A stretch of DNA of 64,000 bases from Candidatus Acidiferrum sp. GTDB lineage: Bacteria; Methylomirabilota; Methylomirabilia; Rokubacteriales; CSP1-6. Of the stretch, positions 1 through 64,000 are shown one piece after another. Positions within the stretch are counted from its first letter, which is position 1; every line of letters starts with the position of its first letter. A model generated the notes under the pieces. It searched no databases. It was not told the origin of the DNA and was given only the letters and a program-made list of their open reading frames with translations. The stretch is from positions 3,883-67,882 of the forward strand of contig DATHGT010000197.1 of the NCBI GenBank assembly GCA_035317605.1. Reading direction: 5' to 3'. The position numbers were made by a program, and so were the translations under genes.

Positions 1-110
1 AACACCAGCCGCTCGGTGCCGCGGACGAAGACGAGCCCGCAGGACTCCGCGGGGTATTCATCGACGGCCTGCTTGCGGATCGCCTCCAGCTCGGACGGGG
101 TGAGGATCAT
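1..110 (-). CDS. JAB/MPN+ (Mec/M67-family) metallopeptidase, N-terminal part, truncated by window edge
   Basis: Manual translation from ATG at 110: MILTPSELEAIRKQAVDEYPAESCGLVFVRGTERLV. Has the YPxExCG motif of Mec-like JAB peptidases. ATGA overlap with the sulfur-carrier stop. Not in the ORF track. Confidence 0.75.
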   Translation of the reverse strand, partial: MILTPSELEAIRKQAVDEYPAESCGLVFVRGTERLV

Positions 111-400
111 CCGGCTCGCCTGAAACTGCCGCCGGCGAGGGCGGGGATGATCGTGACCTCGTCGCCGTCCTTGAGCGGAGTGGCGAGACCCGACAGGGCC
201 TCGATCTCCTCGTTGTTGACGTAGATGTTGACGTGGCGGTGCACTTCCCCGCCCTCGCCCCGCACCAGGCCCCGGAGCGAGGCGTACTCGCCCTCCAGCT
301 CGTCGAGCAGCCCGGCGATCGTGGGGGCATGACCCTCCACGCGATCACGATTGTTGGTGGCCCGCCGGAACGGCGTCGGGATGTAGACGGTCACGGACAT
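107..400 (-). CDS. MoaD/ThiS/CysO-family ubiquitin-like sulfur carrier with C-terminal extension after GG
   Basis: MSVTVYIP...VNIYVNNEEI...LKDGDEVTIIPALAGG followed by SFRRAG; CysO-like beta-grasp signature. Confidence 0.9.
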   Translation of the reverse strand: MSVTVYIPTPFRRATNNRDRVEGHAPTIAGLLDELEGEYASLRGLVRGEGGEVHRHVNIYVNNEEIEALSGLATPLKDGDEVTIIPALAGGSFRRAG

Positions 401-409
401 GACGTCCTC

Positions 410-1330
410 CTAACCCAGGCTCAAGTAGCGCTCGCCGGTGTCGGGCAACACCGTGAGCACGAGCTGCGAAGGGGTGAGGGTGGCGGCCACCGCGCACGCC
501 GCGAAGACGGCGGCGCCGGCCGAGATGCCCACCAGCAAGCCTTCCTCGCGCGCCAGGCGGCGCGACCAGACGATGGCGTCCTCGTCCCTCACCGTGATGA
601 TCTCATCGATGATGTCGCGGTTCAGCACGCCGGGCACGAACGAGGCGCCGATGCCCTGGATGGCGTGGGGCCGTGCCCGTCCCCCCGAGAGCACCGGCGA
701 GCGCGCGGGCTCCACGGCCACGACTCGCAGACCCGCGATCTTCTCCTTGAGGACCTCGCCCACGCCGGTCAGCGTGCCGCCCGTGCCCACCCCCGCCACG
801 AACGCGTCGAGCTTCTGGCCGCCGAGAGCTTCCAGGATCTCGAGCGCGGTGCCGCGCCGGTGCGCCTCGGGGTTGGCGGGGTTCTGGAACTGCTGCGGCA
901 TCACGTAGTCCGGATGCTCGCGGACCAATTCTTGGGCGGCGAAGACGGCGCCGGTCATGCCCTCGATGGCCGGGGTGAGATGGATCTCGGCGCCGAGCCG
1001 GGCCAGCAAGCGCTGGCGCTCCACGCTCATGTCGTCGGGCATGGTGAGGATGAGGCGATAGCCTTTGACGGCGGCCGCGATGGCCAGACCGATCCCGGTG
1101 TTGCCGCTGGTCGGCTCCACCAGCGTGCCGCCGGGACGCAGGAGCCCTTGACGCTCGGCGTCCTCCACCATCGAGAGCGCGATACGGTCCTTCACGCTGC
1201 CGCCCGGGTTCAGCGATTCGACCTTGGCGACGACCACCGCGCCCTCGGGCTTGGGCAGTCGGTTGAGACGGACGAGGGGCGTGTGACCGATGAGCTCCAG
1301 CACGCTGCGCGCGATCCGAAGCTCGGCCAT
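410..1330 (-). CDS. cysK: Cysteine synthase A (O-acetylserine sulfhydrylase)
   Basis: Start MAELRIARSVLELIGHTPLV at 1330; PLP motif KVESLNPGGSVKDR, EPTSGNTGIGLA, GVGTGGT, PDTGERYLS. Confidence 0.93.
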   Translation of the reverse strand: MAELRIARSVLELIGHTPLVRLNRLPKPEGAVVVAKVESLNPGGSVKDRIALSMVEDAERQGLLRPGGTLVEPTSGNTGIGLAIAAAVKGYRLILTMPDDMSVERQRLLARLGAEIHLTPAIEGMTGAVFAAQELVREHPDYVMPQQFQNPANPEAHRRGTALEILEALGGQKLDAFVAGVGTGGTLTGVGEVLKEKIAGLRVVAVEPARSPVLSGGRARPHAIQGIGASFVPGVLNRDIIDEIITVRDEDAIVWSRRLAREEGLLVGISAGAAVFAACAVAATLTPSQLVLTVLPDTGERYLSLG

Positions 1331-1758
1331 CAGATGTAGTACATCGAGCGGACGGCGGCGCGCCGCTCGCGCGCGCGAGAGGCCAGCTCGCCGAAGGTGA
1401 GGCCGTCGACCACCTTCGACACCGCCTCGCCGATTTCCGTCCACAGCTCGATCAGGTCGTACCCGTTGCCGCGCCTGCCCATGACTTCGAAGGGCGCGTG
1501 CTCGCCTTCCACCGCGCGCAGCACCGCCCCCACCGTGATCTCCTCGGGCGGGCGGGTCAGGTGATAGCCGCCCGACGAGCCGCGCTTGGAGGTGAGGAGG
1601 CCCGACCGCTTCAGCGCGAGCAGGACCTGCTCGAGATAACGCTGCGGAATCGCCTGGCGGGCGGCGATGTCCTGGATGGGGATCAGCTCGGCCCGCTGGT
1701 GCATGGCCAGGTCCAGCACCGCCTTGATCGCGTATTCGGCCTTGGCCGAGACCCGCAT
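1330..1758 (-). CDS. Rrf2-family regulator, CymR-like (no Fe-S cysteines, C-terminal MYYI)
   Basis: AEYAIKA...YLEQVLLALKRSGLLTSKRGSSGGYHL; ends MYYI; adjacent to cysK. Confidence 0.9.
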   Translation of the reverse strand: MRVSAKAEYAIKAVLDLAMHQRAELIPIQDIAARQAIPQRYLEQVLLALKRSGLLTSKRGSSGGYHLTRPPEEITVGAVLRAVEGEHAPFEVMGRRGNGYDLIELWTEIGEAVSKVVDGLTFGELASRARERRAAVRSMYYI

Positions 1759-1773
1759 GGCGCCGCGTCCGGC

Positions 1774-2760
1774 TCAGGCCTCGCCGCCGTGCTCGAGCAC
1801 GCGCGCGGCGTCCTTGGCGAAGTAGGTGATCACGATGTCGGCGCCGGCGCGACGGATCGAGGTCAGGGCCTCCATCATCGCCCGCTTCTCGTCGAGCCAG
1901 CCGAGCTGGCCGGCGGCCTTGATCATCGCGTACTCGCCGGAGACCGAGTAGGCGGCCAGCGGCAGGCCGAAGTCCGCCTTGGCCCGCGAGATGATGTCGA
2001 GATACGGCAAGGCCGGCTTCACCATGATGATGTCCGCGCCCTCGTCGACGTCCAGCGCGATCTCGCGCATGGCCTCGATGCCGTTGGCCGGATCCATCTG
2101 ATACCCGCGGCGGTCGCCGAACTGCGGCGCCGAGCCGGCCGCCTCGCGGAACGGTCCGTAGAAGGCCGAGGCGTACTTCGCCGAATACGCCATGATCGGG
2201 GTGTCGATGTAGCTCGCCTCGTCCAGGGCCTCGCGGATGGCGGCGACCCGACCGTCCATCATGTCCGACGGGGCCACCACGTCGGCGCCGGCCTCGGCGT
2301 GGGACACCGCCGTCCGCGCCAGCAGCTCCAGGGTGGGATCGTTGCGCACGGTGCCGTCCTCGACGATCCCGCAGTGCCCGTGGCTGGTGTACTCGCACAG
2401 GCACACATCGGTGATCACCAGCAGGTCGGGGACCCTGTCCTTCACCGCCCGCACCGCCTGCTGGATGATGCCGTCCTCCGCGTACGCCTCGGACGCGCGC
2501 GCGTCCTTCTCGGCGGGCACGCCGAAGAGCAGGATCGCGGGGATGCCCATGCCGGCCGCGTCCTTGGCTTCCTTCAGCAGCTCGTCGATGGACACCCGGA
2601 ACTGGCCGGGCATGGCCGAGATCGGCTCGCGCACGGAGCGCCCGTGAGTCACGAAGAGCGGATAGACGAAGTCGTCGACGCTGAGCGTTGTCTCGCGCAC
2701 CATCCGCCGCAAGAGCGGCTTCTCACGCAACCGTCGGGGACGAAACACCATGTGCGCCAT
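1774..2760 (-). CDS. hemB: Porphobilinogen synthase
   Basis: [14 protein letters not shown] Zn site, [38 protein letters not shown]. Confidence 0.97.
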
Positions 2761-2772
2761 GCTGAGCTCCTT

Positions 2773-3582
2773 TCACGTGCGCGACGGCGCGCCGGCTCGG
2801 GCTCCGAAATGCCGGGCCAGCGCCCTCGCGAGCGCGGGGATCGTGTAGTCGGATGGCATCACGGTCGTGGTCAAGCCGTGCTCGGCGGCGGTGGCCGCGG
2901 TGATCGGGCCGATCGAGGCCACGGTCACACCCGCGAACCAGGCCCGTCGCTCGTCGTCGGTGAAGAGTCGGGCGAAGTTGCGCGCGGTCGACGAGCTCGT
3001 AAAGGTCAGGGCGTCGACCTCGTGGGCGGCCAGGGCGGCCCGGAGCACGCCGGACACCTCGCCGGGCGGACGCGTGCGATAAGCCGCGATCTCGGTGACC
3101 TCGGCGCCGAGCCGTCGCAGCTCGGTGACGAGCACGTCGCGGGTCTCGGCGGCGCGGGGCAGCAGGATCCGATCCCCGATGGCCACGAGGCCGCGCAGCC
3201 GCTCGACGAGGCCCTCGGCGCGATACTCGCCCGGCACGACGTCGGCGCGAACGCCGCGCGCCTCGAGGGCCGCCGCGGTGGCCGGGCCGATGGCCGCCAT
3301 TCGGATACCACCGAAGGTCGACCATCCGCGGCCGACAGCACGCAGGCGTTCGTCGACCATGAGGACGCCGTTGACGCTCGTGAACGCGACCCAGGTGAAG
3401 CGAGAGGCGTCGGCGAGGGCCGCGTCGAGCGGCGCCCAGCTCTCCGGCGGCTCGATGACGATGGTGGGCGCTTCGATCACGCGCGCGCCGTCGCTCTCGA
3501 GCAGCGCGGTGAACGCGCCGGCCTGCTCGGCAGCGCGCGTGACCACGATGGTCCGGCCGTCGAGCGGACGGGGCGCGCTCAT
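2773..3582 (-). CDS. hemD: Uroporphyrinogen-III synthase
   Basis: MSAPRPLDGRTIVVTRA..., FTSVNGV, AIGPATA, FTSSST, SIGPITA; ATGA overlap with hemC stop. Confidence 0.92.
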   Translation of the reverse strand: MSAPRPLDGRTIVVTRAAEQAGAFTALLESDGARVIEAPTIVIEPPESWAPLDAALADASRFTWVAFTSVNGVLMVDERLRAVGRGWSTFGGIRMAAIGPATAAALEARGVRADVVPGEYRAEGLVERLRGLVAIGDRILLPRAAETRDVLVTELRRLGAEVTEIAAYRTRPPGEVSGVLRAALAAHEVDALTFTSSSTARNFARLFTDDERRAWFAGVTVASIGPITAATAAEHGLTTTVMPSDYTIPALARALARHFGARAGAPSRT

Positions 3583-4514
3583 GGCGACCATCGCGTTGGT
3601 TGGAGCGGAGTGAGCGCCTCCGCGCCGCGCTCCAGCAGTAGCTCCGCGAGCCCGCGCCCGATCGCCTCGGCGTCGCCGGGCGCTCCCCCCGCGTCGGCGC
3701 GCAGCACCTGGCGGCCGTCCTCGCTCGCCACGAGGGCGCTCATGAAGAGCCGCGGACGCTCCACGAGCCCCACCAGGGTGGCGTGAGCGGCCATCGGGGT
3801 GTGGCACGAGGCCCCGAGCCGTCTCAGATAGGCGCGCTCCGCCCGCGCGCACGTCTCGGTGAGCGGATCGTTCAAGCCGGCCACGAGGTCGCGGATCGCT
3901 CCGTCGCCGTCGCGGATCTCGAGGGCGAGGATCCCCTGCCCCACGGCCGGCACGAACGTCTCCACGTCGAGCCGGCACACGTGAGGGGGATCCAGCGCGA
4001 GGCGGCGGAGACCGGCCGCCGCCAGCACCACCGCGTCGCACTCGCGGGAGGCCAGCTTGGCGAGCCGGGTGTCGACGTTACCCCGGAGCGGGACCACCGA
4101 AAGATCGGACCGCGCGGCGAGCAGCAGCGCCCGGCGGCGGAGACTGGAGGTTCCGATCACGGCGCCGGCGGGCAGCTCGTCGAGGCCGGCCGCGGTGCGC
4201 GTGACGAGCACGTCGCACGGGTCTTCGCGCGGCGGAAACGCGGCCAGCGCGAGACCGTCGGGCGTGTCGGCCGGCAAGTCCTTGAGGCTGTGCACCGCGA
4301 GGTCCACGCGCCGGGCCAGCAACGCCTTCTCGATCTCCCGCACGAAGAGCCCCTTGCCCCCGACGTCCGCGAGCCGCGCGTCCTGGCGCCGGTCGCCTTC
4401 GGTGCGCATCGACACGATCTCGACCCGCGCCCCCACCTCGCGCAGCGCGGCGGCCACGGAGCCGGCCTGGGCCAGGGCGAGCGCGCTGCCCCGCGTGCCG
4501 ATCCGGACCTTCAT
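3579..4514 (-). CDS. hemC: Hydroxymethylbilane synthase
   Basis: IGTRGSALAL, GGKGLFVREI, DLAVHSLKD, GTSSLRR, LRGNVDTRL. Confidence 0.96.
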   Translation of the reverse strand: MKVRIGTRGSALALAQAGSVAAALREVGARVEIVSMRTEGDRRQDARLADVGGKGLFVREIEKALLARRVDLAVHSLKDLPADTPDGLALAAFPPREDPCDVLVTRTAAGLDELPAGAVIGTSSLRRRALLLAARSDLSVVPLRGNVDTRLAKLASRECDAVVLAAAGLRRLALDPPHVCRLDVETFVPAVGQGILALEIRDGDGAIRDLVAGLNDPLTETCARAERAYLRRLGASCHTPMAAHATLVGLVERPRLFMSALVASEDGRQVLRADAGGAPGDAEAIGRGLAELLLERGAEALTPLQPTRWSP

Positions 4515-5782
4515 CGCGACGGGCGCAGGCCGAACAGCTCGTGCACCAGCTCGGTCCAGGAGCGTCCGGCGCCGGCGCGCGAGGACTGGCGCAGCTTGGT
4601 GATCGGCGCGTGGAGGATCTTGTTCACGATCGCGGTCGACAGCGCTTCGAGGGCCGCCCGCGTCTCCGGCGACGCCTCCGGGATCCGGGCCAGCGCCTTC
4701 TGGACTTCGCCCGCGCGGATGCCCTCCAGCCGCTCGCGCAGCGACACGATGGTGGGGATCACTTCCACGTCGGCGAGGCGGGCGCGGAACTTGGCGACCT
4801 CACGCTCGACGAGGGCTTCCGCGCGCTGGGCCTCGCGCGCCCGCTCGCGGAGGTTGGCGTCGACCACCTGCTTGAGGTCGTCGATGTCGTAGCAGTAGAC
4901 GTCGTCGAGGGTGTCCGCGCTGGCCTCGACGTCGCGCGGCACCGCGATGTCGATGAAGAACAGCGGGCGATTGCGCCGCCCGTGCGTGGCCCGCTCGACC
5001 ATCTCGCGGCTGATCACCGGCTCGGGCGCTCCGGTGGACGTGATCACGATGTCGACGCTGGCCAGGGCCGTGGGCAGCTCGTCGAACGGGACGGCGGTCC
5101 CCGCGAGCGCGCGGGCCAGTTCCTGGGCGCGGGCCAGCGTGCGGTTGGTGACGTAGATCGGAAACGCGCCCTGCTCCACGAGGTGACGCGCGGCCAGCTC
5201 GCTCATCTCGCCCGCGCCCACGACGAGCACGGCCTTGCCGGAGAGGCCGGCGAAGATCTTGCGGGCCAGCTCGACGGCCGCGAACGAGACCGAGACCGCG
5301 TGGCGGCCGATCTCCGTCTCCGTGCGGACTCGCTTGGCCACCGCGAAGGCCTGGGTGAACAGCGTGTGGAGGGTCGGGCCCACGGTCTGGCAGGACTGGG
5401 CCAGCGCGAAGGCGTCCTTCACCTGGCCCAGGATCTGGGGCTCGCCGATCAGCATCGAGTCGAGGCTCGCGCTCACCCGGAAGACGTGCTGCACGGCCTC
5501 GGCGTCGAGGTGCGTGTAGAGCAGCGGCTCGACGGTCGCGGGATCGAGTCCCCGGTTCCGGCAGAGACGGCGAAAGGCGACGGATCGCGCTTCGCCGGGG
5601 ACGTCGGCCACGGCGTAGACCTCCACGCGGTTGCAGGTCGAGATCACCACGACCTCGTCGACCACGCCGGCGTCCTGCACGTCGCGGAGCAGCTCCCGCA
5701 GCTTGTCTTCCTCGACGGCCAGCGTCTCGCGCAGCTCGACCGGGGCCGTGCGGTGGTTCAGGCCGGCGACGAAGAGCGCCAT
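4511..5782 (-). CDS. hemA: Glutamyl-tRNA reductase
   Basis: MALFVAGLNHRTAPVELRE, STCNRVE, SLDSMLIGEPQILGQVK, VGAGEM, DIAVPRDV. Confidence 0.96.
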   Translation of the reverse strand: MALFVAGLNHRTAPVELRETLAVEEDKLRELLRDVQDAGVVDEVVVISTCNRVEVYAVADVPGEARSVAFRRLCRNRGLDPATVEPLLYTHLDAEAVQHVFRVSASLDSMLIGEPQILGQVKDAFALAQSCQTVGPTLHTLFTQAFAVAKRVRTETEIGRHAVSVSFAAVELARKIFAGLSGKAVLVVGAGEMSELAARHLVEQGAFPIYVTNRTLARAQELARALAGTAVPFDELPTALASVDIVITSTGAPEPVISREMVERATHGRRNRPLFFIDIAVPRDVEASADTLDDVYCYDIDDLKQVVDANLRERAREAQRAEALVEREVAKFRARLADVEVIPTIVSLRERLEGIRAGEVQKALARIPEASPETRAALEALSTAIVNKILHAPITKLRQSSRAGAGRSWTELVHELFGLRPSR

Positions 5783-6591
5783 CAGGAGCCGTGACGTCCG
5801 GGAAGGAAGAGGCCCGCCCCCAGCGTCACCACGAGCGCGGCGAAGCCGACCACCGCGAAGTACGCGGCGCGGCGACCGTGCCAGCCGGCCGCCGCCCGTC
5901 CGGCCAGCGTGGCCGCGTAGATCGTCCACGCCACGAACGAGAACAGGGCCAGCGGATCGAACGCGAACAGGCTCCCCCACGCCGTCCCCGCCCACAACGC
6001 GCCCAGGATCAGCCCCACGGTCAGGAAGGGAAATCCCAGCGCGAGCGTGCGATAGGTCAGCCGATCGAGCGTCTCGAGCGCCGGCAAGCGGTAGTAGAAC
6101 GCGCCGAGACGTTTGGTCCTGAGCTGATGCTCCTGCAGGAGATACATCACCGCGCCCGCGAAGTTGAGGACGAACGCGGCGATCCCGACGGTGGCCAGTG
6201 TGATGTGGACCCAGATCCAAGCGCTCCCGAGCGTCGGACCGATCTGCGCCAGGCCCGCCGAGCGGATGATCGTCTTCAGACTCAGCACGACGACGATCGG
6301 CAACACGAAGGCGCCCAGGACCTTCACCTGGTAGCGGCGCTCGATCCACAGCTGGACCAGCACCACGACCCAAACCGCTGTCGATACCGAGTCGGGGACC
6401 GTGCCGATTGGCGGGCGTCCCGTCTGGATCGCCAGGGCGATCAACCCGAGCGTGTGTAACGCCCAGGCGGCCGCCGTCGCCAGCGAGGCCAGCCGATGGA
6501 CGAATTCCTCTCGCTGGATCAGATAGGCGAGGGCGAGACCGGTGGCACAGACGTACCCGACCACGGCGAGGTTGAGGACCGATGCGTACAT
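5782..6591 (-). CDS. ccsA: CcsA/ResC-family cytochrome c biogenesis membrane protein
   Basis: Multi-TM protein; WIWVHI, LGFPFLTVGLILGALWA, W...FDP...W motifs; usual position upstream of hemA. Confidence 0.85.
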   Translation of the reverse strand: MYASVLNLAVVGYVCATGLALAYLIQREEFVHRLASLATAAAWALHTLGLIALAIQTGRPPIGTVPDSVSTAVWVVVLVQLWIERRYQVKVLGAFVLPIVVVLSLKTIIRSAGLAQIGPTLGSAWIWVHITLATVGIAAFVLNFAGAVMYLLQEHQLRTKRLGAFYYRLPALETLDRLTYRTLALGFPFLTVGLILGALWAGTAWGSLFAFDPLALFSFVAWTIYAATLAGRAAAGWHGRRAAYFAVVGFAALVVTLGAGLFLPGRHGS

Positions 6592-6670
6592 AGACGTTAC
6601 GTTCTCAGCGTATCGGACTTTAGCACAATTCCGATGGGTTAAAGGGTCGCGGGCACGCCCAGGCGAGCCG

Positions 6671-7288
6671 TCATGGCTGCGCGGCGTGGCGTCGAATGAG
6701 ATCGGCGAAGTCTTCCGCCGGAAGCTTCTCGGCCCAGTCGGACGCCCCGGGGTCGTGCAAAGGACCAGCGGCCGTGATGTCGACCGCCTCGGCCCGAGTC
6801 GTGAGCGTACGGAAGAGGTGAACGGTCGCTCCGCCCGGACGGCGGAGATGGAAGATGGGATCGATCGGAGAGCTCGGCCGGTGCTCGACGCGAGCGCCTG
6901 ACGCGTCGTAGGTCGTCCACAGGGCGGCGATTCCATGAGCGGAGAGCACGCGGGCGCGCACGGAGTCCTCGGCCGGAAGCGACCCGATGTCCGTGAGCCT
7001 CGGGCCGTAGTAGATCGGCACCGAGGCCTCTTCGATGGCGAGATCCCACGGGAGTGGCGATCCAACTCGGTCCAGCGTCACTTTGCTCGCCTCGCCGATC
7101 CAGTAAAGTGCGCCGGGCAGCGGTTCGCGATGCTCGAGCGCGTACGCCGCCCGACGCGCTTCGTCGTCACCCATCCAGAACAGGTCGCCGCGGTAGAGGT
7201 CGGGCCACGCCTCGATCAATAGGCCCGGCAGCTCGCGGCGCCGTCGCGCGATCTCTCCGTCGTCGCTGACCAGATAGACGCGGCCCAT
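6671..7288 (-). CDS. Hypothetical protein (205 aa)
   Basis: Protein-like segment MGRVYLVSDDGE...RRHAAQP fills the gap between fdhE and ccsA; no recognisable family. Confidence 0.65.
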   Translation of the reverse strand: MGRVYLVSDDGEIARRRRELPGLLIEAWPDLYRGDLFWMGDDEARRAAYALEHREPLPGALYWIGEASKVTLDRVGSPLPWDLAIEEASVPIYYGPRLTDIGSLPAEDSVRARVLSAHGIAALWTTYDASGARVEHRPSSPIDPIFHLRRPGGATVHLFRTLTTRAEAVDITAAGPLHDPGASDWAEKLPAEDFADLIRRHAAQP

Positions 7289-7302
7289 ACGGCGCGGGCA
7301 GA

Positions 7303-8145
7303 TTACTCGGCCGGTGGGACCAGCTGGATCAGCGTCGGGATCGGGCGCCAGAACTCCTGGCGGTGCGCGATGAGATCGAGATGGGGCGAGCCCCAATCCT
7401 CGACCAGGCCACAACCGGTGTTCCAGCGCACGCGATGGTCGAGCTCCTTGACGTAACCACGGCATGACCGGCAGGCGCTGACGGCGTATCCCTCGTCCGG
7501 GCCCTCGGCCATCAGCCGGACGAAGTCCGCCGCGGCCCGGGTGCCGCAGAACGGGCACGCGAGACGGGCAAACGTCCAGCCGGTGCCGCACACATGACAG
7601 ATGAGCTGTCGGCGCCCGTCCTCGAGCAGATCGGCGAAGCCCGGGGGGGCGCCACAGCACGGGCAAATCCCCAGGTCCCACCCGCTGTCCTCGATGTACT
7701 CGCGGCAGTCGGCGAAGTACGCGTCGAGCGCCGGCCGCAGACCGACCACGGCCAGGAACGCCAGAGCGTCCTGCGAGAGCTGGGAGCGCTCCTGGACTTC
7801 GATGGAGGCGATCCGGCCGCGCTCCGGGAACAACGCGGTCGGCCCGATCTCGCCGTGGTCCCACGCCCCGGCGAATTCCCGCACGTCTTCCTCGAAGAGC
7901 GCAAGAACTTCCAGGCCGGAGTCGAGCAGGCTCTCCAGACTGTCAGGCGCGATGCTCGGCGATGCCTGGGCCAGCAAGGGCGCGCCCTTCGACCAACAGG
8001 CGCGGCACGCCTCGGCACTCCAGCGAAGGGGCGCGGGCCGCTCACCCTGCCATTCGGCCCACGCCCGAAACACCCGACTGAGCGGCTCCAGCGTCTCGTG
8101 GAAGGTCGGCCGGCGTTGGAGCAGGCCCTCCCACTCGGTGAGCAA
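7303..8145 (-). CDS. fdhE: Formate dehydrogenase accessory protein FdhE
   Basis: CPCCG, CHVCGTGW, CPFCG and CRSCRGYVKE cysteine pairs typical of FdhE; start approximate (TTG 8145 after GGAGG). Confidence 0.85.
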   Translation of the reverse strand: MLTEWEGLLQRRPTFHETLEPLSRVFRAWAEWQGERPAPLRWSAEACRACWSKGAPLLAQASPSIAPDSLESLLDSGLEVLALFEEDVREFAGAWDHGEIGPTALFPERGRIASIEVQERSQLSQDALAFLAVVGLRPALDAYFADCREYIEDSGWDLGICPCCGAPPGFADLLEDGRRQLICHVCGTGWTFARLACPFCGTRAAADFVRLMAEGPDEGYAVSACRSCRGYVKELDHRVRWNTGCGLVEDWGSPHLDLIAHRQEFWRPIPTLIQLVPPAE

Positions 8146-8156
8146 CGTCCCTCCGT

Positions 8157-9083
8157 CTACGATGCTTGTCCCGCCGCGATCAGGACGTATTTCACGAGGA
8201 AGCCCCCGACGAGGACGAGCGCCGACACCAGGGCCACCATTCCCGGCGCGCCCGCCCGCCGCTGAAGCACGAGGGGCACGACGATGCCGACGATCACGGC
8301 GCCCAGCCAGAACGGAATGCTGTACGGTCCGGCCAGCAACCGACCCAAGGCCGCCGAGATCCCGGCGGAGCCGGCCATCTTGACCGAGACGACGAACAGG
8401 ATCAGCGCGATCAGCTCGACCACGAGCGCCATCGACGTGACGCGCATCACCCGCGTCAACCCCTCTCGCGCGCCGGCGCCGCGGAGCAGCGCGAGGACCA
8501 GGGCAATCGCCGCACCACCCGTCGCGGCGCCCACGGCCAGGAAGATCGCGCCGAGCCAGTGAGCGTTGACGAAGAGCGGCCGGGCGGTGGCTCCGAGAAG
8601 CACGCCCGGATACGCGGCGATGAAGAACCCGAACACGCTGCCGACCAGGCCGACCACCGTGCGTAGACGGATCATGCTGCGGCCACCACGGTCCGTGAGA
8701 AACACGTCCAGCGCACAGAGGAACGTGCACAGTCCGAACACGAGCAGGGCCCAGGAGCCCGCGCTCATCGGCGAGAAGGGCTTCAGGTGGAGCGGCCCGA
8801 CCGTCACCGCGCCCATGCCGATGGCGGTCGATGGCTTCGACACCATCAGCATGTGGAGGAACCGCGTGGGGTAACCGAGGTCGACGATGAGGAGGATCGG
8901 GCACGGCAGGAGGGCGAGGAACGCCACGTAATAGCCGATCCGCACGATGTCCTGGTAGCGTCGGCCGTCGACGAGGTTGGCGATCGTGGCGATGACGAAC
9001 GCCCCGCCGGCCACGCCGCCGAGGAAGAAGTAGAGGTCGATCAGGAGCGGCCAGTTGGAGCTCTGGAGCAGTCCGGGTTCCAT
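8157..9083 (-). CDS. NrfD/PsrC-family molybdoenzyme membrane anchor
   Basis: W..LIDLYFFLGGVAGG, LIVDLGYPTRF, SPMSAGSW, YPGVLLGAT; about 8 TM helices. Confidence 0.9.
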   Translation of the reverse strand: MEPGLLQSSNWPLLIDLYFFLGGVAGGAFVIATIANLVDGRRYQDIVRIGYYVAFLALLPCPILLIVDLGYPTRFLHMLMVSKPSTAIGMGAVTVGPLHLKPFSPMSAGSWALLVFGLCTFLCALDVFLTDRGGRSMIRLRTVVGLVGSVFGFFIAAYPGVLLGATARPLFVNAHWLGAIFLAVGAATGGAAIALVLALLRGAGAREGLTRVMRVTSMALVVELIALILFVVSVKMAGSAGISAALGRLLAGPYSIPFWLGAVIVGIVVPLVLQRRAGAPGMVALVSALVLVGGFLVKYVLIAAGQAS

Positions 9084-9862
9084 CACGATCCTCCGGCGTC
9101 GTCGCCCCGGCCACGGAAGGCGAGCAGCGCGCCGAGCCCGACGGCGACGGCGGCACCGATGGAGAACAGCGAATCCATGACCACGTTTCGCTGGGGCAGC
9201 TTCGGCTGCTCGGGCAGACCGTACTTCGCCGGCTTGGCCAGGAGAAGGAAGAAGGCGTTCAGCCCGCCGAGCGCTCCCCCCTTGTCGGCCCCATAGAGCT
9301 GGGCGTCCTTGAAGCCCATCTTCTGGAGCTCGTCGACCCGCTTGCGCGCCTTGGCTTCCAGATCGTCGCGGAAGCCGAAGCGGATGGACTCGGTCGGACA
9401 CGCCTTCGCGCACGCGGGACCGAGACCGTTGTGCAGGCGGTCGTTGCAGAAGGTGCACTTGGTGGCGGTCCCGGTATCGTGGTTGAACGAGACGACTCCG
9501 AACGGGCACGCCGAAACGCAGTAGCGGCAGCCGTTGCAGATGTCCTGGTTGATGTTGACGGTGCCGTACTCCGTCCGATAGATCGCGCCGGTCGGACACG
9601 CCTCGAGACAGCCCGCCTGGGCGCAATGCTTACAGACGTCCGACATCATGTGCCAGCGCATGCCGACCTTGTCGTCGCCGGGCTCCTCGAAGAACCGCAC
9701 GAGTCGATAGCTCTTGTCGGTGAAGGTCGCGTGGTTCTGATAGCTGCCGGTCCACTCGGGCTCTTCGGGGGCGAGCTGGTTCCACTGCTTGCACGCCACC
9801 TGGCACGCGCGGCAGCCGATGCACAGCGAAACGTCCGTGAACATCGCGACGGTGCGGGCCAT
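9083..9862 (-). CDS. Formate dehydrogenase iron-sulfur (beta) subunit with C-terminal TM helix
   Basis: CIGCRACQVAC, CKHCAQAGCLEACP, CNGCRYCVSACP, KCTFCNDR...CAKACP (four 4Fe-4S); FdnH/HybA-like. Confidence 0.93.
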   Translation of the reverse strand: MARTVAMFTDVSLCIGCRACQVACKQWNQLAPEEPEWTGSYQNHATFTDKSYRLVRFFEEPGDDKVGMRWHMMSDVCKHCAQAGCLEACPTGAIYRTEYGTVNINQDICNGCRYCVSACPFGVVSFNHDTGTATKCTFCNDRLHNGLGPACAKACPTESIRFGFRDDLEAKARKRVDELQKMGFKDAQLYGADKGGALGGLNAFFLLLAKPAKYGLPEQPKLPQRNVVMDSLFSIGAAVAVGLGALLAFRGRGDDAGGS

Positions 9863-9864
9863 GG

Positions 9865-12800
9865 CTACGCCACCCCCTTCCGGACGTTACAGAGGAGCGC
9901 CTTGGACTCCTGGATGAACGTCGTGGGATCGCCGAGGCTGGCCACCAAGTCATTGGTGATGTCGCCGCGCGACGACTGCATCACGCCCGCCCACCCCCAG
10001 TGCCAGGGAATCCCGACCTGGTAGACCTTCTTGCCGTCGATGATGAACGGCTTGATGCGCTCGGTGACCATCGCGCGGACCTTGATCTTCCCGCGTGGCG
10101 TTTCCACCGTGATCATGTCGCCGTTGGCGATGCCCAGCTCCCTGGCCATCTCCACGCCGATCTCCGCGAAGTGTCCGGGGAACAGCTCCGACAGCCAGGG
10201 CACGTGCCGCGAGGTACCGGCCGCGTGGTGCTCGGTGAGGCGGTACGTGGTCAGGATGTACGGGTACTTGTCGGGGGTGCCGAGCTCGTTGGTGTCGCCG
10301 ATGTTCCACACCTTGGCCACGGGGTTGTTCTGGACCTTCGAGAGCAGGTTCTTCGTCGGCGACTCGAAGGGCTCGTAGTGCTCGGGAAACGCCCCGTCGA
10401 GCACGGAGGCCAGGAGCCCGCCCTTGCCGTCCGCCCGCATGATGAAGGCGTCGGTCCCGCCGATTCCCTTGAACGGACCGTCCTTCGCCCGCGGAGCGTT
10501 GGGCGCCGTGAACGCGCCGAAGTCCGGCACGTCGCCGCCCACCCACTTCCCCTTCGTGTCGGGCGTGGCGCCCGGTGCTTCCGGATCCCACCAGATGAGC
10601 TTCTTCCGCTCGCTCCACGGCTTGCCGGAGGGATCGGCCGACGCGCGATTATAGAGGATGCGGCGGTTAGCCGGCCACGCGAAGCCCCAGTTGTGAGCCA
10701 TGTAGTCGGCGCCCTTGGCTCGCTCGCGGCGAGCCGCCAGATTCTTGCCCTCCTCGGGGAAGATACCGGTCATCAGCCAGTTGCCGCAGGCCGTCGAGCC
10801 ATCGTCCGCCAGGTGCGCGAAGGTCTTGAGGTGCTGCCCCGCCTTGTATGTCGGCTTGCCGTCCTTGTCCGTGATGTCACGGGTGGCGAAGCCGTTGATC
10901 TCGCGCAGCACCAGCTCGATGTTGGGCTCCTGCTTCGGGCCCTCGGGCTTGTAGTCCCACACGAGGTCCAGGACCGGCCGGTCCTTCTTCTCCTTCGATT
11001 CGGCATAGAGCTTCTTGAGCCGGTTGCCGAGATCCACGATGAAGGCGGCGTCGGAGCGCGCGTCGCCCGGAGAATCGACGGCCCGCTGATGCCATTGCGC
11101 CAGACGCATGGTGTTGGTGAGGGACCCATCCTTCTCGGCCGCCGGCGCCGCGGGAATGAAGAAGACCTCCGTCTGGCAGGTCTTCGGATCGATCCCGGGC
11201 TCCTTCCAGACCTGCGCGGTCTCCGTCTCGAAGAGGTCGGCCACCACCATCCACTTGAGGTTGCGCATGGCGCCGCGGACCATCTTGGCGTTGGGGCTGT
11301 CCACGGCCGGGTTCTGGCCCTGGCAGATGAAGCCCTTCACCTTGCCCTCGCGCATGCCGACCATGAAGTGCTGGTGCGAGTAGGCGTCGGCCTTCTCGCG
11401 CTTGGGCAGGTAGTCGTAGGCGAAATCGTTGTCCTTGGTGGCGGCGTCGCCCCACCACGCTTTGAACTGGCTGATGACGAACTTCGGGTTGTTCACCCAG
11501 TAGCTCGTGGTGGGGGTGGTCTTCTCCAGGTAGTCCTTGAACGTGGGGTGCGGGCCCTGCAGCGGCATCGGCGGGTAGCCCGGCAGCATGTGATAGAGCG
11601 TCCCCATGTCGGTGGCGCCCTGCACGTTGGAGTGGCCGCGCAGCGCAACCACGCCGCCGCCCGGACGGCCCACGTTGCCGAGGACGAGCTGCAGCATGCA
11701 GAGTGCCCTGATCTGCTGGACGCCATTCGTGGACTGATTGAGCTGCAGCGCGTAGGAAGCGGTCGCCGTCTTCTCGGGCCCGGAGGCCGAGCAGTACACG
11801 TCGGCGACCTCCAGGAACTTGGCCTTGGGAATACCGCACACCTTCTCCACCATGTCCGCTGTGTACCGGCTGTAGTGCCGGCGCAGGTGCTGGAAGACGG
11901 TGTTGGGGTCCTTGAGCGTCATGTCGCGCTTGGCATTGCCCTCGCCGTCGAGCTGGTACTTCCACGTCGACTGGTCGTACATCCGTTTCTCGGGATCGAA
12001 CCCGGAGAAGAACCCGTCCAGGTCCGTGGGGGTCTTGAAGGCCGGGTCCATCAGGAAGGGGGCGTTGGTGTAGTGCGCGACGTAGTCGTGGAAGTACTTG
12101 CCGCTCTCGATGGCGTAGCTGATGAGGCCGCCGAAGAACACGATGTTCGTGCCCGACCGGATCGGCACCCAGTAGTCCGCGGTCGCGGAGGTGCGGGTGA
12201 AGCGCGGATCGACGTGGATGACCTTGGCCCCGCGCTCCTTGGCCTTCATCACCCACTTGTAGCTCACGGGGTGGCACTCGGCCCAGTTCGAGGTGGGCAT
12301 GATCACGTCGGCGTTGATGACGTCGATCAGGTTGGTGGTCATCGCCCCGCGGCCGTAGCTGGCGCCGAGCGCGGGCACCGTCGCCGAGTGACAGAGCCGG
12401 GCCGAATTCTCCACGTTCACGAGACCGATGCCGCGGGAGAGCTTGGCGATCAGGTAGTTCTCCTCGTTGTCGAGCACCGAGGAGCCGAGCCAGGCCACGC
12501 CCTCGCAGCGATTGACGGTGACCACCTTCGCTGGCGGCGCGGCCTTCTTCATCTCGGCCGGGTAGGGAGAGTCGGCCTGCCCCGGCTTGCCGGGCTCGCC
12601 CTTCTTGACCTTCGGCTCCTCCTTGGGAGGGCCCCCCAGGGTGACGGTTTCGACGAAGGTCTCGTCGCGAGCTTGTTTCACCCGCTTGGCGATTTCCGCC
12701 ATCATCCAGTCGAGCGGCTTCTCCTCCCACTTGTCGCTGCCGGCCGCCCGGTAGAGCGCCTTGGTGAGCCGCCTGGCGTTGATCGACAGCTGGTAGGTCG

Positions 12801-13068
12801 ACGAGCCCTTCGGGCAGAGCGCGCCCTCGGTGTGCGGGGTGTCAGGGTCGCCCTCGATGTCGACGATCTTGCCGTCCTTGACGTAGATGAGCTGGGCGCA
12901 GCCCACCGCGCAGTATGGGCACACGCCCGGAACCACCTTGGCCTCCTTGATTCGCAGCGAGGTGGCGGCGGCCTCGACTGGGGCCAGGCTGACTCCGCGC
13001 GCGCCGAGCGCGACGCCGGTGGCGGACGTTCCCGAGTACTTCAGGAATTCGCGTCGTGAGAGGCTCAT
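9865..13068 (-). CDS. Formate dehydrogenase-N-type alpha subunit (Mo/W-bisPGD, Cys ligand, Tat signal)
   Basis: Tat SRREFLK; CPYCAVGC...CPKG; active site ARLCHSATV with Cys, not Sec; ALRGHSNVQG; RLTEHH. Confidence 0.95.
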   Translation of the reverse strand: MSLSRREFLKYSGTSATGVALGARGVSLAPVEAAATSLRIKEAKVVPGVCPYCAVGCAQLIYVKDGKIVDIEGDPDTPHTEGALCPKGSSTYQLSINARRLTKALYRAAGSDKWEEKPLDWMMAEIAKRVKQARDETFVETVTLGGPPKEEPKVKKGEPGKPGQADSPYPAEMKKAAPPAKVVTVNRCEGVAWLGSSVLDNEENYLIAKLSRGIGLVNVENSARLCHSATVPALGASYGRGAMTTNLIDVINADVIMPTSNWAECHPVSYKWVMKAKERGAKVIHVDPRFTRTSATADYWVPIRSGTNIVFFGGLISYAIESGKYFHDYVAHYTNAPFLMDPAFKTPTDLDGFFSGFDPEKRMYDQSTWKYQLDGEGNAKRDMTLKDPNTVFQHLRRHYSRYTADMVEKVCGIPKAKFLEVADVYCSASGPEKTATASYALQLNQSTNGVQQIRALCMLQLVLGNVGRPGGGVVALRGHSNVQGATDMGTLYHMLPGYPPMPLQGPHPTFKDYLEKTTPTTSYWVNNPKFVISQFKAWWGDAATKDNDFAYDYLPKREKADAYSHQHFMVGMREGKVKGFICQGQNPAVDSPNAKMVRGAMRNLKWMVVADLFETETAQVWKEPGIDPKTCQTEVFFIPAAPAAEKDGSLTNTMRLAQWHQRAVDSPGDARSDAAFIVDLGNRLKKLYAESKEKKDRPVLDLVWDYKPEGPKQEPNIELVLREINGFATRDITDKDGKPTYKAGQHLKTFAHLADDGSTACGNWLMTGIFPEEGKNLAARRERAKGADYMAHNWGFAWPANRRILYNRASADPSGKPWSERKKLIWWDPEAPGATPDTKGKWVGGDVPDFGAFTAPNAPRAKDGPFKGIGGTDAFIMRADGKGGLLASVLDGAFPEHYEPFESPTKNLLSKVQNNPVAKVWNIGDTNELGTPDKYPYILTTYRLTEHHAAGTSRHVPWLSELFPGHFAEIGVEMARELGIANGDMITVETPRGKIKVRAMVTERIKPFIIDGKKVYQVGIPWHWGWAGVMQSSRGDITNDLVASLGDPTTFIQESKALLCNVRKGVA

Positions 13069-13116
13069 GGGGCACTCCTTTGTGCGACAGCGAGTTCCGT
13101 GATCGCGTCGGTTCGG

Positions 13117-13389
13117 TCAGAGCTCGGGGCTGGCGATCTGCTCCCAGACGCGCCTGAGCACCACGACCGTCGCGACTCCGCGGTCCGTTTCGTCGATGCG
13201 TACGACGTCTCCGGGATTCAGCGCGCCGAGCGGCGCCTCGACACCGTCTTCGGTGATCACGACGGTGCGTTCGTGACAGGAGAGATCAGTGCAGCCCTCA
13301 CCTTTGACGCGCAGGCGATGGTGATCGGGGTCGACCGCCACCACCGTGACTCGACTGTGCTGGAGCCAATCCGTGAGGCTTTGCGTCAT
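13117..13389 (-). CDS. Small beta-rich hypothetical protein upstream of the fdh genes
   Basis: 90 aa; VVAVDPDHHRLRV...LNPGDVVRI pattern resembles a small OB-like barrel; lies between the fdh promoter and the alpha subunit. Confidence 0.6.
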   Translation of the reverse strand: MTQSLTDWLQHSRVTVVAVDPDHHRLRVKGEGCTDLSCHERTVVITEDGVEAPLGALNPGDVVRIDETDRGVATVVVLRRVWEQIASPEL

Positions 13390-13465
13390 GGCCCTGCCCC
13401 TCCTTCGGTTAGGTCGACCCGCTCACGTTACGAGGGGACCGACACCGATTGGACCTGCCGCCGGG

Positions 13466-13494
13466 AGAGTAGAGCGGTCAGACCACCGTGTCAA
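13466..13494 (-). promoter_or_regulatory. Sigma70 promoter for the fdh operon with a TGGTCTGACC palindrome in the spacer
   Basis: Minus strand TTGACA-cggtggtctgaccgctc(17 nt)-TACTCT. Confidence 0.7.
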
Positions 13495-13498
13495 GAAT

Positions 13499-13831
13499 TC
13501 AATGACGGCGGTCGGGTCGGTCGTCCATCTTCTGATACTCCGTCAGATGGGCTTCCAGCAGGGCGCGCGCCCCTTGGTCGTCGCCGGCTTCCAGCAGGCC
13601 GACCACCAGCCGACGGAGGTCCGGTGCGACGACGGACCCATTGGTCACGGGATTGTAGAAGCGCTCGAGCTCGAGAAGGATCCCCTTGACCCGAGGGAGG
13701 TCGTCGAGGTGTTCGAGCGCTTCTCGCATCATCCGGACTTCGTCGTTCTCGCGGGGCCGGAGCTTGCCCCGGCGGAAGACCAGCCGGTCGTTGGGATCGT
13801 CGTGATGTTCAGGGACGCCAGCCCCGGCCAT
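13499..13831 (-). CDS. Hypothetical protein (110 aa)
   Basis: Helical protein-like ORF; TAGAAT 8 nt upstream of the ATG. Confidence 0.55.
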   Translation of the reverse strand: MAGAGVPEHHDDPNDRLVFRRGKLRPRENDEVRMMREALEHLDDLPRVKGILLELERFYNPVTNGSVVAPDLRRLVVGLLEAGDDQGARALLEAHLTEYQKMDDRPDRRH

Positions 13832-13882
13832 GGGACGGGATTCTATCGCACGCGCGGCCCGGCCACGAGCCTTCCCTCTCGA

Positions 13883-14656
13883 TCAGTCGGGTTGGCCCGC
13901 CGACTGGACCCCGAGCACGATCCCGTCCCCCGCGTAGAGGTTGAAGCCGTCCGGTCTCACGTAGCCGCACACCGTGATGTTGAGCTGCTCGGCCAAGCCG
14001 ACGGCCATCTCCGTCGGCGACGTCCGCGAGGCGACGATGGGCACGCCCATGCGCGCGGCCTTGAGCAGCATCTCCGACGACACGCGTCCGGTCGAAAGGA
14101 GAATGCGGTCGACGGTCGAAATATCGCGCAGCAGCGCCTCGCCCTTGATCTTGTCGACGGCGTTGTGGCGGCCGACGTCCTCGGCCACGAGAAGCACGCC
14201 CTCGGGATCGGCGAGGGCCGCGCCGTGGATGCCCCGCGACGCCTTGTACAGAACGGCGGACGCGAACAGGTCCCGCATGCGCGCGGCCAGCTGGGCCGCC
14301 GAAATCTGGAGTCCGCTGGCCAATCGGGGAAACAGACGGTGGTCGATCCGAAACGTGATCCCGCCGCCGCAACCCGAGGTCAGGATCCGCTCCGTCGGCA
14401 GATCCACCGGATGGTCGAGGGTCACGTCTACACGCCCGTCGACCGGCGAGACGTCGAGGGTCTGGATCTCGCGCACGTCGCCGATGACCATCTCCATCCA
14501 CAGGTAGCCGATCACCAGCGCTTCGAGCTGGACGGGCGTACAGAGCAGCGTGAGGAATCGAGTCCCGTTGACGTAGACGGTCAGCGGCTGCTCACGGACG
14601 ACCTCGCCCGTGATCTCCTCCACCCGCTCACCGCGCACCTTCAGATACGTCCGCAT
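13883..14656 (-). CDS. fdhD: Formate dehydrogenase sulfurtransferase FdhD
   Basis: EQPLTVYVNG, TSGCG, GIHGAAL, EDVGRHNAVDK, STGRVSSEM. Confidence 0.95.
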   Translation of the reverse strand: MRTYLKVRGERVEEITGEVVREQPLTVYVNGTRFLTLLCTPVQLEALVIGYLWMEMVIGDVREIQTLDVSPVDGRVDVTLDHPVDLPTERILTSGCGGGITFRIDHRLFPRLASGLQISAAQLAARMRDLFASAVLYKASRGIHGAALADPEGVLLVAEDVGRHNAVDKIKGEALLRDISTVDRILLSTGRVSSEMLLKAARMGVPIVASRTSPTEMAVGLAEQLNITVCGYVRPDGFNLYAGDGIVLGVQSAGQPD

Positions 14657-14680
14657 CTCGCTCGCATTCTAGTCCATTGA

Positions 14681-14812
14681 CGTCGGGGGGAGCGAACGCG
14701 GGGTCTGAGCGAAGGGGCTACGCCCCCTCGCGCTCCCCGGCCCGACACCCCCCACCGCCGCGAGTTCGAATCTCGAGCGCGGATGGACGGATTGCGGCGG
14801 CAAAGCCGCCGC
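14681..14812. repeat. REP/BIME-like multi-hairpin intergenic element
   Basis: Contains gcgaaggggc-TAC-gccccctcgc nested in ggggagcg...cgctcccc, and a perfect gcggcggc-AAA-gccgccgc hairpin at 14794-14812. Confidence 0.6.
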
Positions 14813-14834
14813 TCGAAAAACGACGTTCGACGAT

Positions 14835-15572
14835 TCAATACATCACCCGCAGGAGGGTCAGGCCGTGAGCGGGCGCGGTGGGGCCGGCGCGGCGGCGGTC
14901 GCGGCTGGCCAGCACGTCGGCGAGCCAGCCCGGCTCGCGGGCGCCGCGCCCGACCTCGACGGCGCTGCCCACGATGTTGCGGACCATGTGGTGCAGGAAG
15001 CGGTCGCCGGAGACGAGCACGGCGATCCGATCGCGACGACGGAGCACGTGCAGCGCGCGCACCGTGCACGTCGGCTCGTGCTCCCGCCCCGGCGCCGCGC
15101 AGAACGCGCTGAAGTCGTGACGGCCGCGCAGCGGCTCGAGGGCGCACCGCATGCGCTCGACGTCGAGCCGAAGGGGCACGGACCAGGCATAGCGCAGCAG
15201 AAAGGGCGACGGCGTCGACCCGTTCTCGATGAGATAGCCGTAGCGCTTGCCGAGCGCCGCACGCCGCGCATCGAAACGCTCGTCCGCCTCCGCGCACGCC
15301 ACCACCCGAATGTCCCGCGGCAGCGTGGCGTTCAGCGCCCGCTTGACCACGTCGGCGGGGACCTCCCGCCCGGCCCGGATCGACACGGCCTGTCGCAGCG
15401 CGTGGACGCCCGCGTCGGTGCGACTGGCCCCGGTCACGCGAATGCCGTCGCCGAGCAGCGCCTGCGCCGCCGTCACCACGAGCCCCTGCACCGTCGGCCG
15501 CCCGGGCTGGATCTGCCATCCGGAATAGGCGGTCCCGTCGTACGCGAGCACGACGCGCCAAGCCCGGCTCAC
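14835..15572 (-). CDS. truA: tRNA pseudouridine(38-40) synthase
   Basis: YDGTAYSGWQIQ, ASRTDAGVHA, GRHDFSAF, RFLHHMVRNIVG, TAPAHGLTL. Confidence 0.96.
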   Translation of the reverse strand: MSRAWRVVLAYDGTAYSGWQIQPGRPTVQGLVVTAAQALLGDGIRVTGASRTDAGVHALRQAVSIRAGREVPADVVKRALNATLPRDIRVVACAEADERFDARRAALGKRYGYLIENGSTPSPFLLRYAWSVPLRLDVERMRCALEPLRGRHDFSAFCAAPGREHEPTCTVRALHVLRRRDRIAVLVSGDRFLHHMVRNIVGSAVEVGRGAREPGWLADVLASRDRRRAGPTAPAHGLTLLRVMY

Positions 15573-15588
15573 CGTGATCGACCCGGGG

Positions 15589-15879
15589 CTATCGTCGACG
15601 GGGCAGCACGGTCAGCCAGACGACCACCACCGCGAAGACGAGCACGACGTTGACGGCGGCCTGCCACGGCGAAACGGACGAGGGGCGAACACCATGGCGG
15701 GCGAGGAAGTCCTGACGGCTGAAATCCTTCGGCTCGTAGTAGAACGGGTTGTAGCCGCGGCTGGCGTCGATCAGGTTGACGATCCAGGGCACCAGCACGT
15801 AGGTGACCACCACGATCGTGAGCAGGACGGCGAGATGAAAGCGGCCTCGCCGGTGGTAGTAGCGCCGCAATCGACCCAA
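15589..15879 (-). CDS. Small two-TM membrane protein of unknown function
   Basis: 96 aa, TTG start, two hydrophobic helices around the loop YNPFYYEPKD; fills the asd-truA gap. Confidence 0.6.
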   Translation of the reverse strand: MGRLRRYYHRRGRFHLAVLLTIVVVTYVLVPWIVNLIDASRGYNPFYYEPKDFSRQDFLARHGVRPSSVSPWQAAVNVVLVFAVVVVWLTVLPRRR

Positions 15880-15896
15880 TGCGCCGGCCCTCGCGA

Positions 15897-16904
15897 TCAG
15901 AATCCGAGCAGCACTTCCGCGATCTGAACGGCGTTCGTGGCCGCGCCCTTCCGCAGCTGATCGCCCACCACCCAGAAGTTGAGCGCGCTGGGGTGCGAGA
16001 GGTCGTCACGGATGCGCCCGACGTAGCAGTCGTCCTGGCCCTCCACGGTGACCGGCATCGGATACCGTCCCTGCGCGGGATCGTCCCACAGCCGGAGCCC
16101 CGGGAACCGCTCGAAGAGCGCGCGGGCGCGCTCGGCGCCGATGGGCGTCTCGGTCTCGGCGTTCACCGCCACCGAATGGCAGGTGAAGACCGGCACCCGC
16201 ACGGTGGTGGGCGAAATCCGAAGGTCGGGCGCCTCGAGGATCTTGCGGGTCTCGTTGACGAGCTTGCGCTCCTCGCCGGTGTACCCGTCTGACCCGAACG
16301 CGTCGATGTGAGGGATCAGGTTGAAGGCGATCTGGTGCGGGAAGAACCGCGGCGTGATCGCCTCGCCCCGCGCCCACGCGAGCGTCTGCTGGCGCAGATC
16401 CTCGATCCCGTTCACGCCCGCCCCCGACACCGCCTGGTAGCTGGTGGCCACGACCCGGCGCAGGCGACCGGCGTCGTGGAGCGGCTTGAGCGGCATGACC
16501 GTGACGATGGTGGTGCAGTTCGGCGAGGCCACGATGCCCCGGTGAGTCTTGACCGCGTGCGGGTTGATCTCGGGGACGACCAGCGGAACGTCCGGGTCCA
16601 TCCGGAAGGCGTTGGACTTGTCGACCACGGTGGCGCCGGCCGCGACCAGCACGGGCGCGATCTCGCGGGACTGGGCGGAGCCGGCCGAGCAGAACGCGAT
16701 CTCGAGGCCCTTGAAGGCGGAGGCCTCCACCCGCCGCACGGGGAGGGCGTCGCCCCGAAAGGTCACGGTCTTGCCCACCGAGCGCTCGGAGGCGAAGCAC
16801 CGCAGCTCGCGCACGGGGAACTTTCGCTCCTCCAGGATGCGCAGGGTCATCTGCCCGGCCGCCCCGGTGGCGCCGACGACCGCTACCCGGACTCCGCTCG
16901 GCAT
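15897..16904 (-). CDS. asd: Aspartate-semialdehyde dehydrogenase
   Basis: VAVVGATGAAG, SPNCTT, SYQAVSGAG, IAFNLIPHI, TVRVPVF, DQLRKGAATNA. Confidence 0.96.
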   Translation of the reverse strand: MPSGVRVAVVGATGAAGQMTLRILEERKFPVRELRCFASERSVGKTVTFRGDALPVRRVEASAFKGLEIAFCSAGSAQSREIAPVLVAAGATVVDKSNAFRMDPDVPLVVPEINPHAVKTHRGIVASPNCTTIVTVMPLKPLHDAGRLRRVVATSYQAVSGAGVNGIEDLRQQTLAWARGEAITPRFFPHQIAFNLIPHIDAFGSDGYTGEERKLVNETRKILEAPDLRISPTTVRVPVFTCHSVAVNAETETPIGAERARALFERFPGLRLWDDPAQGRYPMPVTVEGQDDCYVGRIRDDLSHPSALNFWVVGDQLRKGAATNAVQIAEVLLGF

Positions 16905-16909
16905 CGGTC

Positions 16910-17989
16910 TCACCCCTCCAGAGCGCCCACGATCAGGTCGCCCATCTCGCGGGTGCCCACCGTCTTGCCGCCGGGCTCGGCGATGTCGCGCGTGCGGTGG
17001 CCGTTCTCGAGCACCCGCCGCACCGCCCGCTCGACGCGATCGGCGTCGTCGACCCGGTCCAGCGAGTAGCGCAGCAGCATGGCGGCCGACAGGACGGCCG
17101 CGATCGGGTTGGCCACGCCCTGCCCCGCGATGTCCGGCGCGGTGCCGTGGACCGGCTCGTAGAGTCCGACCTTGCCGCCCATCGAGGCGGACGCGAGCAT
17201 GCCCATCGAGCCGGCGAGGATCGCCGCCTCGTCGGACAGGATGTCGCCGAAGGTGTTCTCGGCCACGATGGTGTCGAACTGGGTGGGCCGCTGCACCAGC
17301 GCCATCGAGCAGTTGTCGACCAGGATGTGCTCGAGCGTCACGTCCGGATAGTCCCGGCCCACGCGGGTGACGACCTCGCGCCAGAGCGTGGACACGACCA
17401 GCACGTTGGCCTTGTCGACCGAGGTGAGCTTGCGGCGGCGCTTGCGCGCGACCTCGAAGGCCACGCGGGCCACCCGCTCGATCTCCCCTGACGTGTACAC
17501 CATGGTGTTGACCGCGCGCGCGCTGCCGTCGGCGAACTGCTCGATACCACGCGGCTCGCCGTAATAGAGACCGCCGGTGAGCTCGCGGATCACCATGATG
17601 TCCGTGCCCTCGACGACCGAGCGCTTGAGCGGCGAGGCGTCGACGAGCATCGGGAAGCACACGGCCGGCCGGAGGTTGGCGAAGAGGTCCAGGTCCTTGC
17701 GAATGGCCAGCAACCCTCGCTCGGCCTTCTGCTCCTGCGGCAGGTGATCCCACTTCGGGCCGCCCACGGCGCCGAACAGGATGGCCTGCGACGCTCGGCA
17801 CAGCTCGAGCGTCTCCTTCGGCAGCGGTCCGCCGGTGGCGTCGATGGCCGAGCCCCCGATCAGGGCCGGAGTGAACGCGAAGCCGACTCCGGAGCCCTTG
17901 CCCACGGCCTCCAGCACCCGCACGGCCTCGCCCGTCACTTCGGGACCGATGCCGTCGCCCGCGAGCACCGCGATGCGATAGGTCGTCAT
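16910..17989 (-). CDS. leuB: 3-isopropylmalate dehydrogenase
   Basis: [52 protein letters not shown]. Confidence 0.96.
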
Positions 17990-19533
17990 CAGGGACCTAC
18001 CTCCTTCACGCGCGGGGCCGACGGCCGCACTACCCGGTTGAGCGCGCTCAGGTACGCGCGGGCGCTGGCCTCGATCACGTCCGTCGACGACCCGCGCCCG
18101 GAGACCACGGCGCCGTCGAAGTCGATCTTCATCGAGACCTCGCCGATCGCGTCCTTGCCGGACGTGGCCGACCGCAGCGAGTAGTCGAGCAGCCGGCCCT
18201 TGAGCCCGGTGATGGCCTCGATGGCGACCACCACCGCGTCGACCGGTCCGTCGCCCACGCCCGAGTCCTGGAAGACCTGCTCGTCGCGCCGCAGCTTGAC
18301 CGTCGCCGACGGCACCACGCCGGTGCCGCTGATCACGTGCAGGTACTCGAGGGCGTACGTCTCCCGGCCCTGGGTCGCCTCGTCGGTGACGATGGTCATG
18401 AGGTCCTCGTCGAAGACCTCCTTCTTGCGATCGGCCAGGTCCTTGAACTTCTTGAACGCGCGATCGAGGTCGGAGCCGCTCAGGTCGAAGCCGAGGTCCT
18501 TGAGCCGCGCGGCCAGCGCGTGACGCCCGGAGTGCTTGCCGAGCACGAGCTTGTTGGACGGGCGCCCGATGTCCTCCGGCCGCATGATCTCGTAGGTGAG
18601 CTTCTCCTTGAGCACGCCGTCCTGGTGGATGCCCGCCTCGTGGGCGAAGGCGTTCTCGCCCACGATGGCCTTGTTGGGCTGCACGTGGATGCCGGTGATG
18701 TGGGAGAGCAGCCGCGACGACTTGAAGATCTCCTCGGTGCGGACGCGGGTCTCGGCGCCGAAGAAGTCCTTGCGCGTCGTGAGCGCCATCACGATCTCCT
18801 CGAGCGAGGCGTTGCCGGCCCGCTCGCCGATCCCGTTGATCGTGCACTCGATCTGGCGCGCGCCGTTCATGACCGCGGTGAGCGAGTTGGCTACGGCCTG
18901 CCCGAGGTCGTTGTGGCAGTGCACCGAGAGCACCACGTTCTCCATTCCCCGCACGCGCTCGCGGATCTTGCCGATGCGCTCACCCCACTCGGCGGGAATC
19001 GCGTAGCCCACGGTGTCGGGAATGTTGATGGTGCGGGCGCCGGCCTCGATGACCGCCGACAGCACGTCACACATGTAGTCGAAGTCCGTCCGCGAGGCGT
19101 CCTCGGGCGAGAACTCCACGTCCTCGCAGTAGGCGCGGGCGTGGCGTACCGCATCCACCGACGCCTTCAGGATCTCCGCGCGCGACTTGCGCAGCTTGTA
19201 CTTGAGATGAATGTCGGAGGTGGCCACGAACGTGTGGATGCGCGGCTTGCGGGCGTACTTCACGGCCTCCCAGCAGCGGTCGATGTCCCCCAGCCCGACC
19301 CGGGAGAGCCCGCAGATCGCGGGCGCGCCGTCCAGGGTGCCGACTTGCCGCGCCACCTCGCGCGTCGCTTCGAAGTCCTCCTCGGAGGAGATCGGAAAGC
19401 CGGCCTCGATGACGTCGACGTTCAGGCGGGCCAGCTGCCGGGCCATCTCGAGCTTCTCCATCGTGTTCATCGAGAATCCTGGCGACTGCTCGCCGTCCCG
19501 CAGCGTGGTGTCGAAGATGATGACGCGATCCAT
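17989..19533 (-). CDS. leuA: 2-isopropylmalate synthase
   Basis: [51 protein letters not shown]. Confidence 0.96.
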
Positions 19534-19551
19534 ACGTCCCCCCTGAAGCGT

Positions 19552-20397
19552 CTACGACGATTCTTTGGTGCTCAGCTCCCCGTGCCCCGCCGCGGTGGTC
19601 CGTCCCACGACCAGCCAGCGCACCGGACCGGAGAGCGCGTAGATCCCGAAGAGCAGGAACGGAAACAGCTCGTAGTTGGTGGCCACGATCATCACCGCGA
19701 GGACGACCACGAGCAGCGTCTGCGCCGGGCGACGCCGCGCGAAGTCGATCTCCTTGAAGCTCCAGTACCGAAAGGTGGAAACCATCAGCAGCGCGGTCAG
19801 ATACGTCCCGATCGCGATGGCCACCAGCATCCAGCGCGCCGCCTCCTCCCGATGGAGCAGCAGCACCGTGGAGACGAGGACGCCGGCCCCGGCCGGCGTG
19901 GACAGGCCGACGAAGAAGCGCCGGTCGGTGACTCCCGTGTAGACGTTGAAGCGGGCCAGTCTCAGCGCGCCGCAGATCACGAACAGGAACGCGGCGAACC
20001 ACGCCGGGCGGCCGAGGCCGGCGAGCGCGAACGAGTAGATCAGGAACGCCGGCGCCACGCAGAAGGAGACGACGTCGGCCAGCGAGTCGAACTCCACCCC
20101 GAACTGGCTGGTCGCCTTCATCAGCCGCGCGACCCGCCCGTCGAGCATGTCCATGACCATGGCCACGAAGATCGCCAGCGAGGCCTCGAAGTAGCGGGAC
20201 TCGACGGTCAGCAGCAGCGCGAAGAAGCCGCAGAAGAGATTGCCGGTGGTCAAAAGACTCGGCAGCAGGAAGATCCCCCGGCCGCGCATCTTCTGACGAA
20301 GCGGCCCACGGCGGCCCCCCCCGAGACCCCGATCGATCGCGCCGGCGAAGCCGCCGCCCGACCCGGCGAGTCGCCGCTGTCGCAGCCGTCCTCTCAT
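19552..20397 (-). CDS. pssA: CDP-diacylglycerol--serine O-phosphatidyltransferase
   Basis: LPSLLTTGNL, DMLDGRVAR...SQFGVEFDSLADVVSF, RLARFN; start chosen from ATGA overlap with the psd stop. Confidence 0.92.
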   Translation of the reverse strand: MRGRLRQRRLAGSGGGFAGAIDRGLGGGRRGPLRQKMRGRGIFLLPSLLTTGNLFCGFFALLLTVESRYFEASLAIFVAMVMDMLDGRVARLMKATSQFGVEFDSLADVVSFCVAPAFLIYSFALAGLGRPAWFAAFLFVICGALRLARFNVYTGVTDRRFFVGLSTPAGAGVLVSTVLLLHREEAARWMLVAIAIGTYLTALLMVSTFRYWSFKEIDFARRRPAQTLLVVVLAVMIVATNYELFPFLLFGIYALSGPVRWLVVGRTTAAGHGELSTKESS

Positions 20398-21029
20398 CCG
20401 AGCACCCCGAGCACCGAGACCCCGCCGGTGACCCGGTCGCCCACGCGGACGCGCACGTCGGTGCCGCGCGGCATCGAGCAATCCGTGCGAGAGCCGAAGC
20501 GGATCATCCCGTAGCGCTGGCCCGCCTCGAGCTTGTCGCCCGCGCCGACCCGGCACACGATCCGCCGCGCGACGATCCCGGCGATCTGGGTCACGGTCAC
20601 CCGCGCGTGCTCGCCCTGCAGGTGGACGGAGCACCGCTCGTTCATCTCGCTCGCGTCGGCCTTGTAGGCGGCGATGAACCGCCCGGTGGTGTAGGTCGTC
20701 CCCACCACGAGGCCCCCGATGGGCGCGCGGTTGACGTGCACGTCCAGCGGCGAGAGGAAGATCGACACGCGGATCGACGGACCGACGAACGGATCGAGGG
20801 CGTCGGCGACGTCGGTCACCCGCCCGTCCGCCGGAGAGAGCACCGCGCGGGTGAGCACCGGGACTTCACGCTCGGGATCCCTGAAGAACCCGAGCGAGGC
20901 CAGCGACGCCGCCGCGAACGGCCACGCCAGCCGGCGACGGCCGGTGAGGAACAGCGCGGCCGCGGCGACGGCGGACCCAAAGATGAAGGGCCAGCCCTCA
21001 CGGGCTATTGGTATGGGGGGCCTAGCCAC
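20394..21029 (-). CDS. psd: Phosphatidylserine decarboxylase proenzyme
   Basis: IAREGWPF, FFRDPER, SPADG, IFLSPLDVHVNR, IRFGSRTD with LGS/FGS-type cleavage site. Confidence 0.94.
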   Translation of the reverse strand: MARPPIPIAREGWPFIFGSAVAAAALFLTGRRRLAWPFAAASLASLGFFRDPEREVPVLTRAVLSPADGRVTDVADALDPFVGPSIRVSIFLSPLDVHVNRAPIGGLVVGTTYTTGRFIAAYKADASEMNERCSVHLQGEHARVTVTQIAGIVARRIVCRVGAGDKLEAGQRYGMIRFGSRTDCSMPRGTDVRVRVGDRVTGGVSVLGVLG

Positions 21030-21140
21030 GGGCCCCCCAAGCCCCTCTTTCGATCACTGAAGGGCTCGGCTCGCCTCCCGAGCGCGGCTCACCTCGCACT
21101 GCCACGTCCGTCGCGCCCTGGCAAAGCCATGGCGCTCCTC
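21013..21140. repeat. Composite REP/BIME-like element (three units), overlapping the psd start and the ilvC stop
   Basis: Unit B ggggcttggggggcccgtggctaggcccccca (minus strand); unit C gctcgcctc...ctcgcactgc at 21069-21102; unit A ggcAAAgcc hairpin at 21113-21140. Confidence 0.7.
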
Positions 21141-22146
21141 AACCCATCCGGGGTGGCTGGATCCACGACATCATCGCGCGGAGCCGCTTGCCCACTTCTT
21201 CGATCGGGTGTTCGGCCTCGCGCCGCCGGGTGGCCAGGAACGAGGGGCGGTTGGCCTGATTCTCGAGCACCCATTCACGCGCGAACTGTCCGGACTGGAT
21301 CTCGCCGAGGATCTTCTTCATCTCGGCGCGGGTCTGCTCGTTCACCACGCGCGGCCCTCGCGTGTAGTCGCCATACTCCGCGGTGTCGGAAACCGAGTAG
21401 CGCATGTAAGCGAGCCCGCCCTGGTAGAACAGGTCGACGATCAGCTTCATCTCGTGCATGCACTCGAAATACGCGACCTCGGGCTGGTAGCCCGCTTCGA
21501 CCAGCGTGTCGAACGACGCCTTGATGAGGTGCGAGATGCCGCCGCACAGCGCCGCCTGTTCACCGAAGAGGTCGGTCTCCGTCTCTTCCTTGAACGTGGT
21601 CTCGAGCACGCCCGCGCGCGTACATCCCACGCCCTTGCCGTAGGCCAGGGCCAGATCCTTGGCCTTGCCGCTCACGTCCTGCTGGACCGCGAGCAGTCCC
21701 GGCACCCCCGGTCCCTGCGTGAAGAGGTCGCGCATCATGTGGCCGGGCGCCTTGGGCGCGATCATGCTCACGTCCACGTCGGGGGGCGGGACGACCTGGT
21801 TGAAGTGGATGTTGAAGCCGTGGGCGAACATCAACATCTTGCCCTTGCCGAGCCCGCCCTTGATCTCGGTCTCGAACACGTGGCGCTGGGTCTGGTCGGG
21901 CAGCAGGATCATGATCACGTCGCCCATCTGGGCGGCCTCGTTCACGGTGGCCACCCGCAGGCCTTCCTTCTCGGCCTTGGTCCAGCTCTTGGAGCCCTTG
22001 TAGAGCCCGACCACCACGTCCTGGCCGGAGTCCTTCAGGTTCAGGGCGTGGGCGTGCCCCTGGCTGCCATAACCGATGATGGCGATCTTCTTGCCTCGGA
22101 GAAGCCCGAGATCCGCGTCCTGGTCGTAGTAGATCTTGGCCGGCAT
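21139..22146 (-). CDS. ilvC: Ketol-acid reductoisomerase
   Basis: [56 protein letters not shown]. Confidence 0.97.
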
Positions 22147-22189
22147 GACTATCCTTTCCTGATCGTTATCGGTCCGTCCCCGCAATCCC

Positions 22190-22263
22190 GAGGGGCGCCA
22201 CGGCTTTGCCGGGGTGCCCCGAGCCACCCTCGGGGGTTTGGGGGGTGCGGCTCGTGCCCCCCA
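22190..22263. repeat. Composite REP/BIME-like element (units A+B), inverted relative to the 21 kb copy
   Basis: gaggggcgccacggctttgccggggtgcccc then gggggtttggggggtgcggctcgtgcccccca. Confidence 0.7.
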
Positions 22264-22268
22264 TGTGA

Positions 22269-22847
22269 TTAGTCGGCGAATCCCACGACCTTGGGGTCGT
22301 CGGAGACACGCGCTCGCTTGACGGGCTCGGCGCGACGCACGCGGGTCTTGGGCCCGCGCGCGATGGCCACCTTACCGGTCCGCACGATCTCCTGGATGCC
22401 CATGGGCCGCAGCAGCTCGATGAGCGCCTCCAGCTTTCCCTCTTCTCCGGTCGCTTCCAGCGTGAAGGAGAGCGGGGTGACGTCGATCACCTTCGCGCGG
22501 AAGATGTCGGCGGTCCTCAGCACCTCGGCGCGGTGCTGGGGCTCGGCGTTGACCCGGATCAGCACCAGCTCGCGCTCCACGTGGCTGTCGTCGGTGAGGT
22601 CGCTGACCTTGATGACGTCGATGAGCTTGTGCAGCTGCTTCATGACCTGCTCGATCACGAACTCGTCGCCGCGGACCACCAGCGTCATGCGGGACACCGT
22701 GGGGTCCAGCGTCTCGCCCACCGACAGGCTCTCGATGTTGTAGCCGCGCGCCGAGAAGAGCCCGGCCACCCGTGAGAGCACGCCGAACTTGTTCTCGACG
22801 AGGACGGCCACCGTGTGCTTGCGCGGGTCGCTCCCGTTGCCGTTCAT
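22269..22847 (-). CDS. ilvN: Acetolactate synthase small (regulatory) subunit
   Basis: [39 protein letters not shown]. Confidence 0.95.
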
Positions 22848-22848
22848 C

Positions 22849-27305
<4,457 letters not shown>

Positions 27306-27412
27306 AGGCTCGGGTCTCCGTCCGTGAGGACCGAAAAAGTCTTTCAAGACTACAGGATACCTCGCGCGAGTGTCAACGAAGCGGCCACGTCTCGCCCCCC
27401 AGGAAATGCGAA

Positions 27413-27440
27413 GGGCCACGGGTCGAACGACCCGTGGCCC
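27413..27440. terminator. Perfect GC-rich hairpin, probable terminator
   Basis: gggccacgggtcg-aa-cgacccgtggccc (13-bp inverted repeat); only a weak U-tract on the minus strand. Confidence 0.55.
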
Positions 27441-27492
27441 TGAAGTGCTGCTCTCCAGCCACGGGCCGCCTGCCCGTGGCATCCGTCGCGTG

Positions 27493-27573
27493 TTAGTCCG
27501 CGGATGCTCCGGGCAGGCCCGGCAGTACCAGGAGAATCAGTCCCAGCGACAGCGTCCGCGACATCGTGTGCAT
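27493..27573 (-). CDS. Putative 26-aa hydrophobic small ORF (signal-peptide-like)
   Basis: MHTMSRTLSLGLILLVLPGLPGASAD, between a sigma70 promoter and a hairpin. Confidence 0.35.
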   Translation of the reverse strand: MHTMSRTLSLGLILLVLPGLPGASAD

Positions 27574-27582
27574 ATCGGGATG

Positions 27583-27611
27583 ACTCTACGCGACGGTCAT
27601 AACGGTGTCAA
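27583..27611 (-). promoter_or_regulatory. Sigma70 promoter
   Basis: Minus strand TTGACA-N17-TAGAGT; the -35 box overlaps the FadR stop codon. Confidence 0.55.
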
Positions 27612-28393
27612 TCCGAAACGGGGCGTGGTGGCGGCGTCGAGGTCCTGCCGAACGCCTCCGGGCCGAGCACGAGGGCTTCGACGCCGAGCAAGTGATCGAG
27701 CATCGCCTGGCGGGCCGCGTCCTGGTCGTGCACGGTGATCGCCGCCAGGATCCGCCGGTGGCTTTCGTGCGAGCGAGTCGGGCGGCCCGGCGTGCTCAGC
27801 GATTCCTCGCGGCTCTGGGTGAGCAGGTCCATGATGCCGTGCACGAGCCGGCTGATCGCGCGATTGTGAGCCGCGGAGGCGATCGCGGAGTGAAAATCCG
27901 CGTCCTGCACGAGTCCCGTGCGGCCGGCCGTCACTTCCTTGGCCTGCTCGTCGAGGATGCGGGCCATCTCCTCCACCTCGTGCGGCGTCGCGCGGAGCGC
28001 GGCGAACGCGGCGATCGACGGCTCGAGCAGCCGGCGGGCCTCGAACAGCTCGCCGATCGCCTCGCGCTGGGACAGCATCACCAGCGCCAGCGGCTCGATC
28101 AGCGATTCCACCGAGACCTCGCGCACGAACGTCCCCTCGCCCGGCCGGATCTCGATGAGCCCGAGGCTCTCCAGCGCCCGCAGCGCTTCGCGAACCGACG
28201 TGCGGCTGACCACGAACTTCTCGGCGAGGTCGCGCTCCGGCGGCAGCTGATCGCCGCTCTTGAGCCGTCCCTCGGAGATCATCGCCTTCACCTGCCGCAC
28301 GATCGCCTCGTAGATGCGGGTCGACTTGATGGGCTCGATGCCCATCTCGCGCTCGGCCTTGGCCGCCGGTCGACGACGATCGGGCAGCGTCAT
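27608..28393 (-). CDS. GntR/FadR-subfamily regulator (GlcC/LldR/PdhR-like)
   Basis: GDQLPPERDLAEKFVVSRTSVREALRALE, RPGEGTFV, FCD domain DADFH...AAHN...H..I; alternative start at 28345. Confidence 0.93.
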   Translation of the reverse strand: MTLPDRRRPAAKAEREMGIEPIKSTRIYEAIVRQVKAMISEGRLKSGDQLPPERDLAEKFVVSRTSVREALRALESLGLIEIRPGEGTFVREVSVESLIEPLALVMLSQREAIGELFEARRLLEPSIAAFAALRATPHEVEEMARILDEQAKEVTAGRTGLVQDADFHSAIASAAHNRAISRLVHGIMDLLTQSREESLSTPGRPTRSHESHRRILAAITVHDQDAARQAMLDHLLGVEALVLGPEAFGRTSTPPPRPVSD

Positions 28394-29085
28394 AGCTTCT
28401 CGGGCACCCTCGCCCGCTTGCCCATGGCCAGCCACCAGCCGACCGCCGTCACCACGGCGCCGATGGCGATGGGCAACGGCCGGTGCAGGAACGCCGCGGG
28501 CTCGCCCAGCCACCGCACCACGATGGGATCCTCGAGCATCATCTCGGCCGCGACGTATCCCAAGAGTCCGCCTCCCAGCCACACGATCCAGATGTAACGG
28601 TTCATCAGGCGCGCGAGCAGGCCCGCGCCCCACACCACGATCGGCAGCGACAGCCCGATCCCGAACATGATCAGCGTGAAGTCCCCGTGCGCGGCCGCGG
28701 CGATCGCCAGCACGTTGTCGAGGCTCATCGTAACGTCGGCCACGACGATGATCCAGATGGCCTCCAGCAGCGAGGTGCCGTGGCGCACGTTGCCCTCGCC
28801 CTCCGCCTCGGGACGCACCAGCCTCAGCGCGATCCACACCAGCACCGCCCCGCCCACGAACTGCAGGAACGGAATCCTCAGCAGCACGCTCACGATGCCC
28901 ACGAAGATCAAGCGCAGCGCGACCGCCCCCAGGGCCCCCCACAGCTGGCCGGCGATCCGCTGTCGCCGGGGCAGCGTGCGCACGGCCAGCGCGATCACCA
29001 GCGCGTTGTCACCGGACAGGAGCAGGTTCAGCACGCTGATGCTGAGCAGTCGCAGCCAGAACTCCGGAGTGGCCAGCCAGTCCAT
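28390..29085 (-). CDS. TerC-family (YjbE-like) membrane protein
   Basis: NLLLSGDNALVIALA, IIVVADVTMSLDNVLAIAAAA, GIGLSLPIVVWG. Confidence 0.9.
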   Translation of the reverse strand: MDWLATPEFWLRLLSISVLNLLLSGDNALVIALAVRTLPRRQRIAGQLWGALGAVALRLIFVGIVSVLLRIPFLQFVGGAVLVWIALRLVRPEAEGEGNVRHGTSLLEAIWIIVVADVTMSLDNVLAIAAAAHGDFTLIMFGIGLSLPIVVWGAGLLARLMNRYIWIVWLGGGLLGYVAAEMMLEDPIVVRWLGEPAAFLHRPLPIAIGAVVTAVGWWLAMGKRARVPEKL

Positions 29086-29097
29086 GGGGCGGTTCGG

Positions 29098-30621
29098 CTA
29101 TCCGTGGGAGGCGGAGGGCGCGGCCGGGTTGGGCCGGCCGCGCAGGCGGCGCCACCACGGCGTGAGGATCGGCAGCGCGAAGAAGAAGAGCGCCGCCGCG
29201 GTGATGACGGCGGCGATCGGACGGGTCGCAAAGATCTTGAGCGACCCTTGCGACATGATCAAACTCTGCCGGAGCGCGTTCTCCGCCATGTCACCGAGGA
29301 CCAGAGCTAGCACGAGCGGGGCCAGCGGATAGTCGAGCTTCTTGAACACGTAGCCCACGATCCCGAAGATGAGCATGTACCAGATGTCGATCATCGAGTT
29401 GTGTACGGCGTAGGCCCCGATCGCGCACACCACCACGATCAGCGGGGTGAGGATCGCGAACGGGATGCGAAGGATCGCCGCGAAGAACGGGACGAAGGCC
29501 AGCACCATCAGGACCCCGATCACGTTGCCGGTGTACATGCTGGCGATCAGCCCCCAGACGAAATCGGGCTTGTCCTTGAACAGCATGGGGCCGGGCTGGA
29601 GGCCCCAGATGATGAGCCCTCCCAGCATCACCGCCGCGGTCGGCGAGCCGGGGATGCCGAGCGTGATCATCGGCAGCATGGCCGCGACCCCGGCCGCGTG
29701 CGCGGCCACCTCCGGGGCCACGATTCCCTCCAGCTCGCCCTTGCCGAACCGCTCGGGGTGCCGCGAGAACCGCTTGGCGAACGCGTAGCTCATGAACGAG
29801 GCCGGCGTGGCGCCGCCCGGCTTGAAGCCCATCCAGAAACCGATGATCGAGCCACGCACGAACGTGCGGTAGTAGCGCGGCAAGATCTTCCAGGTGTCCA
29901 GGACCACCCGCAGGTTCATCTCCGTCCGGGCGCCCTCGAAGCGCAGGCCCTCCTCGACCGACAACAGGATTTCGCCGATGCCGAAGAGGCCGATGACGGC
30001 CACGATGAAGTCGAAGCCCTTCATGAGCTCCGTGAAGCCAAAGGTCATCCGGAGCTGACCGGTCACGATGTCGAGGCCGACCGCAGCCAGGATGAACCCG
30101 ATGAGGATGGAGACCAGCGACTTGAGCGGGTTGCCGCCGCCGAGCCCCACGAAGCTCGAAAACGTCAGGAACTGGATCGCGAAGAACTCCGGCGGGCCGA
30201 ACTTGAGCGCGATCTCGGCCAGGAGGGGGGCGAAGAACGTGATCAGCACGATCGAGAAGAACGCGCCCACGAACGACGAGGTGAAGGCCGCGGTCAGGGC
30301 CTGGCCCCCCTGTCCCTGCTTGGCCAGCGGGTATCCGTCGAAGGTGGTGGCCACCGACCACGGCTCGCCGGGGATGTTGAACAGGATCGACGTGATCGCT
30401 CCGCCGAAGAGCGCCCCCCAGTAGATCGAGGTGAGCAGGATGATGGCGGAGGTCGGCGGCATCGTGAACGTGAGCGGCAGCAGGATGGCGACGCCGTTGG
30501 CGCCGCCGAGACCGGGGAGCACGCCGATGATCGTGCCGAGCGTGATGCCCACGACGGCCATGAACAGGTTGAACGGCGTCACGGCGACCTGGAAGCCGAG
30601 GAGAAGGTTCTCGATCCCCAC
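29098..30621 (-). CDS. tctA: Tripartite tricarboxylate transporter large membrane subunit
   Basis: GTIIGVLPGLG, YWGALFGGAITSILFNIPG, ATTFDGYPLAKQG, LGIPGS. Confidence 0.95.
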   Translation of the reverse strand: MGIENLLLGFQVAVTPFNLFMAVVGITLGTIIGVLPGLGGANGVAILLPLTFTMPPTSAIILLTSIYWGALFGGAITSILFNIPGEPWSVATTFDGYPLAKQGQGGQALTAAFTSSFVGAFFSIVLITFFAPLLAEIALKFGPPEFFAIQFLTFSSFVGLGGGNPLKSLVSILIGFILAAVGLDIVTGQLRMTFGFTELMKGFDFIVAVIGLFGIGEILLSVEEGLRFEGARTEMNLRVVLDTWKILPRYYRTFVRGSIIGFWMGFKPGGATPASFMSYAFAKRFSRHPERFGKGELEGIVAPEVAAHAAGVAAMLPMITLGIPGSPTAAVMLGGLIIWGLQPGPMLFKDKPDFVWGLIASMYTGNVIGVLMVLAFVPFFAAILRIPFAILTPLIVVVCAIGAYAVHNSMIDIWYMLIFGIVGYVFKKLDYPLAPLVLALVLGDMAENALRQSLIMSQGSLKIFATRPIAAVITAAALFFFALPILTPWWRRLRGRPNPAAPSASHG

Positions 30622-30624
30622 GGA

Positions 30625-31104
30625 TCAGAACCCGAGCCAGGTTTCGAGGGGGCCCTTGGGCATCGGCACCAGGAACCAGCGCTCGAAGACGATGAACGTC
30701 ACCACGGGCACGAGCACGGCGAGCGCGATCACCGCGCGCCAGTCGTGCCGCCCGACCCACCGCATGTAGAACGCGAGGTAGATCGCCCCCGAAACGTAGA
30801 GGCCCAGACCCCAGGGCAATCCGGGCGGAGCGATCAGCAGCACGAAGGCGGCCATGGGCAGCACGACCTGAAGGACCGGGCGAAGCTGCTCGCGCGTCAC
30901 GAAGCTCTGGATCGCGCTCCGGCGCAGCGCCTGAATGAGCACCCCCACTGAGGCGAGGAGGAGGAGCACGGCCAGCCAGAACGGAAAGAATCCGCTGCGC
31001 GGCCCGTCCGGGCCCCAGCCTACGCCGAGCCGGAGGGCGTCCCAGAGCACGAGACCCCCGAACAGCATCAGCACCACGGCGGTGGCGAGATCGGCGAGGC
31101 GCAT
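30625..31104 (-). CDS. tctB: Tripartite tricarboxylate transporter small membrane subunit
   Basis: GPRSGFFPFW, 4-5 TM helices, C-terminal VFERWFLVPMPKG. Confidence 0.9.
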   Translation of the reverse strand: MRLADLATAVVLMLFGGLVLWDALRLGVGWGPDGPRSGFFPFWLAVLLLLASVGVLIQALRRSAIQSFVTREQLRPVLQVVLPMAAFVLLIAPPGLPWGLGLYVSGAIYLAFYMRWVGRHDWRAVIALAVLVPVVTFIVFERWFLVPMPKGPLETWLGF

Positions 31105-32121
31105 CTATTTCTTGAGCAAGCCGCCCTTCGCCATCAGATCGCGGTGCAGCGCCTCCGCTTCCTCTACCCACTTCACGTACTCGGCCCCGCTGGCGAAGGC
31201 CGGCTTCAGCGCGCCCTGCTTGAGGTAGTCCTTGAACTCCGCGGTGTCGTACACCTTCTTGAGGAAGCCGACGTACCAGTCGACGGCCTCTTTGTTCATG
31301 CCGGGAGCGCCGAAGATCCCGCGCAGCATCAGATACTGGATGTCGATCCCGAGCGCCTCTTTGACGGTCGGGATGTCCTTCCACTCCGGATCCGGGATGC
31401 GGGCGCCGTCGAACAGCGCGAGCGGCCGGACGCGGCCGGCCTTCCAGTGGCTCACGCACTCGATCGGGTTGTTGACGGTCGAATCCACGTGCTTGCCCAC
31501 CAGGTTGACGCAGACCTCGCCACCGCCCTTGAACGGCACGTAGGTGAACTTGACATTGAGCGCATGGTCGAGCTGGACCGTGATGATCTGGTCTTCCTGA
31601 GCCGAGCCGGTGCCACCCATGATGCACTGCCCACCCTGGCGGTCCTTGCACTGCTTGGCGGTCACGGCGGCCAGGTATTCCTTCGCGGTCTTGTACGGCG
31701 TCTCCGCGTTGACCCAGAGAATGAACTGGTCGAGCGCGAGCCGCGCGACCGGAGTGAAGTCCTTCCAGCTGAAGGGAAGCCCGGTGGCGAGCGGCGTGGT
31801 GAAGAGATTCGACAGCGTGATGATGATCGAATAGTTCCGATCATCACCCTTCTTTTCCTTCACGTGCAGAAAGCCCTCGCCACCCGCGCCACCTGACTTG
31901 TTGATCACGATCAGGGGCCGGGGCGAGAGCTTGTGCTTCTCGGCGATGCCGGCGATGAGGCGGGCCATCTGGTCGGCGCCCCCACCGGTGCCGGCGGGAA
32001 TCACGAACTCGATGGGTTTGGTCGGCTCCCACGCGACGGCGGCTGCGCCAACGCCACCGACGAAGACCAGGGCCAGCGATGCCACGATCGACCACACGGC
32101 GAGACGAAGAGTCCGTTTCAT
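31105..32121 (-). CDS. tctC: TctC/Bug-family periplasmic substrate-binding protein
   Basis: Signal peptide, WEPTKPIEFVIPAGTGGGAD, INKSGGAG, YVPFKGGGE. Confidence 0.93.
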   Translation of the reverse strand: MKRTLRLAVWSIVASLALVFVGGVGAAAVAWEPTKPIEFVIPAGTGGGADQMARLIAGIAEKHKLSPRPLIVINKSGGAGGEGFLHVKEKKGDDRNYSIIITLSNLFTTPLATGLPFSWKDFTPVARLALDQFILWVNAETPYKTAKEYLAAVTAKQCKDRQGGQCIMGGTGSAQEDQIITVQLDHALNVKFTYVPFKGGGEVCVNLVGKHVDSTVNNPIECVSHWKAGRVRPLALFDGARIPDPEWKDIPTVKEALGIDIQYLMLRGIFGAPGMNKEAVDWYVGFLKKVYDTAEFKDYLKQGALKPAFASGAEYVKWVEEAEALHRDLMAKGGLLKK

Positions 32122-32165
32122 CTCAACGCCCTCCCCTTCGAGGCTTGCGGGCTCACCAAACATGG

Positions 32166-32201
32166 AAAAGGCCGGGCGCCCGCCCGGGCACCCGGCCCCT
32201 T
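32166..32201 (-). terminator. Rho-independent terminator-like hairpin between the OFOR beta gene and tctC
   Basis: Minus strand ggccgggtgcccg...cgggcgcccggcc followed by TTTT. Confidence 0.55.
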
Positions 32202-32235
32202 CGACTCAGGTCACGTGTCCGAAACCGCCCCCGCG

Positions 32236-33267
32236 TTACTGCGTGCCGAGAGCGGTCTTCGCGGCGTCGAGTCGCTTGAACGGCACGACCGCCGGAATCT
32301 CCCACGTGTTCCACATCTCGTCGACCTTGGCCTGGAAGTGTCCGAGGTCCTCCTCGGTGAAGTGCGCGAACCGTCCCTGCTTGAGCAGGTACTCGCGGAC
32401 CGGCTTGCGCGGACGACCCTCGACGAGGGCCTTGGTCTTGCCGTAGTACTTCACCACGCCGTCTTCGACCTCGTACAGCGGGAAGATGCCGGTCTCGATG
32501 GCGAGCTCGCCCAACTCGTGCGAGAGCATCGGGTCGTAGTCCCAGCCCTTGGGGCACGGATCGAGCGAGTGGATGAATGTCGGGCCGCCGATCGCGAGCG
32601 CCCGGCGGACCTTGTTCATCATCTCGACCGCGTACGACCCGCAGACGGTGGCCACGTACCGGCACTCCGGGTGCCCGGCCGCCATCATGCCCGCCATGTT
32701 CTTCTTCCAGCGCTTGTGCATGATGCGGTGGACGCTGCCGGGCGGGCTGAATGTCGTATTCGCGCCATACGGCGTCGATCCCGACAGCTGGATGTCGGTG
32801 TTGGCGTACGACTCGTTGTCGTACATCAGGATGAGGGAGTTGTACTCCTTGTGGGTCAGCGTCGCGGAAATCGCGCCGAGCCCCATGTCGGCCCCCCCGC
32901 CGTCTCCGCAGAACGCGATGACGTTGATCGGCTCCGCTTTCATCTTCCCTTTCGCCATCAACGCCTTGAGGCCGGCGGCGGTTCCCAGCGCGGCGGAACC
33001 CGACGAGCCGAGCTGGGTGTGCATCCACGGCACCACCCAGGGCGTGGTGTAGTACGTGGTGTTCGCCACGTACATGCAGCCGGTGGAGCCCAGCACGATC
33101 GTGCGGGGACCGGCCGCCTTTACCATCAGCTTCATGATGAGGGCCGACTCGCAGCCCTGGCACGTGCGGTGTCCGGACGTGAAGTACTCCTCGATGGTCA
33201 CCCGCTTGATCCCGCGGAAGGCCTCGAGGACCTGGGTCGCGTTGCTGAACGTCGTGGTCTCAGCCAT
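32236..33267 (-). CDS. 2-oxoacid:ferredoxin oxidoreductase beta (TPP-binding) subunit, oxalate oxidoreductase-like
   Basis: GHRTCQGC, TGCMYVANT, GDGG, YDNESYANT, TPYGANTTF, GHPE..YVAT, PCPKGW. Confidence 0.88.
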   Translation of the reverse strand: MAETTTFSNATQVLEAFRGIKRVTIEEYFTSGHRTCQGCESALIMKLMVKAAGPRTIVLGSTGCMYVANTTYYTTPWVVPWMHTQLGSSGSAALGTAAGLKALMAKGKMKAEPINVIAFCGDGGGADMGLGAISATLTHKEYNSLILMYDNESYANTDIQLSGSTPYGANTTFSPPGSVHRIMHKRWKKNMAGMMAAGHPECRYVATVCGSYAVEMMNKVRRALAIGGPTFIHSLDPCPKGWDYDPMLSHELGELAIETGIFPLYEVEDGVVKYYGKTKALVEGRPRKPVREYLLKQGRFAHFTEEDLGHFQAKVDEMWNTWEIPAVVPFKRLDAAKTALGTQ

Positions 33268-33288
33268 GAGCGTATCTCCTATTGATCC

Positions 33289-34518
33289 TTATTCACGAAC
33301 GCCCAGCCAGTGGGTCTTTGCGTCGGACTTGCCGGCTTTGGCGGCATTGTAGCAGAGGTCCGTCGCGTGATAGACGTCTTCCAGCGTCACCTCACGGCCG
33401 CCCAGGCCGCAGATGAAGCTGAGCAGCGGGGGCCGCTTGTCCGCGTTGTACATGGCCGCGCGGATCTCGGTGGCCACCACGCCGGAGTTGAAGGGCGAGC
33501 CGAACGAGTAGTCGCGGTCGATGACCCCGATGGCCTGGGCCTTCGAGAGCACGTCGACGATCTTTTCGGTGGCGAAGGGCCGGAACCAGCGCAGCCGCAG
33601 GAGGCCGACCTTCTTGCCCTGGGCCCGCATGTTGCGGATGCCGACCTTGATGGGCAGCGAGATCGTCCCCATGCCGACCAGGATGATCTCGGCGTCCTCG
33701 GTCATGTACTCCTCGAACCACGGGTTCTCGGGGCCACGGCCGAACACCTTGCGGAAGTCCGCGTAGGCCTCCTCGATGACGGTCGTGGCCCGCTTCATGG
33801 CCTCGTCGTTCTGGCGCCGGATCTCGATGACCCAGTCCTCGTTGGCCTGGGGCGCGACCGTGATCGGGTTGTCGGGATGAAGCAGCAGGTCGCCGCGATC
33901 GTACCGGGGCAGGAACTTGTCCACCTTCGACTTGGGCGGCACCATGGTCAGCGCCTGGGAATGGGTCAGGAAGGCGCCGTCGGCCGAGATGGCCAGGGGC
34001 AGCAGCACCCGCCGGTCCTCGGCCACTCGATAGGCGATCAGCGTGGTGTCGATCGCCTCCTGCGAGGTGTCGATCCAGCAGAGCATCCAGCCGAGGTCAC
34101 GGACGAAGAGCGCGTCGTTGTGCTCGACCCCGAACGCGCCGGGATCGTCGAGGGCCCGGTTCCCGACCAGGCACACCATCGGCACCCGCAGCGGCGGGGT
34201 CACGACCAGGCACTCCATCGCGTACGCCCAGCCCACCCCCGACGAGCCGCAGAAGACCCGCGCGCCCACCGTGGAGGCGTGCTTGACGATCTCGAACTGG
34301 CTGTGCTCGCCCTCGGCCACGATGTACTCGGCCACCAGCTGGCCGTTGGCGATCTTCTTGGCGATGGCCTGGATGACCGTGTCGTAGGGACGGATCGGAT
34401 ACCCGGTGACCACGTCGATGTCGGCGAGGGTCAGGCCCTCGGCGACCGCTTCGCTGCCCGAGATCAGAAGCTCTTTGTCTTCGGTCTGTGCCGCTGCCGT
34501 CTGCGTCGCGACTGCCAT
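33289..34518 (-). CDS. OFOR alpha subunit, oxalate oxidoreductase-like
   Basis: SD AAGGAG; GYPIRPY (Arg instead of the PFOR YPITP Thr), EGEHSQ, GSSGVG, NRALDDPGAFGVEH, GLGG. Confidence 0.88.
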   Translation of the reverse strand: MAVATQTAAAQTEDKELLISGSEAVAEGLTLADIDVVTGYPIRPYDTVIQAIAKKIANGQLVAEYIVAEGEHSQFEIVKHASTVGARVFCGSSGVGWAYAMECLVVTPPLRVPMVCLVGNRALDDPGAFGVEHNDALFVRDLGWMLCWIDTSQEAIDTTLIAYRVAEDRRVLLPLAISADGAFLTHSQALTMVPPKSKVDKFLPRYDRGDLLLHPDNPITVAPQANEDWVIEIRRQNDEAMKRATTVIEEAYADFRKVFGRGPENPWFEEYMTEDAEIILVGMGTISLPIKVGIRNMRAQGKKVGLLRLRWFRPFATEKIVDVLSKAQAIGVIDRDYSFGSPFNSGVVATEIRAAMYNADKRPPLLSFICGLGGREVTLEDVYHATDLCYNAAKAGKSDAKTHWLGVRE

Positions 34519-34540
34519 CGTCGTCTCCTTGGATATGTTC

Positions 34541-34590
34541 GCCTCGCACGGCGGGGCCCCAGCCCCGCGACGTGCTGCGGCTCGCCCTGC
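34541..34590. repeat. Degenerate REP-like element (unit C-related)
   Basis: Contains ctcgcac and ggctcgcc words shared with 21069-21102; internal gcgggg/ccccgc pairing. Confidence 0.4.
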
Positions 34591-35798
34591 TAGACCGTCT
34601 TGTGCGCGGCGTTCTCGCCGGGGATGCCCGCGGTGATCTCCACGCCGCCGAGGTCGAGGTCCTGCTTCAGCTCCTCGTCGTACTGGCCGCGGAAGCGGAA
34701 GCCGTGGGAGCGGACCGTCGCCTTCTTGTCGCCGATCTTGCCCAGCATCCACGTCTTGTACGCGGGCTTGTCCGTGCGCCACATCTCCCACTGGCTCGCG
34801 TTGTCGTCGAACTGCGACTCGTTGACCATCGTGATGCAGTTCTCGACGGGGCAGACCGCCTCGCACACCCCGCAGCCGCAGCACGACTCCATGTTGGCGT
34901 CGAAGGTGGCGTCGGGCATGACGTCGAAGCAGGAATCGGGGCACGAGATCCAGCAGAGGTTGCACTTCACGCAGGTGTCGAAGTCGATGACCGGGCGCAT
35001 GGTGCGGGTCGTGTACTTCTTGAAGTACGGGTTGCGCTCGGGCACGTACCCCTTGCCCTCTTCCTTGGGCTTGCCCACGGGGATGGCCGGGATGGTGACG
35101 CCTTCCCGCATTTCCCACCACTTGGGCTTCTCGAACGAGTACGGGACCTCGGTGTTGCCCTCGGTCATCTTGATGGCGCGGCTCTCCAGACGGTCGTACG
35201 CCTTGCGGGCGGAGGCGACCTTGAGCTCGGAGCCCCACTCCATCTCGCCGATGGCCTCGCACACGGCGTCCAGGCTCAGGAACGACGGGGCGATCTTGGC
35301 CAGCGCGCCGAGGATGCGCGCTTCGGTGTGGTCTTCCTTGTAGACCCAGAGGCCGGAGAAGGACGCTTTGGCCCGGATGAGGGCCAGCGTGTAGGGCGCC
35401 TCCTTCTTGTGGATGTCGCGCAGCAGCTCGTCGAACGACCGGATCGACGTCATCAGCAGGGTGCCGTTGGGTTGGGTGACCCGGTTGATGGGCTGCAGAC
35501 CGTACCAGGCCCATGACTCCACGCCTTTGGAGAGCGTGTCGTCGACGCAGATCGTGACGTCGACCGACTTCGGCTCGTAGCGGGCCATGTTCTGCTCGAG
35601 CTCTTCCTTCGTGTCGGCGACGATCGCGAAGTCCTTGGCGGGGATGCCGTTTCGCTGCGGGCTGTCGCCGTAGCGTCCGAACGCGATGCCCCATCGCCCG
35701 GCCTTCCGTGACGACAGCACGATGCCGCGGACGATACGCGCCGCGAGGTTCTTCTGGAAAATGCCCCGGTAGACGATTTCTGCGGTCAACGCTGCCAT
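34590..35798 (-). CDS. OFOR gamma-delta fusion subunit with two 4Fe-4S clusters (OOR delta-like)
   Basis: N-terminal gamma-like domain (YGDSPQRNGIP); C-terminal CVKCNLCWISCP and CCGCGVCEAVCP. Confidence 0.85.
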   Translation of the reverse strand: MAALTAEIVYRGIFQKNLAARIVRGIVLSSRKAGRWGIAFGRYGDSPQRNGIPAKDFAIVADTKEELEQNMARYEPKSVDVTICVDDTLSKGVESWAWYGLQPINRVTQPNGTLLMTSIRSFDELLRDIHKKEAPYTLALIRAKASFSGLWVYKEDHTEARILGALAKIAPSFLSLDAVCEAIGEMEWGSELKVASARKAYDRLESRAIKMTEGNTEVPYSFEKPKWWEMREGVTIPAIPVGKPKEEGKGYVPERNPYFKKYTTRTMRPVIDFDTCVKCNLCWISCPDSCFDVMPDATFDANMESCCGCGVCEAVCPVENCITMVNESQFDDNASQWEMWRTDKPAYKTWMLGKIGDKKATVRSHGFRFRGQYDEELKQDLDLGGVEITAGIPGENAAHKTV

Positions 35799-35836
35799 GC
35801 GCTCCTCCTGAGCCTGCTGGTCCTGAGCTGGTCCGG

Positions 35837-35879
35837 TGGTCCGACCAGAAGAATGCCCTTACACCGTCAGGGCTGTCAA
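35837..35879 (-). promoter_or_regulatory. Promoter of the OOR-like operon with a FadR-type operator TGGTCGGACCA at the predicted start site
   Basis: Minus strand TTGACA-N18-CATTCT-tc-TGGTCGGACCA-ccGGACCA; perfect TGGT-N3-ACCA palindrome at 35837-35847. Confidence 0.65.
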
Positions 35880-36664
35880 GCCCTTGCCAGAAACCCGGTC
35901 AGAGCGCCCGTGAACGCCTCGGGCTGCTCGAGGTTCGACAAGTGGGCGGCCGACGGGAGAATCACCAGCTCGCTCCCCTTGATGCGCTCGTTCATCACTT
36001 TCGACGCGGCCACCGGCGTGCCCTGATCCTCCTCGCCGACGATGATGAAGGTCGGGATCGAGATCGCCGCGATCCGGTCCGTCAGATCGAGCGCCGAGAT
36101 CGCGTGACAGCACCCCGCGTAACCGCGCGGCGGCGTCGAACGAATCATGGTCGCGACCTTGTCGACCACGTCCTTGCGCCGCTCGCGGAACGGCGCGGTG
36201 AGCCAGCGCGCCAGCGTCGGCTCGACCAGCGGGTCCATGCCTTGGGTCTCGGCGGTCTTGATGCGATCGGCCCAGAGCGGCCTGGCCTCGGCGGGAATGC
36301 GGCTCGACGTGTCGCACAGCGAGAGGCTCGCGAACAGCTCCGGGTGCTTCAGCGCGAGGGTCTGGCCGATCATGCCGCCCATCGACAGGCCGACCCAGTG
36401 CGTCCGGGAAATGCCGAGCGCCTGGAGCAGCTGCCGCGCGTCCTCTGCAAGCTGATCAAGGGTGTAAGCCCCGCCCGGCGCCTCGGTGGCGCCATGACCG
36501 CGCGTCTCGTAGTTGAGTACACGGTAGCGGGCCCGGAGCGCGGCCACCTGCGGGTCCCACATCGACAGATCGGTCGCCAGCGAGTGGCTCAGCGTCACGA
36601 CCGGCGCATTCGCCGGACCTTCCAGCGTGTAGTTCATCTCGATCCCGTTCGCCTTCACCTTCAT
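35876..36664 (-). CDS. 3-oxoadipate enol-lactonase (PcaD)-like alpha/beta hydrolase
   Basis: PVVTLSHSLATDLSMWDPQ, GLSMGGMIG, GEEDQGTP, AAHLSNLEQP. Confidence 0.85.
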   Translation of the reverse strand: MKVKANGIEMNYTLEGPANAPVVTLSHSLATDLSMWDPQVAALRARYRVLNYETRGHGATEAPGGAYTLDQLAEDARQLLQALGISRTHWVGLSMGGMIGQTLALKHPELFASLSLCDTSSRIPAEARPLWADRIKTAETQGMDPLVEPTLARWLTAPFRERRKDVVDKVATMIRSTPPRGYAGCCHAISALDLTDRIAAISIPTFIIVGEEDQGTPVAASKVMNERIKGSELVILPSAAHLSNLEQPEAFTGALTGFLARA

Positions 36665-37302
36665 CTGTTCGTCTCCCTTCTCCGTCTGACCATCTCGCAA
36701 AAATACCGGTGGACGGCCTGCTCGCCGGTCACCTCGGGGTGGAACGTGGCCACGAGCACCGTCCCTTGCCGGGCCATGACGGGATCGTCGCCCTGACGCG
36801 CGAGCACCTCGACACCCTCGCCGACCCGCCGGATGCGCGGGGCGCGGATGAACATCATCTCGATCGACGCCGGGGCGCCGTCGAGCACGGCGGTGCCGCT
36901 GACCTGGAACGACTCGCGCTGGCGGCCGTACGAATTTCGCTCCACGTCCACGTCGATGAACCCGAGCGAGAACTGGCGGGGGTTCTCGACCTCCCGCGCG
37001 AGCAGGATGAGCCCGGCGCAGGTCCCGAACATGGGTTTGCCCGCGGCGTGGAACTTTTCCAGCGCGGGCACGAAGTGCCACTCGTCGATCAGCTTGAGCA
37101 GGGTCGTGCTCTCCCCGCCGGGCATGACGAGCCCGTCGAGGTCCGCGAGCTGCTCGGGCTTGCGGACCTCGACGGGGTCCACGATCATTGCACCGCTCGC
37201 CTCACCGCCCGACGCGGTTCGGCTCGCACTGCGCCCGCACGCCTTCAGCGTCTTCACGTGGAGCGCGAAGTCACCCTGAAGGGCGAGCACGCCAATTTTC
37301 AC
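36661..37302 (-). CDS. pdxT: Pyridoxal 5'-phosphate synthase glutaminase subunit, with about 14-aa N-terminal insertion
   Basis: IGVLALQGDF, MPGGESTT, GTCAGLILLA, RNSYGRQRESF, FIRAP, TFHPE. Confidence 0.95.
   Translation of the reverse strand: MKIGVLALQGDFALHVKTLKACGRSASRTASGGEASGAMIVDPVEVRKPEQLADLDGLVMPGGESTTLLKLIDEWHFVPALEKFHAAGKPMFGTCAGLILLAREVENPRQFSLGFIDVDVERNSYGRQRESFQVSGTAVLDGAPASIEMMFIRAPRIRRVGEGVEVLARQGDDPVMARQGTVLVATFHPEVTGEQAVHRYFCEMVRRRRETNR
37195..37232. repeat. REP-like unit C inserted in frame within pdxT
   Basis: gctcgcctc...ctcgcactgc matches intergenic 21069-21102; encodes RSASRTASGGEAS. Confidence 0.65.
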
Positions 37303-37304
37303 TC

Positions 37305-38201
37305 CTACCAGCCTCTGGTTTGCAGCAGCTCGCTTTCCGGGAGCTTGGAGGTCTCGATGCCGGGCATGGCCTCGCCGAGATCCTCGCTGACCTTCACCAG
37401 CACGTCGGGGTCCTTGTAGTGCGTGGTGGCCTGGACGATGGCCTTCGCGCGCTTGGCCGGATCCTCCGACTTGAAGATGCCCGAGCCCACGAAGACCGCC
37501 TCGGCGCCGAGCTGCATCATGAGCGCGGCGTCAGCCGGGGTCGCGATGCCTCCCGCGGAGAAGTTGGGCACGGGCAGGCGGCCCGCCTTCGACACCCAGC
37601 GGATCAGGTCGTAGGGCGCGCCGAGGTTCTTGGCCTCGGTCATCAGCTCCTCGGGGCCGAGCGTGGTCAGCCGGCGGATCCCCGAGATCACCGCGCGCAT
37701 GTGCCGGACGGCCTCCACGATGTTGCCGGAGCCCGCCTCGCCCTTGGTGCGGATCATCGCGGCGCCCTCGCCGATGCGCCGGAGCGCCTCGCCGAGATCG
37801 CGGCAGCCGCACACGAACGGGATGCGGAACGCGAACTTGTCGATGTGATAGTGCTCGTCGGCCGGGGTGAGCACCTCGGACTCGTCGATGTAGTCCACGC
37901 CCAGGGCCTCGAGGATCTGCGCCTCGACGAAGTGGCCGATGCGGGCCTTCGCCATCACCGGGATGGTGACGGCCTTCTGGATCTCCTGGATCTTCCGCAC
38001 CGGCGACATCCGCGCGACGCCACCCTGCTTGCGGATGTCCGAGGGCACGCGCTCGAGGGCCATCACCGACGCGGCGCCCGCGTCTTGCGCGATCTTGGCC
38101 TGCTCGGCGTTGGTGACGTCCATGATCACGCCGCCCTTGAGCATCTCGGCCAGACCGATGTGCTTGCGTTCCGCGATCCGCAGCTCGTTCAGCTCAGTCA
38201 T
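37305..38201 (-). CDS. pdxS: Pyridoxal 5'-phosphate synthase lyase subunit
   Basis: [59 protein letters not shown]. Confidence 0.97.
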
Positions 38202-38238
38202 TGCGTTCTCCTTGTTTGGATTTCGTGCTTCGTCCGCA

Positions 38239-39771
38239 TCACACGACCGGGACGGTGGCGCGCTCGGGCAGCGGGCTCCGTGGCCGGCGACGCTGCGCCT
38301 CGCGCACGGCCTCGCCGAGCCGCTGGACGCCGCGCTCGATGTCGCCCGTCGGCAGCGACGAGAACGACAGGCGGAGGGCCCGCGAGCCGCTGCCGTTGAG
38401 GAAGAACACGTCGCCCGGCGTGAAGGCGACGCCTCGCTCCAGCGCGAGCGGGAGCAATCTCGCCGCGGTCACCCCCTCCGGCAACGTCAGGAACAGCGAG
38501 AACCCGCCGGTCGGCTCCGTCCACGTCGTGGACGTGGGCATGCGCTGCTTGAGCGCGCCCAGCAGCACCTCGCGGCGCCGGCGATACTCGCGGGCGACCC
38601 GCGCGGCGTGCCGGTCGAGCAGTCGCCGCTCGCAGAAGCAATGGACGGCGGCCTGGATCAAGGCGCTGGTGTGCAGGTCGGCCAGCTGCTTGGCCGCCTG
38701 CAACCGCTCGATCACCGGCGGCGGCGCCACGAGCCAGCCCAATCGCAGCCCGGGAAAGAGGATCTTCGAGAACGTGCCGATGTAGATGACCACGCCGTCG
38801 GTGTCGTGTGACTTCAACGGTCCGAGGGGACGCAGCCCGTAATAGAGGCTGCCGTCGAACCCGTCCTCCACGATCGGCACCTGGTGGCGGGCGGCCGCGG
38901 CGAGCAGGCGCCGGCCCGTCTCCACGGTCATCCCGAGCCCGGTCGGGTTGTGACAGGTCGGCTGGCAGTAGAAGAGCTTCGGGCCGTGCCGCTCGAGCAC
39001 GCGCTCGAAGACCTCCGGGCGAGGCCCGCTCTCGTCCCACGGCACCGCCGCGAGCTGAGCGCCGAAGGACCGAAAGACCTGCATCGCGCGCGGGTAGGTC
39101 GGCTGCTCGATGGCCACCACGTCGCCGGGATCGACGAGGGTGCGGGCGATGAGATCGAACCCCTGCTGCGAGCCGTTGACGATCATGATCTCGTCGGGCG
39201 AGGCTTCGAGGCCGAAGCGCAGCAGGTACGTGGAGAGATAGCGGCGCAGCGGCGGATAGCCGGCCACGGGATAGTACTGGAGCAGCGCCTCGCCCTCCCG
39301 CCGGATCACCTCGTTGAGCGCGCGTCGAAAGGCGTCGGTGGGAAACAGCGCGCTGTCCGGCATGCCCCCGGCGAAGGAGATCACGCCGTTGCCGGCGGGA
39401 GTCGGGCCCGCGGAGGCGCGCCGGCGCTCGTCTTCGGCGCCGATGATCTGCGCCGTCCGGGAGAAGATCTCGGACCACTCGATGGTGGCCGCGCGGCGGG
39501 CCACGGCCGGCTCGGCGGCGACGCGCTCGGCCGGACGCTCGGCCACGAACGTCCCCTGCCCCACCCGCGCGCGGGCCAGGCCGGCGGCGACCAGCTCTTC
39601 GTACGCCAGCACCACGGTGGCGCGGTTGACCCCGAGCTCGTCGGCCAGCTCGCGCGTGGCGGGCAGCTTGGCGCCCGAGGGCAGGAGCCCCTCGCGCATC
39701 AGCCGCTCCAGGTGCGCCTGGATCTGGCGGGCCAGCGGCACCGGCTTGTTCCGATCGAGCAGGATCTGCAT
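38239..39771 (-). CDS. MocR/PdxR-family PLP-dependent regulator (GntR wHTH + aminotransferase)
   Basis: [42 protein letters not shown]; directly upstream of pdxS. Confidence 0.93.
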
Positions 39772-39906
39772 AGGTTCGCTCGCCCAGCCATTCTTGCTCG
39801 AAAATATGGGGCGTCAAGGACCAATTGGAGGGGTGCGCGGCCGACCATTCCGGCGCCCCGGTATAATGGCCGCGCAGCGCATTCAGCGGGCCAGGAGGAC
39901 CAATCA

Positions 39907-40086
39907 ATGGCGGGTGAGGCACCGATCACGCAGGCGGTGAAGTGGATCGACGATCAGCTCCTGGACCGCCCTCAGGCCGACCGCCTCAAGCTCGTGGACG
40001 AGGCGGCCCAGCGCTTCGATCTCACCCCGCTCGACGCCGAGTTCCTCTACCGCCACCTCGCGGAGCGCGCCAAGCCCAAAGCCTGA
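39907..40086 (+). CDS. Small helical hypothetical protein (59 aa)
   Basis: SD GGAGG and TATAAT at 39862-39867; MAGEAPITQAVKWID...DEAAQRFDLTPLDAEFL. Confidence 0.75.
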   Translation: MAGEAPITQAVKWIDDQLLDRPQADRLKLVDEAAQRFDLTPLDAEFLYRHLAERAKPKA

Positions 40087-40098
40087 CCGTCGCCGTCC

Positions 40099-40374
40099 TC
40101 AGGCGTCCCGCAGTCGGACGATGGTGGCGCCCCAGCCGCCGCGCGCGGGCGGAGCGTCGGCGAGCGAGACGACCAGCTGGTGGCGTGAGAGCACGGCGCG
40201 AACGATCGACCGCTGCACCCCGATCCCCCGCCCGTGGACGATTCGGACTTCCCGGAATCCCCGCTCGTGCGCGGCCTTCAGGTACTCCTCGACCACGGAC
40301 GCCACGTCGCGCGGCCCGAACGAATGCAGATCTAAGACGTCTTCGATCGGAATCTGAATCGGTTCATCGTCCAC
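40099..40374 (-). CDS. Stand-alone Smr/MutS2 domain protein
   Basis: IEDVLDLHSF, VRIVHGRGIGVQR, GGWGATIV. Confidence 0.92.
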   Translation of the reverse strand: MDDEPIQIPIEDVLDLHSFGPRDVASVVEEYLKAAHERGFREVRIVHGRGIGVQRSIVRAVLSRHQLVVSLADAPPARGGWGATIVRLRDA

Positions 40375-40456
40375 CGACTCAGATCTTTGGTCCGGCCATG
40401 ACGTGCCGCTGCCAGTGGTCGTAGCTCAGGAGATCCTCCCCCGAGAGCTTGCACTG

Positions 40457-40858
40457 TCAGAACGTGGCGGCCCGCTCGAAGAACGGGACGTCGACGACGA
40501 GGACGTTCTCGGCCCGCGCGGTCTCCGCAACTTTCTGGGTCACCATCTGGCGCACGAACGGAATGGGGATGCGTCCCAGACGATGCAGCACGTCGTCGGT
40601 GCAGCGCACGCGCGTGCCCGGAAGCACGGGCCCTTCGGTCGCCGCCATCTCGTCCGGCGCGTGCTCGCAGGTCTCGGGAACGAGCTGCTGCAGGCGCAGC
40701 GACACGTACTCGGTGACCCAGGCCTGGATTCCCGCCTTCGCGGCGTCCAGGCCCGCGCCCGAGGCCAGGCGCTCGTTCAGCGCGCCGAGCAGCGCTTCCA
40801 GCCGGCCGAGCCGCGCTTCGAGCGCGTCCAGCCGTCGATCGAGATTCGAATCACTCAT
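40457..40858 (-). CDS. Coiled-coil protein with C-terminal PCP_red-like helical domain
   Basis: N-terminal heptads RRLDALEARLGRLEALL; C-terminal LHRLGRIPIPFVRQMVTQKVAETAR resembles the PCP_red RIPxFVR motif. Confidence 0.6.
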   Translation of the reverse strand: MSDSNLDRRLDALEARLGRLEALLGALNERLASGAGLDAAKAGIQAWVTEYVSLRLQQLVPETCEHAPDEMAATEGPVLPGTRVRCTDDVLHRLGRIPIPFVRQMVTQKVAETARAENVLVVDVPFFERAATF

Positions 40859-40877
40859 CGATTCCCCCAACGATTGG

Positions 40878-42299
40878 TCATGGTGCGAGCGGAGGCCGGC
40901 GGGTATGCCAGTCGGTGGCGCGCTGGTACGTATCCGCGGCGCGCAGCACCGTGGCTTCGTCGAATGGACGGCCGACGATCTGAAGGCCGATGGGCAGACC
41001 GTCTGAGGTGAAGCCGCACGGCAGCGCGCAGGCCGGGTGGCCGGTGAAATTGAACGGACGCGTGAAGCGCAGCAGCGACGACCGCACGTCGATCGTGCCT
41101 TCGCCGGCGTCGACCTCCGTCTCGCCGATCCGCGTGGCCGGGATGGGCGTGGCCGGCGAGAGCAGCACGTCGCGCCGGGCCAGCGCCGCGTCCACCGCGG
41201 CCCGCACGAGCGCGCGCGCTTGCTGGGAGCGGACGTAGTGCACGCCGCTCACGAACGCGCCCGCGCGCAGCCGCTCGATGACGTCGGGCTGGTAATCGCC
41301 GGGCCGCCCGCGCACCCACTCCGCGTGATACGCGAGCGCCTCCGACGCGACGATGGCCATCGAGCCCGCGGCGACGCTGCCGACGTGCTCGAGCGTCACC
41401 TCGTCCACGTGGGCGCCCAGGCCTTCGAGCGTCTTCACCGCGCGGTCGACCGCGTCACGAACTTCCGGGACCGCCGCGTCGACAAAGCCTGAGCGCAGCA
41501 CGCCCACGCGCAGTCCCTTGACGTCGCCCGTCAGCGCCGCCGAGTACTCGGGCACGGGCAGCACGCTGGTCGTGGGATCCGCCGGGTCATACCCCGCGAG
41601 TGCCTTCAGCACGAGCGCGGCATCCGTCGCCGAGCGCGTCATCGGACCGGCGTGGTCCATCGACCACGACAGCGGCAACACGCCCGCGCGGCTCACGCGG
41701 CCATACGTCGGCTTCAGCCCGGTGATCCCGCACAGCGACGCGGGAATGCGGATCGATCCGCCGGTGTCGGAACCGAGCGCGAACGGGACCAGGCCGGCCG
41801 CCACCGCCACGCCCGAGCCCGAGGACGATCCGCCGGCGATCCGCTCTTCACTCGCGTCCCACGGGTTGAGCGAGGTGCCGTAGTGCACGTTCAGACCTTC
41901 CGGACCGTACGCGAACTCGTGCATGGTGAGCTTGCCGAGCGAGATCGCCCCGGCGGCGGCCAATCGACGGACGACGGTCGCGTCCTCCGCCGGCACCCGG
42001 TCGGCGAGAATCTTCGACCCGCCCGTCGTGCGGACTCCCGCGGTGTCGAAGAGATCCTTCAGCGCGAACGGCACGCCGTGCAGCGGCCCCCGCGAGCGCC
42101 CGGCGGCCAGCTCAGCCTCGGCGGCGCGCGCGGCCTCGAGGGCGGCGTCCGCGGTGAGCGTGATGAAGCAGCGCAGACGCGCATCGAGCGCCGCGATGCG
42201 ATCGAGATGCGCGCGGACGACCTCGACCGGCGAGACGTCCTTGGTCGCGATCGAGCGCGCGAGGTCGGCGACGGACGTCCAGTGCAGATCGGCCATCAC
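40878..42299 (-). CDS. Amidase-signature family amidohydrolase (GatA/AtzE-like)
   Basis: GPLHGVPFALKDL, GGSSSGS, LGSDTGGSIRIPA, GLKPTYGRVS. Confidence 0.93.
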   Translation of the reverse strand: MMADLHWTSVADLARSIATKDVSPVEVVRAHLDRIAALDARLRCFITLTADAALEAARAAEAELAAGRSRGPLHGVPFALKDLFDTAGVRTTGGSKILADRVPAEDATVVRRLAAAGAISLGKLTMHEFAYGPEGLNVHYGTSLNPWDASEERIAGGSSSGSGVAVAAGLVPFALGSDTGGSIRIPASLCGITGLKPTYGRVSRAGVLPLSWSMDHAGPMTRSATDAALVLKALAGYDPADPTTSVLPVPEYSAALTGDVKGLRVGVLRSGFVDAAVPEVRDAVDRAVKTLEGLGAHVDEVTLEHVGSVAAGSMAIVASEALAYHAEWVRGRPGDYQPDVIERLRAGAFVSGVHYVRSQQARALVRAAVDAALARRDVLLSPATPIPATRIGETEVDAGEGTIDVRSSLLRFTRPFNFTGHPACALPCGFTSDGLPIGLQIVGRPFDEATVLRAADTYQRATDWHTRRPPLAP

Positions 42300-42475
42300 A
42301 CCACCCGGTACTGCGTGACGGGCTCGACGGAGGCCAGCGGCAGCGCCTCCAGCCGCTCGAGCGCCTGGAGCGCGCGCTCGATCGCGGACCGCAGCGGCTC
42401 GAGATCCGAGGGCGCGAAGTCGAACCCGGCCAGGCGCGCGGTGCGTTGCAGCGTTTCCACGTCGACGGAATTCAT
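42296..42475 (-). CDS. Small GatC/AtzG-like amidase partner
   Basis: 59 aa MNSVDVETLQRTARLAGF...LPLASVEPVTQY; stop overlaps the amidase start. Confidence 0.65.
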   Translation of the reverse strand: MNSVDVETLQRTARLAGFDFAPSDLEPLRSAIERALQALERLEALPLASVEPVTQYRVV

Positions 42476-42530
42476 CCGCGTGAGGATACCATCACCGCGC
42501 GTCGCGGAAACCCGGCTAGAATCGAAAGTC

Positions 42531-44399
42531 GTGGCCCTCACGCTCACCGTGCTCACCGATCCCGCCGATCCCGCGGCGCGCCGCGACGTCGCTCTCACCG
42601 GCGGGAACGTGCTCAAGGCGGCCCAGGCCGCGGGGATCGAGATCACCGCCATCTGCGGGGGCCGCGGGCGCTGCACGTCCTGCCGCATCAAGTTCGTGTC
42701 CGGCGCGCCGCCGCCGCCGACGCTGGGCGACGAGGTCCAGCTCGGCGCCGATCTCGTACGCGAGGGCTACCGTCTGGCCTGCCAGTGTCGTCCGAGCGAA
42801 GCCGCGATCGTGCAGCTGGCGCCGCCGCTCCAGGAGGAATCGTTCCAGATTCTCGCCGCCGTGCCCGGCGCGGCGCGCGCGAGCGGCGTGGTCATCGACG
42901 CGGGCATCGTCAAGCAGGTCGTGAAGGTCGACCTGCCGCGCGAGGAGCACCGGCAGACGTCCGACCTCGACCAGCTGCTGACCGCGATCGGCCATGAAGC
43001 TGCCGACGTCGGCCCGAGCGTGCTGGGGACGCTTCCCGCCGCCCTGCGCGGCGACGACGGTCAGGTCACGGTGACCACGTTCGGCCGCCGCGTCCTCGCC
43101 GTCGAGCGCGGCGACACCGCGCTCATGAAGTTCGGTCTCGCCATCGACGTCGGGACCACCAGCGTGGTGACGACCTTGCTGGAGCTGGAATCGGGCGAGC
43201 AGCTCGCCGCGGTCTCGAGCCTCAATCCACAATCCGCGTTCGGCGGCGACCTCATGTCGCGGATCGCCTTCGCCCAGTTCAACCCCGGCAACCTGCGCAA
43301 GCTCACCACCCGGATCGTCGGGCTCCTGAACCAGCACGTCGCCGAGGTGTGCCGCGAGGCGGGCGTGCTGTCGAAGTGGATCTACAAGGCCGTGGTGGTC
43401 GGCAACACGTGCATGCATCACCTGCTGCTCGGCATCGATCCCTCGTACGTGGGGCTGGCGCCCTACGCGCCGGTGATGCGCCATCCGCTGGTGCTGCCCG
43501 CGCGCGACCTGCCGCTCAAGATCGCGCCGGAGGCGCGCGTGTGTCTGCTCCCGCTGGTGGCCGGCTTCGTGGGCGCCGACGCCGTCGCGGTCGCGATCGC
43601 CACCCGCATCTACGCCGCCACCGACGTTCGGGTGGCCGTCGACATCGGAACCAACGGTGAGGTCCTGCTCGGCTCGCCCGATCGGCTGTGGGCGTGCTCG
43701 GCGCCGGCGGGCCCCGCCTTCGAAGGCTCCCAGATCCGTCACGGAATGCGCGGCGCGTCCGGCGCCATCGACCGGGTGACCATCGACGACGACGTCCACG
43801 TCCACACGATCGGCGAGACCGACCCGCTCGGCATCTGCGGGTCCGGGCTGATCGATCTGCTCGCGGGACTCCTCGACGCCGGCGTGATCGACCCGACGGG
43901 ACTGATCCAGGTCGAGCGGCGCGACGAGCTGCCGCCACGGCTGGGCGATCGCGTGGTGATGCGCGGCGAGGAGCGCCAGTTCATCGTGCTGAGAGCCGGC
44001 GAGGCGGGCGCCGCGCGCGAGATCGTGCTGACCCAGGACGACGTTCGGCAAGTCCAGCTCGCCAAGGGCGCGATCGCCTCGGGCGTCGCCATGCTCATTC
44101 ACGTCGCCGGGATCCGGCTCGACGGCGTCGCCGAGCTGATGCTGGCCGGCGGCTTCGGCAACTACGTGTCGATCCCCAGCGCGCTGCGCATCGGGCTCAT
44201 CCCCGCGCTGCCCGTCGAGCGCGTTCGGTATGTCGGCAACGCGGCGTCGCTGGGCGCCCAGCTCTGCCTGCTCTCCGAAGCCGAGCGCTCGCGCGCCGCG
44301 GAGATCGCCGCGCGCATCGAGCACGTCTCGCTGGCCGCGCACCCGGACTTCGAGCAGATCTTCGTGGACTGCATGAACTTCCCGCCCCTCGCGTCATGA
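42531..44399 (+). CDS. ASKHA/DUF4445 ATP-dependent reductive activator of corrinoid proteins (RACE) with N-terminal 2Fe-2S domain
   Basis: CGGRGRCTSC...RLACQC; AIDVGTT, FGGDLMSRI, VVGNTCM, DIGTNGE, APAGPAFEG, GICGSG, LAGGFG; GTG start approximate. Confidence 0.92.
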   Translation: MALTLTVLTDPADPAARRDVALTGGNVLKAAQAAGIEITAICGGRGRCTSCRIKFVSGAPPPPTLGDEVQLGADLVREGYRLACQCRPSEAAIVQLAPPLQEESFQILAAVPGAARASGVVIDAGIVKQVVKVDLPREEHRQTSDLDQLLTAIGHEAADVGPSVLGTLPAALRGDDGQVTVTTFGRRVLAVERGDTALMKFGLAIDVGTTSVVTTLLELESGEQLAAVSSLNPQSAFGGDLMSRIAFAQFNPGNLRKLTTRIVGLLNQHVAEVCREAGVLSKWIYKAVVVGNTCMHHLLLGIDPSYVGLAPYAPVMRHPLVLPARDLPLKIAPEARVCLLPLVAGFVGADAVAVAIATRIYAATDVRVAVDIGTNGEVLLGSPDRLWACSAPAGPAFEGSQIRHGMRGASGAIDRVTIDDDVHVHTIGETDPLGICGSGLIDLLAGLLDAGVIDPTGLIQVERRDELPPRLGDRVVMRGEERQFIVLRAGEAGAAREIVLTQDDVRQVQLAKGAIASGVAMLIHVAGIRLDGVAELMLAGGFGNYVSIPSALRIGLIPALPVERVRYVGNAASLGAQLCLLSEAERSRAAEIAARIEHVSLAAHPDFEQIFVDCMNFPPLAS

Positions 44400-45304
44400 G
44401 CGCTCCGCCCCCCGCTTCGCTGCGTTTGCCGCCGGAGACACTCGGGGCGACGGCGGGACCGTGCGAGCAGACGATCGACGCGCGATGGCTCATGGCCTAC
44501 GCGGGAGCGCTCGGCGAGACCGACGCGCGCTACTTCGACACGATCGCGGCGTCGGGACCGGCCGCGCATCCGCTCTTCTCGGTCTGCTACGAGTGGCCGG
44601 TGGCCGTCGCGCTGCGCGACCGTGCGATCGGCGAAGCGATCTCGCCGTTCAGCGTCCACGCGACGCACGACGTCGTGGTTCATCGTCCGCCGCGCGCGGG
44701 CGACCGGCTCAGCACGACCGCGCGCATCGTCGAAGTCCGCCCCGTGAAGGCGGGCAGCCTGGTGATCGGCCGCTACGACACCGTCGACGCGGCCGGCGCG
44801 CCCGTGACCACCACGCACTACGGCTCGATCTACCGCGGCGTCGCCTGCGCTATCCAAGCAGAGACTTCAGCAGAGAATTCAAGTACCGCCCCGGCGCAGC
44901 CGGGGCGCGACGCGCCCGGGGGGGTTTGGGGGGAGCCGAAGGGGCCCCCCAACTGGACAATCCAAGTGCCCATCAGCGCTCACCTCGCGCACGTCTACAC
45001 CGAGTGTGCACGGATCTGGAACCCCATCCATACCGACATCGCGGTCGCGCGAGCCGCCGGTCTGCCCGGACTCATCCTTCACGGAACCGCCACTCTCGCG
45101 CTCGCCGTCTCGCAGGTCGTCACGCGTGAGCTGGGCGGCGATCCCGGACTCGTCCGTCGTGTCGCGGCCCGCTTCACCGGCATGGTGCCGATGCCGTCGT
45201 TCGTGACCGTCCGTGGGTACGAATCACAGACCGGACACGTCGACTTCGACGCGATCGATGCCGCCGGGCGCGTCGTGCTCGGCCGAGGAGTGGTCAAGCG
45301 ATGA
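44396..45304 (+). CDS. Double hot-dog (MaoC-like, hydratase 2-type) dehydratase
   Basis: N-terminal YAGALG...HPLF...VH...VVVHRP; C-terminal YTECARIWNPIHTD...AGLPGLILHG; ATGA overlaps on both sides. Confidence 0.85.
   Translation: MSAPPPASLRLPPETLGATAGPCEQTIDARWLMAYAGALGETDARYFDTIAASGPAAHPLFSVCYEWPVAVALRDRAIGEAISPFSVHATHDVVVHRPPRAGDRLSTTARIVEVRPVKAGSLVIGRYDTVDAAGAPVTTTHYGSIYRGVACAIQAETSAENSSTAPAQPGRDAPGGVWGEPKGPPNWTIQVPISAHLAHVYTECARIWNPIHTDIAVARAAGLPGLILHGTATLALAVSQVVTRELGGDPGLVRRVAARFTGMVPMPSFVTVRGYESQTGHVDFDAIDAAGRVVLGRGVVKR
44889..44952. repeat. REP-like hairpin plus unit B inserted in frame in the hot-dog linker
   Basis: ccccggc-GCA-gccgggg and ggggtttggggggagccgaaggggccccccaa; matches intergenic copies at 22232-22263 and 21013-21045. 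Confidence 0.7.
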
Positions 45305-46326
45305 AGCAGATGAGCCGCCGCGAGCGCCTGCTCGCCGCCGTCAACGGCGAGCCGACCGATCGCACGCCCTACGCCTTCTGGCGCCACTTCCCGCAGATCG
45401 ACACCAACCCGGCCGGGCTGGCCCAGGCCACCCTCAGGTTTCACGAGCGCTATGGTTCTGACTTCCTCAAGATCACCCCGGCCGGCAGCTACGCGGTCGA
45501 GGCGTGGGGCTGCGTGGAGAGCCCCGACGTCCGGCCCGACGGCCATCGGCCCTGCGCCACCTGCGCGGTGCGCCACGCCGAGGACTGGAAGCGCATCGGG
45601 GTGCTCGATCCCACGACGGCGGCCGGCTACTCCCTGCACGTCGAGACGATCCTGCGCATGGGCTTCGATCGCCGCATCGGCGACGCGCCCGCCCTGCCCA
45701 CGGTGTTCTCGCCGCTCTCGCTGGCCAAGAAGCTCTCGGGCGATCGGCTGCGGGACGATCTCCGCGCCCACCCCGACCTCGTCCGCGGCGCGCTCGAAGC
45801 GATCACCGAGACCCTGATCAGGTTCGCCGACGTGGCGCTGACCGAGGGCGCCTCCGGCGTCTTCTATTCGATCCAGGCCGCGAGCCTCGGCCAGCACACC
45901 GAGGAGGAGTACGCGGAGTTCGGCGAGCCCTACGACCGGCGCTTCCTCGAGTCGCTGGGCTCACGCTCGATCCTGACCGTCATCCACTGTCACGGCGAGC
46001 GGCTGATGTTCGATCGCCTCGCCCGCCTGCCCGGTCACGTCTGGAACTGGGACGACCGGGGGTCGGGGCCCTCGCTCGCGCAGGGCCGCGCCGTGGTGAG
46101 CGGAGCCCTCGCGGGCGGGCTCGATCAGTGGAAGACCCTGCGCGACGGCACGCCCGAGAAGGCCGTGGCGGAGGCGGAAGACGCGCTCGCCCAGACCGAC
46201 GGGCGCGGTCTGATCGTCGCCGCCGGTTGCGTGCTGCCGATGGACACTCCCGACCCCAACGTCGCCGCCGTCGTCCGCCGCCTCGGCGGCCCCCTCAAGC
46301 CCGTCCCCGGCGCCGTCTTTCGGTGA
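45301..46326 (+). CDS. Uroporphyrinogen decarboxylase / MtaA-CmuA methyltransferase superfamily protein
   Basis: RRERLLAAVNGEPTDRTP, TVFSPLS, IHCHG, WNW, GLIVAAGC; TIM-barrel URO-D-like layout. Confidence 0.75.
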   Translation: MKQMSRRERLLAAVNGEPTDRTPYAFWRHFPQIDTNPAGLAQATLRFHERYGSDFLKITPAGSYAVEAWGCVESPDVRPDGHRPCATCAVRHAEDWKRIGVLDPTTAAGYSLHVETILRMGFDRRIGDAPALPTVFSPLSLAKKLSGDRLRDDLRAHPDLVRGALEAITETLIRFADVALTEGASGVFYSIQAASLGQHTEEEYAEFGEPYDRRFLESLGSRSILTVIHCHGERLMFDRLARLPGHVWNWDDRGSGPSLAQGRAVVSGALAGGLDQWKTLRDGTPEKAVAEAEDALAQTDGRGLIVAAGCVLPMDTPDPNVAAVVRRLGGPLKPVPGAVFR

Positions 46327-46342
46327 CGGAGGGTGCGCGGGA

Positions 46343-47422
46343 CTACTTCGCGACGTTGAAGCGGAAGTGACAGACTTCGCCGTCGCGCACGACGTAGTCC
46401 TTGCCTTCCAGGCGGAGCTGGCCGCGGGCGCGGAGGTCGGCGAACGAGCCTTCGACCGTGATCAATTCGTCGTAGGTGTTGACCTCGGCGCGGATGAAGC
46501 CGCGCGCGATGTCCGAGTGGACCGTCCCCGCGGCATCCTGGGCCCGCGTTCCCCGCGGGATCGGCCAGGCCCGCACCTCGTCCTCGCCCACCGTGAAGAA
46601 GGACACGAGGCCCAGCAGCGCGTAGCAGTCCTGGAGCAGCCGGCGTAGGGCGGGCTCGCGCAATCCGAGATCGGCGAGGAACGCCGTCTGCTCCTCGCCG
46701 CTGAGCTGAGAGATCTCAGCCTCGATCACCGCCGACACCCAGCCCACGCGGGTGTGCGGGCGCGCCGCGACCGCTTCCAGCCCGAACCGCTCGACCACGC
46801 GCTCGCCGTCGGCGACGGCCGCCTCGTCGAGGTTCACGCAGTGCAGGATCGGCTTCTGGGACAGGAACGTGAAGCCGCGGATGACCTTGGCGTCGTCCGC
46901 GGAGATGTCGACGACACGCAGCGCCCGCTCAGCCTCCAGCTCGCCTTGAAGACGCCGGAGGATCTCCTGCTCCTTCACCTCGGCGTCGGTCCGGCGCTTC
47001 TTGATCGACGCCTCCAGCCGCTCGAGCCGGCGCTCGATGACCTCGAGGTCGGCCAGGATCAGCTCCGTTTCCAGGTCCGAGATGTCGCGGCGGGGATCGG
47101 GTCCGGGCAGCGCCGGATCGTCGAACGCGCGGACCACGTGAAGGAGCGCGTCGGCGTCGCGGAACTCCTTGGTGTCGAGCCCGCTCCGCTCGCCCTTGGC
47201 GATCCCCGCCAGGTCGACCACCTCGAAAGTCGCGAACGTGGTCTTCTTCGGCTTGAACATCCCGCTCAGCCGGTCGACGCGCGGATCCGGCACCCGCGCC
47301 ACGCCCGTGTGCAGCTCCGCCCGGCCCGTGTCGTAGCGCGAGGTGGCCACGTTGGCCCCCGTGAGGAGATTGAACAGCGTCGTCTTCCCGCCCTTGGGCA
47401 ATCCGATGAGTCCGATCTTCAT
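46343..47422 (-). CDS. ychF: YchF/Obg-family ATPase
   Basis: [58 protein letters not shown]. Confidence 0.93.
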
Positions 47423-47516
47423 GCGCTCGATTCTCGCCCAACGCCGACCCCGAAGCTACCGACCCGCGTGATAGATCGGCCGCGATGCCGGCCCGCGACG
47501 CTGCCTCGCCCAACCG

Positions 47517-47636
47517 GCCACCCAGCCGGTCTACGGGGTCATCGCCGCCACCCTCATGGCGGGAGACCGGCTGGCTCCGGAGCTGATCGTGGCGAGCGTG
47601 GCGGTGACGGTGGGCATCTGGCTGATCGGCCGCTGA
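47517..47636 (+). pseudogene. C-terminal remnant of an EamA/DMT transporter
   Basis: Frame [39 protein letters not shown] resembles the last two DMT helices; in-frame TGA TAG upstream and no start codon. Confidence 0.5.
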
Positions 47637-47665
47637 CGGCCGCCCCGGCCGGTATAATTCGCCTG

Positions 47666-48034
47666 ATGCCGAGCCAGCCGTCGAAGAGCATCGAGACCGT
47701 TCCGAACCCGCACCCCGATCGCGACTACGAGGTCACGATGACGGTGCCGGAGTTCACCTGCCTCTGCCCGATCACGGGCCAGCCCGACTTCGCGACCCTG
47801 CGCATCCGCTACGTCCCCGACCAGCACCTGGTCGAGCTGAAATCGCTCAAGCTCTACGTGTGGTCGTATCGCAACGAAGGCGCCTTCCACGAGGACGTGA
47901 CCAACCGCATCCTGGATGATCTGGTGGCGGCGGCGCGGCCGCGGTTCATGGAGATCGTCGGCGACTTCAACGTCCGCGGCGGCATCAAGACCGAAATCCG
48001 CGTCACCTACGGCAAGCCCGTCGATCTGCCCTGA
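47666..48034 (+). CDS. queF: NADPH-dependent 7-cyano-7-deazaguanine reductase (short type)
   Basis: [38 protein letters not shown]; TATAAT 7 nt upstream. Confidence 0.96.
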
Positions 48035-48048
48035 TTCGTCCAGCTCGA

Positions 48049-48204
48049 GCTAAATAATCCTCGGGAAATTGGTCGACCGTTTCACGTCGGGGGGTCGAGC
48101 GCCGATTTCGCAGAAAAGAGGAGCGAAGCTCCTCTTTTTGAGGACCCAGGCCAGCCGACCCCCCGACGTGAAACGGTCGACCAATTTCCCGAGCTCCATT
48201 TAGC
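48049..48204. mobile_element. MITE-like element with 38-bp perfect inverted repeats and an internal hairpin
   Basis: 48060-48097 is the exact reverse complement of 48156-48193; outer gctaaat/atttagc pair; core aaaagaggagc-GAA-gctcctctttt. Confidence 0.6.
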
Positions 48205-48778
48205 GCTCCCGCGGCATGTACGTATCGCGTATCGCCGCGTAGATCGCGTGCAGCACGACCAGGTGGAGCTCCTCGATGTGCTGCATGTTCTCGCTGGCCA
48301 CGAGGACGCAGTGGTCGCAGAGCGGCTTGAGCTTGCCGCCGTCGCCGCCGGTGAGCCCCACCGTGACCGCGCCCTGCGCCCGCGCCAGCGTCAGCGCGTT
48401 CAGCACGTTGGGAGAGTTGCCGCTGCCGCTGATCGCCATCACCACGTCACCGCGGCCCACGAAGTTGCGGAGCTGCTCGGCGAAGACCTGATCGTACGCG
48501 GTGTCGTTGGCCCAGGCCGTCATCAACGACACGTTGCTGGTCAGGCTCAGCACCTTGAAGCGCCGCGGGAAGCCGCGCATCCCGCCCTTGCCGAGGTCGT
48601 TGACGAAGTGCTCGGCGTTGGCCGCGCTGCCCCCGTTGCCCATCACGTAGATGAAGCGCTCCGCCTCCAGCGCCCGCACGAGGGCCGCGATCACGCCGTC
48701 GATGGCGGCGACGGGAAGCTTGCGGAGCGTGTCGGCGCTCGTCGCCAGATAGCGCTCGAGATAGCTGACCCGGCTCAT
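48200..48778 (-). CDS. SIS-domain phosphoheptose isomerase (GmhA)-like protein
   Basis: GNGGSAANAEHF, WANDTAYDQVF, ISGSGNSPNV, LTGGDGGKL, IEELH. Confidence 0.88.
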   Translation of the reverse strand: MSRVSYLERYLATSADTLRKLPVAAIDGVIAALVRALEAERFIYVMGNGGSAANAEHFVNDLGKGGMRGFPRRFKVLSLTSNVSLMTAWANDTAYDQVFAEQLRNFVGRGDVVMAISGSGNSPNVLNALTLARAQGAVTVGLTGGDGGKLKPLCDHCVLVASENMQHIEELHLVVLHAIYAAIRDTYMPRER

Positions 48779-48788
48779 ACCAATTCCA

Positions 48789-49601
48789 TCATTTGGAACG
48801 GACACTTTTGAGGAAACGAATCAGGGCGCGGTTGAAGGCCTCGGTTTGCTCGAGGATCAGCCAGCGACCGCCGGGGATCACGCTGAGTCGGGAGCGGCGG
48901 ATCAGCTTGGCCAGCGCCCGCGCGAAGTCGGGGGGCGTGAAGATGTCGTCCCGGCCGGCCACGACGAGGGTCGGCACCTTGATCGTCCCCAGGCGCGCGA
49001 CGCGAGTGCCGTTCCAGGCGGCGACGCCGCGGGCCTGGCGCTCGATGGCCTCGGCCTTGGTCTGGTGCGGATAGGACAGGGCCGCGCGAAACGCCATCTC
49101 GACGTTGTCCTTCCGCTCGAAGAACGCGGGACCGAAGATCCACGGAAAGAACACGTGACGGTAGCGCTCCTCGATGGGCACCCGCGAGACCAGCGACGCC
49201 CACGACTCCACCACCCGCAGGAACCGCGCGTCGGCGGTCGCCCAGGTGGAGACCAGGGTCAGCGAGCGGACGATCTGCGCGTGCCGGAGCGCCAGCTCCT
49301 GGGCGACGGTCCCGCCCATCGAGAGGCCGACCACGTGGGCGCGGGGGATCTTCAGCTCGCGCAGCAGCGCGACGGCATCCTCCGCGAGCTGGGCCGTCGT
49401 GTACACGGGCTCCGGCGGCAGGTCGGTCTCACCGACGCCCCGATTGTCGAACGTGATCACCCGGAAGGACGGGGCCAGCGCCTTGACCTGGGGCGCCCAC
49501 ATCGCGCCCGGCATCGACAGCCCGGCGATGAGCAGCACGGGATCGCCTGTCCCGGCGACCTCGTAGTGCAGCCGGATCCCGTTGAGGATGGCGTAGGCCA
49601 T
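48789..49601 (-). CDS. Alpha/beta hydrolase fold protein (catalytic His position is Arg)
   Basis: FDNRGVG, VVGLSMGG, AGRDDIFTP, IPGGRWLILEQ. Confidence 0.85.
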   Translation of the reverse strand: MAYAILNGIRLHYEVAGTGDPVLLIAGLSMPGAMWAPQVKALAPSFRVITFDNRGVGETDLPPEPVYTTAQLAEDAVALLRELKIPRAHVVGLSMGGTVAQELALRHAQIVRSLTLVSTWATADARFLRVVESWASLVSRVPIEERYRHVFFPWIFGPAFFERKDNVEMAFRAALSYPHQTKAEAIERQARGVAAWNGTRVARLGTIKVPTLVVAGRDDIFTPPDFARALAKLIRRSRLSVIPGGRWLILEQTEAFNRALIRFLKSVRSK

Positions 49602-49602
49602 C

Positions 49603-50619
49603 TCAGCGGGGCGCCCGGGGGACGACGGTGACCTTGATGGAGTCCGGCGCGCGATGGGCGGCGAAGGCGGCGTCGATGGAGCCCAGGTCGAACCGATGGG
49701 TGAGTAGCGGTCCGGTGCGCACGCGGCCCGTCTCCAGCAGCCCGAGGGCCTGGGGGAACTCGTCCTGGTAGATCATCGACCCGACGATGGTGATCTCGTG
49801 TCGGACGATCGGGAAGAACGACAGCGTCGTCGGCTCGTGCGGGAGCCCGGTGAGCACGACGCGCCCGCCGGGCCGGGCCAGCGCCACCGCGTGGTTCACC
49901 GCATCGGCCGTCCCCGCGGTCTCGACGACGAGATCGACGCCCTCGCGCCCGGAGAACCGCCTGGACAGGACGTCGAGCGGGCCGTCGGCGACCGCGTGGG
50001 TCTCGTCGGCCCCCAGCTCGCGGGCGAGCGCGAAGCGGCGCGCGCTCCGGCTCACCACCAGGACCCGGACGCCCGCCGCGCGCAGCACCTGGAGCGCGAG
50101 CAGTCCGAGCGTCCCGCCGCCGACGACCGCCGCCGTTTGGCCGGGCTTGGGAAGACCCCGGTTGACGGCGCGGACCACGACGGCCAGCGGCTCGGCGATG
50201 ACCGCCGCGTCGTCTGGGACGGAATCGGCGACGGGCCAGCAACACTTCGCGGGCAGCGCGGCGAGCTCGGCGAACGCGCCGTCCGCGTCGATGCCGATGG
50301 CGGTTCGCCGGGGGCAGAGGTTGCGGTTGCCCTCGAGGCAGAGGGGGCAGCGTCCGCACGAATAGTTCGGCTCGGCGACCACGCGCTGCCCCACCCGGAG
50401 GTGCGCGACGTTCCCGCCGATGGCTTCGATCCGACCCACGAATTCGTGGCCCATGATCAAGGGATAGGTCACCGGCCGGTCGCCGCTCCAGATCCGATAG
50501 TCGGTCCCGCACAGGCCGGCCAGGGCAACGCGGACGAGCGCATCGTCGGGCCCGAGGTCGGGGGTGGCAGACGGGCCGACCGTGAGCGAGCGGGGGCTCC
50601 GCAGAACGGCCGCGTTCAC
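49603..50619 (-). CDS. Zn-dependent medium-chain dehydrogenase (TDH/sorbitol DH-like)
   Basis: GLCGTD, GHEFVG, CGRCPLCLEGNRNLC, EPLA, GGGTLG. Confidence 0.92.
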   Translation of the reverse strand: MNAAVLRSPRSLTVGPSATPDLGPDDALVRVALAGLCGTDYRIWSGDRPVTYPLIMGHEFVGRIEAIGGNVAHLRVGQRVVAEPNYSCGRCPLCLEGNRNLCPRRTAIGIDADGAFAELAALPAKCCWPVADSVPDDAAVIAEPLAVVVRAVNRGLPKPGQTAAVVGGGTLGLLALQVLRAAGVRVLVVSRSARRFALARELGADETHAVADGPLDVLSRRFSGREGVDLVVETAGTADAVNHAVALARPGGRVVLTGLPHEPTTLSFFPIVRHEITIVGSMIYQDEFPQALGLLETGRVRTGPLLTHRFDLGSIDAAFAAHRAPDSIKVTVVPRAPR

Positions 50620-50666
50620 GCCGTCAATCTACCATGGGACCTCGCCACGGCCCCGCAAACAAGGGC

Positions 50667-51422
50667 CTACGCCGCGGTGTGGCCGCCGTCGAGGTAGATG
50701 GTTTGACCGGTCATGAAGTCGGAGGCCGACGAGGCCAGATAGACGGCGAGGGGGCCGATTTCCTCCGGCCGCCCGCGGCGGCGGGCGGGAACGTCGCGGA
50801 GCAGGCGGTCGGCGAGGCGGGTGTCGCCGGTGTCGAAGGCCGGCGCCGACATGTCCGTCTCGAACCAGCCCGGCGCGATGGCGTTGACCTGGATGTTGTG
50901 GCGCGCCCACTCGACCCCGAGCGTGCGGGTGAACGCGACGATCGCACCTTTGGTGGCTGAGTAGATCGTGTAGCCGGGCAGGCCGATGGCCCCCAGCATC
51001 GACGACACGTTGACGACCTTGCCCGCGCCCTGGGCGATGAGATGGGCGGCGGCGGCCCGACAGCCGTTGATCACGCCGCCGAGGTTGACGTCGAGCAACG
51101 CACGCCACTCGTCCGGCGTCCACTCCACCAGCGGCTTCACCCGGGCGACGCCCGAGTTGTTGACCACGATGTCGAGCCGGCCCAGCGCGCCGATCGCCGA
51201 CCGCATCAGCGTCTCGACGGCCGCATAGCTGGTCACGTCGGTCGGGACCACGAGGGCCCGGCGCCCCGCGCCCTCCACGAGGTGGGCGGTCTCCTCGAGG
51301 TCCGGTTTCGAGCGCGCGGCCAGCGCGAGATCGGCGCCGGCCTCGGCCAGCGCCACGGACATCGCGCGACCGAGACCCCGCGACGCGCCGGTGACGACCG
51401 CGACCTTCCCGGCGAGCGTCAC
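50667..51422 (-). CDS. Short-chain dehydrogenase/reductase (KduD/gluconate 5-DH-like)
   Basis: TGASRGLG, NNSG, YSATK, NAIAPGWF. Confidence 0.9.
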   Translation of the reverse strand: MTLAGKVAVVTGASRGLGRAMSVALAEAGADLALAARSKPDLEETAHLVEGAGRRALVVPTDVTSYAAVETLMRSAIGALGRLDIVVNNSGVARVKPLVEWTPDEWRALLDVNLGGVINGCRAAAAHLIAQGAGKVVNVSSMLGAIGLPGYTIYSATKGAIVAFTRTLGVEWARHNIQVNAIAPGWFETDMSAPAFDTGDTRLADRLLRDVPARRRGRPEEIGPLAVYLASSASDFMTGQTIYLDGGHTAA

Positions 51423-53215
51423 CGGTAGAGGTCTTCGAGCGCGTCCCGGTATTTCTCGGAAACGACCTTGCGCTTGACCTTGAGGGTGGGGGTCAGCTCC
51501 CCACCCTCCTGGGTGAAGTCCTGGGCCAGGAGGGTGAACTTCTTGATCTTGGCGTACGACTGGAGCTGCGTGTTCTTCTCCTCCACCGTGCGGCCGACCC
51601 GCGCGACCACCTTCGGGTTCTTCACGGTCACGGCGGGATCGGTGGTGAGGATCCCCTGCTCGCGGGCGAACTTCGTCAGCTCCTCGGGGTTGAGGGTGAT
51701 CAGGGCCACCGGGAACGGTCGCCGGTCGCCGTACACCATGGCCTGACTGATGAACGGATCGGTCTTGAGCAGATTCTCGATGTTCTGGGGCGCCAGGTTC
51801 ATGCCGCCCGCGGTGACGATGAGGTCCTTCTTCCGGTCGGTGATGTAGAGGAAGCCCTCGTCGTCGAGCCGGCCGATGTCGCCGGTGTGGAACCAGCCCG
51901 TCGGCTCGAAGACCTCCGCCGTCGCCTCGGGCTGCTTGTAGTACCCGCGGGTGGCGATGTTGGGGCCGCGGGCGAGGATCTCGCCGTCACCGGCGATCTT
52001 CAGCTCGACGCCGCTGAGCGCCTGCCCCACCGAGCCGAACTTGAAGCGCGAGGGCCGGTTGAAGGTGAGCGCGGGACACGTCTCGGTCAGCCCGTAGCCT
52101 TCGAGCACCAGGATGCCGGCCGCGTGGAAGAATTCCGCGATGTCCGGCGACAGCGGGGCGCCGCCCGACACCGCCCACCGCAGGCGGCCTCCGAGGGCGG
52201 CGTGGAGCTTCTCGAAGACGAGCCGGTCGGCCAGCTTGCGCTTGAAGGCGAGCCCGCCGGCCACGGGCTGGCCGGCCCGCTGGCGGCGACTCACCTCGCG
52301 CCCGACGTCCATGGCCCAGTTGAAGATCCGCTTCTTGATGGGCGAGCCCGCGTCCACCCCGGCGAGGATCCGCCCGTACACTTTTTCGAACACCCGCGGC
52401 ACGCTGCAGATGAAGTGCGGGCGCACCTCCTTGAGGTTGTCGCCGACCTTGTCCAGGTTCTCGGCGAAGGCGGTGGTCAGCCCCTTGTACGGCCCCAGGA
52501 ACGACTCGAGCCGCGCGAACGAGTGGGCCAAGGGCAGGAACAACAGGTGTACCCACCCCTCCTCCGCCGGGGTGGCCTGCCCGGAGGCGGTGACGGCGGC
52601 GAGGTGATTGCCGTGGGTCTGCACCACGCCCTTGGGCGGTCCCGTGGTGCCGGAGGTGTATACGATGGTGGCCACGTCGTCCGACGTGGTCGCCGCCACC
52701 CGGTCGGCCAGCGTGCTCTGGTGCGCCTCGCGCGCCTCCCGGCCGAGCCGGCGCAGGGTGTCCCAGGTCATCACGGCCTCGGCCGGCTGCTGCGCGTCGT
52801 AGCCGGACATCACCACGATCTGCTCGAGGCCTTTCATGTCCGGCCGGGCCTCCAGGGCCTTGGCGAGCTGCGAGGGGTCCTCGACGATCAGGGTCTTGGC
52901 CTGCGAGTCGTTCACCACGTAGGCGATCAGGTGCGGCGGATAGCTCGGGTAGATCGGCACGGTCACGCAGCCCGCGCTGAAGATGGCCATGTCGGCCTGC
53001 GCCCACTCCGCGCGGCTCGACGACAGCAGCGCGACCGCCTCGCCCTTCTGGCGGCCCAGCGCGATCAGCCCGAGGGCCAGCTCCCGCACGACGTCACCGA
53101 CGTGCCGCCAGGTGATCGTCTTCCAGGTCCCCTGCTCCTTGAACTGCTGGGCCGGTTGGTCACCGCTCTTCTCCACACGGTCCCAGAACATCCGGGCCAG
53201 CGTGTCGTTCGCCAT
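51419..53215 (-). CDS. fadD: Long-chain fatty acid--CoA ligase (AMP-dependent)
   Basis: YTSGTTGPPKG, LPLAHSF, EGYGLTET, GWFHTGDIG, DRKKDLI. Confidence 0.92.
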   Translation of the reverse strand: MANDTLARMFWDRVEKSGDQPAQQFKEQGTWKTITWRHVGDVVRELALGLIALGRQKGEAVALLSSSRAEWAQADMAIFSAGCVTVPIYPSYPPHLIAYVVNDSQAKTLIVEDPSQLAKALEARPDMKGLEQIVVMSGYDAQQPAEAVMTWDTLRRLGREAREAHQSTLADRVAATTSDDVATIVYTSGTTGPPKGVVQTHGNHLAAVTASGQATPAEEGWVHLLFLPLAHSFARLESFLGPYKGLTTAFAENLDKVGDNLKEVRPHFICSVPRVFEKVYGRILAGVDAGSPIKKRIFNWAMDVGREVSRRQRAGQPVAGGLAFKRKLADRLVFEKLHAALGGRLRWAVSGGAPLSPDIAEFFHAAGILVLEGYGLTETCPALTFNRPSRFKFGSVGQALSGVELKIAGDGEILARGPNIATRGYYKQPEATAEVFEPTGWFHTGDIGRLDDEGFLYITDRKKDLIVTAGGMNLAPQNIENLLKTDPFISQAMVYGDRRPFPVALITLNPEELTKFAREQGILTTDPAVTVKNPKVVARVGRTVEEKNTQLQSYAKIKKFTLLAQDFTQEGGELTPTLKVKRKVVSEKYRDALEDLYR

Positions 53216-53393
53216 GGGGGTCCTCCTCGTATCTCTTTGCCGACGGTGAACGTTCCGCCGCATTGTCGCATCGGTGCGCCCGCCTGGTTGACGCACTGCG
53301 AAAAACACCTTGCCTCTGATAACGCGACGCGTTAGTCTGATTCTGACGGCGGCCGCGAGGCCACCGAAAGACCGGACGATGCAGGAGGACGAC

Positions 53394-53648
53394 ATGGACG
53401 ACGCGGCGCGGGCTCAGGAAATGTGGACGCAGGTCACGGGCAAGAACTTCGAGATGCTCACGGTGTGGGCCGACGCCAACCAGCGCATGCTGCAGGACTG
53501 GGTCGACTTCACGTCGGGCGCGACCAAGGAAGGGCTGCGTCTCTACGGCGAGATGCAGACCAAGGCCCTCGAGGGCATGAAGGCGTGGGCGACGCTCACG
53601 GACGCGGTGGCCAAGACGACGAAGGAGACCTACGCGCGGGCCGCCTAG
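53394..53648 (+). CDS. Putative phasin (PHA granule protein)
   Basis: 84-aa amphipathic all-helical protein after SD GGAGG, next to phaR; assignment mainly by context. Confidence 0.6.
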   Translation: MDDAARAQEMWTQVTGKNFEMLTVWADANQRMLQDWVDFTSGATKEGLRLYGEMQTKALEGMKAWATLTDAVAKTTKETYARAA

Positions 53649-54139
53649 GCGGGCTTGCCCTTCCGCTTTTCCAGACGTTCTTCCAGCGCGCGGAGCCGCT
53701 CGCGGAGCGAGGAGACTTCCTCGCGGAGATGTTCGGCGTCCGGCTCCGCGCCTTCCCGCCGCGGCTCGGCGGCCGGGTTCGGTCCCCATCCGGAGCGGGC
53801 GGTCCACTCGCGGAACACGCGCTCCATCTCGCGCTGGTTGGTCACGACGCCCTCGAGGCTCGAGCGCATCGAGCGCTGGACGAATTCCTGCCACGCCTGG
53901 CCGTGCTTGATGAGCTGGTGCAGGAAGCCCGTGGGCAGTGTCCCGCGATGGTTCCGTTCGTGCTCGAGGATGATCTGGGTGAGGGTGACGGAGGTGAGGT
54001 CGTCGCCGGAGGCCGCGTCGACCACCGAGATCTCGCGGCCGCCGCGGATCATCTCCTCGATCTCGTCGAGGGTGACGTAGCGGCTCTCCTGGGTGTCGTA
54101 CAGTTTTCGATTCGAATACCGCTTGATCACGTACGCCAT
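53645..54139 (-). CDS. phaR: PHA synthesis repressor PhaR
   Basis: IKRYSNRKLYDTQESRYVTL, D...G.DLT..TLTQII, LP..FL..LI. Confidence 0.9.
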   Translation of the reverse strand: MAYVIKRYSNRKLYDTQESRYVTLDEIEEMIRGGREISVVDAASGDDLTSVTLTQIILEHERNHRGTLPTGFLHQLIKHGQAWQEFVQRSMRSSLEGVVTNQREMERVFREWTARSGWGPNPAAEPRREGAEPDAEHLREEVSSLRERLRALEERLEKRKGKPA

Positions 54140-54277
54140 CGACGTCGTCCCCTGGGGCCGCCCTGCCCACCCGGTAGGCACCTCGCAAATCCGCCCGAAT
54201 CTAACACCGCGCGTCAAGCCCGACAAGAAGGGCGATGCTAGACTGAACGTCTCGACCTACCCCGCTGGAGGCAATTC

Positions 54278-55021
54278 ATGAAGCTCACCGGCCGGACTGC
54301 TCTCGTCACCGGAGGCTCGCGCGGCATCGGGCGCGCCATCGCCCTGGCTCTTGCCGAGGAGGGCGCGGACGTCGCGGTCAACTACGTCGCGAACGAAGGT
54401 GCCGCGCGCGACGTCGTCGCCCAGATCGAGAAGACCGGCCGGCGCGGGATGATCGCCCAGGCCGACGTCGGCGATTTTCCCGACACCTTTCGCATGGCCC
54501 AGAGCGTGATCAAGGAGTTCGGTCACCTCGACATCCTCGTCAACAACGCCGGCATCAACTCCGACAAGACGTTCGTGAAGATGGATCACGCCTCGTGGCG
54601 CAAGGTGCTCTCCATCAACCTCGACGGCGTGTTCAACTGCACCAAAGTGTTCGTCGACCAGATGCTCAAGCAGAACTACGGCCGCGTGGTCAACATCACC
54701 TCGGTGATCGGGCAGATCGGCAACTTCGGCCAGGCCAACTACGCGGCCTCCAAGGCCGGGGTGGCCGCGTTCACGAAGTCGCTGGCCAAGGAGCTGGCCG
54801 GCAAGGGCGTCACTGTCAACGCGGTCGCGCCGGGATTCATCGAGACCGAGATGGTGGACAGCATCCCCGAGAAGGTGAAGGCCCGCCTGCTCGACCAGAT
54901 CCCGCTGAAGCGCTTCGGCTCCGTCGAGGAGGTGGCGCGGGCCGTGGTCTACATCGTCTCGTCCGACGGTGACTACATCACCGGCGCCGAGGTGTCGATC
55001 AACGGCGGCTTGTTGATGTAG
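54278..55021 (+). CDS. phaB: Acetoacetyl-CoA reductase (PhaB/FabG-like)
   Basis: [43 protein letters not shown]; PHA context. Confidence 0.85.
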
Positions 55022-55559
55022 CGGCGGTCAGCATCGAGAGGCCGAAAGTGGCCCAGAGGGTCATGGCGCGGGCGGCCCAGGTCCAGGGCTGGAGGGCGAG
55101 CAGCACCGCGGGAACGGACGCCGGACGCTCGTAGACGACCGGGGCGCGCGAGGGCATGACCCAGGCCTCACCCGTCAGCACTTCTTCGCCGTGCTGATTG
55201 AGGCACACCGTCGACAAGCGAATACGGTTACGCTCACCCATCAGCTCCACCACCGTCACCCGCGCGGTGATGGTGTCGCCGACCTTCACCGGCTTCAGGA
55301 ACTTCAAGGTCTGCGACAGATAGATGGCGCCCGGACCGGGGAGCTCGGTCCCGATGGCCGCCGAGATCAGTCCCGCGGTGAAGACGCCGGGAGCGATCGG
55401 CTCCTTGAACGACGTGCCCGCCGCGTACTCCGGATCGCTGTGGATGGGGTTGTAGTCGCCGACGGCTTCGACGAACTCCGCCACCCCGTCGGCGTCCACC
55501 TGACGGACGACCTCGGCGACGTCGCCCGTCCGCAGCTCGTGAATCGTCTTGCCGATCAT
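54999..55559 (-). CDS. phaJ: (R)-specific enoyl-CoA hydratase (MaoC/PhaJ-like) with C-terminal amphipathic extension
   Basis: GDYNPIHSD, PGPGAIYLSQTLKFLKPVKVGD; about 50-aa extra tail. Confidence 0.82.
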   Translation of the reverse strand: MIGKTIHELRTGDVAEVVRQVDADGVAEFVEAVGDYNPIHSDPEYAAGTSFKEPIAPGVFTAGLISAAIGTELPGPGAIYLSQTLKFLKPVKVGDTITARVTVVELMGERNRIRLSTVCLNQHGEEVLTGEAWVMPSRAPVVYERPASVPAVLLALQPWTWAARAMTLWATFGLSMLTAATSTSRR

Positions 55560-56113
55560 GCACGCTCCTTCGGGGCCGTGTCCGGCCCCCGCGGGGCCGA
55601 AGCCGGGTCCGGCCCCCGCTGGACGGCCCTCAAGACGGCGTTCACGGCCTCCTCGATCCGCTCCACCCGCTCTTCCAGCTCGACGATCTGCCGGGCCACC
55701 GCGGTGAGCTGGGTGCGCGAGGCCAGGTTGAGGGTCTGCAGCGCCTGGTCGATCCCCTGCTCCGCGGCCTTCTTCATCGGGGCCGTGGTCACCAGCCACT
55801 GGTCGAGGTAACGGCCCAGCATCTGGGCGAAGGCCTCGGTGTTCATGACCTGGCTCAGCGCCCGCGACCACGCGTCGATGGACTGGTCGAGGAACTGCTT
55901 CCACTGCGACATCACGTCGGGCGTCATCGGGGTCTGGGCAAAGGCGCGGGCGGACGCCTGCACCCACTGCTCGACGAGCGGGCGCCAGAACGCCATCGGG
56001 TCCGCGGGCGGCGGCGGCGCGGCCGGCTGGGAGAACACCTTGCCCCACGCCGCGGCGCCTTCCTCGAGCTGCTTGCGCCACATGTCGAAGAGCTGCGCGC
56101 CGCTGTCACTCAT
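55556..56113 (-). CDS. phaE: PHA synthase small subunit (PhaE / class IV PhaR-like), 185 aa
   Basis: Trp/Gln-rich helical protein, LNLASR..L, C-terminal coiled coil LEERVERIEE; immediately downstream of phaC. Confidence 0.75.
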   Translation of the reverse strand: MSDSGAQLFDMWRKQLEEGAAAWGKVFSQPAAPPPPADPMAFWRPLVEQWVQASARAFAQTPMTPDVMSQWKQFLDQSIDAWSRALSQVMNTEAFAQMLGRYLDQWLVTTAPMKKAAEQGIDQALQTLNLASRTQLTAVARQIVELEERVERIEEAVNAVLRAVQRGPDPASAPRGPDTAPKERA

Positions 56114-56131
56114 CGTTCATTCCTCCATCCG

Positions 56132-57262
56132 TCAGGACGACCGGGGAGCGAGCCAGCCGGAGACCTTGGGCCAGCAGTGCAGGGCCGCGCCCCGTCCGGC
56201 GATCAGCGAGATGTGGCCACCGGGCAGCTCGACGTACTCCTTGTCGCGGCTCGACACCGCGTCCATCAGCGCCCGCACGCAGGCCGGCGGCGCGATGTAG
56301 TCCTCCTTGGCCCCCACCACGAAGAGCGGACACGTGACCGACGACAGGCGGACCGGCCGTCCGCCGAAGACGAGCTCGCCGCGAAAGAGCTTGTTGCCCT
56401 GGTAGAAATCGCGCACCCACTGGCGGAAGAACTCGCCGGGAAACGCCACGTACTCGTTGGCCCACTTGTTCAGCGCGTTGAAGCCCTCGACGTACTTGTC
56501 GTTCCACGAGTTCCACCAGAGGTTGAGGTTGGTCGACAGATCCATGGTGGGCTTGAGCAGCTTGAACCCCGCCTTGACGAGGTCCGCGGGCACCGCGCCC
56601 AGCGTGTCGACGAAGCGGTCGACGTTGAAGTGTTTCCGGTCGAGCCAGAGGCCGAACATGCCGACCTGGGAGAAGTCGATGGGGCCGGCCATGTCGATGT
56701 AGTTGCGGACGGGGACCTCGGGATGCGAGGCCACGAACGAGATCGACAGCGGCGCGCCCATGCAGTACCCGAGGACGGACAGCGAGTCGGCCCCGGAAGT
56801 CTCCAGGACTTTGCGGGCCATCTTGGGCAGGATCTTGACCACGCACTCCTCGAACGTCAGCCCGTTGTCCTCCGGGCCGAAGACGCCCCAGTCGAGCAGG
56901 TAGAAGTCGAACCCCTTGCCGGTCATGTGCTCGACGAAGCTGCCGCCGGGCAGCAGGTCGAAGATGTAGGGACGGCTGATGCCGAGGTTCGGCACGAACA
57001 GCACGGGGGTGGCGTGCTCGCGCCGGGACTGATAGCGGTAGAGACGCGACTTGTTGGTCCGGTAGATCTCCTCGCGCGGCGTGCACCCCACCTTGGGCTC
57101 GGTGGGATTGAGCATCATCTCCGAGAGGTTCTGGGCGCGGCGGATCTGGCGGTCGATCTCCTCCTGCCAGCGCCGGGCCGCGTCGGGGTCGACCGCCGCC
57201 GCCCCGTTCTGATAGCCGGCGGCAAAACGCTCCACGATATCGGCGAACCGTTCCTGCCCCAT
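56132..57262 (-). CDS. phaC: Class III/IV-type PHA synthase catalytic subunit
   Basis: GCTPRE, SRPYIFDL, lipase box GYCMG, KEDYIAP (Asp), GGHIS (His); 376 aa. Confidence 0.9.
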   Translation of the reverse strand: MGQERFADIVERFAAGYQNGAAAVDPDAARRWQEEIDRQIRRAQNLSEMMLNPTEPKVGCTPREEIYRTNKSRLYRYQSRREHATPVLFVPNLGISRPYIFDLLPGGSFVEHMTGKGFDFYLLDWGVFGPEDNGLTFEECVVKILPKMARKVLETSGADSLSVLGYCMGAPLSISFVASHPEVPVRNYIDMAGPIDFSQVGMFGLWLDRKHFNVDRFVDTLGAVPADLVKAGFKLLKPTMDLSTNLNLWWNSWNDKYVEGFNALNKWANEYVAFPGEFFRQWVRDFYQGNKLFRGELVFGGRPVRLSSVTCPLFVVGAKEDYIAPPACVRALMDAVSSRDKEYVELPGGHISLIAGRGAALHCWPKVSGWLAPRSS

Positions 57263-57356
57263 GCGCGCGCTCCTTTTCGCTAGTGAGCCGTCACGCTGAG
57301 TATCACATCATGGAGCACCGCGCCAATGATTTTTCGCGGCGCGTCAAGAACCGCGA

Positions 57357-57677
57357 CTACATCGCGAACATCGAGCCGAGCTTCATGGCGAGGCCCATGT
57401 CGCCCTTGAGCTTGAGCTTGCCGGACATGAAGAGCATCTGGCCCGATTGCTTGCCGCTCGTCATGTCGAGCCAGTCCTGGGCCGCCATCGAGAGCGTGAG
57501 GGCCGGGTTGGTGCCGGCGCCCTCGGCCACCGCGCAGGTGCCGTCCTTGATCACCGCGTGCCACGTCCCGCCGCCCTCGCCGCTGATGTCGTACTGGATC
57601 ACCGCGTTGGTCCCGGCCGCGCGCTCGGGCTTGAACCGCGGACCCATCGCCTCGAACGTCTCCTTGACCGTCGGCAT
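57357..57677 (-). CDS. Stand-alone SCP2 sterol/lipid-binding domain protein
   Basis: IQYDISGEGGGTW, LFMSGKLKLKGDMGLAMKL. Confidence 0.93.
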   Translation of the reverse strand: MPTVKETFEAMGPRFKPERAAGTNAVIQYDISGEGGGTWHAVIKDGTCAVAEGAGTNPALTLSMAAQDWLDMTSGKQSGQMLFMSGKLKLKGDMGLAMKLGSMFAM

Positions 57678-57721
57678 CGCGTCCCTCCTCAGAAGTGAAC
57701 AGACTCAGAACGTGCCATGTC

Positions 57722-58471
57722 TCAGAACGTGAACAGGTCCATGCCCCCGGTGACCGTGAGCACGGCCCCAGTGATGTAGCGCGCCCGCTCCGAGCAGAGG
57801 AACGCGATGGCGTGGGCCACGTCCTCCGGCTCGCCCTCCCGCTGCATGGCGACGCGCTTGGCCATGCGCTCGTACATCGGACTCAGCTGCGCGTTGGGTC
57901 CCACGATGCCCGGGGCGATCACGTTGGAGGTCACGCCGTAGCGCGCGCCCTCCAGCGCGACCGACCGGGCGAACCCGATCAGCCCCATCTTGGTCGTGGC
58001 GTAGGCGGTCTGCCCGAAGCCGCCCATCAACCCGGCGATCGAGGCCATGCAGATGACGCGCCCCCATCGGCGCTCGCGCATGCCCGGGAACACCGCCTTG
58101 GTGACGTGGTAGCTGCCGGTGAGGTTCACCGCGAGGTTCAGCTCCCAGTCCGCGTCGTTCATGTCCTTGAGCTGGGCCATCGTGAAGATGATCCCGGCGT
58201 TGTTCACGCAGATGTCGACGGGGCCGAGATCGCGCGTCACCGCGGCGACCGCGTCTCCGACCTGAGCCGCCTCGCGAACGTCGCACCCATAGCCGCGCGC
58301 GACTCCGCCGCCGGCTTCGATGGTCTTCGCGGTCTCCTCGGCGCCCTCGGCGTTGAGATCGAGGATCGCCACCCGACACCCTTCGGCGGCCAGCACGGTG
58401 GCGTCGGCCTGACCGATGCTGCGCGCGCCACCGGTCACCAACGCCACACGTCCGCTGATCCCGAGGTCCAA
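57722..58471 (-). CDS. SDR, 3-oxoacyl-(ACP/CoA) reductase-like
   Basis: TGGARSIG, NNAGI, GGFGQTAYATTK. Confidence 0.9.
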   Translation of the reverse strand: MDLGISGRVALVTGGARSIGQADATVLAAEGCRVAILDLNAEGAEETAKTIEAGGGVARGYGCDVREAAQVGDAVAAVTRDLGPVDICVNNAGIIFTMAQLKDMNDADWELNLAVNLTGSYHVTKAVFPGMRERRWGRVICMASIAGLMGGFGQTAYATTKMGLIGFARSVALEGARYGVTSNVIAPGIVGPNAQLSPMYERMAKRVAMQREGEPEDVAHAIAFLCSERARYITGAVLTVTGGMDLFTF

Positions 58472-58474
58472 TCC

Positions 58475-59248
58475 TTACTTCCCCTTGAACTCGGGCTCGC
58501 GCCTGGCGAAGAACGCCTGGATACCCTCGGCCGCGTCCTCGGTGCGGAGCGTCTGGAGAAACGCACGGGTCTCGATCTCCAGCGCCTGGTCGATGGGCGC
58601 GTCGAGCCCGTCGTCGACGGCTTCGATCAGCACGCGGGTGGCGACCGGCGGGCGCTTGGCGATCGCCCGCGCCAGCGTCTTGGCCTCGGCCAGCGTCTCG
58701 CCTTCCTTCGTCAATCGATTGACCAGACCCAGCGCGAGACACTCCGCCGCCGGCACCTGGGTGCCCAGCAGCATGAACTCCAGCGCCTTGGTGCGGCCGA
58801 TGAGCCGCGGCATACGCTGAGTCCCGCCGAAGCCGGGGATGATTCCGAGATTGGTCTCGGTCTGCCCCATCCGCGCGGTCTCCTTGAGCAGGCGGAGATG
58901 ACAGGCCATGGCGATCTCGCAGCCGCCGCCGAGGGCGTGACCGTTCATCGCCGCGATCACCGGCTTGGGAAAGCGCTCGATCTTGCGCAACACCCCGTTT
59001 CCGAAGCGGATGAAGTCCCGCATGTCGCCGCCCGAGAACGCCGAGCCGAGGTCGGCCCCGGCGCAGAAGATCCGATCGCCGGCCCCGGTGATGATGACCG
59101 CGCGCACCGCGTCGTCGTTTTCGAGGGAAGCGAGCGCGGCCGCCAGATCCTTCACGAGCTGCTCGCTGATCGCGTTGGCCGGCGGCCGGTTCAGCGTGAT
59201 GACCGCGAAGCGCTCCTCCCGCTCGAGGGAAAGCGTCTCAAACGGCAT
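58475..59248 (-). CDS. Enoyl-CoA hydratase/isomerase (crotonase)
   Basis: FCAGAD, NGHALGGGCEIAMAC, ETNLGIIPGFGGTQR. Confidence 0.93.
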   Translation of the reverse strand: MPFETLSLEREERFAVITLNRPPANAISEQLVKDLAAALASLENDDAVRAVIITGAGDRIFCAGADLGSAFSGGDMRDFIRFGNGVLRKIERFPKPVIAAMNGHALGGGCEIAMACHLRLLKETARMGQTETNLGIIPGFGGTQRMPRLIGRTKALEFMLLGTQVPAAECLALGLVNRLTKEGETLAEAKTLARAIAKRPPVATRVLIEAVDDGLDAPIDQALEIETRAFLQTLRTEDAAEGIQAFFARREPEFKGK

Positions 59249-59825
59249 GGGTCGTGATTCCCCTCAGGAACACCGAGGCGACGGGCTCGGCGGCGTCGCT
59301 CAATCGATACGCGCGTTTGCCCAGCACCCAGGACGTCGCGACCTGGTCCATGGCGCCGAACAGCATCTTGGTGGCGAGCTTGACCGGCACGTCGGAGCGG
59401 ATCTGCCCGCTGGCGATGCCAGCTTCCAGCACTCCGCCGATCAGCGCGAAGTAGGCGGAGACCTCGTGGGCCGAGGCGCCGCGGAAGAACTTGTGCCCCT
59501 GACGCAGCTCGACCTGGACGACCTCGGCCAGATCCGGGTTCGATTCCAGCACGCTGAAATGGAGCGCGACCAGCCGCCGCAGCTTGGCCACGGGATCGGG
59601 CTCGGCGGCGATCTCTCCGCGCACGACCTCGACCCACTCCGCCATCTTCTCGCGGAACAGCGTGACCAGGATCTCGTCCTTGGTCTTGAAGTAGAGATAG
59701 ATGGTCCCGCTGGCGATCCCCGCCTCGCGGGCGATGTCGGACACGCGCGAGTTGTAGAAGCCGGTGCGGGCGAACACGCGGATCGCCGCGTCGATGATCT
59801 GCTGAGGCTTGCCCGGATCGCGCAT
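59238..59825 (-). CDS. TetR-family regulator, FadR(YsiA)-like
   Basis: IIDAAIRVFARTGF, IAREAGIASGTIYLYFKTK, QVELRQ. Confidence 0.9.
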   Translation of the reverse strand: MRDPGKPQQIIDAAIRVFARTGFYNSRVSDIAREAGIASGTIYLYFKTKDEILVTLFREKMAEWVEVVRGEIAAEPDPVAKLRRLVALHFSVLESNPDLAEVVQVELRQGHKFFRGASAHEVSAYFALIGGVLEAGIASGQIRSDVPVKLATKMLFGAMDQVATSWVLGKRAYRLSDAAEPVASVFLRGITTHAV

Positions 59826-59833
59826 GGATTAGG

Positions 59834-59849
59834 GTGAACCGGCGTTCAT
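59834..59849. promoter_or_regulatory. Candidate TetR/FadR operator palindrome
   Basis: gtgaac-cggc-gttcat just upstream of the TetR start. Confidence 0.45.
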
Positions 59850-59860
59850 ACTAGCACTCG

Positions 59861-59879
59861 GGAGGGGGCTTCGCTCCTC
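59861..59879. repeat. Short REP-like hairpin sharing 12 nt with the core of the 48 kb element
   Basis: gcttcgctcctc at 59868-59879 is the reverse complement of gaggagcgaagc at 48118-48129. Confidence 0.4.
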
Positions 59880-59909
59880 GCCGCTCGAACCGGTGATAGG
59901 ATGCGCGCC

Positions 59910-60845
59910 ATGAAGATGAAATATCGTGTCGGTGTCATGCCGGGACCGTGGACGGACAAGCCTGACGGTGTCGAGCTGTTCTGGAAGTTCGTGGACCTGT
60001 GCGAATCCACCGACATCGATTCGGTGTGGTTCTCGGAGCGGTTGTCGTCGCCACAGCCCGTGCTCGAGCCCATGACCACGATGGCGGCGGTGGCCGCGCG
60101 CACGCGGCGGCTCAAGTTCGGTCCGAGCGTGCTGATCGCGCCGTTTCGCTCGCCGGTGCTGCTGGCGCGCGAGCTGGCCATGATCGACTACCTCTCGAAC
60201 GGGCGCATGCTCCCCGCGGTCGGCGTGGGCGCCGAGCAGGACCGCGAGTTCCGCGCCTCCGGCATCGCGGTGAAGGAGCGGGGCCGGCGCACCGACGAGA
60301 CCATCCGCATCCTGCGTCGCTGCTGGGCCGAGGACGAGGTCACCTTCGAGGGAGAGTTCTGGCAGCTTGACAAGATCACCGTGCTGCCCAAGCCCCGCCA
60401 GCAGCCGTTCCCGCTGTGGATCGGCGGCAATACGGAAATCGCCATGCGTCGCACCGGTCAGCTCGGCGACGGCTGGATTCCGTCGTTCATCCCACCCGAC
60501 GCGTTCGCCGCCGGCGTCGACAAGACTCACGCGTTCGCGACCGCCGCCGGCCGCGAGGTTCCCGCCGACCACTTCGGCGTGCTGGTCTACTTCGCCTTCG
60601 CGCCGGACCGCGCCACGGCCCGCGCCACCGCCGCCCCGTACATTCCGCGCAACCGCGCCGACGACGCGACCCTCGAGCGCTGCACCGCGTTCGGTCCCCC
60701 CGACGTCCTGATCGAGCGTCTCGAACAATACGTCAAAGGCGGCGCCTCGAAGTTCATCGTCCGCCCGATGGTCCCCCACGACCAGATGCTCGACCAGCTC
60801 GCCCAGCTGGCGGACAAAGTGGTTCCCCTCTTTCACGCTCGATAG
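59910..60845 (+). CDS. LLM-class (luciferase-like) flavin-dependent oxidoreductase
   Basis: SVWFSER, LSNGR, RGRRTDE, PKPRQQPFPLWIGG, GDGWIP. Confidence 0.9.
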   Translation: MKMKYRVGVMPGPWTDKPDGVELFWKFVDLCESTDIDSVWFSERLSSPQPVLEPMTTMAAVAARTRRLKFGPSVLIAPFRSPVLLARELAMIDYLSNGRMLPAVGVGAEQDREFRASGIAVKERGRRTDETIRILRRCWAEDEVTFEGEFWQLDKITVLPKPRQQPFPLWIGGNTEIAMRRTGQLGDGWIPSFIPPDAFAAGVDKTHAFATAAGREVPADHFGVLVYFAFAPDRATARATAAPYIPRNRADDATLERCTAFGPPDVLIERLEQYVKGGASKFIVRPMVPHDQMLDQLAQLADKVVPLFHAR

Positions 60846-60851
60846 ATCCGC

Positions 60852-61820
60852 TCACCCCTTCAGGATTTCCACGAGCATCGCGGGGTCGATGTTTCCGCCC
60901 GACAGCACGACGCCCACGCGGGCCCCGCGCTCGAGGGGAAGGCGGCCCGAGAGCACGGCGGCGGCGGGGACGGCGCCGGTCGGCTCCACCACGATGCGGA
61001 CGCGGAGGGCGAGGAAGCGCACGGCCTCGATCACCTGGGCGTCGGAGACCAGCGCGACGTCGGCGAGGTTCTGCTTGAGGATCGGAAACGTGAGCGCGCC
61101 CGGTGTCGTGAGTCGGATACCGTCGGCGATGGTGGGCGGTGGCGGGATCGAGACGCGCTCGCCGCGGCGCAACGAGAGATACGTGTCGTTGGCGGTCTCG
61201 GTCTCGACGCCGACGATCATGATGCCGGGTCGAAGCGCGCGGGCCACCGTGCTGCAGCCGGCCATGAGCCCGCCGCCGCCCACCGGCGTGACCAGCACGT
61301 CGAGCTCCCCCACGTCGTCGAGCAGCTCGAGCGCGGCGGTGCCCTGCCCCGCCATGATCGCGTAGTCGTCGAAGGGCGGCACCACCACGCGGCCGGTTTC
61401 ATCGGCGATGCGCCGGGCCAGCGCCTCACGGTCGTCCTTCTGCCGGTCGTAGAGCACCACCTCGGCCCCGTAGCCCCGCGTCGCCTCCAGCTTCAGCGCC
61501 GGAGCGTCGGACGGCATGCACACGACCGCGCTGGAGCCGGTGAGGCGCGCGGCCAGCGCCACCCCCTGAGCATGGTTGCCCGAGGAGAACGCCACTACCC
61601 CGCACCGCCGCTCCTCGTCGGTCAAGGTCAGCAGCTTGTTGAGCGCGCCCCGGATCTTGAACGAGCCCGCACGCTGGAGATTCTCGCACTTGAAGAAGAC
61701 CGTGTGGCCTGACGCGTCGTCGAACGCCTGCGAGGCGATGACCGGCGTGCGATAGACGCGGTCGCGGAGCCGCGCCGAGGCGGCCCGCACGTCGTCGAGA
61801 GTCAGCGCCGGTGTGGTCAT
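60852..61820 (-). CDS. PLP-dependent threonine/serine dehydratase (serine racemase-like)
   Basis: KCENLQRAGSFKIRGA, FSSGNHAQG, PVGGGGL, SGGN. Confidence 0.93.
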   Translation of the reverse strand: MTTPALTLDDVRAASARLRDRVYRTPVIASQAFDDASGHTVFFKCENLQRAGSFKIRGALNKLLTLTDEERRCGVVAFSSGNHAQGVALAARLTGSSAVVCMPSDAPALKLEATRGYGAEVVLYDRQKDDREALARRIADETGRVVVPPFDDYAIMAGQGTAALELLDDVGELDVLVTPVGGGGLMAGCSTVARALRPGIMIVGVETETANDTYLSLRRGERVSIPPPPTIADGIRLTTPGALTFPILKQNLADVALVSDAQVIEAVRFLALRVRIVVEPTGAVPAAAVLSGRLPLERGARVGVVLSGGNIDPAMLVEILKG

Positions 61821-61882
61821 GGCCGACGGATTATGCCGCGCCCGCGCGGCCCGCCGCAATCGCGCTTCGGTATACTCGTCGC

Positions 61883-62848
61883 ATGCCGTATCGACCGATC
61901 GCCAGCCTGATGCTCGCCGTGCTCCTGGCGGGATGCTCAGTCATCTCGCTCGACCTGAACCCGAAGATCCGCCCGCTGACCGAGGAAACCGTCGAGGGCA
62001 AGAGCGGCCCCAAGATCCTCTTGATGGACATCTCGGGCATGCTCAGCGACGAGGGCGCCCAGCCGATCCTCAACCTCGGCAACACGCCGGTCCGGGTGCC
62101 CATGCTTGTGCGCGTCCGCGAGGAGCTGAAGAAGGCCGAGGACGACAAGCAGGTCCGCGCGCTGATCGTGCGGATCAACAGCCCGGGCGGCACCGTCACC
62201 GCGTCGGACATCATGTACCGCGAGATCCTATCCTTCAAGGATCGCACACGCCGGCCCGTCGTGGCGGTCATGATGGACGTCGCCGCGTCCGGCGGTTACT
62301 ACGTGGCCCTCGCCGCCGACACCATCATCGCCCATCCCACCACGGTCACCGGCTCGATCGGCGTGATCATGCTCAGCGTCAACGCCGAGGGCCTCATGCA
62401 GAAGATCGGCGTGGCCGCCGTCACCATCAAGTCCGCCGAGCACAAGGACATGGGCAGCCCCTTCCGCACCCTGACGCCCGAGGAGCGCGCGATGTTCCAA
62501 TCGGTGATCGACGAGCTCCAGCGCCAGTTCCTGGCCAAGGTGATCGCCCACCGCAAGCTCGCCCCGGAGACCGCGCGCAAGCTCGCCGACGGCCGCGTCT
62601 ACACCGCCGACCAAGCGCTGGCCCACGGCCTCGTGGACCGAATCGGCTACATGGACGAAGCCGTCGCCACCGCCAAGAAGGCCGCCGGCCTCGACGACGC
62701 GCGCGTGATCGTCTACCACCGCCCCCGCCAGTACCGCGCGACCTACTACGCGCGCGCCGAAGACACGTCCGCCAGCGCCGACGCCCTTTCGGGGATCGCC
62801 TCGTTCGCCGCGTCAGGCCCGCGCTTTCTTTATCTCTGGTGGCCGTAG
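61883..62848 (+). CDS. sppA: Signal peptide peptidase SppA (36K type), lipoprotein
   Basis: Lipobox LLAGC, RINSPGGTV, AASGGYYVA, TGSIGV, KDMGSPFR, DGRVYT. Confidence 0.93.
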   Translation: MPYRPIASLMLAVLLAGCSVISLDLNPKIRPLTEETVEGKSGPKILLMDISGMLSDEGAQPILNLGNTPVRVPMLVRVREELKKAEDDKQVRALIVRINSPGGTVTASDIMYREILSFKDRTRRPVVAVMMDVAASGGYYVALAADTIIAHPTTVTGSIGVIMLSVNAEGLMQKIGVAAVTIKSAEHKDMGSPFRTLTPEERAMFQSVIDELQRQFLAKVIAHRKLAPETARKLADGRVYTADQALAHGLVDRIGYMDEAVATAKKAAGLDDARVIVYHRPRQYRATYYARAEDTSASADALSGIASFAASGPRFLYLWWP

Positions 62849-63023
62849 TTTCCGAGAGGGCGAGCATGGTCCCCGTCCGACCCTCGTCGCGCGCCTGATC
62901 GTGTGCCTGCGCTTCACAGACAAACCCCAAGCGAAACTAACTCAAAACAGGGGCGTGTACGCGCCGGCGGGCCGCTGGTAGGCTCAGTGAGCGTCACGTT
63001 CGCAGCCCCTGGGAGACACGGGC

Positions 63024-63632
63024 ATGGCCTTCGTTTACGCACTCAAAAGCGGCGATGAAGATCTCTTCAAGATCGGGCGAACGCGGGGCGATCTGGAGGC
63101 AAGAATCAAGCAGCTGTCCACTGGCAACCCGCATCCCCTCACTAGGTTCGACGTCATTGAGACCGAACACGATGCCCTCTGTGAGACATACCTTCACAGA
63201 AAGTTGCGGTCCAAGCGATGCGTTGATGGCGAGGCCCGGGAGTTCTTCGCTGTACAACCGACCGAGCTTGAGGATGCTATTCGAGACGCACGAGAGTTCC
63301 TGGATGAATTCGTCCCGAAGCAAAGGGAAGCCGATCGCCTCGCCAAGGAGGAAAGCGATGGCCATATTCTGAAGCCAGGACAGGGAGAGTGGGAGGCCTA
63401 TCGGAGACTTCTTCAGATTCGCGAGCACGAGGACGACCTCAGCCTTGACCGGGCGCTCGTCGAGACCAGACTCAAGCTGGTGATGGGTAGGGCGGCCGGC
63501 CTGGACCGAGTGGCGACGTGGAAGAATCACACGGTGAAGAAGTTTGACGAAGCTGCCTTCAGGCTCGACGAGCCTGATCGATTTCAGAACTTTGTGCGTG
63601 AATCCCGAATCCGGAAGTTCCGTTTGCTCTGA
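63024..63632 (+). CDS. T5orf172/GIY-YIG-superfamily nuclease with a C-terminal tail resembling that of YqaJ-family phage recombinases
   Basis: FVYALK...FKIGRT...ARIKQLSTGNP...E..LH......EFF; C-terminal LKLVMG...ATWK...FD...F..DEPD.F..FV...R.FRL; codon usage shifts away from GC3. Confidence 0.75.
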   Translation: MAFVYALKSGDEDLFKIGRTRGDLEARIKQLSTGNPHPLTRFDVIETEHDALCETYLHRKLRSKRCVDGEAREFFAVQPTELEDAIRDAREFLDEFVPKQREADRLAKEESDGHILKPGQGEWEAYRRLLQIREHEDDLSLDRALVETRLKLVMGRAAGLDRVATWKNHTVKKFDEAAFRLDEPDRFQNFVRESRIRKFRLL

Positions 63633-63683
63633 GACGGTGGTCTTTGGGGTGTCTGTCGCATGTTAGGCGCAGATAGAGGGTAC

Positions 63684-64000
63684 ATGGCTCACTCGCGATC
63701 GACGGAAGACATCCTTCGCGGCGCCCGCGACACCCTTCGCACGGCGGAGCTCGGCCTCGCGGATCTTATGGGCGATGACCCGGGCCGGCGAATCCCAGGA
63801 TTGCGGAACCTGGTTGTTTTCAGCAGGGCTGTGACCAACGTCCTGCGGAATCTCCGATCCCCTGAGGCCGGGTTTGATGCTTGGTACGAACCCGATGTCG
63901 TGGAAATGCGGGCTGACCCCTTGATGAGGTACTTCTACAAGCTCCGATCAGCGATTCTCAAGCAGGGCGAGGTGACAACGACTTCGTCGGTGAACGTCGA
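63684..64000 (+). CDS. Hypothetical protein, truncated by window edge
   Basis: Manual translation MAHSRSTEDIL...GLRNLVVFSRAVTNVLRNLRS...FDAWY...DPLMRYFYKLRSAILKQG; open to the end; SD-like AGAGGG. Confidence 0.7.
   Translation, partial: MAHSRSTEDILRGARDTLRTAELGLADLMGDDPGRRIPGLRNLVVFSRAVTNVLRNLRSPEAGFDAWYEPDVVEMRADPLMRYFYKLRSAILKQGEVTTTSSVNV

Follow-up and report, generated by a model that had tools for sequence, protein, structure and literature searches.

A FadR-type operator shared by an OOR-like oxidoreductase operon and a formate dehydrogenase operon in Rokubacteria suggests a common repressor

The stretch of DNA analysed here (the window; 64,000 nucleotides) belongs to the genome of a soil bacterium of the Rokubacteria, and related Rokubacteria genome loci served as the comparison set. 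One of its operons (Table 1) encodes a formate dehydrogenase, the catalytic subunit of which scored above the TIGR01553 cut-off (1151 versus 814 bits) and has the features of the formate dehydrogenase-N type, including the Fe4S4 and molybdopterin domains, a Tat motif (SRREFLK) and an active-site Cys in RLCHSATV. The gene order FdhD-orf110-orf90-FdnG is conserved in related loci. The membrane subunit is of the NrfD type and is not the cytochrome b FdnI. A second operon, the first ATG of which lies at 35798, encodes an OOR-like enzyme, a TctCBA transporter that is syntenic in most related loci, a TerC/YjbE-family protein found in many, not all, related operons, and a FadR-subfamily regulator whose ATG start overlaps the stop codon of TerC (ATGA). 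The latter is the last gene of the OOR-TTT-TerC run, as a preliminary description of this DNA had stated.

Table 1. Features of the two operons and of their control regions in the window (all on the minus strand)
Feature	Position	Strand	Remarks
fdh operon	7303..13389	-	orf90, FdnG-like, FdnH, NrfD-type, FdhE-like
FdhE-like protein	7303 to about 8169	-	
NrfD-type membrane subunit	8157 to about 9101	-	
FdnH 4Fe-4S subunit	9083-9862	-	
FdnG-like catalytic subunit	9865-13068	-	Tat signal; Cys in place of Sec
orf90	13117-13389	-	no family
fdh promoter (putative)	13466..13494	-	TTGACA 13494-13489, 17-nt spacer, TACTCT 13471-13466
fdh operator (candidate)	13475..13485	-	TGGTCTGACCG (CGGTCAGACCA on + strand), inside promoter spacer
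FadR-subfamily regulator (GntR wHTH + FCD)	27608..28393	-	last operon gene; proposed repressor
TerC/YjbE-family membrane protein	28390..29085	-	
Tripartite tricarboxylate-type transporter	29098..32163	-	TctC 31105-32163, TctB 30625-31104, TctA 29098-30621
Three-subunit OOR-like 2-oxoacid:ferredoxin oxidoreductase	32236..35798	-	Pfam
beta subunit	32236-33267	-	
alpha subunit	33289-34593	-	
domain III+V/Fer4 subunit	34590-35798	-	
Composite operator, OOR-like operon (candidate)	35829..35847	-	TGGTCGGACCA palindrome 35847-35837 + third half-site GGACCA 35834-35829
OOR-like promoter (putative)	35850..35879	-	-35 TTGACA 35879-35874, 18-nt spacer, -10-like CATTCT 35855-35850

The oxidoreductase consists of the three subunits expected of an OOR (III+V, I+II and VI, with TPP and 4Fe-4S domains), a layout described for MtOOR (PMC5020499). 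The best PDB match of its alpha subunit was the alpha subunit of Moorella OOR (5c4i_A, E=1.7e-96, versus 1.4e-60 for PFOR). OOR was also the best NCBIfam match, yet all three subunits stayed under the equivalog cut-offs (alpha, 372 versus 500 bits; beta, 350 versus 590; delta, 86.5 versus 230). The motif YPIRP, which contains Arg31 of the alpha subunit (gYPIRPy here) and stands in place of the YPITP of pyruvate enzymes, was found in 80/80 orthologs. In contrast, the position of MtOOR Asp116 alpha, in the mobile loop of the bait-and-switch mechanism, is occupied by Ala, the loop reading ALDDPGAFG versus TLDPPGDFG in MtOOR; NRALDDPGAFGVEH was present in 77/80 orthologs. The enzyme is thus best called OOR-like, and oxalate is an unproven candidate for its substrate and signal.

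The regulator comprises an N-terminal GntR winged helix-turn-helix (PF00392, E=1.6e-23, residues 30-92) and a C-terminal, all-helical FCD effector domain (PF07729, E=3.4e-27). Its best PDB matches were the FCD proteins NanR, PdhR and LldR, which were also the best NCBIfam families. It could not be assigned as an equivalog of any of them or of GlcC, as every score fell below the curated cut-off (NanR, 150 versus 260 bits; LldR, 145 versus 311; PdhR, 131 versus 330; GlcC, 95 versus 301). FadR contacts DNA through Arg35, Arg45, Arg49 and Gly66, which are conserved in LldR (PMC2602784). In the alignment of the DNA-reading segment PPERDLAEKFVVSRTSVREALRALESLG with PSERALSETLGVSRSSLREALRVLEALG of LldR (2di3), through which we mapped positions to the FadR numbering, the DNA-contact residues were conserved (ER, SR and R(E)). 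A FadR-subfamily gene ends the OOR-like operon in every locus where the contig reaches that far, including one that lacks the transporter (L068) and loci with insertions. No FadR-type gene was found near the fdh loci, and across 2.3 Mb of neighbourhoods the GntR family was otherwise represented by a single gene, which is MocR/PdxR-like and lies beside pdxST.

In front of the OOR-like operon, the palindrome TGGTCGGACCA fits the consensus TGGTN3ACCA (general form TNGTN3ACNA) perfectly and continues as CC-GGACCA to 35829. Because this composite operator begins 2 nt after the -10-like box, it covers the likely transcription start. It was the top PWM match in the window (30.7 bits). We compared this region in 80 genome loci from different Rokubacteria species. 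The tGGTCnGACCAgCcGACCA element stood directly past the -10 in 80/80 loci, with the consensus tGGTCnGACCA-gCc-GACCA at most 200 nt upstream of the operon; GGTCnGACC was exact in 75 of these promoters, and the unforced positions were near-invariant as well (+9 is A in all 80 loci, +3 is C in 78 of them). The promoters of the window and of its relatives are predicted from conserved TTGACA/TAnnnT boxes. A simple sigma-70 scanner made no call here, because the -10 is weak, and the promoter call is therefore based on phylogenetic footprinting: cTTGACA and a TAnnnT-type box are kept at the same place in related loci.

The candidate operator of the fdh operon, TGGTCTGACCG, lies in the promoter spacer and is identical to TGGTCGGACCA at 9 of 11 positions. 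It has one mismatch to TGGTN3ACCA (ACCG for ACCA), is devoid of the third half-site, and was the second-best PWM match in the window, with a palindrome score of 16.9 of 20.1 bits and a full-model score of 8.8 bits versus 30.7 for the OOR site. The scanner missed this promoter as well, since only 3/6 of the -10 positions match; the layout cTTGAC...TAGnAT is nonetheless kept in related fdh loci. Of the fdh loci, 71 extend far enough upstream to be assessed, and 37 of these contain GGTCnGACC. The palindrome sits between -35 and -10 (TTGAC-N3-7-site-N2-7-TAnnnT) in 27 distinct orthologous promoters and is retained where the flanks diverge, in operons of both the Cys-type FdnG (75-90% identical) and the Sec-type (61-65% identical). 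The exact site was absent from about half of the fdh loci: it is degraded in L103, L106, L139 and the first operon of L083, and no site was found in L089, L098, L100, L108, L110, L112-118, L136 and L167. This fdh control is therefore not universal. Several AT-rich fdh loci are probably from other phyla.

The preliminary description had placed a perfect site just 3' of the OOR-like -10 and a near-identical one in the fdh spacer, and had proposed a FadR-type operator common to both promoters; both sites are where it said. It had also named beforehand a motif scan upstream of orthologs as the test that could overturn this proposal. The proposal withstood the scan, the operator being conserved upstream of all 80 orthologous OOR-like operons and of many fdh operons.

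Plain counts in the window were not enriched (three matches at one mismatch or fewer versus 2.3 expected; in a second count, two versus 2.6). Across the related loci (2.0 Mb), there were 75 copies of GGTCnGACC in OOR promoters, 37 upstream of fdnG and 13 elsewhere; 12 of these 13 copies were without promoter-like context and one belongs to a further orf90/fdh promoter (L083). The perfect 11-mer had 83 copies, versus 0-8 for 28/29 composition-matched palindromes. The two-promoter observation is far beyond chance, location and conservation being decisive rather than the window count. The same cannot be said of a weaker third operator that had been claimed in the promoter at 27583-27611. The sequence GTTatgACC (GTTATGACC) is present at 27596-27604, but it failed the chance test, was not conserved in orthologous promoters and was not among the PWM matches listed for the window. 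That promoter belongs to a Leu-rich leader/alternative-hairpin (attenuator-like) unit ahead of PPDK-ilvBNC-leuA.

The recurrence of one palindrome in both promoters, here and in dozens of relatives, makes it probable that the OOR-like and fdh operons are switched on together through a single FadR/LldR-type repressor. In the mechanism that we propose, a dimer of the regulator would recognise the TGGTCnGACCA palindrome. At its own operon, it would bind the palindrome and the additional GACCA half-site that follows after 3 nt; with the site 1-3 nt past the -10, the bound protein would block open-complex formation or promoter escape, which would make the operon autoregulated. At the fdh operon, a protein bound to the single palindrome between -35 and -10 would exclude RNA polymerase. 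Binding of a small carboxylate to the FCD domain would free both promoters of the repressor. The likeliest candidate is the acid that TctCBA takes up and the OOR-like enzyme oxidises, oxalate or a near analogue, so that uptake and oxidation of the acid would be co-induced with periplasmic formate oxidation. The two site positions, across the transcription start and in the -35/-10 spacer, both fit repression; that the regulator acts as a repressor, and which effector it may bind, we infer. Genuine OOR oxidises oxalate independently of CoA to two CO2 and not to formate, and so offers no metabolic reason for coupling the two operons. Further points against common control are the imperfect fdh site of the window and the lack of an exact site in about half of the fdh loci. 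Taken as a whole, a FadR/LldR-type repressor that controls its own operon and at least one other is nevertheless the best explanation, and we consider it reasonably probable.

We considered the possibility that two regulators are involved, the operon-encoded one serving its own operon only, while a paralogous FadR-subfamily protein (e.g. formate-, lactate- or pyruvate-responsive) binds the fdh site. Since TGGTnnnACCA is a general consensus of the subfamily, such a paralogue could serve fdh; moreover, the extra half-site is always found at OOR and is absent at fdh sites, and many lineages have lost the fdh site, the OOR site never. Yet the 11-bp cores share one consensus, including the C/G beside the centre, and the two arrangements are not strictly separated: the OOR promoters of L017 and L041 carry a spacer-type as well as a post-(-10) site, and one contig (L161/L085) has the OOR-style extended variant right after the -10 of an fdh promoter. 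As no second FadR-type gene was seen in the 2.3 Mb of neighbourhoods either, we regard this possibility as unlikely and infer that the operon-encoded regulator, not a paralogue, probably occupies the fdh site.

A single regulator might also respond to pyruvate or lactate, in the manner of PdhR or LldR, in which case the enzyme would be a pyruvate-type 2-oxoacid:ferredoxin oxidoreductase and the formate dehydrogenase a co-controlled respiratory dehydrogenase. There is a precedent in E. coli, where PdhR controls respiratory-chain genes and the regulon includes co-control of a respiratory dehydrogenase. This would agree with the rank of LldR and PdhR among the closest named families and structures, the identity of the operator with that of C. 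glutamicum LldR, the pyruvate phosphate dikinase gene immediately downstream, and an enzyme that lacks Asp116 and stays under the OOR cut-offs. In contrast, OOR gave better scores than PorA and PorB for the alpha and beta subunits, respectively (372 versus 333 and 350 versus 286 bits), all 80 orthologs have the OOR-specific YPIRP and not YPITP, and the leader/terminator unit separates the operon from the dikinase gene, which is preceded by a promoter region of its own. We therefore find a pyruvate or lactate signal quite unlikely.

Still less likely, and in our view improbable, is a variant of common control in which the enzyme is not an OOR but a relative that also depends on ferredoxin and acts on another C2 acid, for instance glyoxylate. 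Oxidative decarboxylation of this acid would yield formate or formyl-CoA as the remaining formyl unit, and common repression would couple two consecutive steps. If true, this would amount to an undescribed C2 -> formate -> CO2 energy pathway, widespread in soil Rokubacteria, with the Asp116-to-Ala exchange and the DD loop as the specificity switch. Finally, chance resemblance in a GC-rich genome, with no regulatory role for the fdh palindrome, is hardly credible despite the unenriched window counts, and is effectively refuted by the conserved position of the palindrome in fdh promoters with divergent flanks and by its scarcity elsewhere.

The proposed common control by the operon-encoded repressor has its closest counterpart in C. 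glutamicum LldR, likewise a FadR-subfamily GntR+FCD repressor, acting at the cgl2917-lldD operator (PMC2602784). The operator of LldR, TGGTCTGACCA, spans the transcription start and was confirmed by EMSA and ITC, and the FadR consensus is TGGTN3ACCA (PMC2602784; PMC11472048). The LldR core is identical to the fdh-type site described here and overlaps the transcription start like the OOR site; both systems have a second, weaker adjacent site, and both proteins share the DNA-reading segment ER..VSR.S.REAL (ER..SR.S.RE). The two proteins are modestly similar overall (phmmer E=2e-18). Moorella thermoacetica OOR (PDB 5c4i, 5exd, 5exe) has the same III+V, I+II, VI layout, with Arg31 (YPIRP) and Arg109 conserved here, but comes from an acetogen rather than a Rokubacterium; the operon described here also encodes a TTT transporter, and Asp116 is replaced by Ala. 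E. coli FadR (fadB/fabA operators) shares the palindrome class, the wHTH family and repression by promoter occlusion, but has an acyl-CoA-binding C-terminal domain and was a weak match (E=1.5e-5). PdhR, GlcC and NanR of E. coli, FCD sensors of small carboxylates, are the closest named families, and regulators of this type are typically encoded in or beside the catabolic operon that they repress; the NanR operator consists of GGTATA repeats and not of the palindrome found here. The proposed targets of the regulator described here differ from those of LldR, which controls a lactate permease and dehydrogenase, whereas here they would be the OOR-like oxidoreductase/TTT operon and fdh.

The closest relatives of the proteins encoded in the window, whose G+C content is 68.5%, were found in metagenome-assembled genomes of Candidatus Rokubacteria / Methylomirabilota. 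Every gene relevant to the comparison of the oxalate-oxidoreductase-like (OOR-like) and formate dehydrogenase (fdh) operons lies on the minus strand, along which the OOR-like run is separated from the fdh region by about 22 kb. FdnG of the window is a Cys-type, Tat-exported protein; it has 1067 aa vs 1022-1035 aa in most full-length orthologs, the extra length corresponding to a Pro/Lys/Glu-rich low-complexity insertion (..PPKEEPKVKKGEPGKPGQADSPYPAEMKKAAPPAK..) at roughly residues 145-180. The two small conserved genes flanking the fdh promoter, orf90 and orf110, matched no Pfam or NCBIfam family. In many loci, the OOR-like operon has a MocR/PdxR-like gene and pdxST upstream of it; this conserved arrangement resembles a standard PdxR-pdxST module.

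Coordinates of the genes and leader elements in the window
Feature	Position	Strand	Remark
OOR-like 2-oxoacid:ferredoxin oxidoreductase, three subunits	34590-35798, 33289-34593, 32236-33267	-	
TctC, TctB, TctA	29098-32163	-	
TerC/YjbE protein	28390-29085	-	
GntR+FCD regulator	27608-28393	-	ATG overlaps the TerC stop codon
Leader-unit promoter, TTGACA-N17-TAGAGT	within 27413-27611	-	between regulator gene and PPDK
Leu-rich 26-codon ORF, MHTMSRTLSLGLILLVLPGLPGASAD	27573-27493	-	conserved
seg1, CCTGCCCGGAGCATCCG	27517-27501	-	pairs with seg2; one of mutually exclusive hairpins
seg2, CGGATGCCACGGGCAGG	27485-27469	-	
GCCCGTGGC	27466-27458	-	after seg1/seg2
Terminator hairpin, GGCCACGGG...CCCGTGGCC	27440-27413	-	T-rich tail
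fdh region		-	order: FdhD, orf110, promoter, orf90, FdnG, FdnH, NrfD-type membrane subunit, FdhE-like
orf110	13499-13831	-	between FdhD and promoter
orf90	13117-13389	-	first gene past the operator; Cys-x-x-x-x-Cys-His stretch
FdnG	9865-13068	-	
MocR/PdxR-like GntR-aminotransferase fusion	38239-39813		adjoins pdxS and pdxT
pdxS	37305-38201		
pdxT	36661-37302		

The preliminary description had proposed that the two operons share a FadR-type operator. All the sequences that it quoted were found in place, and the operator proved to be common to both promoters and conserved upstream of their orthologs. The OOR-like promoter reads TTGACA-N18-CATTCT-ga-TGGTCGGACCA-CC-GGACCA, with the palindrome at 35847-35837. 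We compared it with 80 loci from species-representative genomes, fetched by homolog alignment of the first OOR-like gene. An element of the form tGGTCnGACCA-(g/c)C(c)-GACCA was present at most 200 nt 5' of this gene in 80/80 loci, beginning 1-3 nt past a TAnnnT-type -10 and accompanied by a conserved cTTGACA; 75 of the 80 contained an exact GGTCnGACC. Positions outside the forced search pattern were nearly invariant as well: +9 was A in 80/80, +3 was C in 78/80 and -1 was T in 64/80. The gene order OOR(3)-TctCBA-(TerC)-FadR was kept across related loci, and the regulator gene followed the OOR genes in all loci that were long enough, including those with insertions and one (L068) lacking the transporter. 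Two OOR-like promoters (L017 and L041) have two palindromes about 60-110 nt before the first gene: one lies between the -35 and -10 boxes, the other past the -10.

At the fdh promoter (TTGACA-cgg-TGGTCTGACCG-ctc-TACTCT), the palindrome lies within the 17-nt spacer. Orthologous promoters were taken from 80 metagenome loci obtained by FdnG ortholog alignment and from additional loci retrieved in four look-ups; the arrangement FdhD-orf110-orf90-FdnG was conserved among them. GGTCnGACC was present in 37 of the 71 loci having at least 300 nt upstream. The remaining loci, without an exact site, had either degraded versions (e.g. L103, L106 and L139) or none, and several AT-rich ones among them are probably from other phyla. 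Twenty-seven distinct sequences followed the pattern TTGAC-N3-7-palindrome-N2-7-TAnnnT, which places the site inside the spacer as in the window, and the palindrome was kept while its flanks varied among lineages. The site precedes both Cys-type operons (FdnG 75-90% identical) and Sec-type operons (61-65% identical); L164, a locus syntenic with the window, is one example. Both states occur in L083 (1400-9957), which holds two tandem fdh operons, each with its own orf90 copy: the operator is degraded in the first, Cys-type operon (82% identical to window FdnG), and a perfect TGGTCAGACCA lies in the promoter spacer of the second, Sec-type operon (65% identical, with TGA where the Cys codon would be).

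Within the window, the palindrome was not enriched, and because this raw count is unremarkable the window alone cannot decide whether the resemblance has any meaning. Window-wide counts were dropped as a test, since related DNA shows a much lower empirical background and the position of a match counts for more. The perfect 11-mer occurred 83 times in 2.0 Mb of fetched DNA, vs 0-8 times for 28 of 29 composition-matched palindromes. In the same 2.0 Mb, GGTCnGACC was counted 75 times in OOR promoters and 37 times upstream of fdnG; of 13 further copies, 12 had no promoter-like context and the other was the L083 orf90/fdh promoter. A PWM scan of the 2.3 Mb of fetched loci for weaker sites with an upstream TTGAC detected no promoter class beyond OOR and fdh. 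Near-matches at 40388-40398 and 50699-50709 were rejected, both being within coding sequence. Another palindrome, GGCTTNAAGCC, had 38 copies in 2 Mb of Rokubacteria loci (L001-L160), far above the other control palindromes (0-8). Both -10 boxes being weak, a simple sigma-70 scanner called neither the OOR-like nor the fdh promoter; the promoter assignment rests on the conserved TTGACA/TAnnnT footprints. The operator common to the two promoters is real, and it is conserved.

We considered whether one regulator or two act on these sites. OOR and fdh sites were compared within the same genome in the window and in one contig, Ga0184637_10000009, which holds both operons. Its OOR-like locus (L161, 9890-9945) has a canonical OOR operator, and its fdh promoter (L085, 4810-4870) has no spacer site and carries TGGCCTTACCATCAGACC directly 3' of the -10, which is an extended operator of OOR style with two core mismatches. 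No FadR-type gene adjoined any fdh locus, and the sole other GntR-family gene in all neighbourhoods was the MocR/PdxR-like one beside pdxST. The double sites of L017 and L041, the L161/L085 contig and the lack of an fdh-adjacent FadR-type gene tie the two site types together. We infer from this that the regulator also acts at fdh, and we lean towards one autoregulated repressor in control of the two operons. That fdh is instead served by a paralogue of the regulator appears unlikely. With a centre of one base, the palindrome could not form a useful RNA hairpin, and its fdh copy is in DNA that is not transcribed; the reading that fits is therefore a DNA-binding protein.

A third, weaker site named in the preliminary description, GTTATGACC at 27596-27604, was not conserved in equivalent promoters and was rejected on this ground. 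The segment 27413-27611 forms a small transcription unit of its own, outside the FadR regulon; it resembles a leader-peptide (Leu/BCAA) attenuator that precedes PPDK (pyruvate phosphate dikinase), ilvBNC and leuA. Compensatory base changes in about 29 Rokubacteria loci back both stems. In the whole window, no Rfam family reached its gathering score; a weak Ms1 match (20 bits vs a gathering score of 162 bits) was all that the element following the regulator gene produced. The true start of PPDK is the ATG at 27305, and this gene seems to have an additional promoter of its own.

We know of only one characterised OOR; the product of this enzyme is CO2, not formate. The best solved relative of the alpha subunit was Moorella OOR (E=1.7e-96, vs 1.4e-60 for PFOR), the best NCBIfam matches of all three subunits were OOR models, and the OOR-specific YPIRP motif was present in 80/80 orthologs. 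All three scores were below the curated NCBIfam equivalog cut-offs. A secondary account (PMC5020499) names Asp116 and Arg31 as central to the mechanism of the Moorella thermoacetica enzyme, and Asp116 is replaced by Ala in the window enzyme. The active-site loop reads NRALDDPGAFGVEH in 77 of the 80 orthologs, and one scan returned 554 OOR-like relatives. The regulator was an equivalog of none of NanR, LldR, PdhR and GlcC. Oxalate as the effector would therefore be a reasonable but unproven guess, and the broader oxalate/C1 interpretation is an inference.

Rokubacteria (Methylomirabilota) are abundant, uncultured soil bacteria, and to our knowledge almost nothing has been learned about their gene regulation. 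Oxalate-like compounds and formate are major root and fungal products. The conserved candidate two-operon regulon provides a concrete hypothesis, testable in a surrogate host, on how these bacteria sense and burn such highly oxidised small acids. Our analysis also flags a large OOR-like clade with an active-site loop unlike that of the characterised OOR. The searchable literature yielded no published description of an OOR with a GntR regulator, or of Rokubacteria with oxalate or formate dehydrogenase.

The wHTH segment of the regulator (PPERDLAEKFVVSRTSVREALRALESLG) aligns with its counterpart in C. glutamicum LldR, whose operator TGGTCTGACCA spans the transcription start and has been verified by EMSA and ITC, the FadR consensus being TGGTN3ACCA (PMC2602784; PMC11472048). 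The principle of a FadR/LldR-type repressor acting on a TGGTN3ACCA operator is itself textbook; the present system is a new, uncharacterised case of it from a soil phylum without cultured members, and its pair of targets is unusual.

Follow-up and report, generated by a model that had tools for sequence, protein, structure and literature searches.

The oxalate oxidoreductase (OOR) of Moorella thermoacetica (EC 1.2.7.10; PDB 5C4I, 5EXD and 5EXE; NCBIfam NF045790-NF045792) is the only 2-oxoacid:ferredoxin oxidoreductase (OFOR) without a need for CoA (PMC12337175), and its literature-curated catalytic residues are Arg31-alpha, Asp116-alpha, Glu154-gamma and Asn143-beta (PMC12654022). Its three-subunit architecture (domain III fused to a ferredoxin domain, alpha formed by domains I and II, beta by domain VI) is also present in the locus analyzed here, whose enzyme belongs to a distinct sister clade of the Moorella one. 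The proposed driver of decarboxylation in OOR is a mobile loop whose Asp116 alters the charge environment, and Arg109-alpha, Phe117-alpha and Gln211-alpha line the substrate site.

The locus lies in a 64-kb window (the whole stretch of DNA that was analyzed) from an uncultured Rokubacteria soil bacterium of Candidatus Rokuibacteriota/Methylomirabilota, a phylum from which we know of no described acetogen; an earlier sequence-only reading had likewise placed the enzyme outside the acetogen context. The gamma-delta, alpha and beta genes were intact (Table 1). All three lie on the minus strand. Their Pfam domains (POR_N and PFOR_II in alpha, TPP_enzyme_C in beta, and a 2x[4Fe-4S] Fer4_21 domain at residues 270-324 of gamma-delta) agreed with the delta-alpha-beta layout and gamma-ferredoxin fusion described in that reading. 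The order gamma-delta, alpha, beta, tctCBA, (terC), gntR was kept in essentially all sufficiently long Rokubacteria loci, and the same arrangement was seen in Armatimonadota-like loci, whose TctA is 68% and TctC about 50% identical. Six other lineages were looked up; their cassette comprised a GntR/FCD regulator plus gamma-delta, alpha and beta, and its neighbours were either oxalate/formate-antiporter equivalogs or, as here, TctCBA and a TerC/YjbE gene.

Table 1. Features of the locus, in window coordinates.
Feature	Position	Strand	Description
Promoter-like region	35850-35879	minus	-35 TTGACA 35879-35874; 18-nt spacer; weak -10 CATTCT 35855-35850
Putative FadR/GntR-type operator	35829-35847		palindrome TGGTCnGACCA 35837-35847 plus third half-site GGACCA 35829-35834
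Gamma-delta fusion gene	34590-35798	minus	402 aa
Alpha gene	33289-34518	minus	409 aa; ATG at 34518 with AAGGAG 5' of start
Switch-loop codons, GNRALDDPGAFGVEH	34120-34164	minus	alpha 119-133
Beta gene	32236-33267	minus	343 aa
YDNESYANT-D-IQ codons	32788-32823	minus	clade-specific Asp158
Hairpin	32165-32202	minus	GC-rich 17-bp stem, then CCTTTTCC; between beta stop codon and tctC
tctC	31105-32121	minus	Pfam TctC; periplasmic binding protein, tripartite tricarboxylate-type transporter
tctB	30625-31104	minus	Pfam TctB; small membrane subunit
tctA	29098-30621	minus	Pfam TctA, 513 bits; large membrane subunit
terC/yjbE	28390-29085	minus	Pfam TerC; putative metal-transport membrane protein
gntR	27608-28393	minus	Pfam GntR + FCD; GntR/FCD-family regulator

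Three comparisons gave the family placement: i) the best solved relatives were the three OOR chains (alpha 1.3e-96, beta 2.1e-88, delta 8.9e-18), in line with the match to M. thermoacetica OOR made in the sequence-only reading; ii) the best NCBIfam models for the subunits were the three OOR equivalogs, with all scores below the cut-offs (372 vs 500 for alpha, 350 vs 590 for beta and 86.5 vs 230 for delta); iii) in a neighbour-joining tree built from 92 full-length alpha sequences (200 bootstraps), the query clade and OOR formed a monophyletic Arg31 (“YPIRPY”) superclade with 100% bootstrap, all other representatives carrying YPITP. The OOR clade was recovered at 99.5% bootstrap without the query alpha, which was sister to it and outside it. 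The outcome that the earlier reading had named as refuting, clustering with CoA-dependent PFOR/VOR groups, did not occur: the phylogeny groups the query alpha with OOR, apart from the YPITP-type PFOR/VOR. The clade with the altered loop spans Rokubacteria, NC10, Binatia, Nitrospinota, Armatimonadota and others; where named by a source, its proteins are called PFOR or 4Fe-4S-binding protein. The query clade is large and unrecognised, hidden under the database label “pyruvate ferredoxin oxidoreductase”, and literature searches found no paper on it.

In the alpha subunit, YPIRPY occupies residues 40-45, GSSGVG 91-96 and the loop GNRALDDPGAFGVEH 119-133, and Arg43, Arg121, Phe129 and Gln224 are equivalent to OOR Arg31, Arg109, Phe117 and Gln211. 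The loop reads NRALDDPGAFGVEH in the query vs DRTLDPPGDFGEEH in OOR (5c4i_A reads IADRTLDPPGDFGEEH, with R109, D116 and F117), the changes from OOR being D108->N, P113->D, D116->A and E119->V. By alignment to 5c4i_A, OOR Asp116 is Ala128 and OOR Pro113 is Asp125, exactly the loss of the catalytic Asp and the new Asp three residues upstream that the first reading had described, and every alpha and beta motif quoted there was located in the translated genes. From the curated list of OOR catalytic residues, Arg43 and beta Asn156 are kept and Asp116 is lost. Conservation of the loop is far beyond chance: it was identical in 117 of 120 close homologues of the query alpha (all 120 of which carry YPIRPY), in 79 of 85 loci and in 119 of 119 clade members. 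OOR position 116 was Asp in 120/120 sequences of the true OOR clade and Ala in every member of the query clade. The altered loop, far from being peculiar to the query genome, is the invariant signature of a large clade that extends over many phyla. Altogether 22 alpha positions, the Asp116 site among them, are fixed differently in the query clade vs OOR, and 13 (including R31, Y33, GSSGV, F117 and E120) are common to both vs the PFOR-like consensus. The AlphaFold model of alpha (pLDDT 86) had 5c4i_A as its best fold match (TM 0.90/0.93), and residues 126-128 and 130-132 were its only internal stretches with pLDDT <50.

The beta subunit carries four motifs that are common to OOR and absent from PFOR: GCMYVANT (63-70), YDNESYANT (149-157), TPYGANTTF (165-173) and PCPKGW (237-242). 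Its TPP motif GDGG (121-124) is intact, and the cluster cysteines C36, C39, C64 and C238 were invariant in the alignment. Two residues past the substrate Asn (Asn156, equivalent to OOR Asn143-beta), a clade-specific Gly-to-Asp change has produced Asp158 (OOR G145D), and ANTDIQ was read in 78/78 query-clade beta copies; Gly stands at this site in OOR, in a third Arg31 clade, in Methanosarcina acetivorans PFOR and in 9/9 alpha-beta fusion OFORs.

The gamma-delta subunit begins with a divergent domain III (about residues 1-255). These 255 residues matched no Pfam model even at E<=10, the POR model (PF01558) included, whereas the OOR delta subunit does match PF01558; they nevertheless aligned to OOR/OFOR domain III (hhalign probability 98.1%, E 9.7e-14). 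On sequence comparison, domain III of the query is more distant from the CoA-type gamma domain than is that of OOR. Glu155 aligns with OOR Glu154-gamma and is Glu/Asp clade-wide, in a region with indels and ~25% identity. The ferredoxin domain V contains CVKCNLCWISCP (276-287) and CCGCGVCEAVCP (306-317), and is followed by a clade-specific C-terminal extension of 70 residues (333-402).

Downstream of beta, the adjacent TctC, TctB and TctA all scored above their Pfam cut-offs and constitute a tripartite tricarboxylate transporter (TTT), the likely start of tctC being MKRTLRL at 32121. Query TctC and TctA were 48-51% and 68% identical, respectively, to the copies in loci L087 and L089, where tctC likewise follows the cassette; solved relatives of TctC provided no ligand clue. 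The TerC/YjbE protein reached 207 bits on NCBIfam TIGR03717 (cut-off 134.8), and a terC gene was also found near the cassette in L087, L089 and L091. Elsewhere in the clade, the gene right after member P0122 (66% identical) encodes an MFS protein that reaches 479 bits on TIGR04259, the oxalate/formate antiporter equivalog (cut-off 335). In another member, on a 5.6-Mb contig, two genes of this kind lie downstream of beta (468 and 459 bits), and the third Arg31 clade (P0133) carries one in its vicinity (419 bits). These OxlT-like proteins were also near or above the cut-off of the L-lactate transporter model, so the OxlT-type annotation is not fully specific. At the query locus, gntR is followed by a pyruvate phosphate dikinase gene with its own promoter-like site; a true OOR locus has similar genes in its vicinity.

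Upstream of the gamma-delta gene, the -35 element overlaps the stop codon of a hydrolase gene, and the predicted operator lies directly downstream of the -10, overlapping the promoter. The operator pattern matched once in the window (0.06 expected). One exact copy was present in 46 Rokubacteria loci, at the same site 5' of the gamma-delta gene where position was examined; Binatia locus L088 has the operator 5' of its GntR gene, and locus L086 has it between the beta and OxlT-like genes. Upstream regions were compared for 65 related loci, and in most of them TTGACA and a TAnnnT-type -10 stood immediately 5' of the operator. The start of gntR (ATG at 28393; alternative start at 28345) overlaps the terC stop codon (ATGA). 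Its product shared 45-54% identity with the regulator at the head of the cassette in six other lineages, as against only 28% with the GntR linked to Moorella OOR, and its nearest NCBIfam models were NanR, LldR, PdhR and GlcC. The hairpin between beta and tctC looks like a terminator or attenuator; most of 66 related loci had a strong hairpin of varying sequence at this site (mean best local MFE -35.6 kcal/mol).

From these sequence features, we consider it rather probable that the enzyme is an oxalate:ferredoxin oxidoreductase that works without CoA and has a rebuilt “switch”. Oxalate is favoured over the other substrates listed in the earlier reading because clade members from other lineages adjoin oxalate/formate-antiporter equivalogs. 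The genes would form a self-regulated catabolic operon (promoter and operator, gamma-delta, alpha, beta, hairpin, tctC, tctB, tctA, terC/yjbE and gntR), in which TctC would capture a dicarboxylate in the periplasm, most probably oxalate and possibly as a metal complex, and TctBA would import it. The enzyme, of the thiamine-pyrophosphate, three-[4Fe-4S] OFOR type, would contact the substrate through the Arg43/Arg121 pair, Gln224 and beta Asn156; TPP would attack it and oxidation without CoA would yield two CO2, the two electrons passing to the beta cluster, then to the two delta-domain clusters and on to a ferredoxin-type acceptor. The task of Asp116 would be done differently, candidates being the clade-specific loop Asp125, Asp46 beside the Arg motif, and beta Asp158 beside the substrate Asn. 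The FCD-type GntR would repress at TGGTCnGACCA over the transcription start and be released upon substrate binding.

More tentatively, and with slightly less than an even chance, the clade may constitute a second, mechanistically distinct class of OOR in which the ‘bait-and-switch’ Asp has moved from 116 to alpha Asp125/Asp46 or beta Asp158, widespread among phyla that are non-acetogenic and live largely in soil and groundwater (Rokubacteria, NC10, Binatia, Nitrospinota, Armatimonadota, Tectomicrobia and Dehalococcoidia) and served by high-affinity TTT or OxlT-type uptake. If so, soil oxalate would have an unrecognised sink that needs no CoA and feeds ferredoxin-level electrons into respiratory, not acetogenic, metabolism. 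The query clade may represent a way of breaking down oxalate in soils that has been overlooked.

Several observations run against oxalate: i) the catalytic Asp116 is Ala in every clade member; ii) all three subunits fall below the NCBI OOR equivalog cut-offs, and alpha differs from OOR at the 22 positions; iii) the transporter in the query genome is a TctCBA of unassigned specificity, not of OxlT type; iv) the permease of the characterised Moorella operon is of another type (LctP), and the CDC48-like AAA gene of that operon is missing from the query locus. An enzyme of unchanged fold and chemistry may serve another small anionic 2-oxoacid-like substrate (glyoxylate, mesoxalate, oxamate, oxaloacetate or sulfopyruvate), the loop and new acids re-tuning specificity and not replacing the OOR switch, an explanation that we regard as unlikely though worth serious weight. 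Besides the alpha differences and the sub-threshold scores, beta G145D and the low identity between the regulators of the two clades point that way, TTT transporters and FCD regulators deal with a wide range of carboxylates (as the nearest models of the regulator illustrate), and the query and true OOR clades both occur in NC10-labelled bins, which would fit two different functions. On the other side stand the antiporter equivalogs that adjoin the cassette in two lineages of the query clade and in its sister clade P0133, and the retention of the two arginines that bind the dianion, of Gln224 and Phe129, and of every OOR-specific beta motif.

That the enzyme is simply a CoA-dependent pyruvate (or 2-oxoisovalerate) ferredoxin oxidoreductase, perhaps partnering the neighbouring dikinase, is much less probable. 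This reading would fit the public annotations of the subunits, the archaeal PorA score (333 bits, near the 372 of the OOR model) and the dikinase genes at both the query and a true OOR locus; yet the dikinase gene has a separate promoter-like site, the Por/Vor models all fell far below their cut-offs (PorA_Arch 333 vs 550, PorB 286 vs 405), and the gamma domain lacks a PF01558 match. Furthermore, the YPITP Thr of all 73 PFOR-like representatives used is Arg in the query, whose alpha lies outside the YPITP group with 100% bootstrap and is 32% identical to M. acetivorans PFOR vs 43% to OOR. A catalytically dead or non-enzymatic relic, which the replacement of Asp116 by Ala might suggest, is hardly credible, since the Ala state is invariant across phyla at alpha identities of 63-94% and the invariant loop, the intact TPP motif and cluster cysteines, and the operon's own transporter and regulator indicate purifying selection on a working enzyme.

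The query enzyme can be compared with three known systems. Like OOR, the query has three subunits, the domain III-ferredoxin fusion, the YPIRPY Arg31, Arg109, Phe117, Gln211 and beta Asn143 equivalents, GSSGVG and the four beta motifs, and a GntR/FCD gene nearby, and the two are monophyletic against all other OFORs. It differs from OOR in identity (43% in alpha, about 47% in beta and 27% in gamma-delta), in the changes Asp116->Ala, Pro113->Asp, Asp108->Asn, Thr34->Asp and beta Gly145->Asp, in gamma-delta insertions and the 70-residue C-terminal extension, in lacking the CDC48-like AAA gene and LctP permease, and in its hosts, which are Rokubacteria and mostly uncultured MAG lineages as against thermophilic Firmicutes.

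The third Arg31 clade (P0133, locus L085) resembles the query in FPIRPY, in a loop reading GNRALDDPG.. with Asp at 113 and none at 116, in OOR-type beta motifs and in the antiporter equivalog nearby, and joins the query clade at 88% bootstrap. Unlike the query (alpha 45% identical), it has gamma and delta as separate genes, Asn at 116, no Gln211, the beta Gly retained at 145 and an AsnC-type regulator. The four-subunit, archaeal-type PFOR of M. acetivorans (PDB 9BT4) shares with the query the superfamily, fold (TM 0.88), TPP motif and cluster ligands, but is set apart by YPITPQ with Thr31, a hydrophobic substrate pocket, separate gamma and delta subunits, CoA dependence and an alpha subunit only 32% identical.

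The window locus represents a sister class to the oxalate oxidoreductase of Moorella thermoacetica (OOR; solved structure 5c4i), with a rebuilt active-site switch and its own regulator, operator and transporter. The three enzyme genes, for a gamma-delta fusion, an alpha subunit and a TPP-binding beta subunit, were co-directional and all intact, while the longer alpha frame from the ORF finder was an in-frame upstream read-through. Pfam domains were assigned to alpha (POR_N and PFOR_II), to beta (TPP_enzyme_C) and to residues 270-324 of gamma-delta (a two-cluster ferredoxin domain). The 255 N-terminal residues of gamma-delta had no Pfam match even at E<=10, and the POR domain sought there was not found. 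When a profile was built for this region with sequences of six lineages, it aligned via hhalign with domain III of OOR delta and of a related gamma subunit (probability 98.1%, E 9.7e-14), which settles its homology to domain III. Thus the gamma-ferredoxin fusion proposed by the sequence-only reading is real, and the alpha and beta motifs which that reading had quoted were all found where it had placed them.

Features of the window discussed in the text, in order of position
Feature	Position	Strand	Remarks
Molybdopterin oxidoreductase cluster	8157-14656	minus	1067-aa oxidoreductase, 4Fe-4S subunit, NrfD-type membrane subunit
Pyruvate phosphate dikinase	24600-27482	minus	after the operon's regulator gene
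Promoter-like site of the dikinase gene	27583-27611		TTGACA-17-TAGAGT
TerC-family gene	28390-29085	minus	YjbE subfamily
Hairpin	32165-32202	minus	between beta and tctC; 17-bp, GC-rich, then a short T run
Beta subunit	32236-33267	minus	343 aa; intact gene
Alpha subunit	33289-34518	minus	409 aa; ATG at 34518 after AAGGAG
C-terminal extension of gamma-delta	34590-34805	minus	residues 332-402; DNASQWEMW...RSHGFRFRGQY...
Gamma-delta fusion	34590-35798	minus	402 aa; intact gene
Block upstream of the operon	35876-39771	minus	3-oxoadipate enol-lactonase-like hydrolase, pdxT, pdxS, MocR/PdxR-like GntR-aminotransferase regulator
RACo-like and URO-D-family genes	41652-46326	plus	RACo-like reductive activator of corrinoid proteins (2Fe-2S and ASKHA domain, 915 aa), then methyltransferase-like gene

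Among solved structures, the closest relatives of all three subunits were the OOR chains (alpha 1.3e-96, beta 2.1e-88, delta 8.9e-18), followed by the four-subunit pyruvate ferredoxin oxidoreductase (PFOR) of M. acetivorans. The top NCBIfam models were likewise the three OOR equivalogs, all scoring under their curated cut-offs (372 vs 500, 350 vs 590 and 86.5 vs 230), and the archaeal PorA model scored 333 on alpha. Alpha identity was 43% to OOR and 32% to PFOR. The alpha model (AlphaFold monomer, pLDDT 86) matched 5c4i_A best, with TM of 0.90/0.93.

Arg31 of OOR alpha, in the YPIRPY motif (Arg43 in the window protein), was surveyed by searching the representatives of 50%-identity clusters exhaustively and making a query-anchored alignment. 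Among the best 150 representatives, Arg at YPI-R-P was found in only three groups: the clade of window-type enzymes with the altered alpha loop, the true OOR clade, and the singleton P0133; all the rest had YPITP or a close variant of it. A neighbour-joining tree built from 92 full-length alpha sequences recovered the Arg31 group as monophyletic in 100% of 200 bootstraps and the true OOR clade in 99.5%, and it joined the window clade to P0133 in 88%. The enzyme therefore does not cluster with the CoA-dependent PFOR/VOR groups, the outcome that would have counted against the sequence-only reading. An ordinary PFOR, as public annotation has it, is unlikely.

The sequence-only reading had also claimed an altered loop in which the OOR Asp is Ala and a new Asp sits three residues upstream, and the comparison with the solved chain bears this out. 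The OOR alpha loop is IADRTLDPPGDFGEEH, with Arg109, Asp116 and Phe117 by direct count, and that of the window is GNRALDDPGAFGVEH; Asp116 is thus replaced by Ala128 and Pro113 by Asp125. Loop GNRALDDPGAFGVEH was present in 117/120 closest proteins and 79/85 loci. All 119 clade sequences from a search with P0122 (a clade member 66% identical to the window protein) read GNRALDDPGAFG[VCT]EH or a near variant, and PPGDFG was kept in 120/120 true-OOR-clade sequences. Within the alpha model, residues 126-128 and 130-132, both inside the altered loop, were the only internal stretches with pLDDT <50.

Alpha positions were compared across three sets of sequences: the clade (235), true OOR (119) and PFOR-like representatives (73). 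Against the PFOR consensus, 13 positions were common to both Arg31 clades: R31, Y33, Q62, G79, S80, G82, V83, A88, F117, E120, A124, W136 and P252. Between the clade and true OOR, 22 positions were fixed differently, among them (OOR to clade) T34D, directly after YPIRPY, S64E, Y67K, G68H, V85W, D108N, P113D, D116A, Y170A and D201H. Beta retains every OOR-specific motif. The Gly of ANT-G-IQ, two residues past the substrate Asn, was Asp in 78/78 clade copies, whereas this position is Gly in OOR, the P0133 clade, PFOR and 9/9 alpha-beta fusion enzymes of the 2-oxoacid:ferredoxin oxidoreductase (OFOR) family. Catalytic roles were taken from a secondary, literature-curated list of OOR residues (Arg31-alpha, Asp116-alpha, Glu154-gamma and Asn143-beta; PMC12654022), and numbering was checked against the 5c4i sequences. 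Of these four, three are kept (Arg43, gamma-delta Glu155, whose stretch is weakly aligned, and beta Asn156) and one is lost.

The proposed mechanism would run in four steps: i) import of the substrate via TctCBA; ii) binding of the dianion by Arg43, Arg121, Gln224 and beta Asn156; iii) attack by TPP and release of two CO2 without CoA; iv) transfer of electrons along three [4Fe-4S] clusters to an acceptor of the ferredoxin type. In OOR, the Asp116 loop reportedly swings in after substrate binding and alters the charge environment. As Asp116 is Ala in every clade member, either the switch would be supplied elsewhere or the step would work otherwise; candidate replacement acids are the clade-specific alpha Asp125, alpha Asp46 and beta Asp158. 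OOR is the one OFOR without a CoA requirement (PMC12337175), and domain III of the window enzyme has diverged from the CoA-type gamma domain still more than that of OOR, from which we infer that the window enzyme is probably CoA-independent as well. Gamma-delta was ~60% identical within the clade and 27% identical to OOR delta; it has insertions within the chain and, at its C-terminus, a conserved extension of 70 residues with no counterpart in OOR delta. The extension had no Pfam match and may serve to dock the electron acceptor.

Genes around the cassette bear on the substrate. In six further lineages, an ortholog of the window's GntR/FCD regulator (45-54% identical) heads gamma-delta, alpha and beta in all six. 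Two Armatimonadota-like loci have TctCBA and TerC after the cassette (TctA 68% and TctC ~50% identical to those of the window), and nothing obvious followed it in the loci of Binatia, a deltaproteobacterial bin and an NC10 bin, the last with TerC nearby. MFS genes after the cassette pass the NCBI oxalate/formate-antiporter equivalog (cut-off 335 bits): one in the P0122 lineage (479 bits) and two on a 5.6-Mb contig (468 and 459 bits); in the P0133 clade, such an equivalog lies nearby (419 bits). Because of this independent antiporter guilt-by-association, and since neither of the two arginines nor any OOR-type beta motif has been lost, the sequences favour oxalate as the substrate. As caveats, the antiporter-like proteins also score close to an L-lactate transporter model, solved TctC relatives gave no clue to the ligand of the window transporter, and the Moorella OOR operon has a different permease and an AAA gene missing from the clade (see below). 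A related small anionic compound as the true substrate is plausible, if less likely, given the 22 fixed alpha differences and the sub-threshold OOR equivalog scores. A dead enzyme is very unlikely, because the proteins are conserved clade-wide with cofactor ligands intact.

Beta is followed on its own strand by tctC, tctB, tctA, a TerC/YjbE gene for a putative metal transporter and the GntR/FCD regulator gene, the ATG of the latter overlapping the stop codon of terC; this order was kept in essentially all Rokubacteria loci of sufficient length. Upstream of gamma-delta, TTGACA and a weak -10 are followed directly by the palindrome TGGTCGGACCA and an extra GGACCA half-site, the arrangement of a predicted site at which a FadR-type repressor would cover the transcription start. 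The palindrome occurred once in the window vs 0.06 expected, and 46 Rokubacteria loci carried a single copy each, upstream of gamma-delta wherever its position was examined; elsewhere it was found upstream of the GntR gene (a Binatia locus) or between beta and the transporter genes (another lineage). A strong hairpin occupies the same beta-tctC place in most of 66 related loci, with differing sequences, suggesting a conserved terminator, attenuator or transcript-stabilising element, and partial termination or transcript processing between enzyme and transporter genes. Rfam and tRNA scans of the window gave no match, the former indicating no riboswitch ahead of the operon or terC. A TerC-family gene was near the cassette in four lineages (the window, L087 15506-16414, L089 15625-16542 and L091 13648-14409); speculatively, its product may handle or export a metal which enters with oxalate or as a metal-carboxylate complex.

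The host belongs to Candidatus Rokuibacteriota/Methylomirabilota: the 120 closest proteins were 88-94% identical, and those named by taxon carry these labels. Among species-representative genomes there were 148 loci, the best 80 of which were 82-92% identical. The P0122 search widened the clade to NC10/Methylomirabilis, Binatia, Nitrospinota, Deltaproteobacteria, Dehalococcoidia, Tectomicrobia, Armatimonadota and one "Firmicutes" bin. The clade is widespread in uncultured lineages known from MAGs, mostly of soil and groundwater. Nine loci (L015, L036, L040, L052, L056, L058, L061, L067 and L069; alpha 84-90% identical) came from bins labelled Vicinamibacterales, Verrucomicrobiia, Binatia, Limnocylindria, Dormiibacterota, Acidoferrum, Thermodesulfobacteriota and the archaeon Nitrosocosmicus, and are most likely mis-binned Rokubacteria contigs.

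Several other genes of the window were recorded. The pdxST-mocR block was syntenic across Rokubacteria with no apparent functional tie to the OFOR, and the hydrolase gene beside it was present in only 27/80 loci. Pyruvate phosphate dikinase was syntenic in 41/80 loci; PEP-utilising enzyme genes also lie near the true OOR locus L094, and their proximity to OOR-type loci may be coincidence. The molybdopterin oxidoreductase cluster, with an FdhD/NarQ-family gene near, is a Psr/formate-dehydrogenase-like respiratory module. The RACo-like and URO-D genes, separated by an ORF with no Pfam match, hint that this Rokubacterium may transfer methyl groups by a corrinoid-dependent system.

To our knowledge, OOR has been characterised from one thermophilic acetogen alone. 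It is unmentioned in a 2024 review of environmental oxalotrophy, and a gut-microbiome survey omitted it for want of information. Our literature search returned no account of the clade, none of an OOR-type enzyme from Rokubacteria or their related phyla, and nothing relevant by title or abstract for Rokubacteria and oxalate. If the clade oxidises oxalate, a large group of abundant uncultured soil and groundwater bacteria would have a single enzyme that turns oxalate, without CoA, into CO2 and low-potential electrons, a route hidden behind the "pyruvate ferredoxin oxidoreductase" label (the public name of clade proteins, where given, being this or "(4Fe-4S)-binding protein"), and gene-based estimates of oxalate consumers in the oxalate-carbonate pathway would change. 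Besides this possible hidden oxalate sink, the clade allows the OOR mechanism to be tested directly: in this natural experiment on the bait-and-switch proposed for OOR, the key Asp is gone and strong purifying selection persists, and the compensating candidates (alpha D125, D46; beta D158) are few and open to direct mutagenesis.

In comparison with known systems, the Moorella OOR operon has an LctP-type permease and a CDC48-like AAA gene, the latter absent from the clade; in the true OOR operons a CDC48-like double-AAA ATPase lies directly upstream of delta (L093 5670-7871, Moorella; L094 5810-8002, Caldinitratiruptor), while the contig of another OOR-clade representative, P0134, was too short to reveal its neighbouring genes. 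Orthology between the OOR and clade regulators was rejected, their identity being only 28%. P0133 (locus L085, contig VAOY01024246.1, genes 3972-7255 and 457-1755) belongs to a third Arg31-type OFOR clade, which has gamma and delta as separate genes, loop GNRALDDPGNFAMEW, no Gln211 and an AsnC-type regulator, with its oxalate/formate-antiporter equivalog near.

Follow-up and report, generated by a model that had tools for sequence, protein, structure and literature searches.

In the lineage represented by this DNA (Rokubacteria/Methylomirabilota) there are very probably at least two families of interspersed repeats, which are short, rich in GC, able to form hairpins, and located mostly between genes. 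One copy each of the two described here, module C and module B, now sits in frame within two ordinary enzymes, adding 17 residues to PdxT and about 22 to a double hot-dog dehydratase. The probability of this explanation as a whole is put at roughly 0.85. Family membership, boundaries, presence or absence in orthologs, and structural location are established for both inserts. The window, that is, the whole 64,000-nt stretch analysed, is Rokubacteria-like DNA with a GC composition of 68.5%, and its closest genome loci all belong to Rokubacteria/Methylomirabilota MAGs. A preliminary description of this DNA proposed at least two different repeat units with two to three in-gene cases in 64 kb; two families and two cases hold, whereas profile and hairpin scans of the window gave no third case within a coding sequence. 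It also regarded the process as undescribed, which applies to this phylum at most, since intragenic REPs (repetitive extragenic palindromes) have already been catalogued elsewhere (PMC3733652) and in-frame intragenic MITEs have been reviewed (PMC10969869). In-frame repeat insertion is known from Rickettsia and other bacteria, to which this phylum is an addition, and a literature search for papers on Rokubacteria repeats found none.

A module C copy within pdxT

The features concerned are as follows.
36661–37302, minus strand: pdxT, glutaminase subunit of PLP synthase, 213 aa (Pfam SNO, E = 4.6e-49; PDB PdxT matches down to E = 3e-50)
37305–38201: pdxS, with pdxT directly downstream
37183–37233, minus strand: module C copy of 51 nt, in frame in pdxT, encoding residues 24–40, RSASRTASGGEASGAMI

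The pdxT ORF remains open through the insert, reading ...KACG-RSASRTASGGEASGAMI-VDPVEVRKP, and Cys95, His188, and Glu190, which we take to be the catalytic triad, occupy invariant columns of the alignment. The insert DNA can be written CGCAGTGCGAGCCGA-ACCGC-GTCGG-GCGGT-GAGGCGAGC-GGTGCAATGATC, where GGTGCAATGATC at the 3' end is part of the repeat too. The extra residues had been noticed previously but counted as about 14; the size is 17, because HMMER alignment with the solved PdxT structure 1q7r leaves a single gap of exactly 17 residues at the insert and the window gene has exactly 51 extra nucleotides (37183–37233) relative to the closest ortholog without it, L139, with flanking DNA 93.1% identical. 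In the AlphaFold model, residues 21–40 have a pLDDT of about 64 and lie between helix 12–23 and strand 42–46, and the inserts of both enzymes fall in low-confidence, unstructured surface segments of otherwise confident models. Neither terminal inverted repeats nor a target-site duplication was seen at the pdxT junction.

Against nhmmer profiles built from copies outside pdxT, the insert scores 39.9 bits (E = 2e-11; second profile, E = 3.9e-11), compared with a top score of 12.2 bits in 100 dinucleotide-shuffled windows, a result that is partly circular because the pattern used to select the profile copies came from the head and tail of the insert itself. The 13-nt tail GGTGAAATGATCG was outside the search pattern, yet the insert matches it. 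Furthermore, the insert begins and ends where intergenic copies place the limits of the element, the unselected GGTGAAATGATC tail included, and translation of intergenic copies in that same frame yields the same peptide, for example SASRGGASAEASGEM.

The module C family

The module C consensus is G[T/C]AGTGCGAGCCG-hairpin-GAGGCGAGC-GGTGAAATGATC, comprising a head that reads G[T/C]AG, a GCGAGCC/GGCGAGC outer stem in which G-A mismatches occur in tandem, a variable inner hairpin, and a tail of CTATGA/CTGTGA or GGTGAAATG. A metagenome scan for the head and tail returned at least 120 stretches with at least 132 usable copies, and none of the 132 usable copies among the matches listed comes from pdxT. 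More than 100 copies have unrelated surroundings, and several subfamilies are represented among them, as are nested copies and mosaics with partner elements; some are flanked by other palindromes (L027, L050, L062), and arrays run head-to-tail. The hairpin is well supported: base pairing is kept in 97.9% of cells, compensatory changes affect 5 of 13 pairs, and 0 of 500 shuffles reached the observed covariation score. Among the matches listed, module C runs in the same direction as both flanking genes in 28 of 36 callable cases; the upstream ORF ends at the element's TAG for 23 of 49 testable GTAG heads, and a coding ORF starts at an ATG of the tail in 18 of 48 cases; GCAG takes the place of GTAG in half of the heads, and about 2 of 117–132 copies lie within long ORFs. 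The GAGG...ATG segment is often found at the start of the next gene. Further in-frame copies were found in two other proteins, a class-V aminotransferase and a MoeA whose Pfam MoeA_N match extends across the insert.

The window itself holds a typical intergenic example.
34530–34592, minus strand: module C copy of the 52-nt type in a 2-oxoacid:ferredoxin oxidoreductase-like operon (nhmmer 42.9 bits, E = 2.7e-12; best shuffle 13.0)

This copy starts at the TAG of the upstream gene (34592–34590) and lies 12 nt from the next ATG (34518–34516), and the matching junction in L012 has a 10-nt spacer without the element.

Module B in the dehydratase linker and between genes

The second in-frame insert and the intergenic elements related to it are listed below.
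44396–45304, plus strand: double hot-dog (MaoC-like) dehydratase, 302 aa (Pfam FAS1_DH_region at residues 17–139, MaoC_dehydratas at residues 182–278)
44887–44952, plus strand: module B element of 66 nt, in frame in the inter-domain linker, encoding roughly APAQPGRDAPGGVWGEPKGPPN
44887–44907, plus strand: hairpin 1, 9 bp with a GCA loop, CGCCCCGGC-GCA-GCCGGGGCG
44920–44933, plus strand: GGGGGTTTGGGGGG, after a spacer
44926–44952, plus strand: hairpin 2, G6...C6, TTGGGGGG...CCCCCCAA
22185–22264, plus strand: full module B copy, intergenic, between two minus-strand genes (nhmmer E = 4.8e-8)
21013–21150, minus strand: compound intergenic element of three modules (fold z = -3.26)
21013–21051, minus strand: module B core in the compound element (module B profile, E = 1.9e-5)
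21059–21105, minus strand: diverged module C copy in the compound element (module C 31-nt profile, 12.8 bits, E = 0.0046)
about 21105–21143, minus strand: hairpin of the module B 5' part in the compound element (module B profile, E = 0.095)

Module B, roughly 80 nt long, has two hairpins and is built around GGGG(C/T)TTGGGGGG; in it, a GC hairpin is followed by GGGGGTTTGGGGGG and a G6...C6 hairpin. About 1 Mb of fetched DNA contains 14 distinct copies, 12 of them outside the hot-dog linker, and the copies flank many different genes. The suggestion that the linker is encoded by a GCA-loop hairpin plus a unit also present between genes is borne out: a profile made from 10 copies that lie between genes in other genomes, containing no window or hot-dog copy and thus free of the circularity of the module C profile, has its top window match at 44876–44951 (profile positions 6–81 of 82, 34.5 bits, E = 1e-9), and the best score in 100 dinucleotide-shuffled windows is 9.6 bits. 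Counts of the component motifs in the window are also raised, with 4 GGGGGTTTGGGGGG-type matches against 0.74 expected and 4 G6-N-C6 matches against 0.38 expected. Both intergenic partners proposed for this unit were recovered, and the copy at 22185–22264 shows the full layout (hairpin GGGGCGCC...GGTGCCCC, then GGGGGTTTGGGGGG and the G6...C6 hairpin; DNA fold -28.5 kcal/mol, z = -2.75). The intergenic partner proposed for the pdxT insert (21069–21102) is borderline by itself, as 2 of 100 shuffled windows also reached its 12.8 bits; it is credible mainly because other repeat modules flank it on both sides in the compound element. Hairpin 2 of the compound element is identical to that of a copy upstream of pdxS in L012.

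The dehydratase ORF likewise stays open. Its start overlaps the stop of an upstream RACo-like gene (ATGA), and the gene order is conserved in L138 and L140. The AlphaFold model has a mean pLDDT of 90.8, with both domains above 90 and the linker, which has no regular secondary structure, at 44–61.

Distribution among orthologs

Both inserts show presence and absence in ortholog alignments. Distant homologs (solved PdxT structures as well as the actinobacterial loci L010/L011) lack the pdxT insert, and it is patchy among orthologs, with partial forms adjoining full forms in a short-protein NJ tree without support values; L003 retains a footprint, CGCAG followed by CGGTGAAATG. Since the same site is shared by lineages 83–89% identical to the window and one whole tree clade is filled, much of this patchiness may reflect one old insertion with repeated loss rather than recent activity. 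In the dehydratase, the linker segment is missing from orthologs at 75–82% identity, and the element is absent or partly deleted through internal deletions in L140 and L141, while L138 carries an orthologous insert with 27 extra in-frame nucleotides. The 55%-identical ortholog L136 has an element of a different subfamily in the same linker, with a TTCAC-loop hairpin like that of the intergenic L002 copy and its head read in another frame; the L136 and window elements are independent events in one linker.

Proposed explanation and alternatives

It is proposed that the repeats live mainly between genes and that a module C copy was inserted into the PdxT loop between helix 1 and strand 2, and a module B copy into the linker joining the two hot-dog domains. 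These inserts would have survived because their lengths (51 nt and, judged by element bounds, about 66 nt) are divisible by three, because the chosen frame is free of stop codons, and because they lie in surface segments without structure. The enzymes would thus carry an extra predicted peptide, probably disordered and presumably neutral, and the copies would then evolve as coding sequence through in-frame indels, partial deletion leaving footprints, or exact loss. As a tblastn search with E. coli RayT across about 1 Mb of fetched DNA found no transposase, we infer both the mobility of the elements and the mechanism of mobilisation: the GTAG head, the lack of target duplication, the exact 51-nt presence or absence, and the nested copies suggest a single-strand HUH/RAYT-like enzyme as the mover.

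The alternative that fares best, though unlikely, is that the inserts are truly repeat-derived but have been kept because they are useful, for example by giving PdxT a loop for regulation or interaction, or the dehydratase a tuned linker length. A conserved SASR...GEAS motif (SASRxxSxGEAS) across insert-bearing pdxT lineages, retained by a whole clade, could indicate function instead of neutrality, and the window element is 92% identical to that of L012 by hand alignment while the genes are 82.6% identical. However, the conserved residues are encoded by the arms of the element, and these arms are just as conserved in copies between genes, so that conservation at the DNA/RNA level or conversion explains the motif; moreover, exact loss or footprints arose several times with the gene retained, the segments have low pLDDT and no structure, and unrelated enzymes carry the same elements.

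Considerably less probable is copying in the reverse direction, with the intergenic repeats being fragments of the pdxT and hot-dog genes or spread by gene conversion. Module C copies in the pdxS-pdxT spacer beside the insert (L012, L015, L007) could suggest local duplication, and the L015 pdxT copy, whose hairpin is unlike the window's and nearly identical to those of the unlinked copies L065 and L095, offers a hint of conversion, but the wealth of subfamilies, nested copies, and mosaics in unrelated contexts, the absence of the segment from PdxT of other phyla and from the closest ortholog, and the many different genes adjoining module B all speak against it. An ORF artefact, in which the genes are broken up, out of frame, or wrongly assembled at a repeat and no protein with the insert is made, appears slightly more improbable still. 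Metagenome assemblies may mis-join at repeats and a GTG start after the hot-dog insert is possible; nevertheless, insert alleles recur, always in frame, across independent assemblies and samples, in-frame indels build up within them (as in L138), both flanks form one conserved protein with invariant residues intact, both AlphaFold models are confident single chains, and all hot-dog orthologs are fused two-domain proteins. Least plausible is that these are ordinary lineage-specific low-complexity loops or linkers resembling repeats as a by-product of GC content, a view favoured by the hypervariable length and sequence of the hot-dog linker across all orthologs, the weak blastn-short pairwise matches, and the shuffle-level 21069–21102 match, but opposed by the full-length profile scores far above shuffled controls, the coincident element boundaries, and the shared peptide.

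Comparison with known repeat systems

MIRUs (mycobacterial interspersed repetitive units) are short direct-tandem units that are said to occupy intercistronic operon gaps in the orientation of the genes, with stop and start codons reportedly placed so that flanking genes remain expressed. To our knowledge they are confined to mycobacteria, are not centred on a hairpin as REP-like units are, and have no in-frame insertion in enzyme loops; their likeness to the present elements is functional only. Enterobacterial BIMEs (bacterial interspersed mosaic elements) combine different modules in variable mosaics, as at 21013–21150 in the window and in L027, L050, and L062, but the modules differ and no alternating-orientation REP pairs are present here.

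Intragenic MITEs (ERIC, Coxiella QMITE1, pneumococcal BOX, and Anabaena MITEs; reviewed in PMC10969869) are likewise small, non-autonomous elements able to form in-frame ORF fusions, but their terminal inverted repeats and target-site duplications are both missing at the pdxT junction. Rickettsia palindromic elements (Ogata et al. 2000 via PMC10969869) also occur both intergenically and in frame in unrelated housekeeping genes, whose proteins tolerate the added peptide. They have no sequence relationship to the present elements, measure about 100–150 bp with nearly half of copies in ORFs (PMC10969869), as opposed to 51–80 nt and the small share of listed module C copies in long ORFs given above, and belong to a reduced intracellular host rather than a free-living, large-genome soil phylum.

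Module C resembles GTAG-tagged REPs. It differs in that half of its heads are GCAG, its arms are conserved on both sides, it has a conserved 3' tail with GAGG and ATG, its arrays run head-to-tail whereas REPs are typically inverted dimers, no RAYT gene was found near it, and its host phylum lies outside the Proteobacteria, Cyanobacteria, Chloroflexi, and PVC surveyed for GTAG repeats (PMC3733652). Intragenic GTAG/CGTC REPs encoding extra residues, and termini supplying TAG, have been catalogued across several phyla (Di Nocera et al. 2013, PMC3733652). The shared features are a short palindrome that folds into a stem-loop and bears G-T-A-G as an unpaired head (PMC3733652; Nunvar et al. 2010, PMC2817692), high copy number, a mostly extragenic position between co-directional genes, a TAG that often serves as the upstream stop codon, and occasional whole copies within ORFs that contribute extra loop or linker residues (PMC3733652).

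Repeat-derived inserts in two protein-coding genes

Two genes of the window, pdxT and a double hot-dog (MaoC-like) dehydratase gene, carry real repeat-derived in-frame inserts, the first a copy of the short GTAG/GCAG-headed palindromic repeat module C and the second a copy of module B, a two-hairpin repeat of about 80 nt. The pdxT insert scored 39.9 bits (E=2e-11) with profiles of non-pdxT module C copies, and the hot-dog linker was the best window match (positions 6-81 of 82, 34.5 bits, E=1e-9) of a module B profile constructed from ten intergenic copies of other genomes, with the window and hot-dog sequences left out. Both scores are well above chance: with the whole window dinucleotide-shuffled 100 times, module C scores peaked at 12.2 bits, and the module B profile never exceeded 9.6 bits on shuffled windows. 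The features concerned are as follows.

36661-37302, minus strand: pdxT, encoding a complete SNO/PdxT protein (Pfam E=4.6e-49)
37183-37233, minus strand: module C copy in frame within pdxT
34530-34592: module C copy of the 52-nt class, between two oxidoreductase genes (E=2.7e-12)
21059-21105: diverged module C copy, proposed in the preliminary description (as 21069-21102) as the partner of the pdxT insert; only borderline alone (12.8 bits, also reached by 2 of 100 shuffles)
44396-45304, plus strand: hot-dog dehydratase, 302 aa, N-terminal FAS1_DH_region and C-terminal MaoC domain
44887-44952: module B element within the hot-dog gene, in which a GCA-looped hairpin of 9 bp is followed by a spacer, GGGGGTTTGGGGGG, and a second hairpin, G6...C6
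22185-22264 and 21013-21051: intergenic module B architecture, as the preliminary description had reported for the unit in the hot-dog linker

The window thus holds three module C copies, and two of its six repeat copies are genic. The interpretation originally offered, namely repeat-driven in-frame protein insertion, is supported by orthologs, shuffles, and structure models, and the presence of the pdxT insert was correctly recognized, its length being slightly greater than estimated. A third in-frame case, also suggested at that stage, was not found among all perfect hairpins with a stem of at least 8 bp in the window. Genic hairpins at 4001, 19880, and 52256 were ruled out as further in-frame repeats, as they lie within normal conserved sequence.

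The pdxT insert and its orthologs

The window has a GC content of 68.5%, and the closest genome relatives of its pdxT are solely MAGs labelled Rokubacteria, Rokuibacteriota, or Methylomirabilota. Soil metagenome contigs and the window have the gene order Smr, PdxR-like regulator, pdxS, pdxT, hydrolase, and 2-oxoacid:ferredoxin oxidoreductase in common. At the insert, the pdxT ORF reads KACG-RSASRTASGGEASGAMI-VDPVEVRKP, where HMMER alignment with the solved PdxT 1q7r places a single 17-residue gap. Of 120 close PdxT homologs, about a third contain a related segment (RSASRxxSxGEASGEM...), the remainder having CG directly joined to VE, and short remnants such as RGEMT or RSANGEMT occupy the site in some of them.

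The nearest pdxT ortholog among the DNA compared (L139; L handles denote fetched genome or metagenome loci) shares 93.1% identity with the window apart from the insert, where precisely 51 nt (37183-37233) are missing, so that the insert comprises 17 codons. It is present at the identical codon in the more distant L012 (82.6% identity) and L015 (89.4%). Aligned with each other, alleles with and without the insert differ cleanly by 51 nt, and neither flank is duplicated at the junction. The copy in the window is headed by GCAG and the orthologous copy in L012 by GTAG. In L003 (10060-10090), RSGEMT is all that pdxT has at this site, the DNA reading CGCAG followed by CGGTGAAATGACC; judged by its sequence, this remnant is the element head plus tail with the middle removed between two GCGAG arms, a putative deletion footprint. 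Predicted junction peptides of the inserts include TASGGEASGAMIVDPVEVR and DAPGGVWGEPK.

Sequence and structure of the module C family

A generic repeat finder applied to the whole window returned composition-driven noise alone and missed the repeat units, and blastn-short with four exemplars gave marginal pairwise matches, so that profiles were needed; the pattern GCAGTGCGAG-N6-CGCG showed no enrichment (8 matches versus 4.2 expected). Module C copies were gathered by scanning public metagenomes with AGTGCGAGCCG-N(8-38)-GAGGCGAGC, which yielded at least 120 stretches. Among the metagenome matches listed, none of the 132 usable copies was located in pdxT, and the shared layout runs from a G[T/C]AG head through the arm TGCGAGCCG, a variable GC hairpin, and the second arm GAGGCGAGC to a tail of CTATGA, CTGTGA, or GGTGAAATG(A/G)NCG. 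By length, the same matches form three principal classes (about 31, 36, and 52 nt), and 127 of these copies have the head tetranucleotides GTAG (58), GCAG (59), GGAG (5), and GAAG (5). The pdxT insert agrees with the 36-nt class over its whole length, down to GGTGCAATGATC, a stretch outside the search pattern, and intergenic copies translated in the same register yield the same peptide, e.g., SASRGGASAEASGEM.

In the 52-nt class, 97.9% of hairpin cells are paired, compensatory changes occur in 5 of 13 pairs, and none of 500 shuffles attains the score observed. Around a tandem G-A mismatch, the conserved arms can lengthen the stem, and the pdxT copy folds into an outer stem plus a 5-bp inner stem. 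The junction in L012 corresponding to 34530-34592 contains no module C element. In five loci (L025, L036, L054, L108, and L117), a 31-nt unit is nested within the loop of a 52-nt unit, with GGGGC(C/T)G on one side of the junction and (C/T)AGTGCGAG on the other, which suggests that units may insert into hairpin loops. Module C is also regularly flanked by the palindromic motifs GGGGGGAGGCTTCGGAAGGGGGGCG... and GCGCCGGCAAAGCCGGCGC (L027, L038, L050, L062, L081, L100, and L110), together forming mosaics similar to BIMEs; a hairpin resembling these palindromes, GCGGCGGCAAAGCCGCCGC, is located at 14794-14812.

Other palindromes were observed in the window. Strong intergenic hairpins at 27412-27441 and 27458-27480, with perfect stems of 13 bp and 9 bp and the shared motif GCCACGGG, belong to neither module. 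At 48049-48204, an inverted repeat whose 49-nt arms are 92% complementary encloses a hairpin with an 11-bp stem (48114-48138) bordered by A and T runs; the repeat has a lower GC content than the DNA around it and may represent a bidirectional terminator or a small mobile element.

Module C between genes

Flanks of module C were judged by local flank tests. Among the matches listed, it lies between co-directional genes in 28 of the 36 copies with both flanks callable; of 49 testable GTAG-headed copies, 23 use the head TAG to terminate the coding ORF upstream; and of 48 copies whose tail contains an ATG, 18 have a coding ORF starting at it, GAGG lying about 7 nt 5' of that codon. The tail reads GAGGCGAGCCTATG in loci of the range L016-L135 (e.g., L064, L034, L076, and L097), and in L064, for example, GAGGCGAGCCT-ATG opens an ORF starting MTAGKWDVVIGLEVHAQL. 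From these sequence features, module C looks like a portable junction composed of a stop, a hairpin, a ribosome site, and a start. Every multi-copy locus among the matches listed has its copies on one strand in head-to-tail arrays (L017, L037, L107, L112, and L007). In L007 (9690-10000), a tandem array with a period of about 135 nt fills the pdxS-pdxT spacer, its first unit starting at the pdxS TAG, whereas the two genes are just 2 nt apart in the window.

Module B and the hot-dog dehydratase linker

Outside the window, the module B architecture was found between genes in L002, L003, L007 (twice), L008, L009, L012, L059, L060, and L084. The basic hot-dog linker is about 20 residues long in orthologs. 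TAPAQPGRDA(N/P)GGVWGEPKGPPN, intact or decayed, is found in the linker of the dehydratase of the window and of one group of orthologs (69-85% identity), and other orthologs at 75-82% identity lack the segment. At the DNA level, L138 has an orthologous copy that differs by substitutions and a further 27 nt in frame; in L141, only the C-run and the left half of hairpin 1 are kept, and in L140 almost the entire element is missing. In L136 (55% identity), the same linker contains a full element of another subfamily (profile E=2.4e-5), which is similar to the intergenic L002 copy in its hairpin GGGCGGAC-TTCA-CGTCCGCCC and its spacer GGAGGCG and has its head read in another frame. The distinct subfamily and frame point to at least two independent insertions into the hot-dog linker. 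A further perfect 11-bp palindrome, GGGGAGGCTTC...GAAGCCTCCCC, is present in the L137 linker and has a 10-mer in common with an intergenic motif; its membership in a dispersed family was sought and could not be shown.

A recurrent linker insert, GAWTTRRAHRE, was observed in a distant hot-dog subgroup (homologous proteins P0189, P0190, P0195-P0197, P0201, P0212, P0213, and P0240). Within 41652-46326, the hot-dog gene is flanked by a RACo-like (Fer2/RACo_C_ter) gene and a URO-D-like gene, and its ATG overlaps the upstream stop (ATGA); the conservation of this order in L136-L140, together with the overlap, suggests that the three genes form one functional unit.

Protein structure and other host genes

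PdxT and the dehydratase were modelled with their homolog alignments, and both inserts were found in low-pLDDT segments. The dehydratase model has a mean pLDDT of 90.8, with both domains above 90 and residues ~150-185 at 44-61 without regular secondary structure. In the PdxT model (mean 88.8), residues 21-40, between helix 12-23 and strand 42-46, average ~64. Conserved catalytic-type residues are intact in both alignments. The low confidence at the insert positions and the intact domains suggest that, in these models, the inserts occupy places where extra peptide would most likely be tolerated. Among the metagenome matches listed, 2 of ~117 module C copies lie inside long ORFs with a coding signature on both sides, so that genic copies represent rare exceptions in a mostly intergenic family. 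The two ORFs encode a MoeA, in which the Pfam MoeA_N match spans the insert, and a class-V aminotransferase, in which the insert reads SSASRGRPMDEASGEMAR.

Gain, loss, and mobilization

In a neighbor-joining tree of pdxT (insert columns removed; short protein, no support values), the insert is nearly always present in one large clade and scattered in the other, where remnants occur beside full forms. Together with the L139 comparison, this pattern is consistent with an ancient insertion that was afterwards lost repeatedly, either exactly or in part. The L015 pdxT hairpin is unlike that of the window and nearly identical to unlinked copies, so that re-insertion or gene conversion is possible, as judged from sequence.

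Module C may be handled as a single-stranded hairpin in a REP-like manner. Its junction placement, arrays, nesting, lack of target duplication, and exact 51-nt presence/absence would be expected of such elements. A tblastn search of the window and ~1 Mb of fetched loci, a partial genome sample, with one distant E. coli RayT query detected no RayT homolog (best E=9.2). A bolder reading, to which roughly one chance in seven is assigned, would regard module C as a self-contained TAG-hairpin-GAGG-ATG intercistronic cassette that an enzyme other than a classical RAYT moves without leaving a scar (no target duplication, exact loss) and that repeatedly re-enters the same sites, with pdxT codon 23 and the hot-dog linker each hit several times independently. 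Both the site-directed recurrence of insertion and the movement of a stop-hairpin-SD-start cassette by a further enzyme are unproven; if true, in-frame peptide insertion in this phylum would be site-directed and recurrent rather than random insertion followed by selection.

Significance and comparison with known systems

Repeat-derived in-frame insertion in pdxT and the hot-dog gene adds a deep-branching, uncultured, soil-abundant phylum to the lineages in which selfish palindromic repeats remodel loops and linkers of proteins, and does so with clean pairs of alleles that carry or lack the insert. It also marks naturally permissive insertion sites in PdxT and the double hot-dog dehydratase. 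REP-like ends carrying a stop codon, a ribosome-binding motif, and a start codon would fit operon junctions without breaking expression. In practice, modules B and C will produce odd alignment gaps and low-confidence model loops and could break assemblies of Rokubacteria MAGs, and their presence or absence could act as strain markers.

A full-text literature search found no paper on Rokubacteria repeats, and this lineage lies outside the phyla surveyed by Di Nocera et al. (PMC3733652). That survey, which covered more than 80 species, assigned their REPs to two superfamilies, GTAG-tagged and CGTC-tagged, noted that the TAG stop of flanking ORFs often derives from GTAG termini, and listed REPs wholly within ORFs of known proteins, which may be neutral because they lie in linkers or loops. 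Module C fits the GTAG-REP description in most respects, being a short imperfect palindrome (stem-loop) that is mostly extragenic, near ORF ends, and often supplies the stop codon through its TAG. However, GCAG variants, arms conserved on both sides, and an SD/ATG tail distinguish it, as do its head-to-tail arrays, the opposite-orientation dimers typical of REPs not being seen; nor was a RAYT flanked by repeats, another REP feature, detected for it with the one E. coli RayT query.

MIRUs are tandem units in operon gaps, co-oriented with genes and providing stop/start signals for the flanking genes. Module C corresponds to this intercistronic, tandem, co-oriented, stop/start description, the resemblance being functional only. 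MITEs, in contrast, have terminal inverted repeats and target-site duplications, whereas module C is one hairpin with no duplicated flank. According to a recent review (PMC10969869), it is not uncommon for intragenic MITEs to form in-frame fusions, the RPEs of Rickettsia being the extreme case. The present repeats resemble RPEs in being palindromic and in frame within coding genes (pdxT, hot-dog, MoeA, and aminotransferase), where they add a tolerated peptide, and are set apart by size and host (51-80 nt in Rokubacteria versus ~100-150 bp in Rickettsia). The insertions in pdxT and the hot-dog gene, which the preliminary description had taken for an apparently undescribed process, are therefore not a new process but a further instance of one already described.
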